A DNA stretch of 64,000 nt, from contig CP133159.1 in assembly GCA_030913385.1 (NCBI GenBank), positions 640,584 through 704,583 of the forward strand. The letters run 5' to 3'. The notes beneath the pieces were generated by a model. It had not been told where the DNA came from and did not search any database. It worked only from the letters and a program-made list of their open reading frames with translations. The stretch comes from Cytophagaceae bacterium ABcell3 (GTDB lineage Bacteria > Bacteroidota > Bacteroidia > Cytophagales > Cytophagaceae). The number at the start of each line of letters is the position of its first letter. The stretch's first letter is position 1. Shown here piece after piece: positions 1-64,000 of the stretch. Position numbers and translations under genes: made by a program.

Positions 1-37
1 TTTTTCATCTTTATGGTGTGATGAGTTATATACAGTA

Positions 38-1642
38 TTGCATTTTACTTCTAAAGGGGCTTTAAATGCTGTTACTGATTATCATGTGCCTAATAATCAT
101 ATTTTTTTTTCCCTTATAAATAGCATAATTCCAGGATATGATTCCGTAGAGCCAGCTAGAGCTAGAATGTTTTCATTTATATCCCTATTAGCTTTTATTT
201 TTTTTGCATATAGCTATTTCTATAATTTGAAACAGTATTTATTAGCCCCTGTCTTTTTGTTCTTTTTATATTCCAATAGTTTGCTTCTAGATTTGGTATT
301 GCAGGCTAGGGGCTACGGGCTACTTTCTTTTTTTATTTTGGTGAGTTGTATTTGTGTTTATAAGTATTTTCGTGATGGGGGAAGGTTGAACTTACTGTTG
401 CTATGTATATCATGTGTATTGGCCGTTTATACCATTCCTACAAGTGTAGTTTTTTATTTCTTTCTGTGGGTTTTGCTGTTAACCTTTGCAGAAAAACGAA
501 AAGGAGTTTTCATATCTGCAGCCATTTCTGGTTTTGTTGTGGCTTTAGTACATATTCCTGTTTTGGGACAGCTGTTGGAAGTCTCATCTACTTATGCAGA
601 TGGCTGGGGAAGGCAGTTTGGAAGTTTGAGCGCTATTAAGGAAACTATTTTTAAGTTTTCATTTTTAAAAAGTTATCTAGATGTATTTATAGTTTTAGTT
701 TGCTGTGTTGTTGCAAGTTTTAGTAAATCTTCAACTTTTTCAAAGCCTGCACTAACTCTATTTTTTTCTGTTCTATTGTCTTTATTAGTTTTCAGGCTTC
801 TTGAGACACCCATACCACGTACGGTTGCTTTTGTTTTGATTGTACTTTTCTTTGTGGCTTTACACGCCATCAATAAATTATCATTATTTCCAAAACTTAG
901 ACTTTTTTCTTTACTTTTAATCTTTGCCTTTTCTTTCATCCATTCTATATACTCTATTAGAGCTTATCAGTATACTCCATATGAGAACTGGAAAGGAGTG
1001 GCCAGCTTTATTGAACAAAACGTCCCAGAGGGAACAGAAGTTTATTGCCCTTTCAGAAGCATTCTTCTTAAAGCTTATTTACCTGAAAGCTATCCTATAG
1101 TTACTGAGCCTAATGATAGCCTAATTTCTATTGGTAAGCAAACTGTAGTTGATGGAGACTTTTTAAGTAAAGATGGTTTAGGTGTTAATCTTTCTAATAG
1201 TTATCCAATTGCCGTACCTCAAATTAGGGGTGATAAACAGGTGATTTATCTTCCTGAAAACTATTTGAGCGAGCCTCTTAATAAGGTTAAGGTTGGAAGC
1301 ATTGATTCTATAAGAATTCTACAGAATCGTTATGAAGGTGTTTCCTATGATATTAGCTGTGATGGCAACTTTATTCTTCAATTCTATTCTAGCTCGGAGA
1401 CTTCTATAAAAGGTCATAAGCATGTGTTATTTTATGATGAAAAAGGTGAACTTCTTTTATACAAAAATATTGATAATTTTTTTAAGTATGTATTTTGGTC
1501 TGAACATCATTCTGAGCTAGATCCCTCTAAAGTTCATAAGGTTGTTTTCAGGGTCAAAGGAAGTGCCCCTTTAGAAGGGATGATAATAGTTGATTCTTGT
1601 TTCATTTATAAGGCGCCCAATCGCACAAGCAACGGTTTTTAG
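38..1642 (+). CDS. Polytopic membrane protein; candidate GT-C-type glycosyltransferase (ArnT/PMT-like)
   Basis: About 10 predicted TM helices in the first ~310 aa, then a ~220-aa soluble C-terminal domain. It sits in a glycosyltransferase locus. The ORF-track start is a TTG, and the frame stays open to position 2, so the gene may begin upstream of the window. Confidence 0.35.
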   Translation: MHFTSKGALNAVTDYHVPNNHIFFSLINSIIPGYDSVEPARARMFSFISLLAFIFFAYSYFYNLKQYLLAPVFLFFLYSNSLLLDLVLQARGYGLLSFFILVSCICVYKYFRDGGRLNLLLLCISCVLAVYTIPTSVVFYFFLWVLLLTFAEKRKGVFISAAISGFVVALVHIPVLGQLLEVSSTYADGWGRQFGSLSAIKETIFKFSFLKSYLDVFIVLVCCVVASFSKSSTFSKPALTLFFSVLLSLLVFRLLETPIPRTVAFVLIVLFFVALHAINKLSLFPKLRLFSLLLIFAFSFIHSIYSIRAYQYTPYENWKGVASFIEQNVPEGTEVYCPFRSILLKAYLPESYPIVTEPNDSLISIGKQTVVDGDFLSKDGLGVNLSNSYPIAVPQIRGDKQVIYLPENYLSEPLNKVKVGSIDSIRILQNRYEGVSYDISCDGNFILQFYSSSETSIKGHKHVLFYDEKGELLLYKNIDNFFKYVFWSEHHSELDPSKVHKVVFRVKGSAPLEGMIIVDSCFIYKAPNRTSNGF

Positions 1643-1662
1643 GAATAGAAAAGTTAGTATTA

Positions 1663-4131
1663 ATGGGCATGTTTCAACATTTACTCCACAAGTATCAACA
1701 CTCTCCGCTGCTTGAGAGGTTAAATCGGCATATTAATAAGTCATGTACTGCAGGAATGGGCAAGCAGTTAAGGTCTTTTCTCCCTAACTTCTTAAAGTCG
1801 GGGATTAAATTTACTGTTATTGTACTTTGGTTTATTCTTAAAAAAGTGACAATATATGTTAGCATTATTAATACTTACTTTTTTACTCTTGTAGCTTTCT
1901 GTATATGGTTTCATCGAATTCGGATGTTTAAACGAGAAATTAGGTCTTATCACTCTAGTGCTGGTGATTTGCAAACGGAACCTTTGAGAGTTAGTATCAT
2001 TGTTTCTTATGATCGTAACATTTTTAAAACAATACGAATTGTAAGGAATATTTTAAACAACACTATTTATCCAAACTATGAGGTGGTAGTAGTTGGGCAC
2101 ATATCTTCAATCTCTAAGAATGTATTGAATTTTTTTTTTACAAGTAGCAAGCTTTTGTTTGTTAAAGGAAAACATCTTTCTGAAGTAGAGGCAAAGAACC
2201 GTGCAGTTAATATGTCTACAGGCTTTTATCTTGTGTTTTGTGAACCATATGTCCAACCATTAAGAGGCTGGCTTATTAATTTAGTCATAGCTCATTCTAA
2301 AATTAATAAGCCTGGTGCTATAGGAGGTAAAACAGTATTTTCCTTTTTTCATCGTTTTGCTAATAGTTTTAAAGTTGAACAGGCCGGTATTGCCTATAGA
2401 CAAGAAGACGGTGCCATAAAGCCATATAAGCTATATGAAGGGGCTGATTATAGTTCAGCATGTGTTTGCGCGTCAGTTGAACGCCCAGCTGTCAATCATG
2501 GATTATTTTTAATTAGCAAGGAGGCTTTTCTAAAGGTCGGAGGTTTTAGTCATAAATACACTCCTTATTTAGCGAGTACAGATCTTTTTTTGAAACTTAT
2601 CAGTACTGGGTATGTAAATTATTATTGTGCTGACAGCGTTAGCCTTAGCTTTAATTTTAATAAAGAAAAGCATTTTGAACGTGGAGAGTTAATATCTTTC
2701 AAACGTGAATGGCAAGGTTTCTTAAAAGAAAAAGTAAATGCTGAAAGGTTTTCTTTTTTACCTGGCTTTTGGACACAGAAAAATTTAACTATTGGAGTTG
2801 TGGTTTCAGAAGAGGCTCCTTATGGATCTTTTAAAATGTTTCTTCAAACACTTTATGATAAAGGAGCAAATGTTAAATACTACAAGAGTGGTTCCGATTG
2901 GTATAATATTTCATATGAAGTTGATGTTCTTATTGTTACCGTTTCCGAATACGACCCAACTTTAATAATAGGGAATGTTTTTGTTTTAAAAATTTTTTGG
3001 GCCATCAGCAAAACAGAGCGTTTTGACATGTCGTATGGAGGGGCTTATGATCTTTTTATTTCTCCATGTTTATCTTCTTCAGCTTTTTCTAAGGTTAGAA
3101 GAAGCGTAGTGGAGTTTTCTTTAGAATATGATAAGTCATACAATATTGAAATCAATGAATTTTTTCACAAGAAAGTATATGCTTTTTTGGATATTATTCA
3201 ATCCTCCGAGAGATCTAAACGTGTTGCTGTTTTAATTGCGGCTCCAGACTTAGAGTTTGCTCATGAATGGGGTGATTACCACTTTGCCTTAGCTTTGAGA
3301 AAAAATATGGAAAGGGTAGGGAATGTTCAAGTACGCATCTATACCCGGGAAAAGTGGTACAGCCATGAGGTTCTTGATAATGATGTTGTGGTTGTTCTTC
3401 GAGGAATACATAAATATCATCCAGCTGCTACCCAAATTAATTTTATGTGGTTAATTTCTCATCCTGCAGATGTTTCTATGGAAGAGCTATACATGTATGA
3501 TCATATATTTGTTGCATCTGAATTGTTCGTACAAAAGTTTTCAGGAAGTCAGGGGTTGTCAATTAGCGTTCTTCATCAGTGTACAGACACTGAAGTCTTT
3601 TTTCCTGTTAAGGATGACAGGGTTAATGTTGAGGTATTGTATGTCGGAAACTCAAGAAACGTTCTTCGTGAAAGCCTGCGCTTACTTTTGCCTACGGATA
3701 AAGAACTACAGGTTTATGGTAGTCGTTGGGAAGGGTTAATACCTACTAGATATATAAAAGGGCGATATATTGATAATGATCAATTAAAGCATTATTATTC
3801 TAATGCAAGGGTGCTTCTTAACGACCATTGGTCTGATATGAAAGAAGAGGGCTTTATTTCTAATAGGGTTTTTGATGCCTTAGCTTGTAAGGCTAATTTA
3901 GTTTCAGACATCGTTTATGGAATGGATAAGCTTTTTGATAATAAGCTAATGGTCTATAGTTCAAGAAAAGAACTTTACAATTGGGTTGATAGATGTGTTG
4001 GTGGTGCTGATGAAATAGAGGAAAAAAGGGAGGCTTTGTATAAACAAGTAATTTCAGAACACACTTTCGAGCGCCGCGCTAAACAAATATTGGCCTATGT
4101 TGAAAAATTTCAAAAGTATGAAAGCAATTAA
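1663..4131 (+). CDS. Two-domain glycosyltransferase (degenerate GT2-like N-terminus, GT4/GT1-like C-terminus)
   Basis: A GT2-like motif VSIIVSYDRN...YEVVVVGH is present, but the DxD position reads FCEPY. The C-terminal EGFISNRVFDALACKANLVSD matches the GT4 EX7E-type motif. The true start is probably internal to the ORF. Confidence 0.5.
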   Translation: MGMFQHLLHKYQHSPLLERLNRHINKSCTAGMGKQLRSFLPNFLKSGIKFTVIVLWFILKKVTIYVSIINTYFFTLVAFCIWFHRIRMFKREIRSYHSSAGDLQTEPLRVSIIVSYDRNIFKTIRIVRNILNNTIYPNYEVVVVGHISSISKNVLNFFFTSSKLLFVKGKHLSEVEAKNRAVNMSTGFYLVFCEPYVQPLRGWLINLVIAHSKINKPGAIGGKTVFSFFHRFANSFKVEQAGIAYRQEDGAIKPYKLYEGADYSSACVCASVERPAVNHGLFLISKEAFLKVGGFSHKYTPYLASTDLFLKLISTGYVNYYCADSVSLSFNFNKEKHFERGELISFKREWQGFLKEKVNAERFSFLPGFWTQKNLTIGVVVSEEAPYGSFKMFLQTLYDKGANVKYYKSGSDWYNISYEVDVLIVTVSEYDPTLIIGNVFVLKIFWAISKTERFDMSYGGAYDLFISPCLSSSAFSKVRRSVVEFSLEYDKSYNIEINEFFHKKVYAFLDIIQSSERSKRVAVLIAAPDLEFAHEWGDYHFALALRKNMERVGNVQVRIYTREKWYSHEVLDNDVVVVLRGIHKYHPAATQINFMWLISHPADVSMEELYMYDHIFVASELFVQKFSGSQGLSISVLHQCTDTEVFFPVKDDRVNVEVLYVGNSRNVLRESLRLLLPTDKELQVYGSRWEGLIPTRYIKGRYIDNDQLKHYYSNARVLLNDHWSDMKEEGFISNRVFDALACKANLVSDIVYGMDKLFDNKLMVYSSRKELYNWVDRCVGGADEIEEKREALYKQVISEHTFERRAKQILAYVEKFQKYESN

Positions 4132-4921
4132 GTATCAAATAAAAAAGTGTCTATATTATTTTTCATTTTTGTTTCCGTGGACGTTAAATTATAAGCTTTT
4201 CCGTAATTCTCTAAAAGAGAATAGAGGAACGGACAGCGTTCTTTTTTTTTCTATTATTATACCTACATACAACCGTGCCAAGCTATTAAAAAAAGCAGTT
4301 GATTCTGTGCTTTCTCAAACTTATCCGCACTATGAAATATTAATAATTGACGATGGTAGCAATGACGGAACTCAAGATATGGTTTATAAGGTTTTTTCTG
4401 AAGATCTGTTAAACAAAAAAATTAGGTATGTAAATCACCCCCATAAGGGTGTAGGTTATGCTAGAAATAAAGGGTTAGAAATCGCTCAGGGTGATTTTAT
4501 TGCCTACCTTGACTCAGATAATATCTGGCATAAAAACTTTTTATCTATAATGTATAATGCACTAAAAACCGGTAGTGTGGATTGTGCTTATTGTGCAATG
4601 AGTGTCTTTAATGAGGTTGATAAAATGGTTTTTACATTATTTAACTCTCCGTTCAATAGGAAGAAGTTGCTAAAAACAAATTTCATTGACCTGAATTGTT
4701 TTGTTCATAAGCGTGAGTTATATCTAATAAAAGGAGGTTTTGATGAAACCCTTACTCGTTTGCTTGACTGGGATCTGATACTTAAATATACGTCAGGAAC
4801 AGGAGTTTTACCTGTTCCTGCGCTATTGGTCAGGTACAAAATCAGAAAATCAATACAACACATCACAACATCAAAACCTCTTGAAGAGAATGAAAAGAAG
4901 ATATTGTCTAAGTGGTCTTAA
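4097..4921 (+). CDS. Family 2 glycosyltransferase
   Basis: Classic GT2 signature FSIIIPTYNRAKLLKKAVDSVLSQTYPHYEILIIDDGSNDGT and a DSDN motif. The start may be the Met at 4118. Confidence 0.8.
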   Translation: MLKNFKSMKAIKYQIKKCLYYFSFLFPWTLNYKLFRNSLKENRGTDSVLFFSIIIPTYNRAKLLKKAVDSVLSQTYPHYEILIIDDGSNDGTQDMVYKVFSEDLLNKKIRYVNHPHKGVGYARNKGLEIAQGDFIAYLDSDNIWHKNFLSIMYNALKTGSVDCAYCAMSVFNEVDKMVFTLFNSPFNRKKLLKTNFIDLNCFVHKRELYLIKGGFDETLTRLLDWDLILKYTSGTGVLPVPALLVRYKIRKSIQHITTSKPLEENEKKILSKWS

Positions 4922-4932
4922 TGTTCTAAATC

Positions 4933-5687
4933 TTAAAACTTTCTAAAAACTGCCTGAAATTCATTGGTCATTGGTTGTGTATCAAACACCTCTTCCAGTT
5001 GGAGTGGTATATAATTCATTTCTGTTAACACACTTACCAATTCTTTAAATGAATCCATGGTGTAAACATGGCAGTGTACATCTGCATATTCTTCTTTTGA
5101 AAGTCTTTGTGCAACTTTTAGGGCTTCCTGAGGGGAAAATCGTTGCTGCTGTATTTTTTGCAGATGTTCGTTTCTCCAAACCATTTTTGCATCAACCGCT
5201 TTATGGTAAAAGAAGTGTTCAAGAATGTTATAGAAGCTCGGTTTTTTAACCTTGTTATTATAGTTGTATAAAAGGTCTATAAAAGTTGTATTTCTTCTTG
5301 TAATGTCAAAAGTATAGCGCTTGTCCGGTACGGACAGGAACAAAATTCCGTTAGTTTCAAGTATCTTTTCAATTTCCTGCAACCAACTTATAGTATCTGG
5401 TATGTGCTCAATGACATGATTTGCTATAACCACATCAAATTTTTCATTTATAACCTCTGAATATGCCGGCGTAGGGGAAATAAAATCAACTTTGACCAGC
5501 CTTTCAAGTGCATAACGTGGATTGTTCTTGCTCTTGGCAGAAAGGATTGTTTCAGAGGTATAATCCAAGTATTTAATATTAGCCTCAGATTTTAAATATG
5601 TCGGATTGTCTAAAGGGCCAATTTCTAGTAGACGTGCTTTTCTTATATCTGTTTTAGCCTCTATAATGTTTCTTTTATGCTTCCCAT
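4933..5687 (-). CDS. Class I SAM-dependent methyltransferase (start region disrupted)
   Basis: Motif DVVIANHVIEHIPD lies in the ORF at 4933..5568. The SAM-binding motif KARLLEIGPLDNP is encoded in frame upstream of the annotated TTG. No ATG/GTG/TTG start exists in that frame; an ATG at 5685-5687 is in the -1 frame across an AAAA run (5673-5676). Confidence 0.6.
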
Positions 5688-5695
5688 TTAATTAA

Positions 5696-8600
5696 TTAAA
5701 ATTTTTCTAAAAATGATAAATAATCTAAAACTGTTGTTTTTGTAGAATAGTTAGTGTTTACATCAAGATATGCATTATATCCAATTTCTTTTTTCTTTTC
5801 TATGTTTTTTTCAAGTTCTGCGATAATCGGTACAATCTCATCAATAGTGTTTACTAGAAAACCGTTTTGATTGTGACAAATCATTTCAGAATAAGCCACC
5901 GGATAAGGTGTAGTTATAAAAACTTTCTTCGCTATTCCGGCATTATAGTATTTTAAACCACTTTTCGCATTAATAAAATTATCTACATCTTCAGGTTTGA
6001 AGTTATATTGCTGAGCCAGAGATTTGATATAGGATACAGGATGATCTCCCCAGTTTATAACATAATCTGCTCCTTTAATGAAACCGAAAAGTTCATCTAA
6101 GTCAACACTGTCATAGATGTTAAGATTGTGATGTACTGGGAATTCATACTTTTCTGAAGAGAAGAAATGTATTTTAACTTTTTGCCCTTCCAGTTTCTCT
6201 GAAAGTTCGTTCATTGCTTCTAATCCGGCAGCGCCTATAGAAAAGCAGATGATATGAACGTATTCTGAGTTTAAGTCTTTTGGCTCTGCCCTTAAAAATC
6301 TGTCTGTGTCTATGCCATTTCTAAGGCAAACTGTATTTGGGTTAAACTTTAAGAGAAGCTTTTGTAAATGATTCGTTGAGGTGGTCACATAGTCACAGTT
6401 CTTAATGAATTTAAGAGGCATATCATTTTGACTATGAATAATGTAATCATCAATATCATAAATGAATGTTTTTTTGTTGCCGCCCTTTTTTTTCTTTTTT
6501 AAAACAGTTTTTAGAAAGCTCGGAGAGATTTTTTCATTTAAAGCTCCTATTCTTTGAAATACAAATATATCGTAATTGTCAAAATGAGTGTCTCTGATTT
6601 TATGCCACTTTTTGGCCTTTACCTTCACATAACGGCTAAGTTCTTTTATAATTTCAAAAGTTCTTTTTCGTGTTGAGCTTGAGTACTTGGCATTATACAC
6701 GAACAGAACTCTTTTGTTTGTAGTATTAACTAAGATTTTTTGGTTTTTATTTTTGAAATATAGCTCTTTGTTCTTTTCCCATAAAAGTTTGCTTTCTTCT
6801 GCATAAGAGTTAAAGGAACGGTGTCCATAATGATGCACATACGCATGTTTTACCCATACCGGCTTTGATCCAGAAAGTCTTATGCGGTCTATAAACTGAA
6901 CCTCCTCCCTTGACCCAAGTCCAAAACTCGTATCAAAAAAGCCTATTTCATTAATTAATTCACGTTTAAAGAATAAGCAAAATCCATTCAAGTACTCTGT
7001 TTCTTGATACTGTTCTTTTTCTCTTTCATAAAGATCTTTTCCGAAATCTTGAATTTGCTCGTAAGTCATATCAAACCTCTGTGTATGAACTTCATCTAGC
7101 TGTTGAACCACCCCATCAAAATTCTTGGCAATGCCATAAGAGGTAGACGGGCCGGTGATTACACAGTTTGCATTTTTACTGATTCCGTCCGCAAGAAATT
7201 TATTCCAGTTTTTGGTAACTATTGTATCCGAGTTGAGGAGGCATATGTAACGGCCACGTGAGTTGGTTATTATTAAGTTGCAATTGTAAGGAAATCCTTT
7301 CCTTTCAGTATTCCTCAGGTATTTCACATTATGATGATTCAACTCTAGCTCTTTTAAATAGCTTTTGGTTTCTTCGTCACTTACATCATCAATGAGGATA
7401 ACCTCATATTCTCCCGAGGTATTTTCCTGAATACTTTTGATACAGTCGCGGACATAGTCCACCTGATTGTGAATCGGGATTCCTATTGTTAATTCTACAT
7501 CAGTGGTGAAGTTGATCTCAGGGTTCTTTATGGAGAATCTTTTTAATAACTCTGTTTCAAGCTTTGTTATTGATTTTTCCCATGTAAAATCATTTATGTC
7601 TTTATATGCTTGATTGGCAATTTTTCTAGCAAGCGCAGGATCAGAGAGGATTTTTTTTACCGCTTCCGCAATAGAGGATGGATTTTTCTTTTCAACAAGT
7701 AAAGAGTTTTTATTTGTGCAGAAATCTCTGGATCCTCCAGTATCGGTTGTAATTAAAGGAGTCTTGCATAACATGGCTTCTACACTACACATACCTACAC
7801 CCTCGTACAAGCTAGCTGTTATCCATGCAGAACAGGAAGAGTATATTTCCCGCAACTCCGATTGGTCTGGGTTATAGTGATACTCTATGCCCTCAGGCAA
7901 CTCAGGGCTCTTTTCCTGGCCGAACATGACCATAGTTAGGTCTTTTATGTCTTTCTTTAGGATCTGAAAAGACTTTATTACATCTCTTGATCTTTTCCAT
8001 TCATCTTTATGATAAAGGGAGCCAATTCTGTTGCTGCGGTCTTGTGGGGTCTCAACAAACTGATCAGCGTGTATTCCGAAAGAAATCGTTTTAGCGTTTC
8101 TTCCGGTATGTTTGTGTATCTGCTCTGCTATCCAGGAGGTAGTGGCAAGAAGGTGAAAGTCTTTAATAGAAGCATTTTTGATATCCAAGTCTAAGTCGTG
8201 AACCCCGAAATGCATAAACAACAAAAATTTTAAACCTTTTGACTCGGGAAGTTTGCTGAAGATCTCTGCTGATTTATTATTGCCGTAAGTGATAAAAATA
8301 TCTGCATCAGGAAGCCTTTCTTCTAGGGAGTCTATAGAGCCAGGCCTTTCAAAATATAAGTCTATCACTGGAACAGAAAAATTGAACCAGTCTGATTTGC
8401 TACCTGAATACTGACGAATAAAGTTTACTACATGTCCTTTCTCTTGCAGTAACTTAGCAATCATCATTAGCCTTTTTGTGCCTCCGTGAATATTTGTAGA
8501 AGGGGTTAGTATACTTATTATAAGCTTTCCTTGTTTAGGCCTTGGTCGTTCGGATAATTTACTTTTTTTCCATATGTTATATTTCTGTATAGTGTTTTCA

Positions 8601-9673
8601 AAGTTTTCAATCCCTACATTTCCTTGGTTGTTTTTCAGTAAAAGATTTTTGTATGCATTAATGAACTTATTGCCGAGTTTCCACCTGTAGGATCTTAGGA
8701 TTTCCTGCTGTGCTTTTTGAAGGTCTTCTATCCAATGTGAAAGTTTTTCCAGCTCTGCTTCGGCTTTTTCTTTCTCAAATTTGATCTTGCTATTGGCTTC
8801 TGAAAATTTAGAGTTTTCAGCATTCTTTTTGTCTGCTAGGCTTTTAAGATCAATAAATTCCTTGTATATACCTTCTGTATTTTTTAATGTTAAGGCAGAT
8901 TTTAAAGAAACATTTTTATTAATTTTTTGAAGGAACTTGTTTTTCAAGTTTTGATATATCTCTTTGATCTCACCTGTCAGATATATTTGCTCTAATTGGC
9001 TGTTGTCACTTAAGTCAGAATCAAGAGTTATAGCCATCTCTTTAGGATTCCTGCTTTTAAATGTAAATCCGTGGGCGCTCAAGAATAAAATTATCTGCTC
9101 ATAAATTAATTCTGGTTCTTTTGTAAGACTATTGTAATCAACGAGTAAGTAAGGTTGGTTATCTATTTGTGTGACGCCGGATTTTACATACTTTTCCCAT
9201 AAAGCAAGTGAGAAATCTAAAGAAAACCTATTTTTTTCCCTCAGTAATTGAGCAACTTCTATTGGGTTCCTATATACAAAAATGTAAGCAGTAAAACTAA
9301 GGTACTTTTCCCAAACTTTTCCAGTTAAACAAAACCTTGGATCGCTCAGGTAAAAATCTGTATGGGTTTCGCTGTAAGTTTTCTTAACAAGGTTTTTAAT
9401 ATAGCCCTTTGTTTTTTCTGATATTTCAGAATCAAATTTTTCTGGACTGTAATTAGAAATCGAAAACCAGTTGCAGTTTATCTCTTCAAGAATGAGATCA
9501 TTAATTTTTCCTATATCATCTCTCTTCTCAAAACTATTTAAAGTATTGTCATTTGATTCTGATATTTGATTCTTTAAGCTAGGATGGATCCCTAGTTTTT
9601 CTAATACAGTTGAAATTGCTAAAGTTCCTGAACGGTGCATGCCAAGAACAATTACCGTTTTTTTATCACTCAT
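5696..9673 (-). CDS. 1325-aa multidomain protein: N-terminal PAPS-type sulfotransferase, then coiled coil, GT4-like, GT2 and a C-terminal GT-like domain
   Basis: VIVLGMHRSGT P-loop-like 5'-PSB motif at the N-terminus. GT4 motif EGVGMCSVEAMLCKTPLITTDTGGSRDF. GT2 motif LTIGIPIHNQVDYV...YEVILIDDVSDEET. Confidence 0.7.
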   Translation of the reverse strand: MSDKKTVIVLGMHRSGTLAISTVLEKLGIHPSLKNQISESNDNTLNSFEKRDDIGKINDLILEEINCNWFSISNYSPEKFDSEISEKTKGYIKNLVKKTYSETHTDFYLSDPRFCLTGKVWEKYLSFTAYIFVYRNPIEVAQLLREKNRFSLDFSLALWEKYVKSGVTQIDNQPYLLVDYNSLTKEPELIYEQIILFLSAHGFTFKSRNPKEMAITLDSDLSDNSQLEQIYLTGEIKEIYQNLKNKFLQKINKNVSLKSALTLKNTEGIYKEFIDLKSLADKKNAENSKFSEANSKIKFEKEKAEAELEKLSHWIEDLQKAQQEILRSYRWKLGNKFINAYKNLLLKNNQGNVGIENFENTIQKYNIWKKSKLSERPRPKQGKLIISILTPSTNIHGGTKRLMMIAKLLQEKGHVVNFIRQYSGSKSDWFNFSVPVIDLYFERPGSIDSLEERLPDADIFITYGNNKSAEIFSKLPESKGLKFLLFMHFGVHDLDLDIKNASIKDFHLLATTSWIAEQIHKHTGRNAKTISFGIHADQFVETPQDRSNRIGSLYHKDEWKRSRDVIKSFQILKKDIKDLTMVMFGQEKSPELPEGIEYHYNPDQSELREIYSSCSAWITASLYEGVGMCSVEAMLCKTPLITTDTGGSRDFCTNKNSLLVEKKNPSSIAEAVKKILSDPALARKIANQAYKDINDFTWEKSITKLETELLKRFSIKNPEINFTTDVELTIGIPIHNQVDYVRDCIKSIQENTSGEYEVILIDDVSDEETKSYLKELELNHHNVKYLRNTERKGFPYNCNLIITNSRGRYICLLNSDTIVTKNWNKFLADGISKNANCVITGPSTSYGIAKNFDGVVQQLDEVHTQRFDMTYEQIQDFGKDLYEREKEQYQETEYLNGFCLFFKRELINEIGFFDTSFGLGSREEVQFIDRIRLSGSKPVWVKHAYVHHYGHRSFNSYAEESKLLWEKNKELYFKNKNQKILVNTTNKRVLFVYNAKYSSSTRKRTFEIIKELSRYVKVKAKKWHKIRDTHFDNYDIFVFQRIGALNEKISPSFLKTVLKKKKKGGNKKTFIYDIDDYIIHSQNDMPLKFIKNCDYVTTSTNHLQKLLLKFNPNTVCLRNGIDTDRFLRAEPKDLNSEYVHIICFSIGAAGLEAMNELSEKLEGQKVKIHFFSSEKYEFPVHHNLNIYDSVDLDELFGFIKGADYVINWGDHPVSYIKSLAQQYNFKPEDVDNFINAKSGLKYYNAGIAKKVFITTPYPVAYSEMICHNQNGFLVNTIDEIVPIIAELEKNIEKKKEIGYNAYLDVNTNYSTKTTVLDYLSFLEKF

Positions 9674-9918
9674 GAATTGCTATTTTCTAATATGGGCTGT
9701 CAAAACCTCTTACCATTATATACTTTTCGATGGAAGTATTGACAAATGACTGCAAAATACAAAAAACAAAATTAAAAAATTGAAAGAGCTGTGCGGTTTT
9801 TCTGATGATAGTGTTCAGAAATATATTTTGTTAAAAGTTTTTTGAGCATTTAGGTTGAGGATTATAAAGTTTTCAGAAGATGTTGGGGGTATAAAAATAA
9901 GTCGTAGACAATATCATA

Positions 9919-9960
9919 TTAGGTAATTTGCTGACTATTGGTATGGAATATTACTTTGCT
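9919..9960 (+). repeat. Direct repeat copy 1 (TTAGGTAATTTGCTGACTATTGGTAT...)
   Basis: About 42 bp, roughly 80% identical to 11579..11620. Together the two copies bracket the cassette containing the GT2 fragment and the sulfotransferase. Confidence 0.6.
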
Positions 9961-10219
9961 TTTTCTCTTTTGTCCCAGCTCCTAAAAGGTGCTAGAACGT
10001 TTACATTGGATTTATTCCGACTAACTAGTGGTAATATTGGATCGCCTTGGTTTAGGTTCTAGAAAGATCGTGGTCTCTGAAGATCGTGGGAGAAAATGGC
10101 TAAGCGAGCTTGAGAGAGAGAACAGATTAATTATGTGCATATTGTGCTATAAAGGGTTACAATAAATGGGAATGGTATTACCATGTTCAATACAAGCTCT
10201 GACTGGATAAGTTATTATA

Positions 10220-10455
10220 AAATTTTTTTTGGATTTAAATCCATTTGTGCATTTAAAAGAGATTCGTGAAAAAAAGGTGGCTTTGATGAAACTTTAAAGC
10301 GTTTGGTTGAATGGGATTTAATTTTAATATTTACGTGTAAAATGATCCTATGTCTGTTCCCGCAGTACTAGTTAGTTACTACCTTAAAAAGGATATAGCC
10401 CATATAACCACAGCTGGATACTTAAACGAGAATTTACGGAAAGACTATTGGAAAA
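10220..10455 (+). pseudogene. GT2 glycosyltransferase 3' fragment (paralog of the 4097..4921 C-terminus), frameshifted
   Basis: KKGGFDETLKRLVEWDLIL and, in a second frame, SVPAVLVSYYLKKDIAHITT...KDYWKNG align with KGGFDETLTRLLDWDLIL...PVPALLVRYKIRKSIQHITT...KILSKWS of the intact gene. The fragment ends overlapping the sulfotransferase start. Confidence 0.6.
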
Positions 10456-11568
10456 ATGGGTAGAATAATAGATAGACTTATGAAAAACATTATTGTACTT
10501 GGTATGCACCGTTCAGGCACCTCTATGGTTACAGGTTTGCTATCTAAACTAGGATATTATGTTGGGGCTCCTGAAGAATTAACTAATACGAGCGAGGAAA
10601 ATCCTAAGGGTTTTTTTGAAAGAAAAGATGTAAGAAATATCAACGACGAATTATTGATAGGTAATGATTTTGACTGGTATAAAGTTGCGGGCTTTACAAC
10701 GGACTCTTTGACTGATTCTTCTGTTCATAAATATAAAGAAGAAATTTCAGGTGTTTTTAACCTTCTTAGAAAAAAGGGGCCTTTTGCAATAAAAGAGCCA
10801 CGGCTATGTCTGTTATATCTAATTTTTAAAGAAATGGTTAGGGATGATATAAAGCTATTGGTCTATCGGGATCCAATAGAGTCAGCAGAATCTTTGCTTA
10901 AGAGGAATAAGTTCCCTTTGCATTTTGGCCTTGCTTTGTGGGAGAAGTACCATAAAGCTTTATTTAACTCCCTCTCTAACGACCATTTGATTCTAGTAAA
11001 CTATAATAAATTGCTTAATGACCCAAAGGCCGAGGTTCAAAATTTGGTCAACAGTATTAATAGTTTGTCAGGGGATGACATTGCGCTTGAACAGGGTGCG
11101 CTAGATTTTATCTGCCCTGAATTGTACAGGAGCAATAAATACAAGAAATATGGTGTAGGTTATTTGACTGATAGTCAAAAGTATATATGGAATCAGTTGA
11201 AAAACTTCGATCAAAGCAAAACTTTGCGTTCACCTGAAAACCCTCTGATGGAAGTCGTTCTCGAGACTCATCAAGAATTGATGGAGGAGTATCTTCAACA
11301 GAAAGCAATTATAAATAGTCAGCGTAAGGATCTTAAAGAATCAAAAGAAGCGTTTGCAAAATTTAGGAAATCACATAGGTTAGAAGTGAAGTTTCTGCTG
11401 GATTCAATAAGAATCTTCCATGGCCGACATTTAAGTTATAAACGTTCATTAATCTTTAGAATCAAAGACATGATCAGAAAAGGACACCTTAAATACATAG
11501 ATGATAGGTATGAAGACGTATTTAGCAAATTTCCAGAGGTTACTGGTGAAAGAAAAGTTAACCAGTAG
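10456..11568 (+). CDS. Sulfotransferase family protein
   Basis: IIVLGMHRSGTS plus YRDPIESAESL and LALWEKY. It is paralogous to the N-terminal domain of the 1325-aa protein. Confidence 0.7.
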   Translation: MGRIIDRLMKNIIVLGMHRSGTSMVTGLLSKLGYYVGAPEELTNTSEENPKGFFERKDVRNINDELLIGNDFDWYKVAGFTTDSLTDSSVHKYKEEISGVFNLLRKKGPFAIKEPRLCLLYLIFKEMVRDDIKLLVYRDPIESAESLLKRNKFPLHFGLALWEKYHKALFNSLSNDHLILVNYNKLLNDPKAEVQNLVNSINSLSGDDIALEQGALDFICPELYRSNKYKKYGVGYLTDSQKYIWNQLKNFDQSKTLRSPENPLMEVVLETHQELMEEYLQQKAIINSQRKDLKESKEAFAKFRKSHRLEVKFLLDSIRIFHGRHLSYKRSLIFRIKDMIRKGHLKYIDDRYEDVFSKFPEVTGERKVNQ

Positions 11569-11620
11569 GCGATTCAATTTAGGTAATTTGCTGCCTACTG
11601 GTATAAAAATATTTTTTACT
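11562..11620. terminator. Hairpin between convergent genes; also direct repeat copy 2
   Basis: CCAGTAGGC...GCCTACTGG forms a 9-bp stem, followed by A/T runs. The stop codon of 10456..11568 lies inside the left arm. Confidence 0.5.
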
Positions 11621-12599
11621 TCTTCCCCTTCTTCCCTGCCAAAAAAGCCACACCTGCGGCGGTGGCTAGCACGGCGGTTCCTGCAAGGGCCAAGTTTTTG
11701 ACAGGTGTTCTCATACCTCTGGTATTTTCATATCCTCCACTGACTGATTTAAAGTTAGGATTGGGCTCGTAAAGGTTGCCTTTTGAGGGTTCTGAGGACT
11801 CTTGGCTAAAGTGCTTCTTATAAACGCCTTTTCTGTATAGTTTTGCAAAAGTCTCTGGCGCAAATGCTTTGACAATGCCGTTCATTACACCCATGCCTCC
11901 TATGATTACTTCGGGTTGCGGTTTTTCTGCTAATTTTACAATGGTTTCAGCTACTTCTTTGGCTTCTAACACCGGGTTCATAGGTTTTACCTCACGCCCC
12001 ATATAGTTGCTTAGCTGTCTGAACAGTGGTGTGTCGATGGTTGCTGGCAGTACAGAGCAAACATGGATGTTTTTTTCGTCAGACAGTTCATGCTGTAGAG
12101 CCAAGCTCATACCGCGAATGCCTGCTTTGCTGGTGGTATAAGCAAATGAATAAGCTTGCCCCGTCATCCCTACGATGGAGGATAGGTTGATAAGCACGCC
12201 ATGTCCTTGCTCTCTGAAGTATTTTATTACGGCTTTTGCTCCATAAATGTATCCAAATAGGTTTACTTTAATGACCCTCTCAATATCTTCTATTGGAGAG
12301 TCGTCAAACTTCCCCATCATGGCTACGGCAGCATTGTTTACCCATACATCAATTCTTCCATAGGTTTCATATGCTTTTCGGGCCAGGTCTTTCACTTGGT
12401 CTTGGTTTGATACGTCTAAAGCATATACCATGGCTTCGCCACCAGCTTCTTTGCATTCTTGGGCCAGCTCGTCCAGAGCTTCTTTTTTTCTTGCAGCTAA
12501 AATTACGGTTTGGCCTTGTTTAGCAAATTCCAGAGCCGTTGCACGTCCTATTCCGCTTGACGCTCCTGTAATTACAATTACTTTTTCCTTTCCTTTCAT
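11616..12599 (-). CDS. SDR family oxidoreductase with C-terminal hydrophobic anchor
   Basis: VIVITGASSGIGRAT Rossmann motif, the YTTSKAG catalytic YxxxK, and a C-terminal LALAGTAVLATAAGVAFLAGKKGKK tail. Confidence 0.85.
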   Translation of the reverse strand: MKGKEKVIVITGASSGIGRATALEFAKQGQTVILAARKKEALDELAQECKEAGGEAMVYALDVSNQDQVKDLARKAYETYGRIDVWVNNAAVAMMGKFDDSPIEDIERVIKVNLFGYIYGAKAVIKYFREQGHGVLINLSSIVGMTGQAYSFAYTTSKAGIRGMSLALQHELSDEKNIHVCSVLPATIDTPLFRQLSNYMGREVKPMNPVLEAKEVAETIVKLAEKPQPEVIIGGMGVMNGIVKAFAPETFAKLYRKGVYKKHFSQESSEPSKGNLYEPNPNFKSVSGGYENTRGMRTPVKNLALAGTAVLATAAGVAFLAGKKGKK

Positions 12600-12775
12600 T
12601 TTTTCCTTTTTTAAAAATGTGGGGTTAAATGAGTTTTATTATCGGCTATTAGTTTTAAGACTATTTTTTTGCTTATATGTTTATCTATTTAAATTACAAA
12701 TACACCAAGTGACACAGTTACCTAATGTATATAAGTTTAGCAGTTTGCCCACATAACTATTTATGGTTTTAGAGG

Positions 12776-14194
12776 TTGGGTTTATCTATGGGTGAAAGTA
12801 GTGGCAATATGCGACTGGTCAGAAAAGAAGTTAAAGAGGCTCCTACAGGCATTAAGTGGGTGAAGTATCTAGCTCCTGGACTGATTTGGATGGTTTCTTC
12901 TATAGGGTCAGGGACAATTTTGTTTACCCCTAGGATTGGAGCTCGCTATGAATATGAATTAGTGTGGATGGCTATTGCGATCAGTGCGCTTATATTTTTT
13001 GTCATTAAAGAGGTGGCGCGCTTTACAGTGGTTACAGGCAAATCTATTATAGAAGGTTTTAGTATGCTTCCCGGCCCTATCAACTGGGGCGTTTGGTTTT
13101 TGTTTCTCCCACACTTATTTGCTGCTATTATTATGGCCAGTGGTCTTGCCTTACTTGCGGGGAGTACGGCTATAACAACATTTGGGGGCAGTCCGGTGGT
13201 CTATGCAGTAGTCTTGATCATTGCTTGTTTGGCTTTGGTGCTTTCTGGAAAATATAAAGGTTTTGAGAAGGCTACATCTGTCCTGGGTGGGCTATTAGTT
13301 GTTATTGCCTTAATTACAGCTATTCGGGTGTTGCCTGGAACAGGGGCGCTGATTCGTGGGACAGTTCCCCAAATCCCTTATGACTTTGATATAACCTTTG
13401 TACTTCCTTGGGTGGGCTTTTTTCTGGCCGGTGCAGCTGGCCTATTGTGGTTTTCTTACTGGGTAGCAAGTAAAGGGTTTGGAGGCTCTCTTTTAGGAGA
13501 GGATGGCATTCAGGTGCTAAACCATGAGGAAGGGTTGCAAAAAAGTGATGAGCGTTTAATTAAGTTTGGCAAATGGATGAAGGTTCTGAATGCAGCATGC
13601 TTACTGGGAATTGTCACCGGTGCTTTGATCAATTTTGCGTTTCTTGTTTTAGGCACAGAATTGCTTGCGCCCGAGGGTGTTATACCTGAAGGTGTAGAGG
13701 TTGCTGAAGATTTAACCCTACTTCTTTCAGGAGTGTGGGGCGAAACAGGAAGGTGGTTTTTGCTCATCAGTGTTTTTATTGCTTTGACTGGTAGCATTAT
13801 GAGTAACCAAGATGGCTATGGTAGAATGTTTTCTGATACAACCTTGTTGTTGTTTGGTCATAAATTAAAGAGAAAGTCAAAAACAGGCTATGGTAAATGG
13901 GTCTCAAAAAAGTCAAACATTGCCGCTGTTTATAGTACCATATTTTCAGCTTTCATTCCTATGATGCTTTATTTTTGGCTGGAAGATCCTGTAACTATTC
14001 TTTCGGCATCAGGAATTATTTCTGCTATTCATATTCCTTTTATCGTTTTTGGGACATTGTATATTAACAATAGGTTCATTCCTGTGAACCTCAGGCCAGG
14101 ACGTTTTTCTGTTGCCTTGCTTTGGCTGGCAGGTATTTTTTTTAGTCTACTAGCTTTTCAGCAGGTTGTTGAACTGTTCGGCATTGAATTTTAG
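12776..14194 (+). CDS. Nramp-related membrane transporter (atypical metal-site motif)
   Basis: APGLIWMVSSIGSGT...YEYELVWM aligns to the Nramp TM1 region GPGxL...DPGN...GYxLLW, but reads GSGT in place of DPGN. No MPH motif was found in TM6. Confidence 0.55.
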   Translation: MGLSMGESSGNMRLVRKEVKEAPTGIKWVKYLAPGLIWMVSSIGSGTILFTPRIGARYEYELVWMAIAISALIFFVIKEVARFTVVTGKSIIEGFSMLPGPINWGVWFLFLPHLFAAIIMASGLALLAGSTAITTFGGSPVVYAVVLIIACLALVLSGKYKGFEKATSVLGGLLVVIALITAIRVLPGTGALIRGTVPQIPYDFDITFVLPWVGFFLAGAAGLLWFSYWVASKGFGGSLLGEDGIQVLNHEEGLQKSDERLIKFGKWMKVLNAACLLGIVTGALINFAFLVLGTELLAPEGVIPEGVEVAEDLTLLLSGVWGETGRWFLLISVFIALTGSIMSNQDGYGRMFSDTTLLLFGHKLKRKSKTGYGKWVSKKSNIAAVYSTIFSAFIPMMLYFWLEDPVTILSASGIISAIHIPFIVFGTLYINNRFIPVNLRPGRFSVALLWLAGIFFSLLAFQQVVELFGIEF

Positions 14195-14242
14195 TAATTT
14201 ATATACGATACATGACCTCTTGGACGATTAAGGGTTAAAACA

Positions 14243-14275
14243 AAAAAGCCGCACAGGGGCGGCTTTTTTGTTTTA
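14243..14275. terminator. Bidirectional Rho-independent terminator
   Basis: AAAAAAGCCGCACAGGGGCGGCTTTTTTGTTTT, positioned between convergent genes. Confidence 0.8.
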
Positions 14276-14288
14276 AGTTGTAAAGAAG

Positions 14289-14789
14289 TCATTCCTCTCC
14301 CGTCTCTATTGCTTCAAACAAAAGGGATTCGCCTGAGTCGCCGTAGTAGACAGTCATGATATTGTAATACATGCTAAACTCCGTTGCTGTCTCAATAGCT
14401 TTTATAAGCCTGCTTTCGTAGCTTAAAAGCTCTGACGGCTCTAATAGAGATGAAGAAACTTCTGCTTCACCTGTGCTGATTTGATCATTGTTGACTGTAT
14501 AGAAGCCTTCGAACCTGTTTAAAACGGCTCCGGTATATACGCCTCCATCAAAAGTTATAATAATTCGGTAGTTAGGATTGTTGTCGTAGGCAATACATGG
14601 GGGGTATTCAAGCTGGTCGCCGCCTTTTGTTTGGAATCCAATGAACTTCCAGCTCCCGTTAAACTCTTTTTCCTCACCTTGCTTCACTGAGTAGCTTACT
14701 CTGCATGGAGGGTCTGCACGCTCTTCTTCTTTTTGGCAAGAAGACATTATTACCAGAAGCAATAATGTAAACGGTAAAATTATTTTCAT
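14289..14789 (-). CDS. Lipoprotein, hypothetical
   Basis: Signal peptide with lipobox: MKIILPFTLLLLVIMSSCQ. Confidence 0.6.
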   Translation of the reverse strand: MKIILPFTLLLLVIMSSCQKEEERADPPCRVSYSVKQGEEKEFNGSWKFIGFQTKGGDQLEYPPCIAYDNNPNYRIIITFDGGVYTGAVLNRFEGFYTVNNDQISTGEAEVSSSLLEPSELLSYESRLIKAIETATEFSMYYNIMTVYYGDSGESLLFEAIETGEE

Positions 14790-14951
14790 GGTAAGATTAA
14801 ATTATTAGAAACTAAGAAACGCAAAATCAACGTAATTTAGTGAATTGTGTTGAAATAAAAATATTCCTAATAAAAAAATACTAATGTACCTAAAAAAGTA
14901 AGTGTGAAAAAGTAAAAAGTAGAGGTATCGCTTTATGGCCCCTCTACTTTT

Positions 14952-15122
14952 TAACCTGGATTATTCGTTAGATTTCGTTATGAGGGGCAAAATAACAAAA
15001 AATCAGCGTATTTGGTTTGCAAAGCATAGTGGTTCTATGGTTAAAAACCAAATGCGAGCGAAGCGTCTGATTTGGAGTTATTTTGCCACGCAATAGAAAG
15101 TTCTAATGCATGTTTCAGGTTT
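14952..15122 (+). repeat. MITE-like repeat copy A (about 170 bp, TTAA-flanked, CCTGGA...TTCAGG termini)
   Basis: About 90% identical to the reverse complement of 33284..33452. It abuts the stop codon of the DHS-like gene. Confidence 0.8.
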
Positions 15123-15126
15123 AAAG

Positions 15127-16104
15127 TTACCACCCTAAAATATGGGCAAACATTAATGGCGCTACTATGGTCGCGTCGCTTTCCACTATAAACTTAGGGG
15201 TATTAATATCAAGTTTTCCCCAAGTAATTTTTTCATTAGGCACAGCACCTGAATAAGAGCCATAGGAAGTGGTAGAGTCAGAAATTTGACAGAAGTAGCT
15301 CCAAAATGGGACGTCATGCCACTCGAGATCCTGATACATCATCGGCACAACACAAATCGGAAAATCTCCGGCTATACCACCACCAATTTGGAAGAAACCA
15401 ACCCCTTTGCCTCCTGAGTTTTCTTTGTACCATTGGGTAAGGTATGTCATGTATTCGATGCCACTTTTCATCGTAGAGGGCTTAAGTTCCCCTTTTATGC
15501 AGTATGATGCAAAAATATTCCCCATGGTGCTATCTTCCCACCCTGGAACTATGATTGGAAGGTTTTTCTCCGCTGCAGCCAACATCCAGCTGTCTTTCGT
15601 GTCTATTTCATAGTGCTCTTTCATTGCACCAGAAAGCAGCAGTTTATACATATATTCATGTGGTAAATACCGCTCGCCTTTTTCTTCTGCCTCTTTCCAA
15701 ATTTTAAAAATATGCTTTTGAATCCTTCTGAAGGCTTCTTCTTCGGGAATGCAGGTGTCGGTAACCCTATTATAGCCATTTTCCAATAACTCCCATTCCT
15801 CTTGAGGGCTAAGGTCTCTATAATGTGGTACGCGCTTATAGTGTGTGTGCGCCACCAGGTTCATGATATCTTCCTCAAGGTTTGCCCCGGTACAGGAAAT
15901 AATTGATACCTTGTCCTGGCGAATCATTTCGGCAAGGGAAAGCCCGAGCTCTGCGGTGCTCATAGCTCCGGCAAGGGTAATCATCATTTTGCCACCTTCG
16001 TTCAGGTGTGTTACATAGCCTTTGGCGGCATCCATCATTGCGGCAGCATTGAAATGGCGGTAGTGGTGCGCCATAAATTGGGAAATGGGTCCTTGTGTTG
16101 TCAT
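15127..16104 (-). CDS. Deoxyhypusine synthase-like protein
   Basis: LAGAMSTAELGL...SCTGANLEEDI and a C-terminal ITWGKLDINTPKFIVESDATIVAPLMFAHIL match the DHS family. Confidence 0.75.
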   Translation of the reverse strand: MTTQGPISQFMAHHYRHFNAAAMMDAAKGYVTHLNEGGKMMITLAGAMSTAELGLSLAEMIRQDKVSIISCTGANLEEDIMNLVAHTHYKRVPHYRDLSPQEEWELLENGYNRVTDTCIPEEEAFRRIQKHIFKIWKEAEEKGERYLPHEYMYKLLLSGAMKEHYEIDTKDSWMLAAAEKNLPIIVPGWEDSTMGNIFASYCIKGELKPSTMKSGIEYMTYLTQWYKENSGGKGVGFFQIGGGIAGDFPICVVPMMYQDLEWHDVPFWSYFCQISDSTTSYGSYSGAVPNEKITWGKLDINTPKFIVESDATIVAPLMFAHILGW

Positions 16105-16414
16105 CTTTTTTAATTTTTATGCTTTTTTAACTGAATTTGGCCTTTTGCTTAAAACTTTCACAAATTTTACTATTTAACTGAATTTTGTAACAAAAAATTA
16201 AAAAATTATTCTAGCATTAATTTCTAAACCTGGAATATGCACGAGAATTTGCTATTGCCCCTATTGACGAAATCTATTGCTTTAATTATCTGCAAAAACA
16301 CATGAGTTAGGTTAGCAGTTCACAAGATTAGAATGATCAGAGTGCTTTCTTAAATCAAACATAGTCATTGGTGGCAGGTTATTTTTTAATGAGAAACCAG
16401 ATGATCGACAGACT

Positions 16415-16792
16415 ATGGAATATATAATGGGAAAAACGCATTGGGCAATTGCAGAAGGGCTTATTCCTGATGAAAGTACAGGGCCGGAGCCAGAAATGGA
16501 AAGTCATGAGACGGCTTGCATCTTAAATACCAGTGACCAAGATGCACATGTAGAAATCATGATATACTTTAAAGGTAAAGACCCTGTAGGGCCATATAAA
16601 TATACGGTCCCGGCAAAAAGGGTTGAGCATATTCGTTTTAACAACTTAAATGATCCGGAGCCAATTCCTCGGGGCGAAGATTATGCAAGCACTATTATTT
16701 CAGATGTTCCAATAGTTGTGCAGCACTCCCGGTTAGATTCACGCCAATCTGAAAATGCATTGATGACAACCATGGCTTATGCCGCTACTTAA
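16415..16792 (+). CDS. Sensory rhodopsin transducer-like protein (ASRT family)
   Basis: 125 aa. WAIAEG, GPEP, SHETxCILN, VGPY and VPIVVQHSRLDSRQSENAL match my recollection of ASRT/TM1070-type proteins. Confidence 0.6.
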   Translation: MEYIMGKTHWAIAEGLIPDESTGPEPEMESHETACILNTSDQDAHVEIMIYFKGKDPVGPYKYTVPAKRVEHIRFNNLNDPEPIPRGEDYASTIISDVPIVVQHSRLDSRQSENALMTTMAYAAT

Positions 16793-16855
16793 ATTCGGTT
16801 GGGCAAGACTAATTAAAGTTAATTTAATTCATGGGTTGCATGTAAAATAGGTTTT

Positions 16856-18511
16856 ATGGTAAATCAATGGTATAAAAGTGCTGTTGTCTATGGCATTGAT
16901 GTAAAGGTTTTCAGTGATTCGGATGGGGATGGAATGGGAGATTTTCAAGGGCTTATCAGTAAACTCGACTATCTTTCTTCCTTAGGGGTAAATTGCTTAT
17001 GGTTGTTGCCATTCCACCCGTCACCTAAAATAGACAATGGATATGATGTAGCAGATTATTATAATGTAGATCCGGCGCTGGGAAACCTTGGGGACTTTGT
17101 TCAGTTTATTCATGAAGCTGACCAAAGAGGCATTAGGGTTATTATGGATTTGGTTATTAACCACACTTCTGTAGAAAATTCGTGGTTTAAAGATGCCAGT
17201 GCCACCAGGGAGTCACGGTATAGAGACTATTATATATGGGAAGACGAGCCGAAGGAAAATAAAGAAAAAGTAATGCTCAAAGGGATACAAGAAAGTATCT
17301 GGGAGTATTCAGAGGCAACGGATTCCTATTACCTACACAGGTATTTTAAAGACCAGGCAGATTTAAATTTGGCCAACCCAAGGGTTCGAAAAGAAGTCCT
17401 TAAGATTATGGATTTTTGGCTTAAGCTAGGCGTTTCTGGTTTCAGGATAGATGCGGCACATGTGGTCACAGACCCCGCTGATGTGGACCATATCGATTTC
17501 GGAAACCTCCACACTTTATTTGATGAGATGCGGGCTTTCCTTGATATCCGTAATCCCAATGCTGTTTTACTTGGTGAAGCGAGTGTGGGACCTGATGAAC
17601 TTCCTAAATACTTTGGCAACAATGAGTCGGGGAAAGAACGAATACACATGCTTTTTAACTTTCTCATTAATAAGCATATCATGTTGTCCTTTGCGAGACA
17701 AGAAGGGGCAACTGTTGCTAAAGGTTTAAAGCTATACAAAGATATAGCACAATCCCATTGGTTAAACTTTGTTCGCCATCATGACGAGCTTAACCTGGAG
17801 CTTCTAAGCGATGATGAACGAATGGAGGTTTGGAATGCTTTTGCCCCGGAAGAAGATATGCGCCTTTTTGGGCATGGTATTAGGAGAAGGTTGCCTCCCA
17901 TGCTAAAAAACAATCATGCGAGGATCCGACAAATTTACAGTCTTATGTTCAGCATGCCTGGTACTCCATTGATAAGTTATGGGGAAGAAATAGGTATGGG
18001 CGACAATCTCAGCCTTGAAGGGCGAGAAAGTGTAAGGACTCCTATGCAGTGGTCTCCTGTAAAAGGTGGCGGCTTCTCAACTGCTGACCCTGAAGACTTG
18101 TACCGGCCAGTGATTGAGTCTGGTGATTATAGTACAGAGAAGATCAACGTCAATGACCAACAGAATGATCCAAGCTCTTTGTTAAACTGGTTCTGTTCCT
18201 TAGTTAAAGTGCGACGGCAGAACCCTGTAATTGGAATGGGTGCGTGGGATATATTAAATGTAAGTGATTCCTGTGCAGTTGCTTTGATCTACGAAATGCC
18301 AGAGGCTACTGTGGTTGTAGCCCATAACCTTTCTCCAGAACCGGTTGAGGTAAGTGTGGATACCGGGTTTCTGCTAAAATCGGCAGTAGAAATTTTTTCT
18401 GATGAAAAATATGACAAGGAAATTCTATTTAACAAGCTAAAGTTAAACGGTTACGGCTATCGCTGGATCCAGGTGCTGGACAAAGAAAAAATAACATTCT
18501 TAAATAATTAG
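16856..18511 (+). CDS. GH13 family alpha-glucan enzyme (trehalose synthase / oligo-1,6-glucosidase-like)
   Basis: WYKSAVVYGIDVKVFSDSDGDGMGDFQGL, the DLVINHTS motif and GFRIDAAHV; 551 aa. Confidence 0.85.
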   Translation: MVNQWYKSAVVYGIDVKVFSDSDGDGMGDFQGLISKLDYLSSLGVNCLWLLPFHPSPKIDNGYDVADYYNVDPALGNLGDFVQFIHEADQRGIRVIMDLVINHTSVENSWFKDASATRESRYRDYYIWEDEPKENKEKVMLKGIQESIWEYSEATDSYYLHRYFKDQADLNLANPRVRKEVLKIMDFWLKLGVSGFRIDAAHVVTDPADVDHIDFGNLHTLFDEMRAFLDIRNPNAVLLGEASVGPDELPKYFGNNESGKERIHMLFNFLINKHIMLSFARQEGATVAKGLKLYKDIAQSHWLNFVRHHDELNLELLSDDERMEVWNAFAPEEDMRLFGHGIRRRLPPMLKNNHARIRQIYSLMFSMPGTPLISYGEEIGMGDNLSLEGRESVRTPMQWSPVKGGGFSTADPEDLYRPVIESGDYSTEKINVNDQQNDPSSLLNWFCSLVKVRRQNPVIGMGAWDILNVSDSCAVALIYEMPEATVVVAHNLSPEPVEVSVDTGFLLKSAVEIFSDEKYDKEILFNKLKLNGYGYRWIQVLDKEKITFLNN

Positions 18512-18514
18512 ACA

Positions 18515-19483
18515 ATGATGAAACTAGGTTACCATATATCACATGAGCAGTTTTCGCCAGCAGACCTTTTAAGGTATGTGAAGAAAGCTGAGGAAGCAGG
18601 TTTTCAATTTGCTTTGTCTTCTGATCATTTTCACCCGTGGAACAATGACCAAGGGCACTCTGGGTTTGCCTGGGCGTGGTTAGGAGCGGCTATGGCACAA
18701 ACGGATTTGAATTTTGGTGTAGTCAATTGCCCAGCGTACAGATACCATCCAGCTATTATTGCTCAGGCTGCAGCCACACTGGACAATATGTTTCCTGATA
18801 GGTTTTGGATGGCCATAGGTAGCGGTCAGGCGTTGAATGAAGCTATTAACGGAGAGCATTGGCCAGCCAGGGAAGAACGTAACAACAGGCTTAAAGAGGC
18901 AGCGGATATAATGGAAACTTTATGGAGAGGCGATTCTGTTACGCGTCATGGAGTGATTAAAGTGGAGGAGGCCAAGCTTTACACACTTCCACAAAGAAAA
19001 ATTCCATTGATTGGGGCAGCCATTACGCCGGACACAGCTGCTTGGCTGGCTACCTGGGCTGATGGCATGATCACCATTTCACAACCTGTCCAGCAATTGC
19101 AAAAAGTGGTAGATGCGTGGAAAAACAATGGCGGAGAAAATAAGCCGATGGTCCTAAAGGTGCAGGTCTCTTATGACAAGTCTGACGAGGAGGCTGTAAA
19201 AGGAGCACATGAACAATGGAAAACAAATGTTTTTGGGAGTGACATGCTTGCGGAACTAAGGACACCTCTTCAATTTGAGCAGGCTGCCATGCATGTGAAG
19301 CCGGAAGAGCTTCATGGACACGTAAATATGTCCAGTGACCCAGGGCGACATATCGATTGGTTAAATCAGTATATGGAGATGGGCTTTTATGAACTTTCTA
19401 TTCATAATGTCAATAAGAAGCAAGAGCAGTTTATTGATGCTTTTGGCGAGAAAATCATCCCAGAGTTGATGGTGACGCACTAA
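18515..19483 (+). CDS. LLM-class flavin/F420-dependent oxidoreductase (Fgd/G6PD-like)
   Basis: MKLGYHISHEQFSP...SSDHFHPW...CPAYRYHPAIIAQAAATLD resembles the F420-dependent G6P dehydrogenase family. Confidence 0.7.
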   Translation: MMKLGYHISHEQFSPADLLRYVKKAEEAGFQFALSSDHFHPWNNDQGHSGFAWAWLGAAMAQTDLNFGVVNCPAYRYHPAIIAQAAATLDNMFPDRFWMAIGSGQALNEAINGEHWPAREERNNRLKEAADIMETLWRGDSVTRHGVIKVEEAKLYTLPQRKIPLIGAAITPDTAAWLATWADGMITISQPVQQLQKVVDAWKNNGGENKPMVLKVQVSYDKSDEEAVKGAHEQWKTNVFGSDMLAELRTPLQFEQAAMHVKPEELHGHVNMSSDPGRHIDWLNQYMEMGFYELSIHNVNKKQEQFIDAFGEKIIPELMVTH

Positions 19484-19515
19484 TGTAGAATTTCAATTAT
19501 GATAAACATATAACT

Positions 19516-19815
19516 ATGGAGAGCTACATGCCAGTGCCTTGGGACTTTAGGGAAATGGTAGAAGAGGCAATTAAGCAGGAAGCCTCGGGAACTATCAATT
19601 ATTTTGGAGAAAACGATGCCATACTTTCGGTAATGGGGGCAGTTGAAGAACAACAGGAAATCCCTGGTGAAGGGGAGTTTTTGGTAATGGATTCGGGAAA
19701 GCTTGTCCGTATGGATTTGGTGATTACCTTGTTTGGCAAGCCGGGGCCTGCTTTTGATAAGTATGATGGGTTTGCCAATGAATGCCTTTCTTGTACAGGA
19801 GGCTATGATTTATAA
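19516..19815 (+). CDS. Hypothetical small protein
   Basis: The ORF sits directly downstream of the LLM gene and is followed by a terminator. Confidence 0.3.
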   Translation: MESYMPVPWDFREMVEEAIKQEASGTINYFGENDAILSVMGAVEEQQEIPGEGEFLVMDSGKLVRMDLVITLFGKPGPAFDKYDGFANECLSCTGGYDL

Positions 19816-19821
19816 ACAACA

Positions 19822-19850
19822 AAAGAGCCGACAAAGGCTCTTTTGTTTAT
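19822..19850 (+). terminator. Rho-independent terminator
   Basis: AAAAGAGCCGACAAAGGCTCTTTTGTTTATTTT. Confidence 0.75.
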
Positions 19851-19873
19851 TTTGCTTTTACTAAGGCAGGCCA

Positions 19874-20422
19874 TTAACTTACATACTGTACTGTCTGTCT
19901 GATAGGAAATCTTTTGAAAATCTTATGAACGGTTTTAGAAATATTTCTTCCTGTAAACGTTCTGCTGTCTACTACATCTGAATAGGTGCCGCTCCAAACA
20001 ATTTTATTTGTTTTCTGGTCTATAGCATTGATAGTGATAGTCGCATGTTGATAATGTATAGGGTATGTGTGATAACCTGCGACTCCCCAATGAGGCCCCC
20101 AGCCCCAACCCCACCATGGAGACATTCCCCATATAGGTTGCATGCCTACGGTTCTTCTTTTGTTGACTTTTACCTTGAAGTCCAACAAAAGATCTGGATT
20201 TATGCTGTCGCCCCTAAATCCGCGGTTATGCATTTCCCTATTAGCGGCATGGTGTATGTTTCCGTGAAGTATCGAACGAGGTTCCCCGTCATCTTCATGT
20301 TTGATCCATGCGTAAGTACGATAGTTTGTAAAATCTGCTCCAGCAACTTTGTCGGAATAGATGTTTCTGTTACATGCTCCTAATATTGGGATCAGTAGCA
20401 GTAAAAAATATAGCTTTTTCAT
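19874..20422 (-). CDS. Trp-rich lipoprotein, hypothetical
   Basis: MKKLYFLLLLIPILGACN lipobox; contains WWGWGWGPHWG. Confidence 0.55.
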   Translation of the reverse strand: MKKLYFLLLLIPILGACNRNIYSDKVAGADFTNYRTYAWIKHEDDGEPRSILHGNIHHAANREMHNRGFRGDSINPDLLLDFKVKVNKRRTVGMQPIWGMSPWWGWGWGPHWGVAGYHTYPIHYQHATITINAIDQKTNKIVWSGTYSDVVDSRTFTGRNISKTVHKIFKRFPIRQTVQYVS

Positions 20423-20475
20423 TTGATGCAGTTGTTGACTTTTGAGAATTAACGTTAATGGGTGTGGGATTGGTT

Positions 20476-20660
20476 CTTTAAGCGCATTAAAAATGCATTA
20501 AAATAAGCGGGTTTAGGGGTTTATGTTCTCTAGGGTATTACTTGTTGGTGAAAAACACCAACAAGGGGGGGGGCTTTATGCTCATTAAAAATGCATTAAA
20601 ATAAGTGGCCGGGGTTTATATTACTTGTTGGTGAAAAACACCAACAAGAGGGGGAGGGGA
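20476..20660 (+). repeat. Two tandem units of a palindromic-hairpin repeat (TTGTTGGTGAAAAACACCAACAA followed by a G-run)
   Basis: Units at 20476..20572 and 20581..20660 share ATTAAAAATGCATTAAAATAAG...TTACTTGTTGGTGAAAAACACCAACAAGRGGGGG. Confidence 0.8.
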
Positions 20661-20775
20661 AAGCGGGGTAAAAAAGAAGTGCCTACGCTGGGGCAAGTTT
20701 TTTTTTAATTGAAATAGCCTTGACATAAAGCATGTCAAGGCTGTGGGTTATGTTCTAAGAGATGATTGTTGTTGT

Positions 20776-21000
20776 TTAATCCCCCTTATTTATCTTCTTG
20801 TCAGAAACAGGGCCTGAACCATATTTATAATGATCACCTCCTCCTTTGTTCTTATTTTTGGCACCGGCTGCGTTTGACACATCTCCTGGGTTGCCAGCTT
20901 CTTCTCTATATTTTTTCTTTTTGACCATGTCTATTTTTTCCATGCCTGCTCCCGGTGCATGTGACGGACGGTTCTGGTTTTCTTTATTTTTAGTTCCCAT
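20776..21000 (-). CDS. Small Lys/Gly-rich hydrophilic protein (possibly a KGG-type stress protein)
   Basis: 74 aa, very basic and hydrophilic, with a GAKNKNKGGGDHYKYGSG segment. Confidence 0.3.
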   Translation of the reverse strand: MGTKNKENQNRPSHAPGAGMEKIDMVKKKKYREEAGNPGDVSNAAGAKNKNKGGGDHYKYGSGPVSDKKINKGD

Positions 21001-21140
21001 AATATATCGGTTTTTTAATCTTTATTTCATAAACATGAATTTTTTGTCTTATTGTTCATAGGCTGCTGTAGGTATGGTTAGGAGGTCGTTAAGAGAACGC
21101 AAAAGCTTCTCTTGTTGTTTTTATTTAAAAGCGGAAGACT

Positions 21141-21755
21141 ATGAAGGTGGATGAAAAGTTGAAAGAAGTTGTAGAAAGGGAAAGCCAGGTTTTACAGGGG
21201 GAAGAAGGGAGAAGCGCTATATATTATAGCAGGAAAGCCTTTGATTATGCAGAAGAGGCGGAAGAAGCCTATAGGCAAGCCGTTGATAAGTTATTTGATG
21301 TTAACGGTTGGAGTGATATAGGTGGACTTACTACGGCCAAATTTTCTTTGTATGACCCAGATGGTAAACCTACAGATCATTTAGAGCTAGGATGTTTTGT
21401 TAAAGTTGAACTGCCTGGCCCTTTTCCTGAAAACTGGGTTAGGGTAAATGAGGTTTACGAAGAGGATTTTGTCGCAGAGTTTAAAGTACACCCTTCGCAC
21501 AGTCCTCTAAATAAAGAGCATCAGGAAGTGGTAGATCATTTTTTTACGAGTGATGCAAGCAGTTCTTTTCGTGTTACATTGAAAGAGAAGCTACTTTCTG
21601 CCTATGAAATTGGAAGGGACGAATATATCAACAACCGTGACGAAGAGTCCGGAGACAGGAAAGTTACCAATACACTTATTTCTGAGGGTGGCTGGATGGC
21701 TTTCCAGAAAATTCAATGGCAGAGCTTAACGGATTATTTGGTAGGAGAATCTTAA
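21141..21755 (+). CDS. Hypothetical protein
   Basis: A 204-aa ORF followed by an intrinsic terminator. Confidence 0.45.
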   Translation: MKVDEKLKEVVERESQVLQGEEGRSAIYYSRKAFDYAEEAEEAYRQAVDKLFDVNGWSDIGGLTTAKFSLYDPDGKPTDHLELGCFVKVELPGPFPENWVRVNEVYEEDFVAEFKVHPSHSPLNKEHQEVVDHFFTSDASSSFRVTLKEKLLSAYEIGRDEYINNRDEESGDRKVTNTLISEGGWMAFQKIQWQSLTDYLVGES

Positions 21756-21783
21756 TAAAACCTTAAACTTGTGTAGCATGAGG

Positions 21784-21806
21784 AGGGGATTTCCCTCTTT
21801 TTTTAA
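21784..21806 (+). terminator. Rho-independent terminator
   Basis: GAGGGGATTTCCCTCTTTTTTT. Confidence 0.7.
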
Positions 21807-22082
21807 TGTGTTTTTGTGTAAAGAGTTGTTTACGCCAATAGAGGTTAATGGACACTTGCTTTTTGGCTTAGGGATAGAAGCGGCACCCCGCAGTCCCGAC
21901 GATAGGAGGGCGAGGAGTATAGCGGATAGCCCGACCGAAGGGAAGCCCCTAAATCTATTCTTTTTATAGTACTTTGGAGAATATTTGTCTTTAATTGCAG
22001 AAATATCCTACTGGGACTATTCTGTTAACAGAAAAACTCATAATTTTGAATATTAAATGCTATTCATCAAAACAAGATAAAA

Positions 22083-23576
22083 ATGGCCCGCTTCTTAAAT
22101 GATATTTCCAGAACGTTTAGCGAATATTTGTTGATACCTGGTTTGACCACAAAGGAATGTATTCCAGATAATGTGTCTCTGAAAACACCTGTAGTGAAGT
22201 ATAAGAAGGGAGAAGAACCTCCGATTCAGTTAAATATTCCATTTGTGTCGGCCATCATGCAATCGGTGTCTGATGACCAAATGGCCATTGCGCTAGCAAG
22301 GAACGGGGGGATGTCGTTTGTGTATGGCTCACAAACCATAGAGCGGCAGGCAGAAATGGTTAGGAGGGTCAAAAAGTTTAAGGCAGGATTTGTAATTAGT
22401 GATGCCAATTTGACCCCTGAGCATACACTAAAGGATGTGGTGGCGCTGAAAGCGAAAACCGGCTACTCTACGGTAGGTATTACGGAAGACGGATCCTCGC
22501 ATGGAAAGCTGCTGGGTATTGTTACGAGCAGAGACTATAGAGAGGGACGGGACAAGCCAGATAAGAAAATCAAAGATTTTATGACGCCTTTTTCACGTCT
22601 GGTTTACGGCAAGTTGGGTATGACGCTTCGTGAAGCAAATGACTTGATCTGGGATAATAAACTGAACAGTATACCTATTATTGATGATAAACAAAATTTA
22701 AGGTACTTGGTGTTCAGAAAGGACTATGAAAATCATAAAGAACACCCTCTTGAGCTTTCTGATAGCAATAAGAAACTGATGGTTGGTGCTGGTATCAATA
22801 CCAGAGATTATGAAGAAAGGGTTGCTGCTTTAATAGAGGCGGGAGCCGATGTGCTGTGTGTTGATTCTTCTGATGGGTTTTCGGAATATCAGAGTGAAAC
22901 CATAAAGTATATTAAAGAAAAATATGGCGAAGAGGTAAAGATAGGCGGTGGTAATGTAGTAGACAAAGAAGGTTTTCTTTATCTGGTAGAAGCTGGTGCG
23001 GATTTTATAAAAGTTGGTATCGGAGGGGGGTCCATATGTATTACAAGGGAACAAAAAGGTATTGGAAGAGGGCAGGCTACGGCTATTGTGGAAGTTGCTC
23101 AAGCAAGGGATGAGTATTTCAAGGAAACAGGTATCTATGTTCCACTTTGTAGTGATGGGGGTATTGTTCAGGACTACCACATGGTGCTTGCCCTTGCTAT
23201 GGGTGCTGATTTCTTAATGATGGGCCGCTATTTTGCGCGTTTTGACGAGAGCCCAACTAAAAAATTAAAAGTCGGTAATAATTATGTAAAAGAATACTGG
23301 GGTGAGGGATCGAACCGTGCCCGTAACTGGCAGCGCTATGATGCAGGGGGAAAAGAAGGTCTTAAATTTGAGGAGGGCGTGGATAGCTACGTACCTTACG
23401 CAGGTAAACTTAAAGATAACCTTGATATTACCTTAGGAAAAATTAAATCTACTATGTGCAGTTGCGGTGCTATCACAATTCCCGAACTGCAGGAAAAAGC
23501 AAAAATAACCTTAGTTTCGTCTACATCTATTATTGAAGGCGGGGCACATGATGTGATTTTGAAGGATAATATTTGA
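22083..23576 (+). CDS. IMP dehydrogenase family protein (IMPDH/GMPR fold with CBS pair)
   Basis: [13 protein letters not shown] catalytic-Cys loop, a CBS region and [24 protein letters not shown]. The N-terminus is divergent. Confidence 0.7.
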
Positions 23577-23740
23577 TAGAGTTTATTACTATAAGTGATT
23601 TAAAAGCCTCTGGAAGTATTCAGGGGCTTTTTTGTTACGATAAAAAATGCGGTGGAGTAACAATTTGATATTGCTTGCGGTATGGTGGAGAGTTTACTTT
23701 TCTTGTAAAGGTATTTTTTTGTAACAATTCATATAGCCAT

Positions 23741-24091
23741 ATGAAGCATTTAATAATTCTATTTTTTGTGTTTGTCCTAGTAAGCTGTAAGAAAGAAGGT
23801 GTAGTGGAAAGGGGCACTGGTGGCCATGCCGTTGTTTATGCAGGAGAAACATATCGTTATGCCACAGGAGTTGTAGGGGAAGGTGATGCTATGCGTATTG
23901 TAGAGCAGGCAGAGCATTATGAGATCAGTGAAGTTAGAATAGAGGACAATGAAGCCGTATATTATTATAAACCGGCTGCGGGATTTTCTGGCGAAGAGAA
24001 AATGGTGTTCGAAGTTATTAGATGGGAAGGCTCTACTAAGATCTATCACAGCTTTTTTATTACCATAGAAGTTAAAGAAGAGGAAGACTAA
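23741..24091 (+). CDS. Lipoprotein, hypothetical
   Basis: MKHLIILFFVFVLVSCKK lipobox; internal Met start of the ORF at 23675. Confidence 0.5.
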   Translation: MKHLIILFFVFVLVSCKKEGVVERGTGGHAVVYAGETYRYATGVVGEGDAMRIVEQAEHYEISEVRIEDNEAVYYYKPAAGFSGEEKMVFEVIRWEGSTKIYHSFFITIEVKEEED

Positions 24092-24228
24092 TGTATATGG
24101 TATATATGGCAATACTGGTTTACTAAAGTTGATTTTGTTTTGAGGCTTTATGTGATCTGGTTTATTGAAAATGTATTAGTAGTAGGTTCTATAAGCCTCT
24201 AGATTAATTCTGGGGCTTAAAAAAAGGC

Positions 24229-24264
24229 TTCTTTAGTATAAGAAGCCTTTTTTTGATAGGTAAA
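24229..24264. terminator. Bidirectional terminator
   Basis: AAAAAAAGGCTTCTTTAGTATAAGAAGCCTTTTTTTG, between convergent genes. Confidence 0.8.
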
Positions 24265-24285
24265 CTGTTGAAAAAATAAACCTTT

Positions 24286-24606
24286 TTACTCTTCCTGTTC
24301 GGCCATAAGCTTAAAGCGCATGCCGTTCAGTTCTGGAGATATGCGGATTTGACAGGACAGGCGGCTATCAGGACTTGCATCAGGCAAAGTGTCCAACATG
24401 TCCAGCTCCTCATCGCCAGGTTCTCCTAAGTCCCCTGCGCCCTGTGCCTCCACATGACAAGTGGCACACAAAGCCATGCCTCCGCAGGTGGCCAAAATAT
24501 TATATTCTGAGGCCTTTAATACTTCCATCAGGCTCAGGTTTATATCTTCTGGGACTTCTACATTCTGGACGTTTCCGTCTCTGTCTTCTACTTCAAAAGT
24601 GATCAT
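24286..24606 (-). CDS. 2Fe-2S ferredoxin (adrenodoxin type)
   Basis: CGGMALCATCHV cluster-binding motif plus a fourth Cys. Confidence 0.85.
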   Translation of the reverse strand: MITFEVEDRDGNVQNVEVPEDINLSLMEVLKASEYNILATCGGMALCATCHVEAQGAGDLGEPGDEELDMLDTLPDASPDSRLSCQIRISPELNGMRFKLMAEQEE

Positions 24607-24617
24607 ATTGCCTGGTT

Positions 24618-25622
24618 TTAGAATGTATTGACACCGTTTACTGTTGTGTATTTAAAACTCAGTTTTTTGTCAGGGTAAACAAATTTAAAGGCACTCTGAG
24701 CCATTAGAGCCGCCTCATGGAAACCACATAGGATCAATTTCAGTTTGCCCGGATAGGTGTTGATGTCACCAATGGCAAACACGCCAGGAATGTTGGTGCT
24801 ATAGTCAAAAGTGTCTACCTCAATGGCGCACTTGTCAATGTTCAGCCCCCAGTCGGCCATAGGGCCTAATTTAGGGCTTAAACCAAACAGCGGGATGAGG
24901 TGGTCTGCCTGCAATTCTTTTATCGCTTTGTCTTTGCCTACCACTGAAACAGAGCTCAAAACACCGTTACCGTCCAACGCTTTTAGGTTGCTGCTTAGCA
25001 GCAGGTCAATTTTTCCTGATTTTGCTAACTCAAATACTTTTTCAGCAGAGTCTGGTGCGCCACGGAAGGTTTCGTTTCTGTGAATAAGCGTTACTTTTTC
25101 TGCCACATCAGAAAGGAAAATTGTCCAGTCTAGTGCAGAGTCGCCGCCTCCTGCGATTACTAGCTTTTTGTTTCTGTACTGCTCCGGATCTTTAACCATG
25201 TACGAAACACCTTTGCCTTCAAACCTGTCCAAGTTTTCAATGGCTGGCTTTCTTGGTTCAAAGCACCCAAGCCCTGCGGCTATTACCACTACTTTTGTAT
25301 GGATAGTGGTATTGTCAGAAGTAGTTAGTATGAAGGAACCATCTTCTTGCTTTTCCAGCGCGTTTACCCTTTCTCCTAGGGTGAAAGTCGGTTTAAATGG
25401 TTCGATCTGTTTCATCAGATTGTCTACTAACTCCTGCGCCTTTACTTCTGGAAAACCAGGGATGTCGTAGATAGGCTTTTTAGGGTATATTTCAGAAAGC
25501 TGACCACCCACTTGTGGAAGGACATCTACCAAATGGCAGCGCATTTTCAGAAGCCCTGCTTCAAACACGGCAAATAAACCAACGGGGCCAGCCCCTATTA
25601 TGCATATATCTGTAGTTATCAT
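24618..25622 (-). CDS. Ferredoxin-NADP+ reductase, thioredoxin-reductase-like (YumC type)
   Basis: DICIIGAGPVGLFA...LPQVGGQLSEIYPKKPIYDIPGFP, and GGGDSALDW. Confidence 0.9.
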   Translation of the reverse strand: MITTDICIIGAGPVGLFAVFEAGLLKMRCHLVDVLPQVGGQLSEIYPKKPIYDIPGFPEVKAQELVDNLMKQIEPFKPTFTLGERVNALEKQEDGSFILTTSDNTTIHTKVVVIAAGLGCFEPRKPAIENLDRFEGKGVSYMVKDPEQYRNKKLVIAGGGDSALDWTIFLSDVAEKVTLIHRNETFRGAPDSAEKVFELAKSGKIDLLLSSNLKALDGNGVLSSVSVVGKDKAIKELQADHLIPLFGLSPKLGPMADWGLNIDKCAIEVDTFDYSTNIPGVFAIGDINTYPGKLKLILCGFHEAALMAQSAFKFVYPDKKLSFKYTTVNGVNTF

Positions 25623-25943
25623 TTTTTATAGGAGTTTGTTCTAAAAAAAGAAAGTGTTTAAAAATTGACGCTATACCTTAGGGTCTCAACATATAGAACA
25701 ACAACAATAGCCGAATAGATTCCTATACTCGTTAATGAATATACCTGCAGGGTAGCGGGATTTGAGGCTCCCTGCTTTTGTTAGTGGCAAATCTTTCATG
25801 TTCGGAATTTTGTTTTGTTGATGTGTAAATTTACAAATAATGTTTTGTATATGCAATAATATTCCACATTGTTCAAAATAAAATTTCGCCTATGAGGTTC
25901 CGGTGATTTTATTTGATCCATTTGTCTTGATTGGGCAATTTTT

Positions 25944-27545
25944 TTGGAGTGGTTTGGAAAAACTATTTGTGGGCGTTGCGGTTATGAAGTTATTGTCTTC
26001 GACAGGAATGAGGAAAAACAGATTTTTATGTATTCTGAAGAAAATTTTAAGCATTTTTTAGAATTTGGCCCTGATGCAATAATAATTATTGACGGTAGTG
26101 GTGAAATAGTATTGGTTAATCAACAAACTGAAAACCTTTTTCAGTACTCGAGAGAAGAGCTGCTTGGGCAAAAAATTGAAACCCTTATTCCCAAAAATGT
26201 CCATGAGAAACACGTAGAAGAGAGAAATGTATACATAAATAACCCAGTAATAAGGCCGATGGGACATCCTGGTCGTAATCTGGTCGGCAGGAAAAAAGAT
26301 GGCTCAGAGGTGAAGGTTGAAATTAGTTTGAGTCCAGTACATGTTAAGGGGGGCGCACTTTTTATAATTTCTACCATTCGGGATGTGTCTGAAAGGTTTA
26401 AGATGGAAAAAAAGCTGGTAGAAGCGCAAAATATGTTTGAAAAGATATTTGAATCTTCTCTTCATGGTATTATAAAACTTAAAAGTGTCCGTGATCAGGA
26501 TGGGAATATAGTTGATTTTACTTATCAGTTGGTTAATAAAGCCTCTGAAGCGCATATAAAGAGGAAAAGAGAAGATGTTTTAGGGAAGAAGATTGGTGAA
26601 CTCTTCCCTTTATTAAAAGAAAATGGGGTTTTTGATGCTTATGTTGAAACCGTTAAGACTGGTGTATCCCGCACTGTCGAGTTTTTGTATGATAAAAATG
26701 AAATCAATGCATGGTTTAAATCAAATATCATTAAAGAAGGTGATGGGGTTATTGCTTCATTTGATGATGTAACAGCAAGAAAGGAGTATCAGCAGAATCT
26801 TGAAAAAATAAACCATGAACTTGAGGAAAGGGTAAAAGATAGGACAAAGGAGCTTTCCAAAACGAACGAAAAACTTATTTATGTGAATCAAAAACTTGAC
26901 AAATATGCCTACCTTATTTCTCACGATCTAAAAGCTCCTTTAAGTAATATAGAAGGTTTGGCAAGTATGGTCAAAGCAGACTATCAAGGAAAAGCACTCG
27001 ACCAAGAAGGGGTAGAGATGCTAGGAATGATGGAAGCTAAGGTTCATGATATGAAAGACATTATAACTAACCTGCTTCAGGCGGCGAAGGATGAGATTAA
27101 GGACAAAGAGCTGGTAGACTTGTATCAAGAAGCGCAAAAGGCTGTACGGACGCTTGACCCTCCACCTCATTTCCATATTTTTATTCAGCATAACTTGCCT
27201 GTTGTAAAGTACCAGAAGAGTTCTATTGTTCAAATTTTTCAGAATCTTATTGGTAATTCTATAAAATACATGGACAAGAAGTCTCCTTTAATTACTGTCT
27301 CTTGTAAAGAAGCTGAAGCTTATTATATGATATGCGTGACTGATAATGGGTCAGGGATTCCCGAGGACAAACTTCCTAAAGTCTTTGAACTTTTTGAGAA
27401 AGCGCATGAAGGTCAGGTGAAGGATAGTCATGGTATTGGCCTGTCGATTGTAAAACAGCTTGTGGAGCAAAATGGGGGAGAAGTTTGGGTAGAAAGTGTT
27501 TATGGGAATGAAACAAAGTTTCATTTTTCAATTCCTAAAAGGTAG
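25944..27545 (+). CDS. PAS-domain sensor histidine kinase
   Basis: Two PAS-like regions, an H-box YAYLISHDLKAPLSNIEG, and an HATPase_c with DNGSGIP and GIGLSIV. Confidence 0.85.
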   Translation: MEWFGKTICGRCGYEVIVFDRNEEKQIFMYSEENFKHFLEFGPDAIIIIDGSGEIVLVNQQTENLFQYSREELLGQKIETLIPKNVHEKHVEERNVYINNPVIRPMGHPGRNLVGRKKDGSEVKVEISLSPVHVKGGALFIISTIRDVSERFKMEKKLVEAQNMFEKIFESSLHGIIKLKSVRDQDGNIVDFTYQLVNKASEAHIKRKREDVLGKKIGELFPLLKENGVFDAYVETVKTGVSRTVEFLYDKNEINAWFKSNIIKEGDGVIASFDDVTARKEYQQNLEKINHELEERVKDRTKELSKTNEKLIYVNQKLDKYAYLISHDLKAPLSNIEGLASMVKADYQGKALDQEGVEMLGMMEAKVHDMKDIITNLLQAAKDEIKDKELVDLYQEAQKAVRTLDPPPHFHIFIQHNLPVVKYQKSSIVQIFQNLIGNSIKYMDKKSPLITVSCKEAEAYYMICVTDNGSGIPEDKLPKVFELFEKAHEGQVKDSHGIGLSIVKQLVEQNGGEVWVESVYGNETKFHFSIPKR

Positions 27546-27554
27546 ATAAGGCTG

Positions 27555-27675
27555 GGTATGTTAACCTGAATAACTTCAAATCAGTCGCGTCTTTCACATT
27601 TTATCTTAACCATAGCGTTGCTATGCTTTGCGACCTCAAAGTGCTGACCTCTTGTTGTTTTGCTCCTAATGATGA
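27555..27675 (-). repeat. MITE-like repeat, degenerate copy D
   Basis: TTAACCTGAATAACTTCAAATCAGTCGCG...CATAGCGTTGCTATGCTTTGC aligns with copy B. Confidence 0.55.
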
Positions 27676-27745
27676 AATTTATCGGCACAACTTAGGCTAA
27701 AGGAATAAAAAAGGAGCCAGTGATTAGCTCCTTTATCTGCTTTGT

Positions 27746-28657
27746 CTACCCATGCTTGATCACCTTGTGATGGCGGTGCTTGTGCCCAGGTTCCCATATT
27801 ATACGGGTAAACATACTCATTCGTTCGTTTTCTCTGAAAGCAGGAATGCCAGCAACGATACCTATTAGGAAGTTGTCCGTAATTCCCAACCTCATTTGTG
27901 GCCTTATGGTCATATCAAAGTCGCCTGGTTGCCAAATCTTATTAAACTCTATACCAATAAAGTTTCTAGTTCCAGGCAACATATAATGTAAGTTCGTATT
28001 TACATGATAATGAGCATGTAGGTGCGGGTCGCCAAAGTGTTGATAGACCATTGGGCCTGTGTACACAAGCGTATGGTAATTCATGCCCCAACGTTTTGCT
28101 GCAATGAAAAACGGGTTATAAACATTGCCGGTGAGCAGTGGATTGCCAAACTCACGAAATGTGTTAAATTCGACCTCGTTAATATACCCTAAAGCCATTG
28201 AGGTCTTCCATTTTTCATTCACTAAAAAAGTCCATTGAACAGCCGTTTTAAGCCCGTTGATTTTGGACCCAGGGGCGTCACTTGCCCTTTGCCCGTTTTT
28301 GTATGAGCCGATAATGGTAAATGGCACTTCTATTTCAAAACCCACTCGGTCAAAAGGCGCCCATTCATATTCTACGAGTGCTTCATATTCGTCGTAAGAA
28401 ACATTATCTGTCATACCAAAGGCCACGTTCCATTCCTTTTCACCTTTGCGTGCGCCCAGGTCACGAATAAGGTCTATGTAAAGAGGCTCGGCATGCAGTA
28501 TTTTGGCCGGTTCTTTTCTTTCTTCTACTTCGTAAATGTATAGACTGTCTACTATTCTACTGTCCAAATAAACAGTATCGGATTGGGCTATAGCTGCTGC
28601 ACTGCATAAGCTTAGCAAAGTGCCTAGGATGCACTTTTTTACATTGTTGCCCCTCAT
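27746..28657 (-). CDS. Secreted / outer-membrane protein, hypothetical
   Basis: N-terminal signal peptide ending ...SAAAIAQS, with Gly/aromatic-rich beta-strand-like content. Confidence 0.45.
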   Translation of the reverse strand: MRGNNVKKCILGTLLSLCSAAAIAQSDTVYLDSRIVDSLYIYEVEERKEPAKILHAEPLYIDLIRDLGARKGEKEWNVAFGMTDNVSYDEYEALVEYEWAPFDRVGFEIEVPFTIIGSYKNGQRASDAPGSKINGLKTAVQWTFLVNEKWKTSMALGYINEVEFNTFREFGNPLLTGNVYNPFFIAAKRWGMNYHTLVYTGPMVYQHFGDPHLHAHYHVNTNLHYMLPGTRNFIGIEFNKIWQPGDFDMTIRPQMRLGITDNFLIGIVAGIPAFRENERMSMFTRIIWEPGHKHRHHKVIKHG

Positions 28658-29100
28658 TGTGTTGGTTGCGTATCTATGGTGCTATGGTTTGTTAAAAATA
28701 CTTTTTTGTAGTAAAGCAGAAAGCTTTTGGGCAAGGAGGCGACTGCCTTTGTATGCCCGCATATACGGTTTCATTTTATTTTGAGATGGTGTTTTTTTTA
28801 AATGCTAACGCCGTTGTTTGATAATTTTGTTAAGCTAGTAAATATTTATTTTTTTATTGAAATTGTATAGTTGGATAGACGGTTTTAATAGAATTTTAAT
28901 TTCTATACTTTGTTTATCGTCAGTGGATTGCAAGGAAGAGCGTTGCTGTTAATGAATGGCTACTTTTAGGATTAATATGGGGTAGTTGTTGCTATAGTTT
29001 TAAAAAAGTAGAGCCCGTTTATATACGGACTCCGATAACATGTTTTTATTAGTTTTATGCGTAAAGTTTGGCTAAAGAGCCCTCTCGTTACCTAGTGGAC

Positions 29101-29340
29101 TTATAGGTCATGGCCGCCTATGGCTATAATGCGTAAGTTTTCAGCTTCGTACCCTGTTTCACGAAATATTTTTATAATCACATCAGGAGTAATTTCTTCT
29201 CCTGATACACTAAGGATGTTTTCTTCACTTTCCAAATCGAGCTTCCACTTGCTTATCAACTCCTCTTTGTCTAGCGCTGTTGATACTTTTGCAAGGTCTT
29301 TTTCATTGTCTATATTGGTCTTGAATTTCAATATATTCAT
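29101..29340 (-). CDS. Small HMA-like domain protein lacking CxxC
   Basis: MNILKFKTNI...GYEA has the ferredoxin-like HMA pattern but no metal-binding cysteines. Confidence 0.3.
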   Translation of the reverse strand: MNILKFKTNIDNEKDLAKVSTALDKEELISKWKLDLESEENILSVSGEEITPDVIIKIFRETGYEAENLRIIAIGGHDL

Positions 29341-29404
29341 AGTGATTAGTCTTTTTATATTAACCCTTTGCGTGAGGCAAATGTTAACGTTATTGTGGTA
29401 TTAT

Positions 29405-29590
29405 TAACAGCCCCCACCCCACCTCTTGTTGGTGTTTTCACCAACAAACCTTCCCGCAAAGGCTGCACCCAACATTTTAGCTATGAAAAGATGGGCAGCA
29501 TATAAAGCCCGAGCAAAAAGAGGGGAATGATTTCTTGCATTTAAAGCCATTAACGCCAACGGTGCAGCCATATATAATATTCCATAACCT
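29405..29590 (-). repeat. Palindromic-hairpin repeat unit (reverse orientation)
   Basis: CCCCCACCCCACCTCTTGTTGGTGTTTTCACCAACAA..., about 80% identical to 29715..29905. Confidence 0.75.
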
Positions 29591-29714
29591 CATTGTATAC
29601 TGTGGCCTTTTTGCCTATCTATTGAGGTGTTTTTGTTCCGCCCCTATCGGGGCTAAATGCTGATTTCAGACTCTTTCTACCGATATTCCGTCCCTATCGG
29701 GACTGGTAAAAGTT

Positions 29715-29905
29715 GTTTAATTTCCCTCCTCCCTCTTGTTGGTGTTTTCACCAACAAACCATCCCGCCTAGGCAGCACCCAACATTTTAGCTAATTAAGA
29801 TGGGCAACATATTAAGCCGAGCAGCAAAAAAAGGAAACATTTTCTGTCATTTAAAATCAATTATAGCGCCAACGGTGCGCAATATATAACAATGGGCAAT
29901 AGACA
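29715..29905 (-). repeat. Palindromic-hairpin repeat unit (reverse orientation)
   Basis: CCCTCCTCCCTCTTGTTGGTGTTTTCACCAACAAACCATCCCGC... Confidence 0.75.
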
Positions 29906-30282
29906 ACAGCCTTTTTAAAACCCCGAAGGGGCGCAATAAGAAAACGGTACCTTATAGGTAAAAATGGGGATATTATTTTCTTTAAGAATTTTCTTGGCAA
30001 CACCTATTTTGTCTATAATTATATTGTCCCTAAAAGGGCATTTAAGCTCCACTCCCCCCTTCAAGTGGTTATCAACCCTTGGAGGGGTTGAAAAAAGTTT
30101 TTTAGCTCAAAAAAATATTTTCTATTCCTGTTAAATTTTTTGAACAAAAGGTTTTGGTTGCCGTATAAATCATCGCTCAAAAGTTCGATTTGCCTTGCGT
30201 TACAGTAGGTCAACAAATAAAAATCCTCGTTCTGTTTGCGCATATTTTGCTTTTTATTAATTTAGGGCTTCTTTATTTAGCG

Positions 30283-30918
30283 ATGTTAGAAATATTCTCA
30301 GAATCACTTAAACCGGTCAATTTGCCGGGTACATTTATACTCATAATCGTCCTCTGCTATTGGATTGTTAATTTTTTAGGACTTTTTGATCTCGAAATGT
30401 TTGATACTGGAGATATCGAATCAGGCAAAGGAGGTACAGATACCGGCTCTGGTGGAATGGTTTCATCTGCCGCTGAATTTTTTCATTTCGGAGATGCTCC
30501 TGTGACAATTGTCATCAGTTTTTTTGCCCTTTTCTTCTGGGCAGGCTCATTGCTGACAAACCATTACTTGCACAATGAATTTATGCTGATCGCACTTTTG
30601 GTATATGTGCCTAATATTATTGTCAGCCTTTTATTAACTAAAATTTTCGTCAAGCCTGTATCAAAGCTTTACAGTAAACTGAAAAGTCAAGAGGCGCAGG
30701 TGGTAGACTTTTCTGGATCTGTTTGTACCGTAATTATTGGTTCGTCAGAGGGGCGCATGGGGCAGGGAGAGATAAACGAAAACGGTAATAGCTTCAGGGT
30801 GAATATCAGGGCTACTGCTGGAAATTCCTTGTCTAGGGGCGATACAGCTTTGCTTATTGAGGTAGGAGAAAACGGGGTTTACTTGGCCGAACCTTATGTT
30901 GAAACAATGCAATCTTAA
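30283..30918 (+). CDS. NfeD-like membrane protein (YuaF-like)
   Basis: N-terminal TM helices and a C-terminal OB-fold-like domain (GSVCTVIIGSSEGRMGQGEINENGNSFRVNIRATAG...ALLIEVGENGVYLAEP). It sits immediately upstream of the flotillin gene. Confidence 0.65.
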   Translation: MLEIFSESLKPVNLPGTFILIIVLCYWIVNFLGLFDLEMFDTGDIESGKGGTDTGSGGMVSSAAEFFHFGDAPVTIVISFFALFFWAGSLLTNHYLHNEFMLIALLVYVPNIIVSLLLTKIFVKPVSKLYSKLKSQEAQVVDFSGSVCTVIIGSSEGRMGQGEINENGNSFRVNIRATAGNSLSRGDTALLIEVGENGVYLAEPYVETMQS

Positions 30919-30953
30919 AACCGCAACATATTTACTAATCAATTACTAAAGTT

Positions 30954-33047
30954 ATGTTTGAAAGTGTAATTCTAACCACCATACTGGCGGTGGTGTTTTT
31001 CTTTTTTATGGCAGTAGCACTTGCCGTAAAATGGTACCACAAAATGCCTCAGGGCAAAGCTATTGTCCGTACTGGGGCTGGTGGTACAAAGGTCAGCTTT
31101 ACGGCCATGTTCGTCATCCCTGTCCTTCATAAGAAGGAAATTATGGATGTTTCGTTGAAAATGCTGGAAATTGGCAGGATGGGCAAAGACGGCCTTATCT
31201 GTAAAGACAACATAAGGGCAGACATTAAAGTGGCCTTTTTTGTAAGGGTAAATAAGGCGGTGGAAGACGTTATTAAAGTAGCGCAAACCATTGGTTGTGA
31301 CAGGGCTTCGCACAGGGAAACGCTAATTGCAATTTTTGATGCTAAGTTTTCTGAGGCACTTAAAACTGTCGGAAGAAGGTTTGATTTTGTGGACCTTTAT
31401 TCTGACCGTGATAGGTTTAAGCAGGAAATACTTGATATCATAGGTACTGAACTTAACGGATATCATCTAGATGATTGCGCCATTGACTATTTGGAGCAGA
31501 CGTCTATGGAGTTCTTGAAAGCAGATAATGTTCTTGACTCTCGCGGTATCAAAAAAATTACAGAGATAACTGCTGAGCAGAAAGTGCTGGCAAACCAGAT
31601 TAAGAGGGACGAAGAGAAGGTTATTAAAAAGCAAGATGTAGAGGCACAGGAAGCTATTCTTGAACTTAACAGACAGCTGACTGAAAGTGAAGAAAGGCAA
31701 CAGCGTGAAATCTCTATCATAAAGTCTCGTGAAAGAGCAGAAGCTGATAAAGTACAGTCTGAAGAAAAGCAAAAATCTGAACTTGCAAGGATCAGGTCTG
31801 AAGAAGAAGTGGCCATTGCCGAGGAGAATAAGAAGAGACAGGTGATTGTGGCAGCTAAGAGCAAAGAAAGAACAGAGGCTATTGAGACCGAAAGGGTAGA
31901 GAAAGATAAGATGTTGGAAGCAACCGAAAGAGAAAAACTGGTGTCTCTAGCTCAGATAGAAAAAGACAAAACGCTGGAAGAAGAGAAGAAAAACATGCAG
32001 GATGTGATCCGCGAGCGTGTTATGCTTGAGAAGACAGTGGTAGAACAAGAAGAGAAAATTAAAGACACTAAAGCGCTTGCTGAAGCAACTAGGCAGAAAG
32101 AAGTTGCCCTTACACTTGCATTGACAGAGGCTGAGGAGCAGAAGTTGAAAGAGATCAAGCAAGCCGAAGCGCACAAGCTATCTGCTGAACTTAAGTCTCA
32201 GCAACAACTGATAGAAGCAGAAGCAGATCAGAAAGCTTCTGAGAAACAAGCTGAAGCTAGAAGACAATTGGCAGAAGCGACTATCGTGGAAGAATCAACT
32301 GCTGGAATGGCAGAAGTGAAAGTAATTGAGGCGAAAGCTAACGCTATTGAGAAACAAGGTGCTGCTGAAGCCAATATTATGGAAAAGAAAGCTTTGGCAG
32401 AAGCAAGGGGCATCGAAGCAAAAGCTACGGCAGAAGAGAAGAAGGGTATGGCAGAAGCAAGTGTGCTAAACAAGAAAATGGTGGCCGAAGCCAAAGGTAT
32501 CGAAGAGAAAGCAAGTGCTATGAAGAAGCTAGACGGTGTTGGCAAAGAGCACGAAGAATTCAGGCTTAACCTTGAAAAACAAAAAGAAATCGAATTGGCT
32601 CAGATCAGTATCAATAAGGATATTGCTGATGCTCAGGCTAAGGTTATCGGAGAGGCGCTTAGGGCTGCCAAAATTGATATCGTTGGTGGTGAGACTATGT
32701 TCTTTGACAAGATCATTGGCTCTATTACTTCTGGTAAATCTGTAGATTCATTTGTTCAAAACAGCATCGTTGCCGGAGATGTGAAGAAGGCATTGTTGGG
32801 CGATGGAAGTAAAGGAAATATCATTCAGAGGATCCAGGAGTTTATGACTTCCAATGCTATTTCCATAGAAGATGTGAAAAACCTGACTATTACCGCATTC
32901 TTCGGAAAGCTGATGGCTCAGACTGTTGACCCTGACTTTAAAGCTTCTCTGTCTGCCTTGCTCGGTGATGCGCAGAAAGCTGGACTGGCCAACAAAACAG
33001 TTTCATCTCTTGGGCTTAACGGAGCTTCTGTTGCCAAAGAAAACTAG
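30954..33047 (+). CDS. Flotillin-like SPFH/band-7 protein with long EA-rich coiled coil
   Basis: N-terminal TM, an SPFH domain (AIVRTGAGGTKVSFTAMFVIPVLHKKEIMDVSLKMLEI) and an extended Ala/Glu/Lys-repeat coiled coil, as in FloT/YqiK. Confidence 0.8.
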   Translation: MFESVILTTILAVVFFFFMAVALAVKWYHKMPQGKAIVRTGAGGTKVSFTAMFVIPVLHKKEIMDVSLKMLEIGRMGKDGLICKDNIRADIKVAFFVRVNKAVEDVIKVAQTIGCDRASHRETLIAIFDAKFSEALKTVGRRFDFVDLYSDRDRFKQEILDIIGTELNGYHLDDCAIDYLEQTSMEFLKADNVLDSRGIKKITEITAEQKVLANQIKRDEEKVIKKQDVEAQEAILELNRQLTESEERQQREISIIKSRERAEADKVQSEEKQKSELARIRSEEEVAIAEENKKRQVIVAAKSKERTEAIETERVEKDKMLEATEREKLVSLAQIEKDKTLEEEKKNMQDVIRERVMLEKTVVEQEEKIKDTKALAEATRQKEVALTLALTEAEEQKLKEIKQAEAHKLSAELKSQQQLIEAEADQKASEKQAEARRQLAEATIVEESTAGMAEVKVIEAKANAIEKQGAAEANIMEKKALAEARGIEAKATAEEKKGMAEASVLNKKMVAEAKGIEEKASAMKKLDGVGKEHEEFRLNLEKQKEIELAQISINKDIADAQAKVIGEALRAAKIDIVGGETMFFDKIIGSITSGKSVDSFVQNSIVAGDVKKALLGDGSKGNIIQRIQEFMTSNAISIEDVKNLTITAFFGKLMAQTVDPDFKASLSALLGDAQKAGLANKTVSSLGLNGASVAKEN

Positions 33048-33055
33048 TAGCTCTA

Positions 33056-33097
33056 ACCTGAAATACCTAATAGAAAGTTCTATTACGTATTTCAGGT
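33056..33097. repeat. 42-bp near-perfect palindrome built from MITE terminal sequence
   Basis: ACCTGAAATACCTAATAGAAA|GTTCTATTACGTATTTCAGGT has arms 19/21 complementary. The right arm matches the MITE 3' terminus AGAAAGTTCTAATGCATGTTTCAGGT. It lies 9 nt after the flotillin stop. Confidence 0.8.
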
Positions 33098-33283
33098 TTG
33101 CATAAAAAATTATTTGGTCCGAATGGTGCGATAAGCCTTACTATGGGGCAAAAACACAGTAATCCAGCGTATTATTGCGGTAATGCTGATGTTTTGATGT
33201 AAAAGCTTTTGTCATTGTAATAGCTTTATTGCTCCTTCCGGATCAAAGACACTCCGGGGCTTTTAGTGCCGGAGTGTATATTA

Positions 33284-33452
33284 ATCCTGAAATATGCATT
33301 AGAACTTTCTGTTTCGTGTCAAAATAACTTCAAATCAGACGCTTAGCTCGTATTTGGTTTTTAACCATAGAACCACTATGCTTTGCAAATAAAATACGCT
33401 GATTTTTTGTTCTTTTGCCCTCATAACGAAATCTAATACATATCCAGGTTAA
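33284..33452 (-). repeat. MITE-like repeat copy B (TTAA-flanked)
   Basis: Reverse complement about 90% identical to 14952..15122; TTAA at both borders. Confidence 0.85.
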
Positions 33453-33499
33453 TTGTCCCTGATCATAAATATTTTCCGGAATTAAACTTTCACCCTTCC

Positions 33500-36400
33500 A
33501 TGGCAGAAGATAAAAACCCTTCAGCAGAAGCAGAAAAGAACAATAACAATATAGACGCCGGAGCTTACCGGATCCTCAGAAACCGATTGGATACGGCTGC
33601 GAACGACTTGAAGTCAAGGCTTGGCAAGCTGAACGAAGAGCGGAAATCTGTTTTCGGTTCAGTCGAAAGCCGTATCATCGGAAATGAAAGAGTTACTACC
33701 GAAAACAACTGCGTTGCCCGCGACATGATTTCTGTGGGGCATCACTTGCTTTTTGGATATAATGTCCACTTGGGACTTAAATCTGAAATGGAGGTAAGCG
33801 ATGTTTTTAATGTGTATGAGTTTAATGACAATTCTTTTCATGATGCAGGGCTTGAACTGATCAATGATAGCACATTTGAAAGCGACTTCAGAGACCTTTA
33901 TAAATATTATAAAAATACCGTTTTTGAGAAGTTTGCTGTCATAGGACCTTTTCTGTACATGGTTTTTCGTGTAGGGAAAAATAAAGGGGACATAAAAACT
34001 TTTAAATGGCTTATTGCTGAAAATGCCTTTCAATACCAGGGCAACCGCAGCGATCATGAGTTTAAATTTCCTCCTCAGTTTGAGTTTGAATGGGTAAGGA
34101 CTACCAGGGACAGCCATAGGAGTGGAAAACATCCGCATGTTTCTGTGTTGGACAAGGTATTTATAGAAACGGTGGGTGGCGATTTGACTATTAAGGTTGA
34201 AGATAATACCGACAATGGCGAAGGTATTCTTTCCGAGCCAGTAGAGGATAGGGACCAGAAACTTGATGATGCTGAAATTTACTATGCTGATCTTGACAAC
34301 ATTATTCTTCTAAAAATTAAACCTTTTAGGGAAAAAGAATTCCGGTATATAGTATATAACCATAGAATCAAGCAGGCAAAAAGGATAGACGCTATAAAGG
34401 ATTCCTGCGTGCTGCTACCGGACAACCATGGTATTATATTTTCTAAGGGATACTATCTCCAGACAGGTGAATATAAGCTGTTCGAGAACGAAGTTCAGGG
34501 GCTTCTTTTCGAAAAAATGATAGCTTCTCCCAATGGAGAGGATTTTATGTATGTGTTTTATAGCATGGATTACGGCGCTTATATTATGCTGCCGTACAAC
34601 CTTATAAATCAGCATGTGGAAAACCTAATTGTATGTCACGGTTATTCATTTTTTCCTGATGGCGAGCTGATTTATTTTACAGACCAAAGCAATGCTACAA
34701 AACATCATACCATTCAAATATGGCAGACACCGTTTGTAAGCCCAGATTATGTTCCTCCTGTTCAGTCGGACTGTTACCTGTTCAAGATTGGCAATAAGGA
34801 TATTGTCCGCGCTATGGCGGAATGTACCGAGCTTCTCAACCTTTTGCAGAAAGATGATGAATCTTATGCAAACTTGTATTATGATATAGTTAAACTGGCG
34901 GGCGATATTACAGATTCTTATTTTTGGATCAGGGAAGAAGCGGCCTTTAATTTGGCAGCAGCTTTAACTGTTGTCCGAAATACTGCCTCCTCTGCTATCG
35001 ATGAATTTCAGAAAGTCCAGCGGATTAAGCAAAACACCCGACAACAGACAGAGAAATATGCTGTAGAGGTTAAAGAAGTGCTGCGGGTTATTAGTAGGGA
35101 ACGTTTTGAAGATATTGATGCATTTGTGGGGGTTCTGTCAAAAATTAGGGGGCTACGGGGAGAGGTTATTTCTTTGAAAGACCTGAGGTATGCCGATACT
35201 AAATTTATAGAAGGGCTGGAAAAAGAGCTGGAGAAAGAAGCTGAAAAGGTTTCTGAAAGGTGCGTACGGTTCTTGCTCGACGAATCATCGCTTACGCCTT
35301 ATCATACCAAGCTGGAAGAGCAGAAGGAAGGCATTGAAAAGGCCACTAGGGTTGCAGAGGTTTCTGAAAGGATTGAAGAACTTAATGATATTTCTGCCGG
35401 GTTGGAAATGCTTATAGATACCGTTTCTAACCTTAAAATTGAGGACGCCACAGAAACAACCCGTATTATTGACAATATTTCCCTTATTTTCTCAGACTTA
35501 AACCAACTCAAATCAAGGGCAGGAAATATTAGGTCTGGTTTTAGGAAAGGGGAAAGCACCGCAGAGTTTCATGCGCAAATACGCTTGGTTGAGCAGGCCA
35601 TCGTAAACTATCTTGATCTGTGCGACACACCCGAAAAATGCGAGGAATACCTTACCCGCTTAATGGTCCAGTTGGAAGAATTAGAAGCAAAGTTTTCTGA
35701 CTTTGATGAATTCATTACTAACATTACTGAAAAGCGGGAAGAAGTATACGAGGCATTTGAAAACCGGAAACTCAACATTGTTGAAGCCCGAAACAATAGG
35801 GCCAACACGTTAATGTCCTCTGCTGACCGGATTTTGAAAGGTATTCAGAACCGGGTGGCCCGTTTTGAGGATACCAAAGATATCAATGGTTACTTTGCCT
35901 CTGATATGATGATCGACAAAGTGCGAGATATCATAAAAGAGCTTCAGCAACTGAATGACTCTGTAAAAGCGGATGAACTTCAGGGTAAGCTGAAAAATTT
36001 AAGAGAAGAAGCCTTAAGGCAACTGCGGGATAAGCAGGATATTTTTGTGGCAGGGGCCAACTTGGTTAAGTTTGGAGATCATCATTTCTCTGTTAATACC
36101 CAAGCACTCGATTTAACCATTGTCAACCGTAACCAGGAATTGTTTTATCACTTAACCGGAACGGGCTTTTTTGAAAAAGTGGAAGATGAAAGACTGGCTG
36201 GTACCAGAGAAGTTTGGGAGCAAACCGTTGTTTCAGAGAATCAACAAGTTTATAGAGGAGAGTATCTTGCCTATAAAATCTATACAGACGCAGTGGCTGG
36301 AAGAGGGGAAAGTAAAGATCATTTATATATGCTGACCATTCCTGACCTACAGGCTTATGTGCAGCAGTATATGGCACCAAGATATGCAGAAGCGTATGTA

Positions 36401-38416
36401 AAAGGGGTGCATGACAAAGATGCTGCCCTTCTGCTAAAGTCACTTCTTGAGCTGGACCACAATTCTGACTTGCTTCGCTATGATCCACTTACCAGGGCTT
36501 GTGGATATTTCTGTTGGAATTATGCCTTTGGTGTAGAGAGGCGTGCAATTTTGGATAAACGACTTAAAGGAACAGGTATCATATTGAAAGTCTTCCCTGA
36601 CCCTGGTTCTTTCAGCGAGGTCCGTGCAGACCTTGAAGCGGAGGTGAAAGCTGTACTTGCTAAAAACGAGCTTTTTGCAGAAGTTTCATGTGCTCAGGTG
36701 GCGGCTTATCTTTTTGATGAATTGGTACGAAGCAATACCTTTATACTTAGCCATGAGGCCGAGGTACTTTATAAAAACTTTACCCAGTATCTCGAAAAAA
36801 GCCGGACCAAAGAATTGCTGGAGTCGTCTTTGGAAATGCTGAAAGACAATTGTGAAGAGCAGTTCATACTAGCCCGTAACTGGTTACATGCTTTTATAAA
36901 GAACAAAGAAGGTCAGGAGCAGCTTAAAGAATTTGCGGACGAAGCTACTTTGTTGTTGCTAAATAAAGATGAGCAATGGAATATTGTTAAGGCTTCTCTA
37001 CAGGTAACCCTTGAAGGTTTCTCCGGTAACCACGCTGTAGTGGAAGACGGAAAATACCACTTACATTATAACAAGTTCCTTAATAAAATGCGGCATTATG
37101 AATCTCATACTGTGCCGCTTTTCGAAAGGTATATTAAGGCCAAGAACAAGGCGGTTGATGAAAAGAAAGCCAGCCTAAGGTTGCAGGAGTTCCTGCCAAA
37201 AGTCATGAGTTCTTTTGTGCGTAACAGACTTATTGATGAAGTATACCTTCCTTTAATAGGGGCTAATTTTGCTAAACAATTGGGTGCCGCCGGCGATAAC
37301 AAACGTACAGACAATTCCGGTATGCTTTTGCTGGTATCGCCTCCGGGTTATGGAAAGACCACGCTTATGGAGTACATTGCCAGTCGATTGGGTATTATTT
37401 TCATGAAAATAAACGGACCGGCTCTTGGCAATAGGGTTACCTCCCTCGATCCAGTCGAAGCTCCAAATGCAGGAGCACGTGAGGAAATAGAAAAGCTTAA
37501 TTTAGCTTTTGAAATGGGCGATAATGTCATGATTTATGTTGATGACATTCAGCATTGTAGTGCTGAGTTCCTGCAAAAGTTCATTTCCCTTTGCGATGCC
37601 CAACGTAGGATTGAAGGCGTGTACAAAGGTAGGTCAAAAACTTATGATTTTAGGGGTAAGAAGGTCTGTGTGGTAATGGCGGGTAACCCATATACTGAAA
37701 CGGGTGAGAAGTTCCGTATCCCTGACATGCTTGCCAACAGGGCTGATACATATAACCTTGGTGATATTATTGGCGATAAAGCTGAAGCATTCAGGTTGAG
37801 TTATATTGAAAATAGTATGACCTCTAACACTACGCTGAATAAACTGTCAAATCGTAGTGCGAAGGATATTTATACCTTTATGCAACTAGCCGAAAACGGT
37901 GACCGGGACGACCTAAGCTTTGAAGGAAACTATTCTCCAGAAGAAATTAGTGAAATTGTTTCTGTCCTTAAAAAGCTGTTTGCTGTAAGGGAGGCTGTGT
38001 TGAAAGTAAACCTTCAATATATTTATTCTGCCTCTCAGTCTGACGATTACCGTGAGGAGCCAGCCTTTAAGATGCAAGGTTCATACCGGAACATGAATAA
38101 AATGGCAGAACAGGTAGTTCCGGTTATGAATGACGAGGAGCTAGTAACTTTGATCCGGACGCACTATAACAACGAGTCGCAAACCCTTACCACTGACGCT
38201 GAAGCCAACCTTCTTAAGTTTAAGGCTATTAATAATTGGTTAACGGAAGAAGAAGAGGCGCGGTGGAATGTCATAAAACAAACGTTCCAGAAAAACCAGA
38301 AGTTTAGAGGCGCAGGAGACAATCAGGTAGGCCTGCTTGTTTCGCAGCTTAGTGTTCTCGGCGACGGTGTGGACGGTATTCGAAAGGCGATTGAATATAG
38401 AGGAAAGGGTGAATAA
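33500..38416 (+). CDS. Giant (1638 aa) protein with C-terminal MoxR/McrB-like (helix-2-insert clade) AAA+ ATPase domain
   Basis: Walker A LLLVSPPGYGKTTL, Walker B VMIYVDDIQHCSAEFLQ, sensor-1 VVMAGNP, and an Arg in RIPDMLANRAD. About 1250 aa of upstream sequence has no motif I recognise, plus coiled-coil segments. Confidence 0.7.
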   Translation: MAEDKNPSAEAEKNNNNIDAGAYRILRNRLDTAANDLKSRLGKLNEERKSVFGSVESRIIGNERVTTENNCVARDMISVGHHLLFGYNVHLGLKSEMEVSDVFNVYEFNDNSFHDAGLELINDSTFESDFRDLYKYYKNTVFEKFAVIGPFLYMVFRVGKNKGDIKTFKWLIAENAFQYQGNRSDHEFKFPPQFEFEWVRTTRDSHRSGKHPHVSVLDKVFIETVGGDLTIKVEDNTDNGEGILSEPVEDRDQKLDDAEIYYADLDNIILLKIKPFREKEFRYIVYNHRIKQAKRIDAIKDSCVLLPDNHGIIFSKGYYLQTGEYKLFENEVQGLLFEKMIASPNGEDFMYVFYSMDYGAYIMLPYNLINQHVENLIVCHGYSFFPDGELIYFTDQSNATKHHTIQIWQTPFVSPDYVPPVQSDCYLFKIGNKDIVRAMAECTELLNLLQKDDESYANLYYDIVKLAGDITDSYFWIREEAAFNLAAALTVVRNTASSAIDEFQKVQRIKQNTRQQTEKYAVEVKEVLRVISRERFEDIDAFVGVLSKIRGLRGEVISLKDLRYADTKFIEGLEKELEKEAEKVSERCVRFLLDESSLTPYHTKLEEQKEGIEKATRVAEVSERIEELNDISAGLEMLIDTVSNLKIEDATETTRIIDNISLIFSDLNQLKSRAGNIRSGFRKGESTAEFHAQIRLVEQAIVNYLDLCDTPEKCEEYLTRLMVQLEELEAKFSDFDEFITNITEKREEVYEAFENRKLNIVEARNNRANTLMSSADRILKGIQNRVARFEDTKDINGYFASDMMIDKVRDIIKELQQLNDSVKADELQGKLKNLREEALRQLRDKQDIFVAGANLVKFGDHHFSVNTQALDLTIVNRNQELFYHLTGTGFFEKVEDERLAGTREVWEQTVVSENQQVYRGEYLAYKIYTDAVAGRGESKDHLYMLTIPDLQAYVQQYMAPRYAEAYVKGVHDKDAALLLKSLLELDHNSDLLRYDPLTRACGYFCWNYAFGVERRAILDKRLKGTGIILKVFPDPGSFSEVRADLEAEVKAVLAKNELFAEVSCAQVAAYLFDELVRSNTFILSHEAEVLYKNFTQYLEKSRTKELLESSLEMLKDNCEEQFILARNWLHAFIKNKEGQEQLKEFADEATLLLLNKDEQWNIVKASLQVTLEGFSGNHAVVEDGKYHLHYNKFLNKMRHYESHTVPLFERYIKAKNKAVDEKKASLRLQEFLPKVMSSFVRNRLIDEVYLPLIGANFAKQLGAAGDNKRTDNSGMLLLVSPPGYGKTTLMEYIASRLGIIFMKINGPALGNRVTSLDPVEAPNAGAREEIEKLNLAFEMGDNVMIYVDDIQHCSAEFLQKFISLCDAQRRIEGVYKGRSKTYDFRGKKVCVVMAGNPYTETGEKFRIPDMLANRADTYNLGDIIGDKAEAFRLSYIENSMTSNTTLNKLSNRSAKDIYTFMQLAENGDRDDLSFEGNYSPEEISEIVSVLKKLFAVREAVLKVNLQYIYSASQSDDYREEPAFKMQGSYRNMNKMAEQVVPVMNDEELVTLIRTHYNNESQTLTTDAEANLLKFKAINNWLTEEEEARWNVIKQTFQKNQKFRGAGDNQVGLLVSQLSVLGDGVDGIRKAIEYRGKGE

Positions 38417-38463
38417 TACTGATGTGTTAGGAGAGAGACTGAGGTGGTATCCTGTTCCGGTTA

Positions 38464-38883
38464 TTGTTTTTTATAAACTGGAACTATTTATTATATTCAG
38501 ATAGTCAGGAACAAAAAACACATTTGGACATGCCTATTAAAAGGTTTTTCAAAATATTGCAGGCCAACCTCAACCAAGGAAAGGAAGGGTATACCTACAT
38601 TCCTCCAGAGGAGCCTCCTAAGGAAAAGAGCTTTTATGAGCCCAAAACCGTGAGCAATGAAAATCCTGTGGATGTGAAGGAGGCGGGCTATTATTCCAAT
38701 CTTGAGTTGCCTTATGGAGCGGGATTTGATGAAATTAGGAAAAACTATAGGCGTTTAATGAAGCAATATCATCCTGACAAGTTTCATAATGATTCGGGAA
38801 GGAAAGCTTATGCAGAAGAGGTAAGCAGGTTGTTAATCGAGGCATACACTTATTTTGAGGATAAATTCTCAAAAAAAACTTGA
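38464..38883 (+). CDS. Small J-domain protein (DnaJ-like co-chaperone)
   Basis: C-terminal J-domain FDEIRKNYRRLMKQYHPDKF... The start may be the Met at 38531. Confidence 0.75.
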   Translation: MFFINWNYLLYSDSQEQKTHLDMPIKRFFKILQANLNQGKEGYTYIPPEEPPKEKSFYEPKTVSNENPVDVKEAGYYSNLELPYGAGFDEIRKNYRRLMKQYHPDKFHNDSGRKAYAEEVSRLLIEAYTYFEDKFSKKT

Positions 38884-38933
38884 TATTTTAAAGGAAAAGA
38901 GGAAATTTACTAAGTATTTAAATTTGAGCAAAT

Positions 38934-39659
38934 ATGTTTAATTGGTTAAAAAGGCTTTTTATGATAGGTGGAGCCGAAGCACATAAAGCACTGGACAAAC
39001 TTGAAGACCCTGTCAATATGATAGAGCAAGGCATTCGTGATCTGAAAGAAGACCTGAACAAAGGACTTAAGAGCCTTGCGGAAGTGAAAGCCCTTGCTAT
39101 TAAAGCTCAAAATGACCAAAAGTCTCAAACCAATTCTGCCAGGGAATATGAAGAGAAAGCGGTTTTGTTGTTGAAGAAAGCCCAAACCGGTGGACTAGAC
39201 CCTACAGAAGCTGACAGGTTGGCGAGCGAAGCCCTTATGAAGCAGCAGGCTATTGCCAAACAGGTTGAGGCGCAAAATGCGACCATTAAGCAGTACCAGG
39301 AGATGGCTGCACAAATAGAAAGTAACAATAACCTTCTCAAAAAGAAGATTGACAACTATGAATCCGAACTGGGGTCTTTAAAAGCACGTGTTAAAGTGGC
39401 TAAAAGTACAAAAGACTTTAACAAATCCATGGCCGGCCTTGACTCTAATGAAACCCTTCGGATGTTAGAGAGAATGAAGGACAAAATATCTCACGAAGAA
39501 GCCCTTGCCCAATCCTATGGCGCTATTGCCGAAAGCAAAACTTCTATAGACGATCAGATAAACCGTGCTTTAGAAGGAGCTACCGTAAACCCTGAGGTGA
39601 AGGATTCTTTAGCTGAACTAAAAGCAAAACTGGGTATGGATAAAAAGCTTGAGGAGTAG
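38934..39659 (+). CDS. pspA: PspA/IM30 (Vipp1) family protein
   Basis: MFNWLKRLF...LDKLEDPVNMIEQGIRDLKEDLNKG is the canonical PspA N-terminus; 241 aa, all coiled coil. Confidence 0.85.
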   Translation: MFNWLKRLFMIGGAEAHKALDKLEDPVNMIEQGIRDLKEDLNKGLKSLAEVKALAIKAQNDQKSQTNSAREYEEKAVLLLKKAQTGGLDPTEADRLASEALMKQQAIAKQVEAQNATIKQYQEMAAQIESNNNLLKKKIDNYESELGSLKARVKVAKSTKDFNKSMAGLDSNETLRMLERMKDKISHEEALAQSYGAIAESKTSIDDQINRALEGATVNPEVKDSLAELKAKLGMDKKLEE

Positions 39660-39687
39660 AGACGTAACTTTATAATAGTGTAGTTTA

Positions 39688-39722
39688 ACGCAGGGAGGCT
39701 GTTGGTTTTCCTGCGTTTTTTG
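39688..39722 (+). terminator. Rho-independent terminator of the pspA operon
   Basis: ACGCAGGGAGGCTGTTGGTTTTCCTGCGTTTTTTG. Confidence 0.8.
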
Positions 39723-40499
39723 ATTATTCTGTAGTATGCAATAGAACTTTCCCCTGTCCTTTTTTTCAGCACTTCTACTTGTAAGAATTGATGAATTTGC
39801 CACACCTAACGAGGTTTTAGATAATCGAATAAACTCTTTGAAACTAAGTTATTTTTAGATAATTTAATATCTGTATTTAAACGTTTACAAACGTTTGATA
39901 AAAGTTTGCAAACGGTTTTGTTGTTGGAAATCAACGTATTGCTGTTTTGGACAATAAGAAATTATAAAGGAGATATATCCTGAATTTTGGGGATATACAA
40001 TCGTTATGGCCAATTTATGAAATACAGACTTTTACATATTATCTTTCTGTTGCTGATATTAATTGGATGTGATTTTAAAACATCCAGCGAATATTTTAAT
40101 GATGGAAATATGAAGTCAAATAATGGAGATTATGAAGGTGCTATAAAAGATTTTACTTTGGCAATTAATAAAAATCCTAATGACTATGAATCATATACTA
40201 ATAGAGGAGCTGATTATGCAGCAATTGGAAGGTATAAAGAAGCAATAAGTGATTATAATAAAGCTGTAGAATTAAATCCCAGCAACATAATGGCATACTT
40301 CAATAGAGGTAATTTAAAATCAAAATTAAATGATTTTAATGGTGCAATTGAAGATTATAATCAGGCAATTAAACTTAAGGGGGGAGAAAACCTTTATGTG
40401 GAAATTCATGATAATGATTTCTTAGGTATTCGCTCAACTGACGTAAGAATGGAAAATATCAGATTACAAAGTAAGCCTTCGGGCAAGTGCATGTTGATT

Positions 40500-41954
40500 T
40501 TATAATTTTACCCACTTCCCGGGTAGCAGTTCTTCCAGCCTGTTTACCGGGTGATTGTCTATTCTTTCCAGAACATCTTTCATCCATTCCAATGGGTTTA
40601 CACCGTTGATTTTGCAGCTTGCCACAAGCGAGTATATTTGGGCGGCTCTCTGGGCAGCATCATGTGAACCGGCAAACAGATAATTTTTCCTTCCTATGGC
40701 TACTGGCCTTATTGAGTTTTCCACCAGATTGTTATCTATCTCCAGCTTGCCATCCTCAAGATATATGGAGAGCCTTTCCCATCTGCTCAAGGAGTATTCG
40801 AGCGCCTTTCCAATAGGACTCCTAGGGGCAATATTAGGGTACAGGTTTTTCATCCATTCTTCCAGGTCGTCCAATGTTGTTTTTGCATCAAGCCTTGATT
40901 CCTTTCTTTCTTCAAAAGACATCCCGGCCTCCCTTGCTTTACGCTCAATATCATATAACTTCTGAAATTCTTTCAAGGCATGTTCTGCATTTTCTTTGTC
41001 ATTGTCCAATGCTTTCTCAAACATCCTTCTGGCATGTGCCATACAATGGAACAATGTTATGCCCTTGATGTTGGCAAACATATCATATACGTTATACCCG
41101 TCACATTGCAGGTATCCCTGAAAACCCTTCAGTATATCTGATGGCCCTTCGCTCCCGCGCCCGGGACGATAGTCGAACAGCACCTGTTTCCCGACAGGGT
41201 CATAATATACCCAGTAATACCCCCGGTGGATTTTACTTTTTTTATCCTTGTCGAGAACTTTTATGGGTGTCTCGTCTGCCATCAGGTAACCGGCTTGCAG
41301 TGTCCTCTTTTTATGCAGTTCGTATAAGATTTTAAGCTTGTTTACCCCTTGTTTTACCCAGTCTGACATTGTGGAAGAAGGAAAATTAAGGCCTTCTCTC
41401 TTAAATATCTGTATCTGGCGGTATAAAGGAAGGTGGTCAACATACTTGCTGACAACAAGGAAAGCGACAAGGCTTGCTCCGGCTATCCCTTTCTCTATCG
41501 CCCTGTATGGCAATTCTCCAATGGCAACACCCTCCCCTTCAGGTTTTGCGTATTTCGGGCGTACAATTTTGCGCACATGAAACTTTCCGGTGGTATATTC
41601 AAGAACCTCTGTCACCTCTTCCCCAATTTTTTTCATGCCTGAGGTATCTTCTTCAGGCTCAACAACCTCTTCCACCCTTGGTACATGTGCCGGTATAGGG
41701 AGGCGGCCCGGGTGCTTGCGGGCTGTTTCTTTTTTGACACGCTTAAACCTGACGACCTCCTCTTTTTCAGGGGCAGTTGCCTGCTCTTCACCAAGTCCCA
41801 GGTTTAACTGTTCCGGTGCGGACGAAGGCACAAAACGCTCGCTTTTGGTGCCATATATGAGGCGCTTCAGCTCTTTGAGCTCAAACTTCAAAAGTGCGAT
41901 CTCGGACATCGCCTCCTCATATTTTTCTTTATAGTCTATACCTTCGGCAAGCAT
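40500..41954 (-). CDS. IS66 family transposase (TnpC)
   Basis: 484 aa; LQCDGYNVYDMF and AHARRMF are typical of the IS66 DDE transposase. Confidence 0.85.
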   Translation of the reverse strand: MLAEGIDYKEKYEEAMSEIALLKFELKELKRLIYGTKSERFVPSSAPEQLNLGLGEEQATAPEKEEVVRFKRVKKETARKHPGRLPIPAHVPRVEEVVEPEEDTSGMKKIGEEVTEVLEYTTGKFHVRKIVRPKYAKPEGEGVAIGELPYRAIEKGIAGASLVAFLVVSKYVDHLPLYRQIQIFKREGLNFPSSTMSDWVKQGVNKLKILYELHKKRTLQAGYLMADETPIKVLDKDKKSKIHRGYYWVYYDPVGKQVLFDYRPGRGSEGPSDILKGFQGYLQCDGYNVYDMFANIKGITLFHCMAHARRMFEKALDNDKENAEHALKEFQKLYDIERKAREAGMSFEERKESRLDAKTTLDDLEEWMKNLYPNIAPRSPIGKALEYSLSRWERLSIYLEDGKLEIDNNLVENSIRPVAIGRKNYLFAGSHDAAQRAAQIYSLVASCKINGVNPLEWMKDVLERIDNHPVNRLEELLPGKWVKL

Positions 41955-42010
41955 GTTGCAAAGATAAATAATATACCTATGTAGGTGGTATTAGGAAAAA
42001 AAGAATAAGT

Positions 42011-42370
42011 TTAAAGATTTCCAGGACTTTTATATCTTTTGCGGTGCCTGACCGACTCAAGGGAAATCCCTTGTAAGACCAGTTGCAATACCGAGGCGGA
42101 TATTTCAGATTTGGTCACATTTTTGCAATGGACAGGTATTTCATAAGTCCCTCTTTCAAGGCGTTTGTGATACATACTGAAACCGTCGCCTTCCCATAAA
42201 AGGAGCTTGACATGGTTTCGGTTTCGGTTCAGGAAAATAAAAATGTCCCCGTTCATGGGGTTTTCGTTAAGTTTGCTCCTTACAATACCTGATAGGCTGT
42301 CAAACCCTTTCCGCATGTCGGTTTTGCCCGAATAGAGAAAGTACCTGCACTGGTGAGACAATGAAAGCAT
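42011..42370 (-). CDS. IS66 accessory protein TnpB (Orf2)
   Basis: GKTDMRKGFDSLSGIV...FIFLNRNRNHVKLL. Confidence 0.8.
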   Translation of the reverse strand: MLSLSHQCRYFLYSGKTDMRKGFDSLSGIVRSKLNENPMNGDIFIFLNRNRNHVKLLLWEGDGFSMYHKRLERGTYEIPVHCKNVTKSEISASVLQLVLQGISLESVRHRKRYKSPGNL

Positions 42371-42372
42371 GG

Positions 42373-42672
42373 CTAGCTGACTAATTGTTTAACAAATGAT
42401 GGATCTGCCATGCCGTGGAATATGACCTTGGCACCGGAAGGAAAGACAACTTCCATGTTGCCGGCCGCAGGGTTAATTTCATCAGGGCTGCTTACTTTCA
42501 GAGGGACAAATCCGGTACCGGGCTCCTCTGTTCTATATTTGCCGCACCAATAGATGAATTTTTGATAATTGATGTTCTGCCGAAGGCTAAATTCTTTTTT
42601 ACTGATACCGCTTTGTTGCCAGAGCTGATAAAGCTCACGCATCTGGTCAGATACTTTTGTGTTTGTTGCCAT
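42373..42672 (-). CDS. IS66 Orf1 (TnpA, HTH)
   Basis: 99-aa protein upstream of tnpB inside the IS boundaries. Confidence 0.7.
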   Translation of the reverse strand: MATNTKVSDQMRELYQLWQQSGISKKEFSLRQNINYQKFIYWCGKYRTEEPGTGFVPLKVSSPDEINPAAGNMEVVFPSGAKVIFHGMADPSFVKQLVS

Positions 42673-43125
42673 TATTTTGCTGTTATAGTTTGTAATGCAA
42701 ACTTATGGCGTTATTTTTTGGGAATAAAGATGTACTTGGCCGTAGGTATACATTACAAAGGGGATTTGCCTATGGAGAATTAAATAATTATGAAATGGCA
42801 TTTCACGACTTTGACTTCTGCGTAGCAAATAAATTTGACATAGATATAGCTTTGTTATGGAGAGGTGTATGTTATTATAATACAGGATTTAAAAAAGATG
42901 CTTGCAAGGATTGGCTTATATCAAACCATGAAGAAGCTAAAGAATATTTTAAAATAAATTGTCAGGGAATTTAATACAAACTGGCCATAACAGCATATAT
43001 ACCTCAGAGGGGGTGGGCGTTGTAAGTCAGGCTGTTTCTAATTATCTTACTTCGGCTTCGGAGGATACTGGACTGCTATAAAATCCCCCACTGCTTCAAG
43101 CTTAACGTTATAGGGCATTATAAAA

Positions 43126-43764
43126 ATGAAAACCTTCCATCTAATACTTTTATTTTCAATTATTTTTACTTCCTGTGACTGTAATCAAAGGGTTTTAGGA
43201 ACTGTAATAGATAAAAAAACAAGAAAACCTCTTGAGGGAATTAGTGTGTATAATAAAAATAAAAGATGGAATGTGACCAATACTGATTCTACTGGAAAAT
43301 TTATATTATCAAATGTTTCTGGCGGATTTCGTTGTCCACCAATGACAGTGATAATTGAAGACTCTAGTTACAATTATTTTGAAACTAAAATTCCATCAGG
43401 TAAAGGCAAAATTATTGAATTGACTAAAAAAGATTCCTTAAATCAATTTGTAAAACAAATAATGGATTCAGGGAAATATGGAGTGTATGCAGATTGGTCA
43501 AATTTTATTGAGATTAAATTTATTAATAATGAACAATTTGAACTTGTGAATCAACAAACCATAGGAAGTCAAGGTGTATTCATAATGGAAGGCAAGTGGA
43601 AAGTTAAGGAGGGGGATATTGTTTTGTATAAAATAAAAATCATAGAAAAGTCTTTGAAAGTTGATATACCCAAACAATGGAGAATAATTAATGACGAATT
43701 GTGCCCCATAGATACGACTAATTCCGACTTAAACTATTGCCTAAAACCCGTAAGAAATGATTAA
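43126..43764 (+). CDS. Lipoprotein with carboxypeptidase-regulatory-like domain
   Basis: MKTFHLILLFSIIFTSCDCN lipobox; GTVIDKKTRKPLEGISVY...TDSTGKF. Confidence 0.55.
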   Translation: MKTFHLILLFSIIFTSCDCNQRVLGTVIDKKTRKPLEGISVYNKNKRWNVTNTDSTGKFILSNVSGGFRCPPMTVIIEDSSYNYFETKIPSGKGKIIELTKKDSLNQFVKQIMDSGKYGVYADWSNFIEIKFINNEQFELVNQQTIGSQGVFIMEGKWKVKEGDIVLYKIKIIEKSLKVDIPKQWRIINDELCPIDTTNSDLNYCLKPVRND

Positions 43765-43828
43765 CGCCCTATAACAACTATGGCTTCGTTAGGTATGTAA
43801 TGCCCACAATGAAGCCAGTGTTGTACGA

Positions 43829-44108
43829 AACCGGGGGTAACGCTATGGGGGGTGCTATTCTGGGTTGGGGTTTTCTGTAGGTTAGAATTGGGAACTAATG
43901 CAGCTTTTTGCAAAGTATAACAAGTCAGAACAGGGTCTATGGTTGGCTTAAAAGGATAAGGAGGCAGTTCTCACTCCTGTTCTAACATTGGTAATTAGGA
44001 TTTGAATAGGCTAACGCTTAAGATTGTATAACAAGAGCCGTATGATGGGAGACTATCAAGTACGGTTCTGTGAGAGGCTTGGGGTGAAATTCCCCTTGCC
44101 TACTCGAC
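43829..44108 (+). mobile_element. Group II intron remnant (domains V and VI intact, ORF-less; 5' boundary uncertain)
   Basis: Domain V GAGCCGTATGATGGGAGACTATCAAGTACGGTTC (44035-44068) matches the group II DV consensus GAGCCGUAUG...ACGUACGGUUC. DVI AGGCTTGGGGTGAAATTCCCCTTGCCT-A-CTC carries a bulged A 6 nt before an ...AC 3' end at 44108. Confidence 0.6.
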
Positions 44109-44221
44109 TATCAACGGTAATATTTATGTAAAAAGGAGCCCAGAAATTCTCTCACAGGTGTTATAGAAAATATTATCTTTGAAATCTATAACAATTGCGA
44201 TAGAATTTCATTGTATTGTAA

Positions 44222-45271
44222 ATGAGCGAAATAGTAGCCTATAAAGATTTTTATAAAGAAATAATTGATACGATTAATGCCAGAAGATATAAGGCATATA
44301 AATCGTTGAACAGGCATCACATAGAACACAATTTTGAACTTGGTGAAATAATTGTAAAACATCAGGAAAAACAAAAGTGGGGACAATCAATAGTTGAGAA
44401 ACTTTCTAAAGATATTACCAAGCAAATTGATGGACTAACAGGTTATTCGCCTCAGAATCTATGGAAAATGCGTCAATTTTATCTTGAATATAGAGAGAAA
44501 ACTGTACTGTATGAATTAGCCAAACAAATTCCGTGGGGACAAAATATGCTAGTTCTCCATCAGGTAAAAGACGACAATGAACGAAGGTACTATTTAGAAG
44601 CAACAGCAAGGTTGGGGTGGAGTCGAGCTGTTTTGTTAAATCAAATTAAAGCAGATGCTTATAAGCATCATGTGTTAGATAAGAAGTTAAGCAATTTTGA
44701 AGCTGCGTTACCGTCACATCTATCAGAACAAGCAAATGAAGCTTTAAAAAGTGAATATAATCTTGATTTTCTCGGAATTACCAAACCTGTCCATGAACGA
44801 GAAATTGAAAATAGACTAATTGAAAATATTCGCGATTTATTACTTGAGTTAGGATATGGATTTAGTTTTATAGGAAATCAGTATCGGTTAACATTGAACA
44901 ACAAAGAGTATTTTATTGACTTGCTTTTTTATCACCGGTTTTTGAAATGCTTGGTTGCAATTGAATTAAAAACTGTTGAATTTGAGCCTGAATTTGCAGG
45001 AAAAATGAATTTTTATCTTGAACTTCTCGACAGTAAGGAAAAGCAAGCAGATGACAATCCTTCAATTGGGATTATTCTATGCCCGACAAAAGACGATATT
45101 GAGGTTGAATTTGCTCTGAGGTCTAGTAATAAACCCATTGGTGTATCTGAATATAAATTAACTCATGAACTTCCTGAAAATCTAAAAGGAAAAGTTCCTA
45201 CTTCGAAAGAATTAAAACAAATGCTAACAATAGCTATTAGTAATGCAGGCGGTTCAGCTAAAGGAATATAA
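44222..45271 (+). CDS. YhcG/DUF1016-family PD-(D/E)xK nuclease-like protein
   Basis: The C-terminal YFIDLLFYHRFLKCLVAIELK core matches how I remember the DUF1016 family. Confidence 0.6.
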   Translation: MSEIVAYKDFYKEIIDTINARRYKAYKSLNRHHIEHNFELGEIIVKHQEKQKWGQSIVEKLSKDITKQIDGLTGYSPQNLWKMRQFYLEYREKTVLYELAKQIPWGQNMLVLHQVKDDNERRYYLEATARLGWSRAVLLNQIKADAYKHHVLDKKLSNFEAALPSHLSEQANEALKSEYNLDFLGITKPVHEREIENRLIENIRDLLLELGYGFSFIGNQYRLTLNNKEYFIDLLFYHRFLKCLVAIELKTVEFEPEFAGKMNFYLELLDSKEKQADDNPSIGIILCPTKDDIEVEFALRSSNKPIGVSEYKLTHELPENLKGKVPTSKELKQMLTIAISNAGGSAKGI

Positions 45272-45330
45272 TACTCCCCAATTTTCAGACCACTACTTTA
45301 ATTGATTTATAATCGTTAAATTAGTGAAAT

Positions 45331-45624
45331 ATGAAAGGAAAAAGAAGAAAGTTTACTGCCGCATTTAAAGCACAAGTTGCTGTTGAAGCTTTAAAAGAAA
45401 GAGATAGTTTGGCAGATTTGGCAAGTCGTTTTGAGGTTCACCCTAATATGATCAGTAAGTGGAAGCAAGAGTTTCTTGAAAGGTCCTCAGCAGTCTTTGA
45501 GAAAGACAGTTCAGAGCAAAATCAGGAGCCTTCTATTGATCCTGAAAAGCTTTATGCAAAAATTGGCAAGCTTGAACTGGAGAATGACTTTTTAAAAAAA
45601 AGCTTAGGAAAGTTGGGGAAGTAA
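45331..45624 (+). CDS. IS3 family transposase OrfA (HTH)
   Basis: MKGKRRKFTAAFKAQVAVEAL...; leucine-zipper end. Confidence 0.85.
   Translation: MKGKRRKFTAAFKAQVAVEALKERDSLADLASRFEVHPNMISKWKQEFLERSSAVFEKDSSEQNQEPSIDPEKLYAKIGKLELENDFLKKSLGKLGK
45592..45599 (+). other. A7G -1 programmed frameshift motif joining orfA to orfB
   Basis: TTTTAAAAAAAAGC. The -1 frame reads ...KKLRKVGEVKSLCSMVDTDHK, continuous with OrfB. Confidence 0.7.
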
Positions 45625-45638
45625 AATCTCTTTGTTCT

Positions 45639-46445
45639 ATGGTAGATACTGATCACAAGCTAAGTATTCGCTCCCAATGTGAGATTTTAAATATAAACCG
45701 TAGCAGGTTTTACTACTCTCCTGTTGGAGAAACTGAAGAAAACCTTAAAATAATGAGGGTTTTAGATGAACGGTACCTTCATAAACCTACACATGGTGTT
45801 TTGCAAATGCAGGACCACCTGAGAGATCTTGGTTTTACAGTAAACCATAAGCGAGTTCGTCGCCTATTGAGGCTTATGGGACTTATGGCCATTTACCCTA
45901 AAAAAAACCTCAGCAAGTTAGGCAAAGCTAAGTATATTTATCCCTATTTACTGAGAAACCTGGATGTTGAACGTACAAATCAGGTTTGGGAGATTGATAT
46001 AACATATATCCCGATGAAAAAAGGTTTTATGTACTTGACAGCCATTATCGATGTCCATAGCAGATATGTAGTTGGCTGGGGAGTATCAAACACACTCAGC
46101 GCTCAGTCGAGCCTATCGGTGCTGAAAGAAGCAGTAAGCAGGTATGGGAAGCCAGAGATAATAAACTCTGACCAAGGCAGCCAGTTTACCTGTGGAGAAT
46201 GGGTAAACCTGTTACAAGAAATGAGAATTAAAATCAGCATGGACGGCAAGGGAAGAGCCATTGACAATATTTATATAGAAAGGCTCTGGCGAACTGTAAA
46301 GCAAGACTATGTATACCTACATCCTGCTAAAGACGGTTTGGAACTTTACCAAGGGCTTGCTATATTCTTTGAGTTTTACAATTATGAAAAACACCATCAG
46401 GGAATAGAGCGACAGGTGCCATCAGATGTTTATTTAGCAGCATGA
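45639..46445 (+). CDS. IS3 family transposase OrfB (DDE integrase core)
   Basis: DDE motifs; HTH_21-like N-terminal region. Confidence 0.85.
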   Translation: MVDTDHKLSIRSQCEILNINRSRFYYSPVGETEENLKIMRVLDERYLHKPTHGVLQMQDHLRDLGFTVNHKRVRRLLRLMGLMAIYPKKNLSKLGKAKYIYPYLLRNLDVERTNQVWEIDITYIPMKKGFMYLTAIIDVHSRYVVGWGVSNTLSAQSSLSVLKEAVSRYGKPEIINSDQGSQFTCGEWVNLLQEMRIKISMDGKGRAIDNIYIERLWRTVKQDYVYLHPAKDGLELYQGLAIFFEFYNYEKHHQGIERQVPSDVYLAA

Positions 46446-46639
46446 GATACTGTTTTTCCTTACAATAGCAAAGGTAGCATGGTTATTTAACCTGTCAAGG
46501 CCAAGTGAATTCCTCCCTCCGGTCGGAAGCCTTGACAGATTAAATCTCCATTGCTAATATGCAATTGAAAGGAAAAAAAATATTAACTTAGAAATGAAGT
46601 GTAGTGGTCCTATGGATAGGTAGTATTATACTGTTCATA

Positions 46640-46867
46640 GGAGAAGAATACAAATTACAAGTTGGAAATAGCGATTTTTACATAGACTTGCTATTTTACC
46701 ATCGTGGTTTACAATGCTTAGTGGCTTTTGAACTTAAGGCAGATAAGTTTAAACCTGACCATTTAGGACAACTAAACTTTTATTTGGAAGCTTTAGACCG
46801 AGATGTAAACAAAATGAAAATCCAAGTATGGGGGTATTGTTGTGCAAAGACAAAGACAGTGAAGTAG
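46640..46867 (+). pseudogene. 5'-truncated DUF1016/YhcG paralog (C-terminal PD-(D/E)xK core only)
   Basis: YKLQVGNSDFYIDLLFYHRGLQCLVAFELKADKFKPDHLGQLNFYLE aligns to the C-terminus of 44222..45271 at about 55% identity. It begins at the IS3 right end. Confidence 0.65.
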
Positions 46868-47265
46868 TTGAGTATGCATTAAGTAGAAGCCTATCTCCTA
46901 CAATGGTATCAGAATAAAAAACACAGTTACCTGATAAAAAGCTTTTACAGAAAAAACTACACGAACTATTTAATAATCAATCAAACCTATGAATAAAAGA
47001 GTCGCAGCTGCCAACAAGCTATGGTTTTTGCGAGGGTGCAGTTGAAGCTTTACAAATCAAGTAATTAAGCTGTAATAAATCTTTATTATTTTCCTCCTTG
47101 GCTGGTAAAAATTAACCTCACCCTGGTCGTGTCTCTTTACCGACCAGCCACTGCTGTTGCTGTTTATTTGAATGGCAAATCTATGGTAGCGCAAAAGCTG
47201 AGATACATCCAGAGAGACTGAGGGTTATTACAAGCCAAAGAATAGTAAAGTGTTTCCTTAGTTCA

Positions 47266-49413
47266 TTAACAAAGATGTGTGTTTTTTGGTACTTTCAGTG
47301 ATAGCATATAATTCAGCAGCACCTGTTTTTTAGAAAAGTGGACTTGGTTTGCTACAAAAATAAAATTGCCGAGCGCAGAAAACAAGGTGTGGAGGGCCAG
47401 TTCATTATATTCTGTTTCATAAAAGTAAGTCAGGTTTCGAGACAAGTATTCCTCAAAGGCTTTGCGGGCGTCTTCATTTACCTCTGGTGAATATGATTCG
47501 TTGTTAAGTATGTCCGATATATGGTTTTTTAATTCCACCTCAAGCAAAGCCAGTGCCTTGAGGTTTTTCTGAATGACCTCAAAAGGAGTTGTAAAGTTAA
47601 TGAATTCCGTTGCTTCTGTTATTTTATTATATAGTTCTGTTTTTCGTAAATAATCTTCGTCTCTTTCTTTAAATGATCTGAACAGCTCTGTATATGTTGT
47701 TGCTGAGCCTGCTTGTCTGGCAAGATTAAGGAAATGGCAATAAATGGCTTTGTCATTTTCGGCAATATTGGCTTGCAGTTTCATCAGGTTTTCTGTGAGT
47801 TTCGGGATTAGCTTTGGGGCTTCCTGGGACTTGTATTTTTGTCCGTCATAGGCAAAACTCTTTATCTTGATTTTTTTGGAGGCAATTTGTTTGATAACAG
47901 CTAGGTCATTCTCAAGGGCAATGGAGACGTATACCATATCTGTTCTGGCCGGACTGAAAAACTTTTCCGAATCTTCTTGGAATGGTTCATTGCAGACGGA
48001 TGGCTCATAGTAAACAGGGTTTTTATTGTCATAATACCCGTTAAATGTCTTGTCGAAACTTAAGGCTAGAACCTCTTGATGGTACGCTTTAAAGAAGTCC
48101 TCGGTGCTATAACTTTCAGGCTCTTTTTCATATTCTACATTAGCGAATATTTTTTCGGTTTGCAGTACCTGAACTTTTTCAGGATTTGTCAAAAGGTTGT
48201 TAGCAGGAGAGTTGCTGCCTTTTTTCTGAATGTTCAGCTTGTCCAGCGCTAAAGCTCGTTCCTCCACAGGAGGGTGTGAAGCCCACTGGTCTTTTATTGA
48301 AAGCTTGGATTTGTTGTACCTACTTAGGTCTTCAGGTTTTACAGTGGGGAAGCCCACATTGAACTTTAGATTGCTTTCTTTTGCTTGGAAGTTCATTACC
48401 AGTGTTTGCTCTTTGAAGATATTTTGGCTTCTGATACATGAAGGTACTTTTTGATCATAAAAGGATAAGACAGCGCTGTAAGAATAATCTGCAAGGTCTA
48501 ATCTTAGTAAAGCTGTTTTCAATGCTTCTGAACCTGCAACATTGGCTGCAACTTCATCTGCATGAAACTCCATTTCCCTCGATAGCCCCATATAACTCAA
48601 GTTAATGAAGTCGTATAGTTTTTTCAGTATCCACTGAATACCCTTAATGATTTGAACCGAGATGTAAACAAAAATTGCAAAGTATCCGATGAAGTTGGCC
48701 CATTTCTCAATCATTTTTTCAAACGATTCATTTTCATAGAGCATGTTATAAATTACCTGATTCACATTATATACATAGCTTCCTACCTTCATGCTTTTCT
48801 GCGAAAAATGCCCCAACTCATGGGCGATGATTGCTTTAAGCTCATTTTCAGATACCGTATTAACAAGACCCATCCCGATTTGCAGGTTCTTTTTGACGGG
48901 AAGAAACATACTCCAGAAACCAGAGTCGTAGAAAACACTTGCATTTACTTCAGGTGATAGATATACTTTTTTAGGGAAGGTTGTATTGGTTTCGCGAACT
49001 ATTTCCTCTATAAAAGAAAAAAGGCGGGGTTCCTCTTCCCGTGTAATTTCTGTCAGATGCGTGCGGTCGGTTTTGTGTTTTTTGAAAATGAACTTTATTA
49101 GAAATATAAGTATCAGAAAGCCCAGGCTTATTAGTCCGGCACCGACGCCAACGGTAAGGAAATTGGGTTTTGCTGCTATTATAACTATTCCAGCCGCCGC
49201 ACAAGCTAGTGTCAGGGCAACAGCAAGTCCTGCCATAATAATATAGGTGACGGTAAAAATCAAAATTGCTGCAATTGCCTGAGTTGCCTTTTTCTTAAAG
49301 GTATTAGATACTTTTATATTCATGTGATGTTTTGTTTCTAGTGAAGATAAAATACGTAAGAATTGTGATAAAGATATTGGGTTTTTCAATAACTTGATGC
49401 CATGTTTAGTCAT
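47266..49413 (-). CDS. M48/M56-family zinc metallopeptidase with TM N-terminus and large C-terminal extension
   Basis: HExxH in IIAHELGHFSQKSM; N-terminal TM helices. The start may be the internal Met near 49320. Confidence 0.65.
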   Translation of the reverse strand: MTKHGIKLLKNPISLSQFLRILSSLETKHHMNIKVSNTFKKKATQAIAAILIFTVTYIIMAGLAVALTLACAAAGIVIIAAKPNFLTVGVGAGLISLGFLILIFLIKFIFKKHKTDRTHLTEITREEEPRLFSFIEEIVRETNTTFPKKVYLSPEVNASVFYDSGFWSMFLPVKKNLQIGMGLVNTVSENELKAIIAHELGHFSQKSMKVGSYVYNVNQVIYNMLYENESFEKMIEKWANFIGYFAIFVYISVQIIKGIQWILKKLYDFINLSYMGLSREMEFHADEVAANVAGSEALKTALLRLDLADYSYSAVLSFYDQKVPSCIRSQNIFKEQTLVMNFQAKESNLKFNVGFPTVKPEDLSRYNKSKLSIKDQWASHPPVEERALALDKLNIQKKGSNSPANNLLTNPEKVQVLQTEKIFANVEYEKEPESYSTEDFFKAYHQEVLALSFDKTFNGYYDNKNPVYYEPSVCNEPFQEDSEKFFSPARTDMVYVSIALENDLAVIKQIASKKIKIKSFAYDGQKYKSQEAPKLIPKLTENLMKLQANIAENDKAIYCHFLNLARQAGSATTYTELFRSFKERDEDYLRKTELYNKITEATEFINFTTPFEVIQKNLKALALLEVELKNHISDILNNESYSPEVNEDARKAFEEYLSRNLTYFYETEYNELALHTLFSALGNFIFVANQVHFSKKQVLLNYMLSLKVPKNTHLC

Positions 49414-49432
49414 GCTTTAGTAAATTAATGTT

Positions 49433-49867
49433 ATGAAAGCCTTTTTCGCTTCCCTTCTTATACTTTTAATCATACCCTGCTCCCTCGGCTATGCACAGAA
49501 TGGTCAGTTACCTTTTGTTAAACCTACCAGAGATGCTCCCTATCGTGTCCGAAAAGAAGATGCTTATAAGCTTCAGGTTTCCCTTAAGGAAAAATATGAC
49601 AGCGGAAGGATTTCGGAGGATTCTGTTGGAAGAGTTTTTTCAGATTACCTTGTCAATAAACTCATTCCTTACTGGTACGGCACAAAGTGGGATTTTGAAG
49701 GACATACAGATGTACCTGGAAAAGGAGAAATAGCCTGTGGCTATTTTGTAAGTACGACCTTAAACCTGGATTATGGATTAGAATTTGTTATGAGGGGTAA
49801 AAGAACAAAAAATCATCGTATTTGGTTTGCAAAGCATAGTGGTTCTATGGTTAAAAACAGGCCTTGA
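49433..49867 (+). CDS. Secreted protein whose 3' end is replaced by MITE sequence
   Basis: Signal peptide MKAFFASLLILLIIPCSLGYAQ. The last ~35 codons (LNLDYGLEFVMRGKRTKNHRIWFAKHSGSMVKN) are encoded by MITE copy C. Confidence 0.5.
   Translation: MKAFFASLLILLIIPCSLGYAQNGQLPFVKPTRDAPYRVRKEDAYKLQVSLKEKYDSGRISEDSVGRVFSDYLVNKLIPYWYGTKWDFEGHTDVPGKGEIACGYFVSTTLNLDYGLEFVMRGKRTKNHRIWFAKHSGSMVKNRP
49762..49856 (+). repeat. MITE-like repeat, partial copy C (5' half)
   Basis: TTAAACCTGGATTATGGATTAGAATTTGTTATGAGGGGTAAAAGAACAAAAAATCATCGTATTTGGTTTGCAAAGCATAGTGGTTCTATGGTTAAAAAC. Confidence 0.8.
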
Positions 49868-49869
49868 CT

Positions 49870-49906
49870 TTTTTGCTTACTTTTTTTGTCCAAGAAAAAA
49901 AGTAAG
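49870..49906. terminator. A/T-rich 12-bp-stem hairpin
   Basis: CTTACTTTTTTTGTCCAAGAAAAAAAGTAAG. Confidence 0.4.
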
Positions 49907-49976
49907 GCCCTGCCGGCGAGGCAAAAAATAACTAAGCGAGCCTATGTAAGCTATTATAACATTGGGTAACCTTATT

Positions 49977-50678
49977 TCATTTTCCCCCTGTCCTTTTTTC
50001 CAGCACTTCTATTTTTCTGGTAAAGTGTTTTCTCAGTTCATCAACAAAGGAAAGCGGGTTTTTATAGGTAGCCATGACCGTATATAAATAAGAACTTTTC
50101 AGTTCTTTTATGCCTGAGGCTATAACCTGTTTTTTCTTTTCAAGGAACCCTCGTCTAAGTTCAGGGTCAATGTCAACTTTTGCCGAAGTGCCGCCTATGA
50201 AGGTAGAAGCAATTACCCTTTCATAAAACTTTATGAGCTCTTCAAGGTCTTCGTGCTTATAGATTCGGTTGAGTTCTGCGGTTAACTTTGTTGCAGTTTT
50301 TTCTGCATCCTGGCAACCCGTTTGAATCAGCTTATCTGGGTGTACCTGTCTTATTGCTTCTTTATAAATCCTTTTGAGCACCTTTTTCTCCTCCTCATTG
50401 AGAATGAATGTTGCCTTTTTGCTTGCTTTTTTATCGTTGGGCTGTGGGTTGTTTTGTTCTTGTTCAGGCTGTTCTGTTTTGGTTTGTTCTTGCTGTTTCT
50501 TGTAGATATTGGTAAGCTCCTGTACCCGTTCTATTTCTTTGTGCAAACGGTTATGGACTTCGTTTTCCAACGGGGCAAGTTGCTTTTGCACTTTTTTCAA
50601 CTCTTGTGTTAGCAGTGCTATTTCTTTTTGTAATGCTTGTATATGTTCGGGCGTGTTTGAGTTATGGGAGTGTTCCAT
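49977..50678 (-). CDS. J-domain protein with N-terminal coiled coil
   Basis: KKVLKRIYKEAIRQVHPDKL (HPD motif); 233 aa. Confidence 0.7.
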   Translation of the reverse strand: MEHSHNSNTPEHIQALQKEIALLTQELKKVQKQLAPLENEVHNRLHKEIERVQELTNIYKKQQEQTKTEQPEQEQNNPQPNDKKASKKATFILNEEEKKVLKRIYKEAIRQVHPDKLIQTGCQDAEKTATKLTAELNRIYKHEDLEELIKFYERVIASTFIGGTSAKVDIDPELRRGFLEKKKQVIASGIKELKSSYLYTVMATYKNPLSFVDELRKHFTRKIEVLEKRTGGK

Positions 50679-50681
50679 AGT

Positions 50682-51158
50682 TTAAATTTTTAGCGCATCC
50701 ACTTCACTTTCATAATCATATTGCAAATCTTCATGCAAGCCCGCTAAGGCTTTTTCAATGTTTTCAACCTGCCGTTGGTATAAGTTGAGCAGCACCTTAG
50801 AGTCTTGGAAGGGGAGATTCGTTTCCTGAAGCTTCTTGCAAAAGAATATCAGCAATTCCACTTCCGTTTCTTTTTTCCCGGAATATCGGATATATTTTTT
50901 GGTCATTTTCAGAACCTTTCTGATGGTTTTTTTCGCCAGGTAAAGTGAAGATTTGTTTACCTTGCTTAGTTCTGCCTCTATCTGCTCACTAACTGACTGA
51001 ATGAAAGCATGCTCATCGCCAGATTCAAATAAAAGGTAGCTGAGCAGTTCTTTATTTTCCTGCTTATAGCGGGCAAGCCTGATCAGTATTTTTTGCAGCT
51101 CTTCGGTAGGCAGTCCTGCCAATTCTTTTTTTATGGTAGTTAAAGTTGCGGTTTTCAA
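50682..51158 (-). CDS. Hypothetical protein, co-oriented with and adjacent to the J-domain gene
   Basis: 158-aa ORF ending 3 nt before the next gene. Confidence 0.4.
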   Translation of the reverse strand: MKTATLTTIKKELAGLPTEELQKILIRLARYKQENKELLSYLLFESGDEHAFIQSVSEQIEAELSKVNKSSLYLAKKTIRKVLKMTKKYIRYSGKKETEVELLIFFCKKLQETNLPFQDSKVLLNLYQRQVENIEKALAGLHEDLQYDYESEVDALKI

Positions 51159-51224
51159 ATTTTCTGCAATTTACCTTAAAGATAAGCCTTTCATGATTAA
51201 ATACCGGAATTGACATAGTTAACT

Positions 51225-51755
51225 TTAAGTATGGCTGCAGCAGGGTTTTTGGAAGTAATCTATGGGGTTGAGGTAGAAAGCCTTTTTCCAGCCTTGCCTG
51301 TCACTGTCTATCCGCCATGGGTAAGGAATAGGTGTAACTATAGAATAGTGTAGATGTGGAGCTTTCCCTCTAGCGTTTCCCGTAGTGCCGACAGTTCCTA
51401 GCAATGCCTTATGGCTTACAAAAGTGAACGGAGAAGTGCTTATTTCTTTCAGGTGTGCATAATAGTGCAGTCGCCATTTAGGACCAATGACAAACACTAC
51501 TTTTCCGCCCATTGGCACATCTCCGGCAAAGAGCACTAAGCCAGTGGTGGCAGAAAAAATTTCAGTGCCTTCTCTGGCAAAAATATCTACCCCCTTGTGC
51601 GTTACCGACTTTCCCCATGGGTAGTACCAGAATGATTGTGGATGATAGTCTGCTTTGGTTGCACCGGCTACGGGCATATGTAAGTGCTGGGGTATGGCCA
51701 GCCCTGCTATAATGATAATGAGCAGCGTTATTACAGCTTTTTTCTTTTTAGTCAT
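51225..51755 (-). CDS. M23 family (LytM-like) peptidase
   Basis: HKGVDIFAREGTEIFSATTG...GNARGKAPHLHYSIV; N-terminal TM MTKKKKAVITLLIIIIAGLAI. Confidence 0.75.
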   Translation of the reverse strand: MTKKKKAVITLLIIIIAGLAIPQHLHMPVAGATKADYHPQSFWYYPWGKSVTHKGVDIFAREGTEIFSATTGLVLFAGDVPMGGKVVFVIGPKWRLHYYAHLKEISTSPFTFVSHKALLGTVGTTGNARGKAPHLHYSIVTPIPYPWRIDSDRQGWKKAFYLNPIDYFQKPCCSHT

Positions 51756-52146
51756 TTTGTTATTAGTGCTGGCAGGTTTTATTTCGTCCGGATCATTTCT
51801 GTTTCCCCCGGTTTCTAAAATAAATGTTCGTTCCACTTGTATTCCGATCCTCTGCCTAAAGTTGTTTTGAATATAAGCATGATCCAGAGTAAAGAAAATA
51901 CTACAGGGAGAAAAACTAGTTTTAATCTAGGTCAGCAGCAGGTGTATGAAAAAGGTAGTGTTTTAAAAGGGCGTCATGATTTTTGTGATATATGGGCGTT
52001 AAACAGGGGGGATGAAGATCTTGTTCTTTGGTAGGGAGTAAATGCAGGCTTGAATAAAGGAGTGTCTACTGTGTAACATACGGTGTTTGGGAAAAACCAG
52101 CCCTGTATTACCAGGGCGGTTTTTGATGTATGTTCATATCTTGTGC

Positions 52147-52455
52147 TTATACAGTTTGGGGCACTTTCAGAATATACTCTTTGATCCTTTGTGCGTCTGA
52201 AGGCTTGAAGTTTACCAGTTTTACCTTTTGTCTTACCACATTATGTCCGAATACCGTCAGCAGCTCTCCGAAGGAAGAGTTAAGAAAAGATGAAGACATA
52301 GGTGTGCATCCACTTAAAGATAATCTGACGTCACTTCCTTGCCTTAATTCTTTTTCTATAGCTAAATAAAGCAAATGGCCATCAGCGTTAGTAGATGTGC
52401 CTTTGACTATATCGTAAAGGTTTATCTTTTTCATATGAATGGGCTTTATATTCAA
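52147..52455 (-). CDS. STAS-like small protein (DUF4325-like)
   Basis: About 100 aa; ...VRLSLSGCTPMSSSFLNSSFGEL... resembles my recollection of STAS-like DUF4325. Confidence 0.35.
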   Translation of the reverse strand: MNIKPIHMKKINLYDIVKGTSTNADGHLLYLAIEKELRQGSDVRLSLSGCTPMSSSFLNSSFGELLTVFGHNVVRQKVKLVNFKPSDAQRIKEYILKVPQTV

Positions 52456-52790
52456 ATTTACGAAAATTATAAATTAAATTCTATATCTGCTTATATTTCA
52501 GAAATATAGTAGGCCTTCAAGTACTCTGTTGTTGCGTATTCAATATGCTTTAAAACACTGGCTGAAATATTTTGGGTCAGAGTAACCAGTGTTATCTATT
52601 GCAAAGGTGCTTTATTTCTTATTGATTTATTGAGTTTTAGATTATATTTATGGTTAATTATATAAAGGCAGCTAGTATGAGAGATATGGTAAAACTGCCT
52701 GCTTTTGCAATGCATCTGAGTGCTGGTGTTTTGTCACGGGACAGGAGCCTTTTGCAAGCCGGATTTGATATTTACTTTAGAACAGTGATT

Positions 52791-53765
52791 ATGAAAGCTC
52801 AATTTTTAATATTATCAGCTATTTTTTTTGTGCTCCTTTCTTGTAAGAAGGAGCCAGAGGAAGAAGTGTCTCTGGAAGGGGATAAGGGTGTTTCTTTGTT
52901 TTTTTCTTCTAATAGGACAGGAAACTATGAGATTTATGTAAAAAAAGATGGTTCGTTAGTACAGGTAACAGATGATAAAAACCTGGACAGTTGGTGGCTC
53001 CGGGTTTCGCCGGATGGGAAAACCTTAATATGCTATCGTTCCCGTGCAATCAATAAAAACAATAACTATGAAGATGCAACCCTTTGGTCCATGAACCTCG
53101 ATGGCTCAGACGCTAAAAAACTAATTGCTTTGGACGACAATCAGTGGAAAGCCCAAGGAGTTGCCGACTGGTCTCCCGACGGCACCCAACTGGTAATGGC
53201 AGCAATAGAAGGCGCTTCCAATAGGTGGCATTTGTTTATAACAGATAGTAATGGTAAAAATGCTAAGAAAGTATCATCCAGAACAAGTATTTATCTTGAC
53301 CCGTCCTTTTCGCCTGATGGGTCAAAAATAGTGTTCTCCTCTTTTCCTCTCGGTTATAATGGTACAGACCTGGCAAAGCTTGAGATTTATACGATGAACA
53401 CAGATGGCTCTGAAGAGACAAGACTTACCTTTGACGACATAAGAGACCACGACCCTTATTGGGCCCCAGATGGAAAGGAAATTGCTTTTGAATCTGCGAT
53501 GGAGCCAGAATATCTTGATGTTGGCAAATGGGCATTGAGAAGCGTGGAGCCGGATGGTAGCAACTTAAGGGTTATTTTGCATGATGGACATATCAATACC
53601 GTTCCTCGCTGGAATAAAAGTTCAGAAGTCTTATATTTCCATAAATTAAATTTTGGGGCTCCAGGTTTCAGGATTTATAAAGTTAGTAAAGATGGCTCTG
53701 GCCTAAAGCAGCTTACATCAGGACCCGGTCACTATGATGATACAGATGTGGAAGTAGTGGATTGA
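52791..53765 (+). CDS. TolB-like PD40 beta-propeller lipoprotein
   Basis: MKAQFLILSAIFFVLLSCKK lipobox; repeated SPDGxxL/VF PD40 motifs. Confidence 0.7.
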   Translation: MKAQFLILSAIFFVLLSCKKEPEEEVSLEGDKGVSLFFSSNRTGNYEIYVKKDGSLVQVTDDKNLDSWWLRVSPDGKTLICYRSRAINKNNNYEDATLWSMNLDGSDAKKLIALDDNQWKAQGVADWSPDGTQLVMAAIEGASNRWHLFITDSNGKNAKKVSSRTSIYLDPSFSPDGSKIVFSSFPLGYNGTDLAKLEIYTMNTDGSEETRLTFDDIRDHDPYWAPDGKEIAFESAMEPEYLDVGKWALRSVEPDGSNLRVILHDGHINTVPRWNKSSEVLYFHKLNFGAPGFRIYKVSKDGSGLKQLTSGPGHYDDTDVEVVD

Positions 53766-53935
53766 AAGCCTGGGAAGTTTAAGGTCAAAATTGCAAAAGG
53801 GGGTTATGCCAGTTGCCTTGCGTATGCTTGCCCACGCTTTGCTTACAATTAAACACATAAAAATAACTTTATAGGCTATGGCAATATCATTATCTTTATG
53901 CGCTATGCATCGTTAGCAAATAATATATAATTGGC

Positions 53936-55045
53936 ATGATTACTTCTTTGGAAATAAAAGGTTATAAGTCGATAAAGGAAATGCGCTTGGAATTAAAACC
54001 AGTAAATGTTCTTATTGGCAGTAATGGATCTGGCAAAAGCAACTTTATTTCCTTTTTTAAGTTCCTTTCTGCAGTCTTCAAAGGCCAGTTGCAGAGGTTT
54101 ATTATAGAACACAAGACCGACAATATTTTATATTTTGGGAGAAAGACTACTGAAAGCCTTTTTGGCAGATTGGAGTTTTGCTACGGTAAGGTAAATACAT
54201 TTTCTTACTCATTTAGGCTTGACCAAGACAAGGAAGGTGGTTTGGTTATTCAAGAAGAGGGGGTCGGTTATAACCCTAGTGAAAGTCCCAAGAAGTGGTT
54301 TTATCACAGTCAAGCAGGATATGAAAGCAAAATTCAGAACGCGACATCTGTTAAAGATAGAACCCTCGTTTTTGACTATGTAAAGAATGTCCTCGTTTAT
54401 CATTTTCATGACACCTCTTCTACCTCCTATTTAAGAAGGAGTTGTGATATTACAGATAATAAAGTTTTAAAGCCAGATGGCAGAAACCTTCCAGCTTTTC
54501 TATACGACCTTAAGATAAAGCATCCTGTTATTTATAAGAGGATTATTAAAACTGTTCAATCTGTAGCGCCTTATATATATGATTTGATTCTTGAACCTGG
54601 TAGCGTCCCTGGGAAGGAGTCTGAAATTGAGTTGCGGTGGATTGATGCAAGCGATTTGGAGTCAAATTTTTCAGCGTATCAATTTTCCGATGGGACTTTG
54701 CGCTTTATTGCTTTAGCGACACTTTTGCTACAGCCGGATCCGCCTTCTGTAATCATTGTTGATGAGCCGGAACTTGGGCTGCATCCAATGGCTATTTCCA
54801 AACTTGCAGGTATGGTGCAATCTGCATCGGCCAAAGCGCAGGTAATCGTATCGACACAGTCTGTTAACTTGGTGGACTGTTTTGCTCCTGAAGACATTAT
54901 TACGGTAGATCGAGATGGAAAGGGCAAGCAGTCAATTTTTAATAGGTTAGATCCCCATGAGCTGGAAGACTGGCTTAAAGGACATTCTCTTGGCGAACTT
55001 TGGAGTAGGAACATTATTAACTCAGCCCAGCCTTTTACCAAATGA
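53936..55045 (+). CDS. AAA_21/ABC-type ATPase (OLD/RecF-like)
   Basis: Walker A LIGSNGSGKSNF, Q-loop, Walker B VIIVDEPELGLHP, and signature-like LAGMVQSASAKAQVIVSTQS. Confidence 0.8.
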   Translation: MITSLEIKGYKSIKEMRLELKPVNVLIGSNGSGKSNFISFFKFLSAVFKGQLQRFIIEHKTDNILYFGRKTTESLFGRLEFCYGKVNTFSYSFRLDQDKEGGLVIQEEGVGYNPSESPKKWFYHSQAGYESKIQNATSVKDRTLVFDYVKNVLVYHFHDTSSTSYLRRSCDITDNKVLKPDGRNLPAFLYDLKIKHPVIYKRIIKTVQSVAPYIYDLILEPGSVPGKESEIELRWIDASDLESNFSAYQFSDGTLRFIALATLLLQPDPPSVIIVDEPELGLHPMAISKLAGMVQSASAKAQVIVSTQSVNLVDCFAPEDIITVDRDGKGKQSIFNRLDPHELEDWLKGHSLGELWSRNIINSAQPFTK

Positions 55046-55698
55046 AACGTTTGATCATTATCGGAGAGGGGGCTACTGAGCAAGAATTTTGCAAGGGCGT
55101 GCTGGCGCCTTATTTTTATAGTAAGGGCATACGGATAGAAAATCCGAAAATAAGGGCTTCCCGAGGAGGAATAGTGCCTTGGCCAAAGTTAAAAGATGAG
55201 ATTGAGATTTATTTAAAAAACGACACTAATGCCTATGTTACTTTGCTCATAGATTATTATGGGCTTTATGACAAACACTATTTTCCTTGTTGGGAAGAAG
55301 CGCATAAGGAAGCAACGAAGGCAGAATGCGTGTCTGTCATAGAATTAGGCATGAAAGAGGAGGTGAACAAGAAGCTTAGCGATCGTTTTATACCATATAT
55401 TCAACTACACGAGCTAGAAGCGCTAATTTTTAGTGACCCTTCAGTGGTTTTAAGTAATTTTGAGGAAAGCGAGTTTAAAAATATTGAATATTTAGACGCG
55501 ACACTAAAGGAGTTCCCCAACCCCGAGGATATCAACAACAATAAACAAACTGCACCTTCCAAACGTCTAGAAAGGATTTTTAGGAATTATAGGAAAGTAG
55601 TTTTCGGTAGCTTGCTGCTTGAAGAAATAGGCCTTCCAAAGATTAGGAAGAAATGCCCACGTTTTAATGCTTGGATTCAGGAGTTGGAAAGTATTTGA
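55042..55698 (+). CDS. DUF4276-like protein with TOPRIM-like N-terminal motif
   Basis: MKRLIIIGEGATEQEF resembles the TOPRIM EG..E loop. It overlaps the ATPase gene by ATGA. Confidence 0.6.
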   Translation: MKRLIIIGEGATEQEFCKGVLAPYFYSKGIRIENPKIRASRGGIVPWPKLKDEIEIYLKNDTNAYVTLLIDYYGLYDKHYFPCWEEAHKEATKAECVSVIELGMKEEVNKKLSDRFIPYIQLHELEALIFSDPSVVLSNFEESEFKNIEYLDATLKEFPNPEDINNNKQTAPSKRLERIFRNYRKVVFGSLLLEEIGLPKIRKKCPRFNAWIQELESI

Positions 55699-55741
55699 AG
55701 ATGCCTTAAGTGTTATTAGCCGACAGACAGGTGGTAAGCGG

Positions 55742-56011
55742 CTACGCTGTATAACTACCATTAATCATATCCCATATAAACTGTCTTCCTTGGGCAGTTT
55801 TAAGCTGTTTTTCTCTTTCCAAGGCTTCTTGCTTGGTTTGAAAAGCTTCTTTGTAAAATAAAATCCATGGACGATATCTGATTGTCCAGCCTTTAGTGGC
55901 ATGTTCATTATGTGAATTTACAATTTCTTTAAGGTTGGATGTGCTGCCAATGTATATTTTTTGGTATTGCGGAGAATATAAGACGTAGGTGTGGTACATG
56001 ATAGCAAGCAA
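55742..56011 (-). CDS. GIY-YIG domain protein
   Basis: YVLYSPQYQKIYIGSTSNLKEIVNSHN. Confidence 0.75.
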   Translation of the reverse strand: MLAIMYHTYVLYSPQYQKIYIGSTSNLKEIVNSHNEHATKGWTIRYRPWILFYKEAFQTKQEALEREKQLKTAQGRQFIWDMINGSYTA

Positions 56012-56185
56012 GTTATGGTTTTTTTAAAAAAATAGAACCAAAATCATTGACTTCTGTTACATATATACTACCTTTGTAATCCCAAACGCAAAGAGAGAGA
56101 AAGAAAAAAGAAGTTGAAAGGTTTGGGAAAAGCTTATCCGGAGTTATGACCGAACTCTTGACAGAGAAAAAGCAAAATACCACAT

Positions 56186-56258
<73 letters not shown>

Positions 56259-56266
56259 CTAGAGAG

Positions 56267-56298
56267 AAGCCTCAGAGAAATCTGAGGCTTTTGTATTT
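56267..56298 (+). terminator. Rho-independent terminator after the tRNA
   Basis: AAGCCTCAGAGAAATCTGAGGCTTTTGTATTTT. Confidence 0.8.
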
Positions 56299-56467
56299 TA
56301 AAGGGCTCTATCTTTGGCTATAAGGCTTAATTTTTTGTTGCCGGCTATATTGTGCCTATTTTTCGTTTTAATTGAGAAAAATAATTATCAGGGATTTGAA
56401 AATAAAGATATAGTTTTGTTCTTTAGAGTTAAATTTTATAATATTGTTTTCGTTCAACAGCTATTGA

Positions 56468-57010
56468 ATGAAAAGGGAAATAATAAACGGAAAGACTAGT
56501 ATTCAGGGTTTTCATACTCAAGAAAATAGGCCTTACGCATTAACAGCTCCAGTAAAATGTGTAGATAGTAAAGCATGGTTAGGGTCAGGCTATTATTTTT
56601 GGACAGACGAAACCTTTGCAAGATATTGGGGTATAGATTATAAAATGAAAACTGGCAGCTATGATATTTATACTGGCTATATTGAAGAAAACAACTTGCT
56701 TAATACCACCTTTTGTGAAGAAGATTATTTTTTTCTAAAAAATAACATTGAAAAGGCTATTAAAAGAATTAAAAAAATCCCAAAAGAAGTAAACTTAAAA
56801 CAAGTACATCGTTTTCTGCAAAAAGAAGTCTGGGGGAAACTTGGAATTAAAGGTATAATTTATGATGACCTCCCTCACAATAGTTATAAAAAAAATAGAA
56901 CATATTCACTGCTAGATCCCTTATATTATAATAAGCGTATACAGATAGTAGTTTTTACTCTTGATTGTGTTAACAATTTTGAAGAATATTTAATTGAACA
57001 AACCTCCTGA
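56468..57010 (+). CDS. Hypothetical 180-aa protein (first gene of the SecB-like trio; toxin candidate)
   Basis: No motif I recognise; overlaps the next gene. Confidence 0.4.
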   Translation: MKREIINGKTSIQGFHTQENRPYALTAPVKCVDSKAWLGSGYYFWTDETFARYWGIDYKMKTGSYDIYTGYIEENNLLNTTFCEEDYFFLKNNIEKAIKRIKKIPKEVNLKQVHRFLQKEVWGKLGIKGIIYDDLPHNSYKKNRTYSLLDPLYYNKRIQIVVFTLDCVNNFEEYLIEQTS

Positions 57011-57251
57011 TAATATGAAAACAAAATCAAAATTTGACCTAAATGAGATGCAAAGGAAGTTTGACAAAATTCTTGATTCTTTTAGTGATGAGGATTTGGT
57101 TGAGTGGTTTGAATTAGATGAAGAAGAGCAGTTGGAGAATTTATTAAAAGGAAAAACTATAACTTTGTCTTCTTGTAAAAGATGCGGTGGCTCTTTCGCT
57201 GAAGAAATTGAGCACACCATAGGCAATGATCATTCTCCTTTAGCAGCATGA
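56994..57251 (+). CDS. Small acidic protein with CxxC...HxxxxxH (antitoxin candidate)
   Basis: An 85-aa ORF; SSCKRCGGSFAEEIEHTIGNDH. Overlaps both neighbours. Confidence 0.4.
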   Translation: MNKPPDNMKTKSKFDLNEMQRKFDKILDSFSDEDLVEWFELDEEEQLENLLKGKTITLSSCKRCGGSFAEEIEHTIGNDHSPLAA

Positions 57252-57670
57252 CAAAGTATACAGCAGAAGAACAGCCTAAGATTCGCTTAAAGCGGTTCAA
57301 TGTTATTAATATAAAATTTAACATTGAAGAAGCCGAATGGGGCAACAGGGATGTTTTTAATAGTTCTGAATACTCGGTAAGCTTTAAATTGCTTGATAGA
57401 GAAAAAGATTTTTTTGATATTGTTTTTGACATAACTCTTAAAGGCGAAAATAGAGCTTTTCTTCTTGAAACATCATTTTTAGCATCCTTTGAGAGCAAAG
57501 GAGTAGAAGTTAACGACAAATATTTAGAAAGCCCACTTATAAAACATAATGCCCCTGCAATTGTTTTTCCTTTTATAAGGGCATTTCTTTCTACTATTAT
57601 GTTGAATGCTGGTTATAATCCGATAATTTTGCCTTCATTTAATTTTCATAGTCAGAAAGAAATAAAGTGA
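57248..57670 (+). CDS. SecB-like chaperone
   Basis: HNAPAIVFPFIRAFLSTIMLNAGYNPIILPSFNF parallels E. coli SecB [34 protein letters not shown]. Confidence 0.6.
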   Translation: MTKYTAEEQPKIRLKRFNVINIKFNIEEAEWGNRDVFNSSEYSVSFKLLDREKDFFDIVFDITLKGENRAFLLETSFLASFESKGVEVNDKYLESPLIKHNAPAIVFPFIRAFLSTIMLNAGYNPIILPSFNFHSQKEIK

Positions 57671-57741
57671 GTTTTTAGTATGCGCAGTTTCGTGGAATAT
57701 CCGGAGAGTCTGATATGCCAGAAGGGAAAGTATTTATAAAA

Positions 57742-58592
57742 TCAAACCTTCCTCTTTGGCATACAAAACTCTACTCCTTCCTTGAGTCCCTGATCAGAAA
57801 CCTGTTCTCTTACCATATTCCATAATTTCCTCATCCCGTTAGTATCAAGTGCTTTATCTTTATTCATGGTCACTCCCTGAGATTTGGCTTCACTAGTAAA
57901 CCCTTCCAGCCTAATTGCAGGTCTTTTAAACCCAACGGAGTTGTACTCATCATATGTTTTACAGGGGGCAAAACTGTACATACCTTCATAAGGGCTGGAG
58001 TAAGTGGCACCTAAATAAAGTTTAAAAACAGTTTCCGGTTTTGCTTGAGTACATACTGGCTCTAAACCTACTTTGTAAAACACCTGTGGCACTTTATCTT
58101 TTAAGGATCTCACCTTGTCTAATTTATATGGGATTGAATCTTTAATGACAAAAACGGTATCAAGGCAGAATGCCCCGTTGACAGATGAGCCAAACAGTAT
58201 AACAGAACCTGGCGGAAGCTCTGTTAGTCCTTGTCCAGGTTTTGTACCTTGTTGGCAAATACTATAATAAAAGGTACTGCCGAATACGAATGGGTCGGTA
58301 TTGTGTAAGTCCTTATAATTGGGTAGCAGTTGGTAATATGGCTCAAACAGATAAGATGGTAGGCCTCCTGAATTAATTGAGTAGGTCTTTAGCAAACTTG
58401 CCGGCGCCTCCCACTCTCCCCAAAAAACCAGTTCAGTTTCGACTGTACGATCTTTTTGTAAATCTACATACTTGCCTTACGACTTCAAAAAAGTTCTTTT
58501 ATGTTCACTAGGTAAAGTGTTCCAAGGCTTGGACTCTCCATCCGGTTTTGATTCGGGGCCAGGATGTAAAAATTGTATCAACTGTTTCATAG
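57742..58592 (-). pseudogene. Hypothetical gene whose 283-codon frame is interrupted by one in-frame TAA
   Basis: ATG at 58590-58592, then MKQLIQFLHPGPE...KRTFLKS, a TAA, then the same frame continues GKYVDLQ...LLKTYSINSGG... to the stop at 57742. The ORF track lists only the TTG-initiated part 57742..58395. Confidence 0.45.
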
Positions 58593-58705
58593 TAAATTTA
58601 CTTAAGGAACAAAAGATTTTATAAACACGTAAAAATGTAAAAATTTAGTCAATATTACACTTTTTTCAATGAGCCTAATTTGATTTAGGTTAAATTTGCC
58701 CTCAA

Positions 58706-61099
58706 ATGGATAAAAAAGCTCTTTCAGAACGAGACATCTGCACAAAGTTCATTACCCCTGCTATTGAAAAGGCTGGCTGGGACAAACAAACCCAACTTTT
58801 AGAGGAAGTTACCTTTACAGATGGAAAGATTCATGTAAGGGGAAAGTTGACCGGAAGAGGGGCAAGAAAAAGAGCGGACTATATTCTCTATTATAAACCT
58901 AATATTCCCATAGCCATCATTGAGGCAAAAGATAATAAACATTCGGTTCGTGCCGGCATTCAACAAGCTTTGGATTATGCTGCCATTCTGGACATACCCT
59001 GTGTTTTCAGCAGTAATGGGGATGGATTTCTTTTCCACGACCGCACTTCGGAGGGTGAGGATATAGAAAAAGAAATTGACCTGGAAAGCTTCCCTTCTCC
59101 AAAAGAGCTATGGGAAAAATATAAAAAGTATAAGGGCATCATAACACCTGAAGCAGAAAAAATGGCTGCGCAGGAATACTATTTTGACGGAAGCGGCAGG
59201 AGTCCAAGGTATTATCAGCAAGTTGCGGTAAACCGTGCCGTAGAGGCTATCGCCAAGGGGCAGGATCGGATTTTGCTGGTGATGGCCACCGGTACTGGTA
59301 AAACCTATACGGCTTTCCAGATTATACACAGGCTATGGAAAAGCGGTGCAAAAAAGCGGATTTTGTTCCTCGCTGACCGGAATGCACTTATTGACCAGAC
59401 AAAGCGGGGCGACTTTAAGCACTTCAAGGATAAAATGACGGTGATTAAGCACCGCATGATTGACAAAAGCTATGAGGTTTATCTGGCCTTGTACCAGGGT
59501 CTGAGCGGAGCAGATGAAGATGCCAATGCCTATAAACAGTTTTCAAGGGAATTCTTTGATCTTATAGTAATAGATGAGTGCCACCGGGGAAGCGCAAAAG
59601 AAGACAGTGCCTGGAGAGAGATTTTAAATTATTTTGATAAGGCTACGCATATAGGCCTCACAGCTACGCCAAAAGAAACCAAAGAGGTTTCCAATTCTGA
59701 TTATTTTGGTGAACCGGTTTACACGTATTCTTTAAAACAAGGTATCGATGATGGGTTTCTTGCTCCTTACAGGGTTATTCGGGTTAGTTTAAATGTTGAT
59801 GCCGAAGGCTGGAGGCCGGAACAAGGCAAAAAAGACAAGTCCGGTAATGAAGTGGAAGACAGGGTATACAACCGCAGAGACTTTGACCGTAACCTGATAA
59901 TTGATGAAAGGACAGAAGCCGTTGCCCGTAAACTTACTGAGTTCCTGCATGGTTATGACAGATTTGCGAAAACCATTGTTTTTTGTAACGATATTGACCA
60001 TGCAGAGCGGATGCGTTCGGCATTATCAAACCTGAATGCGGATTTGGTGGCCAAAAACCATAAGTATATCATACAGATTACAGGGGACAATGAGGAAGGT
60101 AAACGTGAGCTGGACAATTTTATAAATCCTGAGGAAATTTATCCTGTAATTGCAACCACTTCTGAATTAATGACAACCGGCGTGGACGCGCAGACTTGCA
60201 AGGTCATTGTGCTGGATGCAGAAATTAAGTCTATGACCAAATTTAAGCAGATAGTAGGACGGGGTACACGTATAAATGAGGAGTATGATAAACTTTACTT
60301 TACCATCCTGGATTTCCGGAACGTAACTGACCTGTTCGCAGATAAAGATTTTGACGGCGATCCTGTCAGGATTAAAGAAACACGTGAGGAGGATAATCTT
60401 CAAGGAGTAGTTGACGAAGAGACTTGTAGTGGCACTGAAGTTGTCGATGAACTTACCGGAGAACCAATAGATCTGACAGAAGGAAAAAACTTTTATTCAA
60501 AACCTGACCTTGCATCTAAAGCAAGTGAACCAAGGCCTAAGGTTTATGTTAACGGCGTGGATGTTTCTGTTTTAATATCCCGGGAGATGCATTTTGACAA
60601 CAATGGCAAGCCTATAACCACAAGCCTGAAAGACCATACCCGGGAAATTATTAAAGAAAAGTTTTCCTCTCTGGATGATTTCCTGAACACCTGGAGCAAT
60701 GCTGAAAAGAAAGAAGTTATAATAAAGGAGCTGGAAGAGCAGGGTGTGTTGGTAGAAGCCCTAAGAGATGCGGTAAACCGTGAGGTTGATTTGTTTGACC
60801 TGATTTGCCATGTGGCCTTTGACCAGCCACCGCTTACGCGCAAAGAAAGGGCAAACAATGTGAAAAAGAGAAATTATTTTACAAAATACGGCCCTGCGGC
60901 GAGAAAAGTACTGGAGGCGCTTCTGGATAAATATGCCGATGAAGGCGTTACCAATATTGAAAGCATGGAGGTGCTGAAGGTTAAGCCGCTTACAGAATTT
61001 GGTTCGGCCATAGAGATTCTGGGCAATTTCGGAGGCAAGAAGCAGTACCTGGAGGCTATTAAGGAACTGGAAAAAGAATTATATAAAACAGGTGCATAG
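58706..61099 (+). CDS. hsdR: Type I restriction enzyme R subunit
   Basis: N-terminal HsdR nuclease region (ADYILYY...IAIIEAKD), helicase motifs LLVMATGTGKT and DECHRG, and a C-terminal HsdR domain. Confidence 0.85.
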   Translation: MDKKALSERDICTKFITPAIEKAGWDKQTQLLEEVTFTDGKIHVRGKLTGRGARKRADYILYYKPNIPIAIIEAKDNKHSVRAGIQQALDYAAILDIPCVFSSNGDGFLFHDRTSEGEDIEKEIDLESFPSPKELWEKYKKYKGIITPEAEKMAAQEYYFDGSGRSPRYYQQVAVNRAVEAIAKGQDRILLVMATGTGKTYTAFQIIHRLWKSGAKKRILFLADRNALIDQTKRGDFKHFKDKMTVIKHRMIDKSYEVYLALYQGLSGADEDANAYKQFSREFFDLIVIDECHRGSAKEDSAWREILNYFDKATHIGLTATPKETKEVSNSDYFGEPVYTYSLKQGIDDGFLAPYRVIRVSLNVDAEGWRPEQGKKDKSGNEVEDRVYNRRDFDRNLIIDERTEAVARKLTEFLHGYDRFAKTIVFCNDIDHAERMRSALSNLNADLVAKNHKYIIQITGDNEEGKRELDNFINPEEIYPVIATTSELMTTGVDAQTCKVIVLDAEIKSMTKFKQIVGRGTRINEEYDKLYFTILDFRNVTDLFADKDFDGDPVRIKETREEDNLQGVVDEETCSGTEVVDELTGEPIDLTEGKNFYSKPDLASKASEPRPKVYVNGVDVSVLISREMHFDNNGKPITTSLKDHTREIIKEKFSSLDDFLNTWSNAEKKEVIIKELEEQGVLVEALRDAVNREVDLFDLICHVAFDQPPLTRKERANNVKKRNYFTKYGPAARKVLEALLDKYADEGVTNIESMEVLKVKPLTEFGSAIEILGNFGGKKQYLEAIKELEKELYKTGA

Positions 61100-61155
61100 A
61101 CTTCGTTTCCTTAAACGATTACAAAAAAAAAAATTAAAGTCGCTTAAATAACACA

Positions 61156-62802
61156 ATGGCAAATTTAAAAGGAATTATTGACAGCATCCGCAAAATCATG
61201 TGGCAGGATACAGGTTTGAATGGCGATGCGCAGCGGGTGGAACAATTGGGCTGGATGCTGTTCCTGAAAATATTTTCTGATAAAGATAAAGAACTCGAAG
61301 TACTCAATGATGCCTATGTAAGCCCTATACCTGAAGCGCTGCACTGGGATGCCTGGGCGGGAGATGATGAAGGTATTACCGGTGATGAGCTGATTGAATT
61401 TGTGGACCGTAGGTTGTTCCCTGAGTTAAGAAACCTTGCGATTGGCTACACGGATGACCTTGCAAACAAGCGTGCTAAAATTGTGAAGGAGGTTTTTGAA
61501 GGGAACAACAATTACATGAAGAGCGGTATCAACATCCGAAAGGTGTTGAACAAACTGAATGAGATTGATTTTAATATTGCCAAAGATCGCCACGCTTTTG
61601 GGGAACTGTACGAAACCATACTGAAAGAATTGCAAAGTGCCGGGAAAAGCGGCGAGTTCTATACCCCAAGAGCCATTACGGAGTTTATCTGTGAAATGAT
61701 AAACCCTCAGCTGGACGAAAAAATCCTGGATCCCAGTTGTGGTACAGGGGGTTACCTGACCGCAGCCATTGAACACCTAAAGGATCAGGCCAATAGTGTT
61801 GAGGAAAGGGAAAGTATTGCGCAGAATGTCATAGGCTGGGAGTATAAACCCCTGCCATACCTGTTGGCAACCACCAACCTTATCCTGCATGACATGGAGG
61901 TTCCGAACATTACCTTCCGTGACTCGCTGGACCAGCCTTTGAGCAACTATACCGAAAAAAACAGGGTAGATGCCATTCTTGCCAACCCGCCTTTTGGAGG
62001 CATTGTTGCCAACAACAACGAAAACAATTTTCCGCAGAGCTACCGTACCAAAGAAAGTGCGGACCTGTTTCTGGTGCTGATGATTCACCTGCTGAAAAAG
62101 GGCGGACGTGCAGGTATCGTATTACCAGATGGCTCCCTTACGGGCGATGGCGTTAAACAAAGGGTTAGGCAGCGATTGCTTGAAGAGTGCAACCTGCACA
62201 CCATCATTCGTCTGCCGAATTCGGTATTTCAGCCCTATGCAACTGTAGCCACCAATCTGCTTTTCTTTACCAAAGGTGAGCCTACTTCTGAAATCTGGTA
62301 CTATGAGCACCGCCTACCGGAAGGACAAAAGGCCTACAGCAAAACCAGACCCATTAACATCAGCGAGTTTGAACCGATAAAGGACTGGTGGAACAAGCGT
62401 GAAGAGTCTGAAATTTGCTGGAAGGTAAACATTAAAGAAAGAATAGCGGAGGCGAAGCAAAAGGCAGAAACTTATTGGGACAAAGCAGAAGAGGCAAACA
62501 AAACTATAAGCAGACTGAAGGCGGAACTGGCTGGAATAAACCAGAAGATAAAAGATGATGCCACGCTGGAAAAAAGAAAAAAGTCTAAACTAAAGGACAT
62601 CCAGGAGCAAGAGGTATTGGCCAAAAACAACCAGCAGACCGGAGACAATATTTACTATCAGGCTTTTGACCTTGACATAAAAAATCCGCATAAAAAAGAA
62701 GAAGCCGTAGAATACAGCAGCAGTGAACTGATGCTAATGCTCGAAAACTCCTTTGCCCAAAGTGCTAAATTGCTGAACCAGTTAAAGGAGGTGGTGAAAT
62801 GA
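61156..62802 (+). CDS. hsdM: Type I RM N6-adenine methyltransferase M subunit
   Basis: FYTPRAI, LDPSCGTGG and the NPPFGG catalytic motif. Confidence 0.9.
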   Translation: MANLKGIIDSIRKIMWQDTGLNGDAQRVEQLGWMLFLKIFSDKDKELEVLNDAYVSPIPEALHWDAWAGDDEGITGDELIEFVDRRLFPELRNLAIGYTDDLANKRAKIVKEVFEGNNNYMKSGINIRKVLNKLNEIDFNIAKDRHAFGELYETILKELQSAGKSGEFYTPRAITEFICEMINPQLDEKILDPSCGTGGYLTAAIEHLKDQANSVEERESIAQNVIGWEYKPLPYLLATTNLILHDMEVPNITFRDSLDQPLSNYTEKNRVDAILANPPFGGIVANNNENNFPQSYRTKESADLFLVLMIHLLKKGGRAGIVLPDGSLTGDGVKQRVRQRLLEECNLHTIIRLPNSVFQPYATVATNLLFFTKGEPTSEIWYYEHRLPEGQKAYSKTRPINISEFEPIKDWWNKREESEICWKVNIKERIAEAKQKAETYWDKAEEANKTISRLKAELAGINQKIKDDATLEKRKKSKLKDIQEQEVLAKNNQQTGDNIYYQAFDLDIKNPHKKEEAVEYSSSELMLMLENSFAQSAKLLNQLKEVVK

Positions 62803-64000
62803 GTTGGAAAATTGAAACGTTTGGAAGTCTATTACAAGAAAGTCGAATACCTGCTGAAAACCCTGATGCTAATAAAAGGATAAGGGTAAAATTAAATGTT
62901 CTGGGAGTTGAAAAACGGCCTGTAGGGGTAGAAAAAGAAGGTGCAACAAATCAGTACATTAGAAAAGCAGGACAGTTTATTTATGGCAAACAGAACTTTC
63001 ATAAAGGCGCTTTCGGAATAGTGCCAGAATCTTTAGATGGATTTGAAACCAGCGCAGATATCCCTTCTTTTGATGTAAGAGAAGACTGCTTGCCAGAATG
63101 GATATTCTATTTTTTTAAAGTTGGAAATAAATTTTTGGAACTTGAAAAGTTCGCAAGAGGAGTTGGTTCAAAAAGAATTCATCCAAAACAAATTGAAGAG
63201 CTGGAAATTCCGCTTCCTCCAATCAGGATACAAGAAAAAGTTATAGGTAAAGTAAAAAAACTTGAATCATCAGGACAGGAGCTTTCCACAGAACTCACCC
63301 ACCAGCTTGACCTGGTAAAACAGCTTCGGCAGGCTTTTCTAAGGGAGGCCATTCAGGGAAAACTTGTTCCGCAAGACCCGAATGATGAACCGGCAAGCGT
63401 GCTTCTGAAAAAAATAAAAGCTGAAAAAGAGCAGTTAATAAAAGAGAAAAAAATTAAAAAAGGGAAACCGCTGCCACCAGTCAGTGAAGAGGAGGTTCCT
63501 TTTGATATTCCGGACAATTGGGTTTGGTGTAGGTTGGGGGAGGTAGTTGAACTTATTTCTGGACAGGATTTAAATCCAAGTCAATATTCCGACCAAAAAA
63601 CAGATGGCCTACCCTATCTTACTGGCGCAAGTAATTTTAATAACGGCAACGTTATTCTAAATAGATGGACAAAATCTCCTAGATCAGTAGCATATAAGGG
63701 AGATTTGTTGGTCACCTGCAAAGGCTCAGGGATTGGGAAAATGGCAACTTTGGAGGCTAAAAAGGTTCATATTGCCAGGCAAATAATGGCGATAAGGAAT
63801 TTTGCTTCGCTGCCTTCTTATTTTATACAAAAAATTGTTGAATTTAATGTGACTGATTACAAATCAAAATCTAAGAGTTCTATCCCTGGGATTGGTAGAG
63901 ATATTGTATTAAATACTTTATCCCCTCTTCCACCTCTTGCCGAACAACTTCGCATTGTTGCTAAACTTGAAGAGCTAATGAACTACTGCGACCAACTGGA
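62799..64000 (+). CDS. hsdS: Type I RM specificity subunit (3' end beyond window)
   Basis: ATG overlaps the hsdM stop (ATGA). Two TRDs are separated by a conserved LREAIQGKL helix; the C-terminal LAEQLRIVAKLEELMNYCDQL lies at the window edge. Confidence 0.8.
   Translation, partial: MSWKIETFGSLLQESRIPAENPDANKRIRVKLNVLGVEKRPVGVEKEGATNQYIRKAGQFIYGKQNFHKGAFGIVPESLDGFETSADIPSFDVREDCLPEWIFYFFKVGNKFLELEKFARGVGSKRIHPKQIEELEIPLPPIRIQEKVIGKVKKLESSGQELSTELTHQLDLVKQLRQAFLREAIQGKLVPQDPNDEPASVLLKKIKAEKEQLIKEKKIKKGKPLPPVSEEEVPFDIPDNWVWCRLGEVVELISGQDLNPSQYSDQKTDGLPYLTGASNFNNGNVILNRWTKSPRSVAYKGDLLVTCKGSGIGKMATLEAKKVHIARQIMAIRNFASLPSYFIQKIVEFNVTDYKSKSKSSIPGIGRDIVLNTLSPLPPLAEQLRIVAKLEELMNYCDQL

Follow-up and report, generated by a model that had tools for sequence, protein, structure and literature searches.

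The region studied here is best explained as the right-hand end of a surface-glycan biosynthesis locus with low GC in Cytophagaceae bacterium ABcell3, in which the core enzyme would be a 1325-aa fusion of a sulfotransferase, a helical linker and three glycosyltransferase (GT) modules. This sulfotransferase–helix–GT architecture recurs in an uncharacterised protein family. The neighbouring ‘cassette’, i.e. a GT2 gene remnant and a free-standing sulfotransferase gene between direct repeats, is neither mobile nor a recent duplicate, but most simply an ordinary rearrangement scar. As a combined explanation, core enzyme plus neighbouring scar has our preference with modest confidence.

The window, i.e. 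the whole 64-kb stretch of DNA analysed (features in table 1), could be traced to ABcell3 because the fusion protein and the free-standing sulfotransferase are both 100% identical to proteins of this strain, whose habitat is a soda lake. GC content is 34.2% over positions 1–11568 versus 39.9% in the remaining window, and the step coincides exactly with the sulfotransferase/SDR junction. With two sulfotransferases in a glycan locus, the preliminary description of the region as sulfotransferase-rich was borne out.

Table 1. Features of the locus, in window coordinates.
Feature	Position	Strand	Evidence or remark
Polytopic membrane protein gene, 3' part	2..1642	+	runs off window start; frame open to base 2
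822-aa protein	1663..4131	+	N-terminal membrane segment, GT2-like region, C-terminal Glyco_trans_1_2
GT2 glycosyltransferase, intact, paralogue of pseudogene	4097..4921	+	Pfam Glycos_transf_2, 127 bits
SAM-dependent methyltransferase gene	4933..5691	-	Pfam Methyltransf_23/11/12
Fusion, second GT-B-fold module (residues 976–1325)	5699..6748	-	seen only by structure
Fusion, GT2 (GT-A) module (residues 726–962)	6788..7498	-	Pfam Glycos_transf_2
Fusion, GT4 (GT-B) module (residues 386–707)	7553..8518	-	Pfam Glycos_transf_1, Glyco_trans_1_4
Fusion, helical linker (residues 251–385)	8519..8923	-	helices 257–327, 329–349, 356–373 (AF2)
Fusion, sulfotransferase domain (residues 1–250)	8924..9673	-	AF2 model, Foldseek, motifs
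-7 promoter consensus TAnnTTTG (Bacteroidetes-type)	9767..9774	-	sole match in 782-nt divergent spacer
R1, decayed copy of sulfotransferase gene end/SDR gene end junction	9862..9988	+	core 9919–9944
GT2 remnant, ~75 codons in three frames	10220..10442	+	tblastn, family HMM
Free-standing sulfotransferase gene, intact (RCC89_02750, NCBI)	10456..11568	+	Pfam Sulfotransfer_3
R2, original junction	11522..11648	+	core 11579–11604

The fusion is encoded by an ORF on the minus strand (5696–9673), the 1325-aa product of which starts with MSDKKTVIVLGMHRSGT and consists of five parts: a PAPS-type sulfotransferase, a helical linker (~90 residues), a GT4, a GT2 and a second GT-B module. The sulfotransferase–GT4–GT2–GT order proposed from the sequence was thus confirmed, for GT4 and GT2 by Pfam and for the second GT-B module by structure. 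The claim of a PAPS-type sulfotransferase domain was upheld by structural evidence but not by Pfam, where it stays under the cut-off (18 versus 27 bits). In the AF2 model, mean pLDDT is 84.7 over residues 1–400 and exceeds 90 across most of the sulfotransferase domain, with which a Foldseek search of the PDB returned PAPS sulfotransferases for all of the top 32 matches (32/32, best E=2e-6). The domain also has the invariant 5'-PSB loop (GMHRSGT) and R135-x7-S143, both of which align to mycobacterial STF9. The linker is modelled with pLDDT >90 up to residue 340 and contains a conserved SxRWKxG segment at residue 328; a crude coiled-coil test gave a weak heptad-like pattern of about 40 residues (~290–331), a signal absent by the same test in P0006, the closest full-length relative. 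In the GT4 module, Pfam matches at residues 543–705 (Glycos_transf_1, 95 bits; Glyco_trans_1_4, 74.5 bits) are accompanied by an EX7E motif, E624...E632, with both residues invariant in the family alignment, as are D762 and D763 of the GT2 module (Glycos_transf_2 at 729–958, 81 bits), whose best PDB sequence match is the GT2 domain of chondroitin synthase (E=5.7e-10). The second GT-B module has no confident Pfam family and lacks EX7E, and may therefore be non-catalytic.

Described at first as an unusual all-in-one architecture, this arrangement turned out to be shared: about ten proteins (P0002–P0011), 39–53% identical to the fusion, have the same modules in the same order, and there are dozens of more distant sulfotransferase–GT fusions. 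The homologous loci belong to Cytophagales, Bacteroidia, Saprospiraceae and Chthoniobacterales metagenome genomes. Among homologues, the linker ranges from 117 to 382 aa, being longer with inserted domains, and 367 to 1236 residues separate the PSB loop from the beginning of GT4; in one locus (L011), one ORF encodes the sulfotransferase and helix and another the GT modules. Genes for both Wzm and Wzt lie within 10 kb in three of the nine homologous loci (L001, L003 and L013), no ABC transporter was found within this distance in the other six, and no Wzm/Wzt genes occur anywhere within the 64-kb window. Chthoniobacterales loci have PMT_2 GT-C genes and methyltransferases in place of the transporter. 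The Wzt proteins of the three loci (244–256 aa) consist of the ABC_tran domain alone, i.e. the cap-recognising carbohydrate-binding module of classical terminator systems is absent. Additional sulfotransferases are found in relatives as well, as a small sulfotransferase-like gene in L003 and L013 and as a second sulfotransferase–GT fusion in L010.

Several neighbours are common to the window and these relatives. The methyltransferase of L003 is 54% identical to the extended window ORF over residues 16–251 of the latter; the intact GT2 (274 aa here, 267 aa according to NCBI; 100% identical to P0239) matches, at 47% identity, a GT2 that L001 encodes divergently from its fusion gene; and the 822-aa protein, with Glyco_trans_1_2 at residues 678–811 (E=1.3e-19), shares 40% identity over 302 aa with a 943-aa protein that follows Wzm–Wzt in L003 and 33% with a 324-aa protein of L001. 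The product at the left edge of the window, a hydrophobic polytopic protein whose C-terminal part is soluble and which carries a ...WCDELY... motif, is possibly a periplasmic glycosyltransferase of the GT-C type (ArnT/PMT-like), an assignment that we infer since Pfam gave no match; in L010 and L014, PMT_2 GT-C genes adjoin the homologues of the fusion gene.

In a published model, a polymerase is combined with a terminator and a coiled-coil ruler, and the helical linker is described as a hallmark of terminator systems (PMC11231755). WbbB of Klebsiella pneumoniae O12/Raoultella terrigena and O7 ORF6 are single-polypeptide polymerase-terminators in ABC-transporter-dependent O-antigen assembly (PMC11231755). 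The fusion resembles these in layout only, i.e. in an N-terminal chain-modifying enzyme, a long helical spacer and then at least two C-terminal GT modules, in further GT modules on separate proteins, in a spacer length that varies between homologues and, for three relatives, in a gene position beside wzm/wzt; no sequence similarity to WbbB, WbdD or WbdA was found. In contrast to these proteins, the distal enzyme is a sulfotransferase rather than a Kdo transferase or methyltransferase-kinase, there are three GT modules and the coiled coil is putative, the Wzt of the relatives has no carbohydrate-binding module and this window has no transporter. In E. coli O9a, a terminator with a coiled-coil ruler (WbdD) is separate from the polymerase (WbdA) (PMC11231755, PMC3482155), comparable to the split ORFs of L011 and to the free-standing 370-aa protein of the window, which consists of a sulfotransferase and a C-terminal extension without a GT module. 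Moreover, the basic amphipathic SxRWKxG segment follows the fusion's helix where WbdD has its membrane-binding helix. Yet sulfate would here take the place of methyl phosphate, there is no homology, and the extension of the free-standing enzyme shows no significant heptad signal.

Sulfotransfer_3-type enzymes, i.e. mycobacterial STF9 (2z6v) and STF1 (2zq5) and the sulfotransferase domains of olefin synthase (4gox) and CurM (4gbm), have the fold, the 5'-phosphosulfate loop (GMHRSGT versus GMPRTGT) and the R-x7-S 3'-phosphate motif in common with the fused domain, whereas sequence identity is 12–16%, their substrates are trehalose glycolipids or polyketide intermediates and they are not fused to GTs. 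Also comparable is the O-antigen cluster of Aeromonas salmonicida, an ABC-2-transporter locus with a sulfotransferase-domain protein, a multi-domain WbbB-like GT and an ArnT-like GT-C protein; there, however, the sulfotransferase stands alone as a 216-aa protein without a known role, the O antigen has no known sulfate and Wzt is of the long form (438 aa) (PMC4483657).

On this basis, the three GT modules of the fusion would extend a lipid-linked glycan at the cytoplasmic face of the membrane, and the sulfotransferase, kept ~10 nm away by the helix, would sulfate that glycan, which might then be exported by a Wzm/Wzt ABC transporter as suggested by the three homologous loci. Sulfate would more likely be added at the growing (non-reducing) end or close to it, with sulfation along the chain nearly as likely. 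The latter leads to a credible, if less probable, alternative, in which there is no ruler: the fused and free-standing sulfotransferases would add sulfate to residues within each repeat unit, and the helix would merely tether or oligomerise the enzyme and play no part in chain-length control. The product would then be a sulfated polysaccharide resembling those that marine bacteria and cyanobacteria produce as capsules or exopolysaccharides. Such loci with separate sulfotransferases have precedent, as reportedly in the sulfated capsule loci of Vibrio and Cobetia, where several PAPS-type sulfotransferases are said to occur alongside GTs. To our knowledge, the sulfotransferases of these loci and of the Synechocystis locus are free-standing and the pathways are of the Wzx/Wzy type. 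For Synechocystis xss/synechan, the accessible text of PMC12267927 likewise cites a glycan locus with several PAPS-type sulfotransferases and GTs, and it describes no fused sulfotransferase–helix–GT protein. In-chain decoration would also fit the Wzt proteins without a carbohydrate-binding module, the weak heptad signal of short-linker members and the usual presence of at least two sulfotransferases per locus (the window, L003, L013 and L010), which suits multiple sulfation sites. It does not account, however, for the constant position of the sulfotransferase at the distal end of a helical linker whose length varies greatly, since a decorating enzyme has no obvious use for a spacer of 100–380 residues.

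Unlikely, by comparison, is a short sulfated oligosaccharide on lipid or on proteins (e.g. targets of general Bacteroidota O-glycosylation, gliding or S-layer proteins), transferred or extended in the periplasm by a GT-C membrane enzyme. The visible locus does begin with a GT-C-like membrane protein, PMT_2 genes lie beside two relatives of the fusion gene, six of the nine loci showed no ABC transporter, and ABcell3 glides and degrades cellulose (PMC11700989). Against this, the membrane protein of the window lacks Pfam support as a GT-C enzyme, and six GT modules, a protein with a helical spacer and the Wzm/Wzt linkage in Bacteroidota relatives better fit the assembly of a polymer.

Turning to the ‘cassette’, the second sulfotransferase gene is indeed divergent from the fusion gene and intact, with a likely true start at the second ATG (10480). 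Its product carries the same VLGMHRSGT loop, retains all family-invariant residues and, at 28.5 bits, lies just above the Sulfotransfer_3 cut-off of 27. Its supposed origin as a recent copy, in contrast, does not hold, because it shares only 29–33% identity with the fused domain; the sulfotransferase domains of foreign fusions (34–39%) and database proteins (up to 43%) are nearer, with best homologues other than the identical P0119 (100%) at 34–43%. Being intact beside a heavily decayed neighbour, it is probably still under selection. This neighbour, correctly recognised as a frameshifted 3' fragment related to the intact GT2 gene, is a true pseudogene: 10226–10442 matches residues 196–268 of the intact GT2 (tblastn E=2e-12; 62% over 65 codons, other family members ≤49%), with a possible weaker extension back to 10134, the family HMM covers only positions 189–263 of 290, and it found no trace of the catalytic N-terminal two-thirds in 9640–10225. 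Only the GT2 part of the presumed duplicate has a paralogue in the window.

Direct repeats of ~42 bp had been described as bracketing this unit. What stands is a 26-nt core (24/26 identical; 0/100 dinucleotide shuffles of the window gave two matches), whereas the 42 nt are only ~76% identical (manual count) and the repeat really extends over ~120–127 nt, with ~70% identity outside the core and significant flanks (p ~0.001 on each side in anchored flank tests; ungapped tblastx E=3.6e-6). R2 comprises the last 57 nt of the sulfotransferase gene, the spacer between the two genes and the last ~33 nt of the SDR gene together with ~11 nt of spacer ahead of these, and its right flank is authentic SDR coding sequence, as the alignment with the family model PRK06139 reaches SDR residue 320 of 327. 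Since the repeat thus consists of coding 3' ends of two genes, R2 is native and R1 the copy. A recombination site or mobile-element end was considered and rejected: the R1...R2 unit contains no recombinase and no inverted ends, and no further copies of the repeat, which is thus far from ubiquitous, were found in the window, the GTDB representative genomes or JGI metagenomes. Nor is a terminator hairpin in R2 supported, as it folds no better than shuffled sequence (z=-0.18) and a terminator scan found nothing at 11579–11620.

The GT2 gene, which would once have stood ahead of the free-standing sulfotransferase gene in an operon, has lost its catalytic 5' two-thirds. R1, a since-decayed ~125-nt patch copied from the sulfotransferase/SDR junction 1.66 kb downstream and now located in the DNA that precedes the GT2 remnant, would most simply be the scar of one local deletion or repair event with templated insertion. 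The core, however, is far better conserved than its flanks, unlike the prediction for a plain neutral scar. That a partial operon of GT2 fragment and sulfotransferase was instead segmentally duplicated and captured by recombination between pre-existing repeats is quite improbable: integration of a circular intermediate with one repeat copy does yield flanking direct repeats such as those seen here, and the intact GT2 is the nearest match to the fragment, but the gene 3' of that GT2 is the methyltransferase on the other strand, so that the window holds no source operon, and this idea also conflicts with the divergence of the two sulfotransferases, with R1 being the copy of a native R2, with the limited identity outside the core and with the lack of a recombinase and of other repeat copies.

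The single promoter consensus in the divergent spacer points toward the fusion gene and serves as a lead only, as chance alone predicts about one match (shuffle mean 1.1); by pattern count, none in this spacer faces the free-standing sulfotransferase gene. The methyltransferase gene has a 1-nt frameshift at its 5' end and no in-frame start, with the ATG at 5687 in another frame, and is possibly a pseudogene; together with the missing consensus toward the sulfotransferase gene, this suggests that part of the locus may be decaying.

The preliminary description read the 1325-aa fusion protein, for which the NCBI annotation is ‘glycosyltransferase’, as a sulfotransferase joined to three glycosyltransferase (GT) modules, and made this reading hinge on a sulfotransferase fold of the region around VLGMHRSGT. 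Structural evidence now supports both the fold and the reading. An AlphaFold (AF2) model, which covers the fused domain only (residues 1-400), has a pLDDT of 84.7 overall and >90 across the sulfotransferase domain, and the top 32 Foldseek matches in the PDB are all PAPS sulfotransferases (probability 0.97-1.00, best E=2e-6), including the olefin synthase sulfotransferase domain, TPST1/2, SULTs, STF9 and the CurM sulfotransferase, at TM-scores of only 0.35-0.5. In Pfam, the fused domain stays sub-threshold for three sulfotransferase families (E 0.004-0.06); against the Sulfotransfer_1/3 gathering cut-off of 27 bits it scores 18, whereas the free 370-aa protein encoded nearby (NCBI annotation ‘hypothetical protein RCC89_02750’) passes with 28.5 bits. 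Precomputed PF13469 matches are present on most homologous fusions, and the fused domain aligns to the free protein with 29% identity (E=5e-31). With the 5'-phosphosulfate-binding loop taken as P-loop-like, i.e. xxRxGT[ST], GMHRSGT is invariant across 39 family sequences, both window proteins included, as are P112-R113, R135, P137, W159 and Y162, with S143 nearly invariant. The 3'-phosphate-binding motif is defined by an Arg and a Ser eight residues apart. In a profile alignment the GMHRSGT loop falls on GMPRTGT of the mycobacterial sulfotransferase STF9 (2z6v), and yRnPlevAkSL, with its R-x7-S motif, on HRDPYKATGSL of the same structure. By loop and motif, the fused N-terminal domain and the free 370-aa protein are thus PAPS-type sulfotransferases of predicted activity.

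The module order, which is the same in homologues, is sulfotransferase (residues 1-250), helix (257-349), GT4, GT2 and GT-B, with helices at 257-327, 329-349 and 356-373 following the sulfotransferase domain in the AF2 model. The GT4 module (residues 386-707) reaches 95.3 bits in Pfam Glycos_transf_1 against a cut-off of 26.4 (match at 543-691), and every sequence in the family alignment keeps its EX7E glutamates, E624 and E632; the GT2 module (residues 726-962) reaches 81.4 bits in Glycos_transf_2 against 23.3 (match at 729-909), with D762 and D763 invariant and LLNSDT conserved. In residues 976-1325 the EX7E motif is missing, a conserved KSGLKYYNA stretch standing at its position, and Glycos_transf_1 remains below cut-off (17.4 bits versus 26.4, E=0.0034); this module is therefore classed by fold only, as a GT4-like module of modelled GT-B fold. 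A home-made heptad score, a crude test set beside a model of the monomer only, exceeds the 95th percentile at about residues 290-331 of the fusion protein, and does so in 17-38% of linker windows in the homologous fusions P0002, P0003 and P0005 and in 0% in P0006. E, K, Q, R and L make up a fraction of 0.46-0.54 of the family's linkers, compared with 0.31-0.33 elsewhere, and P and G are scarce there. After the long helix, six of eight family members carry a conserved S-x-R-W-K/R-x-G segment (residues 328-334 here, window positions ~8681-8692). Being basic and amphipathic, this segment may serve in membrane association; SYKRSLIFRIK in the free sulfotransferase resembles it loosely. An SMI1/KNR4 match at residues 323-375 (E ~1e-3, below cut-off) lies inside the helix and was treated as spurious.

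Initially regarded as an unusual all-in-one architecture, this module order in fact recurs in about ten proteins of 39-53% identity, one of which (P0006, 1313 aa) spans 99% of the query. The sulfotransferase-GT fusion is therefore no one-off but a recurrent, uncharacterised family. More broadly, about half of 118 matches join PF13469 with GT domains. Among GTDB representative genomes, relatives are found in metagenome genomes of Cytophagales, Bacteroidia and Saprospiraceae and in three such genomes of Chthoniobacterales, and the distance from the sulfotransferase loop to the GT4 start varies (367, 382, 534, 627 and 632 residues, and up to ~1236 with inserted extra domains). At one locus (L011, 5657-10040) a sulfotransferase-helix ORF of 423 aa and a GT4-GT2-GT-B ORF of 1045 aa (P0008) overlap by 26 nt; either the two parts are naturally split here, or a frameshift separates them in this low-coverage metagenome genome. 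A phmmer search with the whole fusion protein against PDB sequences returned generic GT2 and GT4 matches only and no closely related solved structure.

The neighbourhoods of these genes are partly shared with the window (see table). Wzm/Wzt transporter genes (ABC2_membrane plus ABC_tran) adjoin the fusion gene in L001 (a Cytophagales genome), L003 and L013, i.e. in three of nine homologous loci, and were not found within 10 kb of it in L007, L009-L012 and L014; nor did tblastn with the L001 and L003 proteins detect a homologue in the 64-kb window. The three Wzt proteins, of 244, 255 and 256 aa, consist of the ABC_tran domain only and lack a C-terminal carbohydrate-binding module. A small second sulfotransferase-like gene is also present in L003 and L013. 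The Chthoniobacterales loci L010 and L014 contain a PMT_2 GT-C gene, methyltransferase genes and GT2 genes, with no transporter within 10 kb. L010 has two sulfotransferase-GT fusions in one locus: a different sulfotransferase-GT2-GT4 fusion of 1130 aa (16023-19415) lies two genes downstream of a 2240-aa fusion.

What might such a protein do? Kelly et al. (PMC11231755) describe WbbB and Klebsiella O7 ORF6 as combinations of a modifying enzyme, a long helix and GT modules. In O7 ORF6 a coiled coil joins a methyltransferase-kinase to two GT2 modules; in both proteins the helix serves as a molecular ruler, and a coiled coil is named as one characteristic marker of the strategy (PMC11231755). As in WbbB, WbdD and O7 ORF6, which have GT modules or a polymerase docking site opposite the chain-modifying enzyme, the putative modifying enzyme of the fusion protein lies at the distal end of a helical spacer and its GT modules at the other, and this match with the layout of WbbB and O7 ORF6 led us to propose helix-held sulfation: the three GT modules, together with a separate GT2 and the 822-aa protein, would build a lipid-linked glycan, which the sulfotransferase would sulfate from the far end of the helix. 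The polymerase-terminator design is the best functional analogy, albeit with a new chemistry and with several marks of membership lacking. Unlike a true homologue, the protein shows no sequence homology to WbbB, WbdD or WbdA, and the Wzt of its relatives, unlike that of terminator systems, is without a cap-reading carbohydrate-binding module. Membership of that class and chain termination are not asserted because of this short Wzt, the three-in-nine transporter linkage, the absence of homology and the putative nature of the coiled coil. Our literature search found no paper that ties a sulfotransferase to a molecular ruler; in an Aeromonas O-antigen locus, from which no sulfate is known, WbbB occurs together with an ArnT-like gene and a protein with a sulfotransferase domain (PMC4483657).

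A strong rival to sulfation at the terminus is sulfation along the glycan chain. The most far-reaching version of helix-held sulfation, which we consider possible but rather unlikely, is that sulfate is a new chain-terminating cap: a PAPS sulfotransferase at the tip of a helical ruler would sulfate the non-reducing end at a set length and so stop polymerization; export would proceed without the Wzt carbohydrate-binding module used by all characterized terminator systems; and the free 370-aa sulfotransferase would act as another terminator, in the style of WbdD, or as a modifier. The family concerned occurs in Bacteroidota and Verrucomicrobiota. If the sulfotransferase module does act on the growing end, sulfate would join the short list of terminating and measuring chemistries (methyl, methyl phosphate, Kdo), and the polymerase-terminator design would exist outside Proteobacteria and without a cap-reading transporter. 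Even with in-chain sulfate, the family would make a sulfated glycan by a compact route within one polypeptide, of possible interest for heparin-like or fucoidan-like materials, and it marks uncultured Bacteroidota and Chthoniobacterales that are likely to make sulfated surface polymers.

Features of the glycan locus and counterparts of genes adjoining fusion-gene homologues
Feature	Position	Strand	Description
Fusion ORF	5696-9673	minus	1325 aa, as in the preliminary description
Free sulfotransferase ORF	10456-11568	plus	370 aa, as in the preliminary description
GT2 fragment	10226-10442	plus	three frames; corresponds to residues 196-268 of the 4097-4921 GT2, E=2e-12
Repeat core	9919-9944 / 11579-11604		24/26 identical; two copies in 64 kb
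Counterpart of relatives' Glyco_trans_1_2 protein			822-aa protein, 33-40% identity
Counterpart of relatives' GT2	4097-4921		47% identity
Counterpart of relatives' methyltransferase	4933-5691	minus	54% identity

The free sulfotransferase gene and the GT2 remnant before it had been taken for a segmentally duplicated cassette. The free sulfotransferase is intact and keeps all family-invariant residues; it is 29-33% identical to the fused domain, 34-39% to the sulfotransferase domains of foreign fusions and 34-43% to database proteins, and since foreign sulfotransferases are at least as close to it as the fused domain is, it is an old paralogue and no recent copy. Its nearest homologues, at L005 and L006, have no GT2 upstream and lie among unrelated neighbours (Mur-ligase/AMP-binding, DUF218). 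The frameshifted 3' fragment homologous to the C-terminus of the 4097-4921 product was recovered by tblastn as described, and it is a pseudogene. It matches only positions 189-263 of 290 of the GT2 family HMM, which even at maximum sensitivity picks up nothing of the catalytic half in 9640-10225 and does not confirm a weak extension (CAYCAI) at 10134. A comparison of 65 codons gives the remnant 62% identity to the window GT2, 49% to P0240 and 46% to the GT2 of L001, which fits a duplicate that arose long ago within the lineage. The position of the remnant here is taken in L001 by an intact GT2 gene, divergent from the fusion gene. The remnant ends ~10 nt before the sulfotransferase start, from which we infer that both genes once formed one operon; it has at least two frameshifts in ~220 nt next to an open sulfotransferase ORF, which suggests that the free sulfotransferase is still under selection.

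The direct repeats reported around this unit are real, but the evidence does not support them as the bounds of a recombination event. No window shuffle out of 100 that preserved dinucleotides contained two core matches, the anchored alignments of the flanks have p ~0.001 on each side, and the similarity extends beyond the 26-nt core as an ungapped 120-nt tblastx match (E=3.6e-6); the core is 92% identical (24/26) and the flanks 61-70%. The right copy (11522-11648) is made up of the final 57 nt of the sulfotransferase gene, stop codon included, a spacer and the SDR gene's 3' end. As the alignment of the SDR family model reaches residue 320 of 327, this copy is native and the left one (9862-9988) is a copy of the gene-end junction. 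Beyond this ~120-nt junction copy, tblastn and tblastx detected nothing in 9674-10140 that remains of a further sulfotransferase or SDR gene, and the ~230 nt between the left copy and the GT2 remnant match nothing by tblastx within the window. The simplest account of the left copy and of the GT2 loss is one local deletion or repair event, which would have destroyed the 5' part of the GT2 gene and left behind a patch for which sequence 1.66 kb downstream served as template. A mobile cassette (integron cassette, transposon or integrative element) is not supported: 9674-11620 contains no recombinase or transposase and no ORFs other than the free sulfotransferase gene and the GT2 remnant, the repeat search gave no inverted ends, the repeats being direct and made of gene 3' ends, the only Rfam matches, to a tRNA and to a fragment of a group II intron, lie far from the repeat, and further copies are found neither elsewhere in the window nor in GTDB representative genomes or JGI metagenomes. 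The terminator hairpin proposed for 11579-11620 was likewise abandoned: both copies fold on both strands as shuffles do (z=-0.18 for the right copy), and a terminator scan was empty. The cassette thus reduces to a pseudogene and a junction-copy scar, and serves as a caution that direct repeats flanking a gene may stem from the copying of a gene-end junction and need not mark a recombination site.

Parts of the glycan locus may be decaying, as the methyltransferase gene downstream of the fusion gene is frameshifted too. No start codon lies in its frame; the ATG at 5687 begins another one (MGSIKETL*), and the L003 methyltransferase aligns from residue 16, which together imply a 1-nt frameshift near the A-run at ~5670-5678. 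The frameshift is probably real because the genome is Illumina-based. The host, ABcell3, is a haloalkaliphilic, aerobic, gliding cellulose degrader from Siberian soda lakes that represents a new genus of Cytophagales, with a genome assembled from Illumina reads (PMC11700989). Both the 1325-aa and the 370-aa protein match ABcell3 proteins at 100% identity.

Bases 1-11568 have a GC content of 34.2% versus 39.9% in the remainder of the window, with the step exactly between the end of the free sulfotransferase gene (35.4%) and the SDR gene (44.6%), and the genes past 11.6 kb are unrelated housekeeping genes (SDR, Nramp transporter, amylase, IMPDH and others); the genes discussed here therefore form the right-hand end of a low-GC glycan locus. 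The window starts inside a gene for a polytopic membrane protein, GT-C-like in appearance and without a Pfam match. Promoter scans were at chance level, both for sigma-70, a model inappropriate for Bacteroidota, and for TAnnTTTG.

Elsewhere in the window, a deoxyhypusine-synthase-family gene (15127-16104 minus) and an Anabaena-sensory-rhodopsin-transducer-family gene (16415-16792, 184 bits) are found. A 697-aa ORF without a Pfam match (30954-33047) precedes the gene for a 1638-aa protein (33500-38416) with DUF3686 (‘ATPase involved in DNA repair’, 616 bits), DUF7902 and a C-terminal AAA domain. An IS66-family transposase is encoded at 40500-41954 minus (DDE_Tnp_IS66 300 bits, with zf-IS66 and LZ domains). 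The Rfam match to group II intron domain V/VI (44033-44108, 66.5 bits) has no adjoining reverse-transcriptase ORF and is followed by an ORF for a DUF1016/YhcG PDDEXK nuclease (44222-45271), and a type I restriction-modification system occupies 58706-62802 (hsdR 58706-61099, hsdM 61156-62802).

Follow-up and report, generated by a model that had tools for sequence, protein, structure and literature searches.

A new family of foldback MITEs in the Cytophagaceae bacterium ABcell3 and other Cytophagales, probably mobilised by an IS1380-type transposase

The 64,000-nucleotide stretch of the Cytophagaceae bacterium ABcell3 analysed here (the window) contains seven copies or remnants of a non-coding repeat with a full length of 165 bp. 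Sequence comparison supports its assignment to a dispersed, non-autonomous MITE family with terminal inverted repeats and target-site duplications; this family appears to be new and is probably mobilised by an IS1380-type transposase. The element is an ordinary type of bacterial "junk" transposon, save for an unusually conserved hairpin tip that is also found in unrelated bacteria. Taken as a whole, the data are best explained by an IS1380-mobilised MITE whose foldback body matters for propagation, a reading that we consider likely though well short of certain. The family in the window comprises the full copies A and B, the 5' half C, the deleted copy D, the minis E and F and the decayed copy G, with the following coordinates and parts:

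14955-15119, plus strand: copy A, full length, 165 bp (covariance model R1, 182 bits)
14950-14954, plus strand: left 5-bp duplication TTTAA of copy A, identical to 15120-15124
15120-15124, plus strand: right 5-bp duplication TTTAA of copy A
15019-15044, plus strand: apical module within A, reading GCAAAG-CATAG-loop-CTATG-GTTAA (its columns do not vary in alignment A3)
14914-14952, unstranded: terminator-like hairpin AAAAAGTAGAGG...CCTCTACTTTTT beside copy A (read from the sequence)
33286-33448, minus strand: copy B, full length, 163 bp (R1, 163 bits; blastn to A)
33281-33285, minus strand: 5-bp duplication of copy B, ATTAA on the element strand
33449-33453, minus strand: 5-bp duplication of copy B, ATTAA on the element strand
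49765-49858, plus strand: copy C, 5' half only (blastn to A; sequence read)
27565-27696, minus strand: copy D, internal deletion in the 3' arm, 5' end kept (R1, 66.9 bits; blastn)
33057-33096, unstranded: mini-derivative E, a 40-bp palindrome of the two termini alone (R1, plus strand 31.3 bits, minus strand 30.1 bits)
16229-16280, minus strand: mini-derivative F (blastn matches 16225-16258 and 16255-16276; sequence read)
33119-33241, plus strand: copy G, old and decayed, without the apical module (25.8 bits with R1 at E about 2e-4)

Compared with A by blastn within the window, B (33281-33452, minus strand) is 90.8% identical over 174 nt (E = 1e-64), in agreement with the roughly 90% given for this pair in the original prediction, and C (49760-49858, plus strand) is 90.9% identical over 99 nt. 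The latter had been placed at 49762-49856 and rightly described as a 5' half: it ends directly after the apical hairpin and carries TTAAA on its 5' side. Copy D had been positioned at 27555-27675, which our coordinates, strand and 3'-arm deletion correct; its match to A (27569-27684) amounts to 72.6% over 117 nt. It represents a divergent subfamily with the apical loop CAACG, nearest to the Roseivirgaceae type and 78% identical to copy L009, and is immediately preceded by a terminator-like hairpin (27734-27710). Mini-derivative F is 5'-truncated and internally deleted; what remains of it are subterminal stretches of each arm and, at the 3' terminus, ...ATTCCAGG. G is the weakest of the window members. 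The palindromic mini already predicted is probably E; F and G add to the members first proposed. Decay of the family has left half copies, internally deleted copies and palindromic stubs of 40-50 bp.

Copies adjoin terminator-like hairpins and weak R1 matches (E about 0.7) are plain terminators, as would be expected if there were no family and A/T-rich intergenic palindromes or terminators simply resembled one another by chance. That reading, to which we assign next to no probability, is refuted by the blastn E-values in the window (1e-64 and 1e-35), by the 26-nt apical pattern, which has four occurrences in the window where shuffles predict 0.01, and by the 150-190 bits that R1 reaches in other genomes.

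The dispersed MITE-like family proposed at the outset proved real, with copies at unrelated intergenic loci in the window and in other genomes. MAGs of other Cytophagales and metagenome contigs carry full-length relatives, 65-85% identical to copy A, at such loci. The Cytophagaceae MAG 21H_023.bin.6 holds at least six copies, and a Roseivirgaceae MAG as well as metagenome contigs contain others, all with unrelated flanks. Identity within genomes (90% for A and B, 85-98% among the MAG copies) lies above that between A and other genomes (65-85%), and amplification was separate in each host lineage. All 19 copies or fragments examined are intergenic. The accompanying claim of a location at gene 3' ends holds as a tendency only, B lying 52 nt upstream of the start of a 1638-aa DUF3686/AAA gene. 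Copy A sits between the stop codon of a deoxyhypusine-synthase-like gene (15127-16104, minus strand; Pfam DS match) and the terminator-like hairpin of the same gene, the T-tail of which is the insertion site; this hairpin was not listed by the automatic terminator scan because its loop is too long for the scan. Stop codons interrupt six of six frames of the consensus, leaving no coding capacity, and the predicted non-autonomous nature, with no transposase inside any copy, is borne out. Measured from CC to GG the element spans 162-165 bp, slightly below the approximately 170 bp first given, and fits the size of MITEs (< about 300-500 bp). Searches of phage, plasmid and viral collections returned no match to the family. 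The closest relatives of the flanking genes fell into two groups, identical ones with the site filled (L032) and non-syntenic ones of about 70% identity, with no empty site among them; no close relative of ABcell3 is available for comparison (PMC11700989).

The predicted termini CCTGGAT.../...TTTCAGG were confirmed. The element termini read CCTGRAWTATGC..., the imperfect terminal inverted repeats are about 17-20 bp long (5' CCTGGATTATGCGATAG; reverse complement of the 3' end CCTGAAATATGCAATAG), and 96.9% of the cells in the terminal helix are paired. TTAA had been considered either as the duplication or as part of the inverted repeat; instead, the flanks consist of A/T-rich 5-bp direct repeats (TTTAA, TTAAA, ATTAA, TTTAT) outside the inverted repeat. 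In 8 of the 10 full copies the left and right repeats agree exactly (permutation p = 0.0007), and their variable bases co-vary between the two flanks. Copies A (TTTAA/TTTAA), B (ATTAA/ATTAA) and L006 (TTTAT/TTTAT, free of any TTAA) need 5 bp, which does not agree with a piggyBac-like exact 4-bp TTAA duplication. Judged from the flanks, the target is a TTWAA-like, A/T-rich pentanucleotide, in many cases within the T-tail of a terminator, and these same 5 bp appear duplicated; we infer both mobility and duplication from comparison among the copies. A duplication of 5 bp that is A/T-rich and not a fixed TTAA points to an IS1380-type transposase over a piggyBac-like one.

Inverted repeats of the IS1380 family were read directly from annotated elements and then compared with the MITE termini:

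ISEcp1: inverted repeats CCTAGATTCTACGT / CCTAAATTCCACGT
IS1678: inverted repeat CCTGAATAATTCATA, flanking repeat TGATT(T)
IS1247: inverted repeats CCCACATTT... / CCTGCATTC...
Environmental ISEcp1-like elements: repeat CCGGAATTCCACGTC, duplication TATTT

A CCTnnATT signature is common to the MITE ends, ISEcp1, IS1678 and the right repeat of IS1247. The MITE termini match the IS1678 repeat at up to 12 of 16 bases, the first seven being identical in copy L010, and the left repeat of ISEcp1 likewise at up to 12 of 16. Direct repeats of 5 bp are also known for IS1247 (PMC3281130, Table 2) and, at A/T-rich sites, for ISEcp1 (PMC7527135). An identity of 10-12 in 16 bases is suggestive of a relationship with IS1380 and falls short of proof. 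Model R1 gave no match on ISEcp1-like elements or on the IS1678 and IS1247 loci, the interior being without detectable similarity, and an autonomous element with the MITE termini was not found within the window. The literature searched contained no description of an IS1380-derived MITE, which is absence of evidence only.

Alternatively, the MITE could be moved by another transposase: a piggyBac-like (TTAA), IS630/Tc1 (TA) or IS5/IS427-group enzyme, that of Tn3-derived TIMEs, or one of the IS3/IS2, Tn7 or Mu types (5-bp duplications). Most flanks do contain TTAA, several transposase families make 5-bp duplications, and no partner was identified for the MITE. However, a duplication of 4 bp (TTAA) or 2 bp (TA) misfits copies A, B and L006, and the MITE termini start with CC, not with the TG of IS3, Mu and Tn7 or the GGGG of Tn3. 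The IS66- and IS3-family elements of the window have ends unrelated to the MITE termini, which do match the IS1380-family repeats listed above. We regard mobilisation by such other enzymes as improbable.

The whole element is predicted to form one long hairpin, a foldback of 57 pairs with compensatory changes on both sides at 19 of them; 95.6% of cells in the alignment are paired, whereas shuffles give 86% and slid partners only about 40%. Copy A folds at -62.9 kcal/mol (z = -7.8). The foldback is interrupted by conserved asymmetric loops and carries a conserved three-way junction composed of the apical hairpin and a 2-bp/RAA mini-hairpin, which covaries (GC/GC, GU/AC, AC/GU). The same strand folds better in 10 of 10 copies with DNA parameters and in 9 of 10 with RNA parameters, and G.U pairs outnumber A.C mismatches by 23 to 6.

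Within the family the apical module is the best-conserved part. Typical MITEs are best conserved at their termini, whereas here it is the centre, an observation that counts against a plain MITE reading. The module also occurs on unrelated (non-homologous) hairpins in Zetaproteobacteria and Thiomicrorhabdus, in 5'-UTR-like positions, and these proteobacterial hairpins had no Rfam match. A plain 'deleted IS' origin fails to account for the central module on them.

Such features invite the view that the element is primarily a structured non-coding RNA, either encoded by an sRNA gene or acting in cis within a UTR, for example as an RNase III or stability hairpin, with the repeats being gene copies and the inverted termini merely the base of an RNA helix. 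The strong covariation, the conserved unpaired loops, the three-way junction, the excess of G.U over A.C, the consistently same more stable strand and the 5'-UTR-like positions of the module in Proteobacteria would all suit this view. Coverage by an Rfam model had been named beforehand as the finding that would speak against a mobile repeat; in Rfam 15 no family matched any copy at the gathering threshold, and matches at E up to 10 were noise. A sigma-70-type scan gave no promoter-like site inside any copy, and the Bacteroidetes-type -7 box (TAnnTTTG) was not seen in the consensus by eye. Orientation relative to flanking genes is mixed, the three youngest window copies being antisense and eight copies elsewhere sense; 5-bp duplications of variable sequence are unexplained by an RNA gene, and reduction to halves and stubs is what decaying transposons typically show. 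We consider a structured RNA an unlikely primary identity for the element.

The strand-specific fold, which extends to DNA parameters, could also indicate hairpins that are moved or used as single-stranded DNA, as in REP/REPIN with RAYT (HUH), IS200/IS605 PATEs or integron attC sites. Mini-hairpins of the GCGAAGC type are exceptionally stable as DNA, and attC sites and REPs likewise lie at gene 3' ends. Yet such systems are without variable target duplications, present here in 8 of 10 copies; REPs measure only 20-40 nt, the copies stand in mixed orientation within 64 kb, and there is no integron-like array. A Pfam scan of 20 of the roughly 49 window ORFs, among them every ORF that flanks a copy, found no integrase, tnpA(Y1) or RAYT gene. 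This possibility we hold to be very remote.

In the favoured explanation of an IS1380-mobilised MITE, the mobilising enzyme would be an IS1380-family DDE transposase of the DDE_Tnp_1_4 type. The foldback, which has one more stable strand and is presumably preserved through compensatory substitutions, may adopt a single-stranded or cruciform form in which the two ends meet or to which a host or transposase factor binds, and would thereby matter for propagation. RNA hairpins in UTRs that affect neighbouring genes would be by-products.

Among known systems, the IS1380 family (ISEcp1, IS1678, IS1247) has in common with the MITE the CC start, a CCTnnATT-like signature and A/T-rich 5-bp duplications, although its members are about 1.66-1.68 kb long and carry a transposase, whereas the MITE has 165 bp and no transposase gene. 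IS1380 transposases have served as the prokaryotic outgroup for piggyBac (PMC10813416). Eukaryotic piggyBac-superfamily MITEs resemble the ABcell3 family in termini starting with CC(C) and a target containing TTAA, but piggyBac duplicates exactly TTAA (4 bp), and the ABcell3 family duplicates 5 bp, including TTTAT and ATTAA, in a bacterial host. REP, BIME and REPIN sequences are likewise intergenic, hairpin-forming, abundant and often located after genes; REPs, only 20-40 nt long, move as single-stranded DNA through the action of RAYT and have neither the duplications nor the IS-type inverted repeats of the MITE.

Correia elements (CREE/NEMIS) of Neisseria are non-coding, about 100-155 bp long, bounded by inverted termini and abundant in intergenic regions, where they are co-transcribed into hairpin RNAs cleaved by RNase III; they contain a central IHF-binding site. 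In the ABcell3 family an invariant AAATCAG...CTGATTT pair flanks the centre and resembles the IHF half-consensus WATCAR. Correia elements differ in their TA duplication (5 bp in the MITE), in 26-bp repeats of unrelated sequence and in a host phylum other than that of the Cytophagales, and we know of no conserved three-way junction reported for them. ERIC/IRU sequences of Enterobacteria and Vibrio lie in intergenic regions that are transcribed; they are imperfect palindromes about 127 bp long, with a structure maintained by compensatory changes and an orientation-dependent effect on mRNA stability. To our knowledge they have no clear transposase partner and no regular duplication; the MITE family is unrelated to them in sequence and differs in having clear 5-bp duplications and IS-like termini.

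The ~165-bp foldback repeat is most likely a new bacterial MITE family that is mobilised in trans by an IS1380-family transposase. The four copies listed in the original prediction were borne out, with B, C and D recovered by blastn with copy A (14955-15119, plus strand); copy D exists, but its span had been misjudged and is corrected here to 27565-27696 on the minus strand. The palindromic mini-derivative that had been proposed is probably the 40-bp stub E in the window, and two further members (F and G) were found.

Members of the family in the window besides copy A (B, C and D: blastn with copy A; E, F and G: blastn and the family covariance model, R1).
33281-33452, minus strand: copy B, 90.8% identity over 174 nt, E = 1e-64
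49760-49858, plus strand: copy C, 5' half only, stopping just past the apical hairpin, 90.9% over 99 nt
27565-27696, minus strand: copy D, full span, 5' end kept and 3' arm internally deleted; match 27569-27684, 72.6% over 117 nt
33057-33096: stub E, a 40-bp palindrome of the two termini
16229-16280, minus strand: F, a second deletion derivative
33119-33241: G, an old decayed copy

The 26-nt hairpin-tip pattern occurs four times in the window, compared with 0.01 occurrences expected from shuffles. Three members (E, G and B) share with a terminator-like hairpin (33249-33277) the 452-bp intergenic region 33048-33499, upstream of a DUF3686/AAA ATPase gene (1638 aa), and this region is an insertion hotspot. 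Several weaker matches were rejected as family members: a 17-nt match to the A-type apical loop at 46602-46618 lies in YhcG-like coding sequence (E ~1), and R1 matches with E ~0.7 at 14235, 22037 and 57714 are plain hairpins. In a mechanical ORF list, a 144-aa ORF (49433-49867, plus strand) traverses copy C. This ORF, which is almost certainly not real, might be mistaken for a gene in annotation, an error of the kind that masking or annotating the family avoids.

ABcell3, a cellulolytic haloalkaliphile of a novel genus, comes from soda lakes in Siberia (PMC11700989). A scan of species-representative genomes and metagenomes with the apical pattern recovered at least six copies from a second Cytophagaceae MAG, a single copy from a Roseivirgaceae MAG and six more from metagenome contigs. 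Four of these contigs end within the element, which is the outcome to be expected where assembly breaks at a repeat. The rest of these outside loci have no match to the window, sharing only the element with it, so that the copies lie at unrelated places; all 19 copies or fragments are intergenic, as had been predicted, and the consensus contains stop codons in all six frames. Identity is higher within genomes (90% between A and B, 85-98% among MAG copies) than between them (65-85%), a pattern that fits separate amplification bursts in each lineage. For this little-studied lineage, a soda-lake, cellulose-degrading Cytophagaceae of a novel genus, the family offers a handy marker of genome plasticity, and it explains contig breaks in related metagenome assemblies.

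Rfam returned no model for the window copy, either at the gathering threshold or at E values up to 10, which agrees with the original description of the shared segment as a dispersed repeat. Phage and plasmid collections gave no blastn match, and IMG/VR gave none with the apical or the terminal pattern; seven matches to a relaxed apical pattern in IMG/VR were all chance occurrences in coding DNA, without hairpin context. Literature searches with sequence strings of the element returned unrelated papers only, and a search on MITEs in Cytophagales or Bacteroidetes returned only an unrelated P. gingivalis MITE. The search for empty sites recovered none: homologues of the GH3 gene beside the copy at outside locus L013 comprise one identical contig, in which the site is filled, and non-syntenic relatives of ~70% identity, and the DHS-like gene has homologues so conserved that close relatives do not stand out among them.

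Trimmed to common ends, the ten full copies measure 162-165 bp, start with CC(T/C) and finish with GG. The termini are CCTGGATTATGCGATAG and CCTGAAATATGCAATAG, with CCTGAATTATGCATTAG at the 5' end of the copy at outside locus L010. In eight of the ten, the five bases on the left are repeated directly on the right: TTTAA at copy A, L010 and L008; TTAAA at L007, L005 and L009; ATTAA at copy B; and TTTAT at L006. The variable flank positions co-vary between left and right, and random re-pairing of the flanks gives eight matches with p = 0.0007. The flanks had been described as consistent with a TTAA target duplication or with TTAA forming part of the inverted repeat. Neither reading survives, because a 4-bp TTAA or 2-bp TA duplication misfits A, B and L006, and the flanks are direct and not inverted repeats, hence no extension of the inverted repeat. 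Together these observations indicate that the element duplicates an A/T-rich pentanucleotide (5 bp). In several cases the insertion has landed within the T-tail of a terminator-like hairpin or next to it. Systems that act on single-stranded-DNA hairpins (REP/RAYT, IS200/605, attC) make no such duplications and are a very improbable source of the family; an identity as integron attC sites or REP elements was rejected.

The whole element is a foldback, with a predicted energy of -62.9 kcal/mol (z = -7.8) for copy A. Across the 57-pair consensus derived from the alignment of ten copies, 95.6% of cells are paired, compared with 86% for shuffled partners and ~40% for partners displaced by 1-3 columns. 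Changes on both sides occur at 19 of the 57 pairs and are concentrated in two inner helices (for example, GGTTT/AAACC becomes GCGTA/ACGC, TGTGTA/ACACA or ATGGAT/CATGG); the unpaired loops, which are asymmetric, equal the stems in conservation. What appears as a 10-nt bulge in the 3' arm folds into a mini-hairpin, its stem of 2 bp closed by an RAA loop, and since it covaries (GC-GAA-GC, GU-GAA-AC, AC-GAA-GU) the core is a three-way junction. The strand with the GCAAAG...GGTTAAG motif is the more stable one in all ten copies with DNA parameters and in nine with RNA parameters, and the helices hold 23 G.U cells vs 6 A.C cells; as the copies are related, these counts are not independent, and the asymmetry is moderate evidence that the fold has a strand preference.

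Copies A, B and C are antisense to their flanking genes, eight copies elsewhere are sense, and element orientation is mixed within the window, which argues against two simple explanations of the strand preference, one by a role at the mRNA level and one by a role tied to the replication strand. A structured-RNA gene family would account for the covariation, but would leave the duplications, the inconsistent orientation and the lack of promoter-like sites unexplained, and we consider it unlikely. Propagation of a MITE could be helped by its folding as a single strand or a cruciform, or by a factor that binds the central junction.

The CC termini and 5-bp duplications suggested the IS1380 family, and the inverted repeats of members of that family were therefore read from annotated records.

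Inverted repeats of IS1380-family members.
ISEcp1: CCTAGATTCTACGT / CCTAAATTCCACGT, from annotated records
IS1678: CCTGAATAATTCATA; element of 1678 bp with a TGATT(T) repeat at its flanks
IS1247: CCCACATTTCCC / CCTGCATTCCCC, from annotated records
ISEcp1-like elements of metagenomes and of a Labilibaculum MAG: CCGGAATTCCACGTC; in one element, which splits an NrfD gene, a TATTT duplication was reconstructed across the gene

A CCTnnATT signature is common to the MITE termini and the IS1380-family repeats. Of 16 bases, up to 12 agree between the termini and the IS1678 repeat, the first seven being identical in L010, and up to 12 between the termini and the left repeat of ISEcp1. ISEcp1 is reported to generate 5-bp direct repeats at A/T-rich sites (PMC7527135), and IS1247 to make 5-bp repeats (PMC3281130). 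To piggyBac, the IS1380 transposases form the prokaryotic outgroup (PMC10813416), which accounts for the earlier likening to TTAA elements. This is good circumstantial evidence, drawn from sequence comparison, that the partner of the MITE would be of IS1380 type; that a different DDE family moves it is improbable. The interior of the MITE has no similarity to the IS1380 members examined. An autonomous element with the MITE termini was found neither among the window transposases, where the presumed ends of the IS66-family and IS3-family units are unrelated to those of the MITE, nor among ISEcp1-transposase homologues from metagenomes and the Labilibaculum MAG, which have family-typical ends without MITE termini and no R1 match. 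In plasmids, tblastn found no Bacteroidota member.

The IS1380 family includes ISEcp1, the mobiliser of blaCTX-M. Environmental metagenomes, among them a MAG of Labilibaculum (Bacteroidota), commonly contain transposases 84-90% identical to that of ISEcp1 (loci L018-L022), which bear on the natural reservoir of ISEcp1.

Other features of the window were recorded alongside. The IS66-family unit (40500-42672, minus strand) contains a 99-aa ORF besides the genes for a TnpC-like transposase of 484 aa and an IS66 Orf2/TnpB-like protein of 119 aa. An Rfam match to group II intron domain V/VI (44033-44108, plus strand, 66.5 bits) lies between a CarboxypepD_reg-like ORF (43126-43764) and a YhcG/DUF1016 nuclease gene (44222-45271), has no adjoining reverse-transcriptase ORF and may be a truncated or ORF-less intron remnant. 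The IS3-family orfA/orfB (45331-46445, plus strand) is followed by a separate 137-bp foldback (46447-46583; 55-nt arms, 75% complementary) and then by the C-terminal piece of a second YhcG-like gene (46604-46867), which shares 52% identity with the 44222-45271 product; the IS3-family element apparently disrupted, or adjoins, a duplicated nuclease gene. An Anabaena sensory rhodopsin transducer (ASRT) family gene is present at 16415-16792 (plus strand, Pfam E = 1e-54), with no rhodopsin gene recognisable by Pfam among those of its immediate neighbours that were scanned.

Most MITEs are best conserved at their termini. Here it is the centre that is best conserved: ~30 nt of the tip are the same in each of the ten copies, and the termini vary between copies (CCTGG, CCCGG, CCCAC). 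Further matches of the genome scan were a pair of orthologous loci from Zetaproteobacteria MAGs and a single locus from Thiomicrorhabdus marina, where long hairpins carry the same apical module on top of stems otherwise unrelated to the MITE.

Long hairpins with the apical module in Zetaproteobacteria and Thiomicrorhabdus marina.
L001, 1698-1943, minus strand
L004, 2937-3182, plus strand
L002, 3777-4022, minus strand

In these hairpins an inner stem is followed by the same kind of mini-hairpin (AC-AAA-GT, AC-GAA-GT), and G.T wobbles fall on the same strand as in the MITE. By our own arithmetic, the pattern of 21 specified bases is expected ~0.27 times by chance in the genome collection, and the agreement extends to four of the five loop bases that it leaves unspecified, so that the proteobacterial module is not a chance match. 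Its contexts differ, between cysZ-like and uup-like genes or upstream of a JmjC gene, and Rfam gave no match to these hairpins up to E 10. The central module can be delimited as ~60-70 nt comprising a stem, the apical hairpin GCAAAG-CATAGC-NNN-GCTATG-GTTAAG and the RY-RAA-RY mini-hairpin. It is conceivable, if doubtful, that this module, far from being transposon junk, is an autonomous functional motif that acts strand-specifically as RNA or single-stranded DNA. Bacteroidota and Proteobacteria would then share it through ancient origin or horizontal transfer, and in Cytophagales it would have been captured as a passenger of an IS1380-type MITE that now spreads it through the genome. If so, the family would be the vehicle that brings a regulatory or protein-binding structure to many loci and, should the module have a function of its own, a case of a transposon distributing a structured motif.

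Our literature search found no description of an IS1380-tied MITE, of which this family would be an example. Hairpin-forming MITEs whose structure is preserved through compensatory changes are familiar from Correia and ERIC elements; what is mildly notable in the present family is the probable link to IS1380 and the conserved central module found across phyla.

What the first reader, a model, noticed from the sequence alone, without database searches (positions are those of the whole stretch)
16415..19815. ASRT-like gene directly upstream of a GH13 (TreS-like) gene and an Fgd-like LLM oxidoreductase
ASRT homologs in genomes without rhodopsins have been noted next to carbohydrate-metabolism genes (for example Thermotoga TM1070). 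Here the 125-aa ASRT-like ORF is 64 bp upstream of a GH13 enzyme, whose stop is 3 nt from an F420/FMN-dependent G6PD-like oxidoreductase, followed by a small ORF and a terminator. This supports a sugar-related role for ASRT-family proteins. The Fgd-like enzyme is an unusual partner in a Bacteroidota-like genome.
Basis: partly seen in the sequence, partly recalled or inferred. Interest (0 to 1): 0.55.

Follow-up and report, generated by a model that had tools for sequence, protein, structure and literature searches.

The report
Conserved ASRT–amylase–flavoenzyme sugar operon
A small "rhodopsin transducer"-family protein sits in one operon with a trehalose-synthase-like enzyme and a flavin oxidoreductase; the same trio recurs in many unrelated bacteria, but the link between this protein family and sugar genes was already published in 2009.

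Summary
Window 16415-19815 holds four co-directional ORFs that end at a strong terminator: ASRT (66% identical to Anabaena ASRT), a catalytically intact TreS-like GH13, an LLM oxidoreductase and a 99-aa ORF. De Souza, Iyer and Aravind (2009) already linked stand-alone ASRT genes to sugar operons, including the Sinorhizobium amylase locus. That locus has the same ASRT–GH13–LLM order as here. The "Fgd-like" enzyme belongs to TIGR03885, the FMN-type branch of the Fgd family. It keeps the Fgd residues that act on the sugar C1 hydroxyl but lacks the phosphate pocket, so it is not an F420 glucose-6-phosphate dehydrogenase and is not an odd partner. It is the most conserved partner of this GH13: 8 of 13 metagenomic relatives have the GH13 adjacent and no ASRT. 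ASRT is an add-on that elsewhere joins GH15 trehalase-like, FAD lactone-oxidase, SDR and TPP/enolase genes. The 99-aa ORF is a real gene but a passenger. Best reading: a trehalose/maltose cassette in which GH13 makes a reducing sugar, the LLM oxidises its anomeric carbon, and ASRT binds a sugar as an accessory or regulatory protein. This is a new member of a known kind, of moderate interest.

The parts
16415..16792 (+). Stand-alone ASRT-family (PF07100) beta-sandwich protein, 125 aa, pI 4.8. It carries the family signature S30-H31-E32-T-A-C35-I-L-N38 and W10.
16856..18511 (+). TreS-like GH13 alpha-glucoside enzyme, 551 aa. The catalytic Asp/Glu/Asp are intact (GFRIDAAHV, LLGEASV, FVRHHDEL). 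It scores below the NCBI TreS equivalog cutoff.
   Evidence: TIGR02456 535 bits vs cutoff 678; best PDB hits are all TreS, E 4e-129.
18515..19483 (+). TIGR03885 'FMN-dependent' luciferase-like (LLM) oxidoreductase derived from the Fgd family, 322 aa. The equivalents of Fgd1 E13/H40/W44 are kept and the phosphate pocket is lost.
19516..19815 (+). 99-aa conserved hypothetical (RCC89_02790) with a predicted Sm/WYL/Rof-like fold. It is probably co-transcribed but is not part of the conserved cassette.
19818..19847 (.). Intrinsic terminator hairpin (12-bp stem, T-run) between the convergent ORF99 (+) and the DUF4136 gene (-).
16105..16414 (+). 310-nt divergent intergenic region upstream of ASRT, where the promoter is presumed to lie. 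No promoter or RNA element was identified.
12776..14194 (+). Nramp-related transporter lacking the canonical DPGN/MPH metal-site motifs. It is a possible associated gene, because it recurs beside ASRT clusters in L031 and L124.
11616..12599 (-). NF004792-type SDR oxidoreductase (327 aa, hydrophobic C-terminal tail). It is a possible associated gene, because the same SDR type sits next to ASRT in about 10 other loci.

Best explanation
Window 16415-19483 is a three-gene cassette of ASRT, a TreS-like GH13 and a TIGR03885 flavin LLM. It is transcribed together with a passenger ORF up to the terminator at 19818-19847, and it acts on trehalose, maltose or related alpha-glucosides. Shown: the genes are co-directional and nearly abutting. 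The same trio recurs in the same order in Bacteroidota, Cyanobacteria and Sinorhizobium pSymB (the 'treS' smb20099 locus), and in permuted order in Betaproteobacteria and Gemmatimonadota; a Bdellovibrionota locus has LLM-ASRT beside a more distant GH13 (28% identity). GH13 plus LLM is the conserved core pair. ASRT is a frequent add-on that elsewhere partners other sugar-converting enzymes. Inferred: the GH13 converts the non-reducing disaccharide into a reducing sugar (maltose and/or glucose). The LLM keeps the Fgd residues that act on the sugar C1 hydroxyl but has no phosphate pocket, like the M. tuberculosis FGD2 glucose dehydrogenase. It would oxidise the free anomeric carbon of a non-phosphorylated sugar to the lactone, using FMN rather than F420. 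ASRT would be a cytoplasmic, probably tetrameric protein that binds a sugar or sugar derivative and tunes the neighbouring enzymes, or their expression, as proposed by De Souza et al. 2009.
Against: No biochemical data exist for any TIGR03885 member, for this GH13 clade or for a non-cyanobacterial ASRT (literature searches). The GH13s score 532-570 bits against a TreS cutoff of 678, so trehalose-maltose isomerase activity is not assured. The FMN cofactor rests only on the NCBIfam name. Glu109 of Fgd1 is Gln in the window protein. Trehalose itself has no free C1 hydroxyl, so the order of reactions is a guess. Published experiments on Anabaena ASRT show rhodopsin and DNA binding, not sugar binding (PMC8660804). 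No promoter was identified and there is no transcript evidence.
Confidence: 0.55

Rival explanations
1. ASRT is a DNA-binding and DNA-bending transcriptional regulator that controls its own operon, as proposed for Anabaena ASRT on the pec, kaiABC and related promoters. The sugar enzymes would simply be its regulon.
For: Anabaena ASRT binds promoter DNA and loops 100-bp DNA in vitro (PMC8660804; PMC3198991). The window protein is 66% identical to it. ASRT is usually the first gene of its cluster.
Against: The protein is acidic (pI 4.8). It has no recognisable DNA-binding motif, and its only Pfam family is ASRT. In many loci ASRT sits last or in the middle, for example LLM-ASRT in L018, L024 and L027 and GH13-LLM-ASRT in L034. 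Two paralogues flank one ALO gene in 9 loci, which looks more like subunits than like regulators. Gene overlaps and very short gaps suggest stoichiometric co-production.
Confidence: 0.2
2. ASRT is itself an enzyme of sugar handling, for example an anomerase/mutarotase or a lactone-processing enzyme. It would bridge an alpha-retaining glycosidase and anomer-specific dehydrogenases or oxidases.
For: Conservation is unusually high for a 125-aa protein: 66-82% identity across phyla and domains. Many polar residues are invariant: S30, H31, E32, C35, N38, R69, H72, Q103, R106, D108. Its partners are glycosidases plus C1-acting or lactone-acting oxidoreductases (LLM, SDR, ALO-type FAD oxidase), and no lactonase or mutarotase was seen in the clusters. 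Earlier work also found it in monosaccharide ABC-transporter and isomerase/kinase operons (PMC2739507), where mutarotases typically occur. That last point is general knowledge.
Confidence: 0.12
3. The genes are neighbours because they belong to a common osmotic, desiccation or general-stress regulon, not to one pathway. The LLM and ASRT would act on non-carbohydrate substrates.
For: Neighbourhoods contain stress-type genes: OtsAB (L069), mechanosensitive channels (L124), ferritin-like and isoaspartyl methyltransferase genes (L122) and glutathione peroxidase (L114). Many hosts are soil, desert-crust or haloalkaline organisms.
Against: Co-regulation alone does not explain direct abutment or overlap of GH13 and LLM in either order across phyla. 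It also does not explain retention of the sugar C1-hydroxyl catalytic trio in the LLM.
Confidence: 0.1
4. [quoted passage not shown]
For: Fgd1 structures are clear homologues (3B4Y E 2.8e-45). The closest solved structure, 9HAV, is probably the Thermomicrobium roseum Fgd (the identification is an inference).
Against: It scores 171 bits against the Fgd equivalog cutoff of 420 and passes TIGR03885. The phosphate-binding K198, K259 and R283 are all replaced. All TIGR03885-type sequences show a one-residue gap at the Fgd1 Ser73 position. The family occurs in S. meliloti, cyanobacteria, Bacteroidota and other groups.
Confidence: 0.03

Closest known systems
ASRT-like family of the ASRAH superfamily (Pfam PF07100; Anabaena ASRT PDB 2II7; Thermotoga TM1070 PDB 1NC7), with the sugar-operon contexts described by De Souza, Iyer and Aravind 2009 (PMC2739507)
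   Same: Full-length PF07100 match. 66% identity to Anabaena ASRT. SHEshChhN signature and conserved Trp. Stand-alone cytoplasmic protein of about 125 aa. Encoded beside carbohydrate enzymes, including an 'amylase' as in Sinorhizobium.
   Different: No rhodopsin lies next to it. The published description does not mention the TIGR03885 LLM, the NF004792-type SDR, the GH15 trehalase-like gene or the Nramp-related partners found here.
Sinorhizobium meliloti pSymB locus: TPP enzyme - ASRT - ALO - ASRT - 'treS' (smb20099) - TIGR03885 LLM - LhgO
   Same: Same ASRT-GH13-LLM order with tight spacing. The GH13 is 42-45% identical and the LLM 49% identical to the window proteins. The GH13 is also below the TreS cutoff.
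   Different: The S. meliloti cluster is larger: it has a second ASRT, an ALO-type FAD oxidase, a TPP enzyme and LhgO. Its GH13 has NLDEL instead of (N/H)HDEL in region IV. The window has the 99-aa passenger ORF instead.
Trehalose synthase TreS (maltose alpha-D-glucosyltransferase, TIGR02456; e.g. PDB 5X7U, 4TVU, 3ZO9)
   Same: Full-length alignment. About 41% identity to 5X7U. The GH13 catalytic triad and conserved regions I-IV are present. TreS structures are the best PDB hits.
   Different: It scores 535 bits against the curated equivalog cutoff of 678, as do all six linked homologues tested. Region II reads DAAHV rather than DAVPY/F in the Bacteroidota members. There is no maltokinase fusion.
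F420-dependent sugar dehydrogenases of the LLM family: Fgd1 (3B4Y), Rh-FGD1 (5LXE), Mtb FGD2/Rv0132c glucose dehydrogenase (9FP4)
   Same: TIM-barrel LLM fold family. The equivalents of Glu13, His40 and Trp44, which contact the sugar C1 hydroxyl, are conserved. Like FGD2, it has no phosphate pocket.
   Different: It is classified as FMN-type (TIGR03885). It shows a one-residue gap at the Fgd1 Ser73 position and Gln in place of Glu109. It occurs in organisms not known to make F420 (that last point is general knowledge and was not tested here).

Membership tests
ASRT-like family (PF07100 / ASRAH superfamily) | Full-length match to the PF07100 profile above the gathering score | tested here: met
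   183.9 bits against a cutoff of 25, residues 5-123 aligned to profile positions 1-119 of 119.
ASRT-like family (PF07100 / ASRAH superfamily) | Strand-2 signature SHEshChhN with the pocket His and Cys, plus the conserved Trp at strand 1 and the Asn (De Souza 2009) | tested here: met
   S30-H31-E32-T33-A34-C35-I36-L37-N38 and W10 are present. They are invariant or nearly so across 30-74 homologues (definition).
ASRT-like family (PF07100 / ASRAH superfamily) | Eight-stranded beta-sandwich fold of 2II7 / 1NC7 | tested here: met
ASRT-like family (PF07100 / ASRAH superfamily) | Stand-alone, single-domain, intracellular protein | tested here: met
   125 aa, no hydrophobic segment, and no other Pfam domain.
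ASRT-like family (PF07100 / ASRAH superfamily) | Homotetramer with a ligand cleft at the dimer interface; sugar binding | not testable with these tools
   Only monomer prediction is available. No ligand assay is possible.
Rhodopsin-coupled transducer (function of Anabaena ASRT) | Co-operonic or co-encoded sensory rhodopsin | tested here: not met
   The neighbours are a DHS-like gene and GH13. No 7-TM rhodopsin-like ORF lies in the 64-kb window, and the only 242-aa multi-TM ORF has no Pfam match. The rest of the genome could not be searched.
TreS, maltose alpha-D-glucosyltransferase (TIGR02456 equivalog) | Score at or above the curated equivalog cutoff | tested here: not met
   535.1 bits against 678.35. 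Six syntenic homologues score 532-570 bits.
TreS, maltose alpha-D-glucosyltransferase (TIGR02456 equivalog) | GH13 catalytic Asp nucleophile, Glu acid/base and Asp stabiliser in conserved regions II-IV | tested here: met
   GFRIDAAHV, LLGEASV and FVRHHDEL. The catalytic Asp/Glu/Asp of regions II-IV are conserved in all 13 linked homologues and in TreS 5X7U.
TreS, maltose alpha-D-glucosyltransferase (TIGR02456 equivalog) | Trehalose-maltose interconversion activity | not testable with these tools
   This needs an enzyme assay.
TIGR03885 FMN-dependent LLM class oxidoreductase | Score at or above the curated cutoff | tested here: met
   487.3 bits against 398.7. Four syntenic homologues score 452-530 bits.
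TIGR03885 FMN-dependent LLM class oxidoreductase | FMN rather than F420 as cofactor; host lacks F420 biosynthesis | not testable with these tools
   Only 64 kb of the genome is available, and the genome is not in the searchable collections. The cofactor needs biochemistry.
[quoted passage not shown] | Equivalog score, and the phosphate pocket Lys198/Lys259/Arg283 | tested here: not met
   171 bits against a cutoff of 420. The pocket residues are Pro, Leu and His in the window protein and are absent in all 26 TIGR03885-type sequences.
Intrinsic (Rho-independent) terminator | GC-containing hairpin immediately followed by a T-run at the end of the last gene | tested here: met
   19818-19847, 12 bp with 5 GC pairs, tail TATTTTGCTT, -18.2 kcal/mol, z -5.5.

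The most novel reading that the evidence does not exclude
The ASRT + TreS-like GH13 + TIGR03885 LLM cassette encodes an undescribed, non-phosphorylative oxidative route for trehalose or maltose. The route would run from disaccharide to reducing sugar to aldonolactone. The oxidising enzyme would be a flavin-dependent descendant of Fgd working as an aldose C1 dehydrogenase. ASRT would be a working component, such as an anomerase, a lactone-handling protein or an enzyme-bound sugar sensor, rather than a photosignal transducer. This would give the ASRT family its first general biochemical function. The same logic would extend to its other partners (GH15, ALO-type FAD oxidase, SDR, enolase-superfamily dehydratase and TPP enzyme).
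Probability: 0.2. Interest if true: 0.65.

Novelty: new member of a known kind. Interest (0 to 1): 0.35.

Why it matters
ASRT is widely conserved, at 60-80% identity from Bacteroidota to haloarchaea, and its structure is solved. Yet its function outside one cyanobacterium is unknown. This locus and its relatives show a recurrent, tightly linked enzyme pair: a TreS-like GH13 and an FMN-type Fgd relative. That pair gives concrete substrates to test, and the same cassette sits in a genetically tractable organism (S. meliloti pSymB, treS/smb20099). If the inferred chemistry holds, it would define the function of the uncharacterised TIGR03885 family, refine what 'treS' annotations mean in many genomes, and settle whether ASRT proteins are sugar sensors. 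If it does not hold, the locus remains an ordinary example of a gene neighbourhood already described in 2009.

Tried and rejected
1. The context of the second ASRT paralogue of the same genome (P0044, 72% identity) could not be retrieved: no record exists, and the genome is absent from genome contigs.
2. A greedy longest-ORF gene caller failed on high-GC loci, finding ASRT in only 26 of 59. It was replaced by all-ORF clustering and tblastn.
3. No promoter was identified. No Bacteroidota-type TAnnTTTG motif lies upstream of ASRT on the + strand, and sigma-70 consensus hits do not exceed the shuffled expectation.
4. The Rfam scan of 11000-21500 found nothing above threshold. The weak 'sraL' hits are just the terminator hairpin. 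The ASRT-GH13 spacer has no notable structure.
5. ORF99 as a cassette member was rejected. It has only 10 homologues, and their contexts are unrelated.
6. The F420 G6PD reading was rejected.
7. The mutarotase or enzyme idea for ASRT gained no structural support. It is kept only as a low-probability rival.
8. Literature searches for 9HAV, TIGR03885, smb20096-20101 and DUF1362/PF07100 gave nothing beyond De Souza 2009. The S. meliloti treS paper (Dominguez-Ferreras 2009) is not held.
9. PLSDB carries no gene table for NC_003078, so an annotated pSymB copy was used instead.
Full report
**Observation**

ASRT-like is 16415-16792 (125 aa). GH13 is 16856-18511 (551 aa). The LLM is 18515-19483 (322 aa). 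The small ORF is 19516-19815 (99 aa). All are on the + strand, with gaps of 63, 3 and 32 nt.

Two bases after the last stop codon lies a 12-bp hairpin with a T-run at 19818-19847. It folds at -18.2 kcal/mol, z = -5.5 against shuffles. It sits between the small ORF and a convergent DUF4136 gene. No terminator-like site lies between the genes on the + strand, and the ASRT-GH13 spacer has no unusual structure. The region upstream, 16105-16414, is a divergent intergenic region shared with a deoxyhypusine-synthase-family gene on the - strand. I could not identify a promoter there, and Rfam finds no RNA element.

An exact protein match identifies the source genome as Cytophagaceae bacterium ABcell3, a 5.1-Mb contig.

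**What the genes are**

*ASRT.* The first protein is an unambiguous ASRT-family member.
- PF07100 matches at E 1.1e-54 over the whole profile.
- It is 66.1% identical to the crystallised Anabaena ASRT (2II7, E 5e-53) and clearly related to Thermotoga TM1070 (1NC7, E 4.6e-13).
- It carries the family pocket signature S30-H31-E32-x-x-C35-x-L37-N38 and W10, as defined by De Souza et al.. These residues are invariant or nearly so in my alignments.

*GH13.* The second protein is most like trehalose synthases.
- All top PDB hits are TreS, the best being 5X7U at E 4e-129.
- The Asp/Glu/Asp catalytic residues are intact.
- It nevertheless scores 535 bits against the curated TreS cutoff of 678. Six syntenic homologues from other phyla also score 532-570 bits. 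NCBI's pipeline names the S. meliloti one only 'alpha-amylase family protein'.

*LLM.* The third protein passes the TIGR03885 'FMN-dependent LLM class oxidoreductase' cutoff (487 vs 399 bits). It fails the Fgd equivalog (171 vs 420 bits).
- Aligned to M. tuberculosis Fgd1, it keeps the residues that contact the sugar C1 hydroxyl: Glu13, His40 and Trp44 correspond to E11, H38 and W42.
- The phosphate pocket Lys198/Lys259/Arg283 is Pro/Leu/His in the window protein. It is absent in all 26 TIGR03885-type sequences I collected. The residue roles come from PMC3859598 and PMC13434993.
- M. tuberculosis FGD2 also lacks that pocket and was recently shown to be an F420-dependent glucose dehydrogenase (PMC13434993).
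- The closest solved structure is 9HAV (E 4e-79). It is probably the hexameric Thermomicrobium roseum Fgd described as CASP16 target T1278. That identification is my inference, from the matching count of 54 independent monomers.

*ORF99.* The 99-aa ORF is a real gene (RCC89_02790) with ten homologues. In Anseongella and in soil metagenomes those homologues sit in unrelated contexts. I therefore treat it as a passenger that is probably co-transcribed.

**Related loci**

I scanned one genome per species with the ASRT protein and obtained 58 loci from many phyla, including haloarchaea. I analysed them by tblastn and ORF clustering, with Pfam and NCBIfam on cluster representatives. The recurrent neighbours are as follows.

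| Neighbour of ASRT | How often |
|---|---|
| TIGR03885-type LLM | 12 full-length + 2 partial of 58 loci, mostly abutting ASRT; about 0.23 expected by chance, P about 7e-19 |
| TreS-like GH13 | L001, L002, L034, L048 |
| GH15/TREH_N trehalase-like gene | directly downstream in L004, L017, L037; elsewhere in the locus in L015 and L046 |
| ALO-type FAD oxidase (TIGR01679) between two ASRT paralogues | 8 scan loci, plus S. meliloti |
| TPP enzyme / enolase-superfamily / about 1050-aa FAD-FeS oxidase / NF004792-type SDR set | about 10 loci |

Of 63 ASRT loci (the scan set plus six retrieved by other routes), 42 carry at least one of these families.

The exact ASRT-GH13-LLM order of the window recurs in four further places:
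- a Bacteroidota-like contig, L114;
- the cyanobacterium Mastigocladopsis repens, L124, where Nramp-like, GH15 and HAD genes precede it;
- the cyanobacterium Stenomitos frigidus, L125;
- S. meliloti pSymB, where the arrangement is TPP - ASRT - ALO - ASRT - alpha-amylase family - TIGR03885 LLM - LhgO, with overlapping or 1-nt-spaced genes.

Permuted versions occur in Methylobacillus (L002) and a Gemmatimonadaceae MAG (L034). A Pseudobdellovibrionaceae MAG (L031) has LLM-ASRT followed by a GH13 that is only 28% identical.

The reciprocal scan used the LLM against metagenomes. Of the 13 close relatives (50% identity or more), 8 have the TreS-like GH13 directly adjacent, in either order. None of those contigs has an ASRT. 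Four of the remaining five contigs are too short to tell. The fifth, L069, has an OtsA-OtsB trehalose-6-phosphate synthase/phosphatase fusion divergent from the LLM.

GH13 plus LLM is therefore the conserved core. ASRT is a mobile accessory that also attaches to other sugar-converting modules.

**Prior knowledge**

De Souza, Iyer and Aravind (2009, PMC2739507) already showed several of these points. Stand-alone ASRT genes occur in genomes without rhodopsin. [quoted passage not shown] The authors proposed a sugar-binding regulatory role.

Ugalde et al. (PMC3198991) concluded that the ASR-ASRT pairing is peculiar to Anabaena PCC 7120. The S. meliloti GH13 is the gene called treS, smb20099 (PMC4960864). 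I matched it to the locus by position only, because the gene table of NC_003078 is not held.

What the text of that paper does not mention is the LLM, the GH15 trehalase-like gene, the SDR type and the Nramp-related gene. I found no literature on TIGR03885.

**Mechanism**

Shown: the cassette is a conserved, tightly packed unit. The LLM is independently tied to trehalose genes in three ways (TreS-like GH13, GH15 trehalase-like, OtsAB). Its active site keeps the C1-hydroxyl machinery of Fgd without a phosphate site.

Inferred: the GH13 turns trehalose, or a related alpha-glucoside, into a reducing sugar. The LLM oxidises that sugar's anomeric carbon to a lactone using a flavin. ASRT binds a sugar or sugar derivative and modulates the enzymes or their expression. 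I give this composite 0.55.

Rivals:
- ASRT as a DNA-binding regulator (0.2). It is supported by in-vitro work on the Anabaena protein (PMC8660804). It is weakened by the acidic pI (4.8), the variable gene position and the paralogue pairs around ALO.
- ASRT as an enzyme such as an anomerase or lactone-handling protein (0.12). It is attractive on context and conservation but has no structural support.
- Co-localisation through a shared stress regulon (0.1).
- A true F420 G6PD (0.03).

**Limits**

Whether the genome encodes a rhodopsin or F420 biosynthesis cannot be tested. Only 64 kb is available, and the genome is not in the searchable collections. Within the window there is no rhodopsin-like ORF. 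The FMN assignment rests on the NCBIfam family name.

**Verdict**

The locus is a new member of a known kind. The cassette is a good, testable entry point to the still-unknown function of ASRT proteins and of the TIGR03885 family.

Noticed in passing
window 12776-14194 (+); also L031 3900-5177 and L124 1137-2546: An Nramp-family transporter (NF037982, Pfam Nramp) lies 2.2 kb upstream of ASRT. Homologues at 38-42% identity sit beside ASRT/GH/LLM clusters in a Bdellovibrionota MAG and in the cyanobacterium Mastigocladopsis. All three have GSG(T/E/S) where canonical Nramps have DPGN, and they lack the MPH motif, so the substrate may not be a divalent metal.
   Followed up: partly
window 11616-12599 (-); L113 6167-7156; about 10 loci of L003-L029: A 327-aa SDR of the NF004792 type, with a hydrophobic C-terminal tail, recurs directly next to ASRT in many phyla. 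It is 55% identical to the SDR that follows ASRT-GH13 in L113. In the window it lies 3.8 kb from ASRT.
   Followed up: partly
window 19516-19815 (+): ORF99 (RCC89_02790) belongs to a tiny family of 10 proteins with an invariant TLFGKPGPA...N-x-C-x-x-C motif. The AF2 model (pLDDT 88) has an Sm-like barrel. Its best Foldseek neighbours are all weak: WYL domains, Hfq and the Rho inhibitor Rof/YaeO (E 0.05-0.3).
   Followed up: partly
same genome, outside the window (protein P0044): Cytophagaceae bacterium ABcell3 encodes a second ASRT paralogue, 72% identical. Its genomic context could not be retrieved.
   Followed up: partly
L009, L019, L021, L026, L028, L031, L039, L046, L122: An ALO-type FAD oxidase (TIGR01679, related to sugar-1,4-lactone oxidases) is flanked by, or directly adjacent to, two divergent ASRT paralogues. 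These are about 65% and about 45% identical to the window protein. The arrangement occurs in haloarchaea, Luteimonas (Gammaproteobacteria), Myxococcota, Bdellovibrionota and S. meliloti, and suggests a hetero-oligomeric ASRT pair serving that oxidase.
   Followed up: partly
L069 3476-5674 (-) and 6001-6957 (+): In a 291-kb metagenomic contig, the TIGR03885-type LLM (58% identical) has no GH13 neighbour. Instead it is divergently adjacent to an OtsA-OtsB fusion (GT20 + trehalose phosphatase). This is a further trehalose link.
   Followed up: partly
PDB 9HAV-9HAY (closest solved relative of window 18515-19483): The entry is named only 'Luciferase family protein'. Its 54 chains in 4 entries match the description of CASP16 target T1278, the hexameric Thermomicrobium roseum F420-dependent G6PD. 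Unlike the window protein, it keeps the Lys259/Arg283 equivalents.
   Followed up: partly
L120/L122 GH13 (S. meliloti treS, smb20099): GH13 region IV reads FLRNLDEL in S. meliloti, where characterised TreS and the other linked homologues have (N/H/S)HDEL. The usually conserved His next to the catalytic Asp is replaced by Leu.
   Followed up: no
window 15127-16104 (-): A deoxyhypusine-synthase-family gene (PF01916; below all NCBIfam equivalog cutoffs) is divergently transcribed from the ASRT operon. It is not conserved next to ASRT elsewhere.
   Followed up: no
window 1-11600: A lower-GC segment (33-37% against about 40%) holds very large multi-domain glycosyltransferases (1325 aa with GT4 + GT2; 822 aa) and a sulfotransferase-like gene. 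It looks like a surface-polysaccharide island.
   Followed up: no
window 42000-62800: By N-terminal sequence only, several ORFs look like mobile-element or defence genes. Examples are a pair at 58706-61099 and 61156-62802 that resembles type I restriction-modification subunits, and small ORFs at 42011-42783. None was checked with any tool.
   Followed up: no
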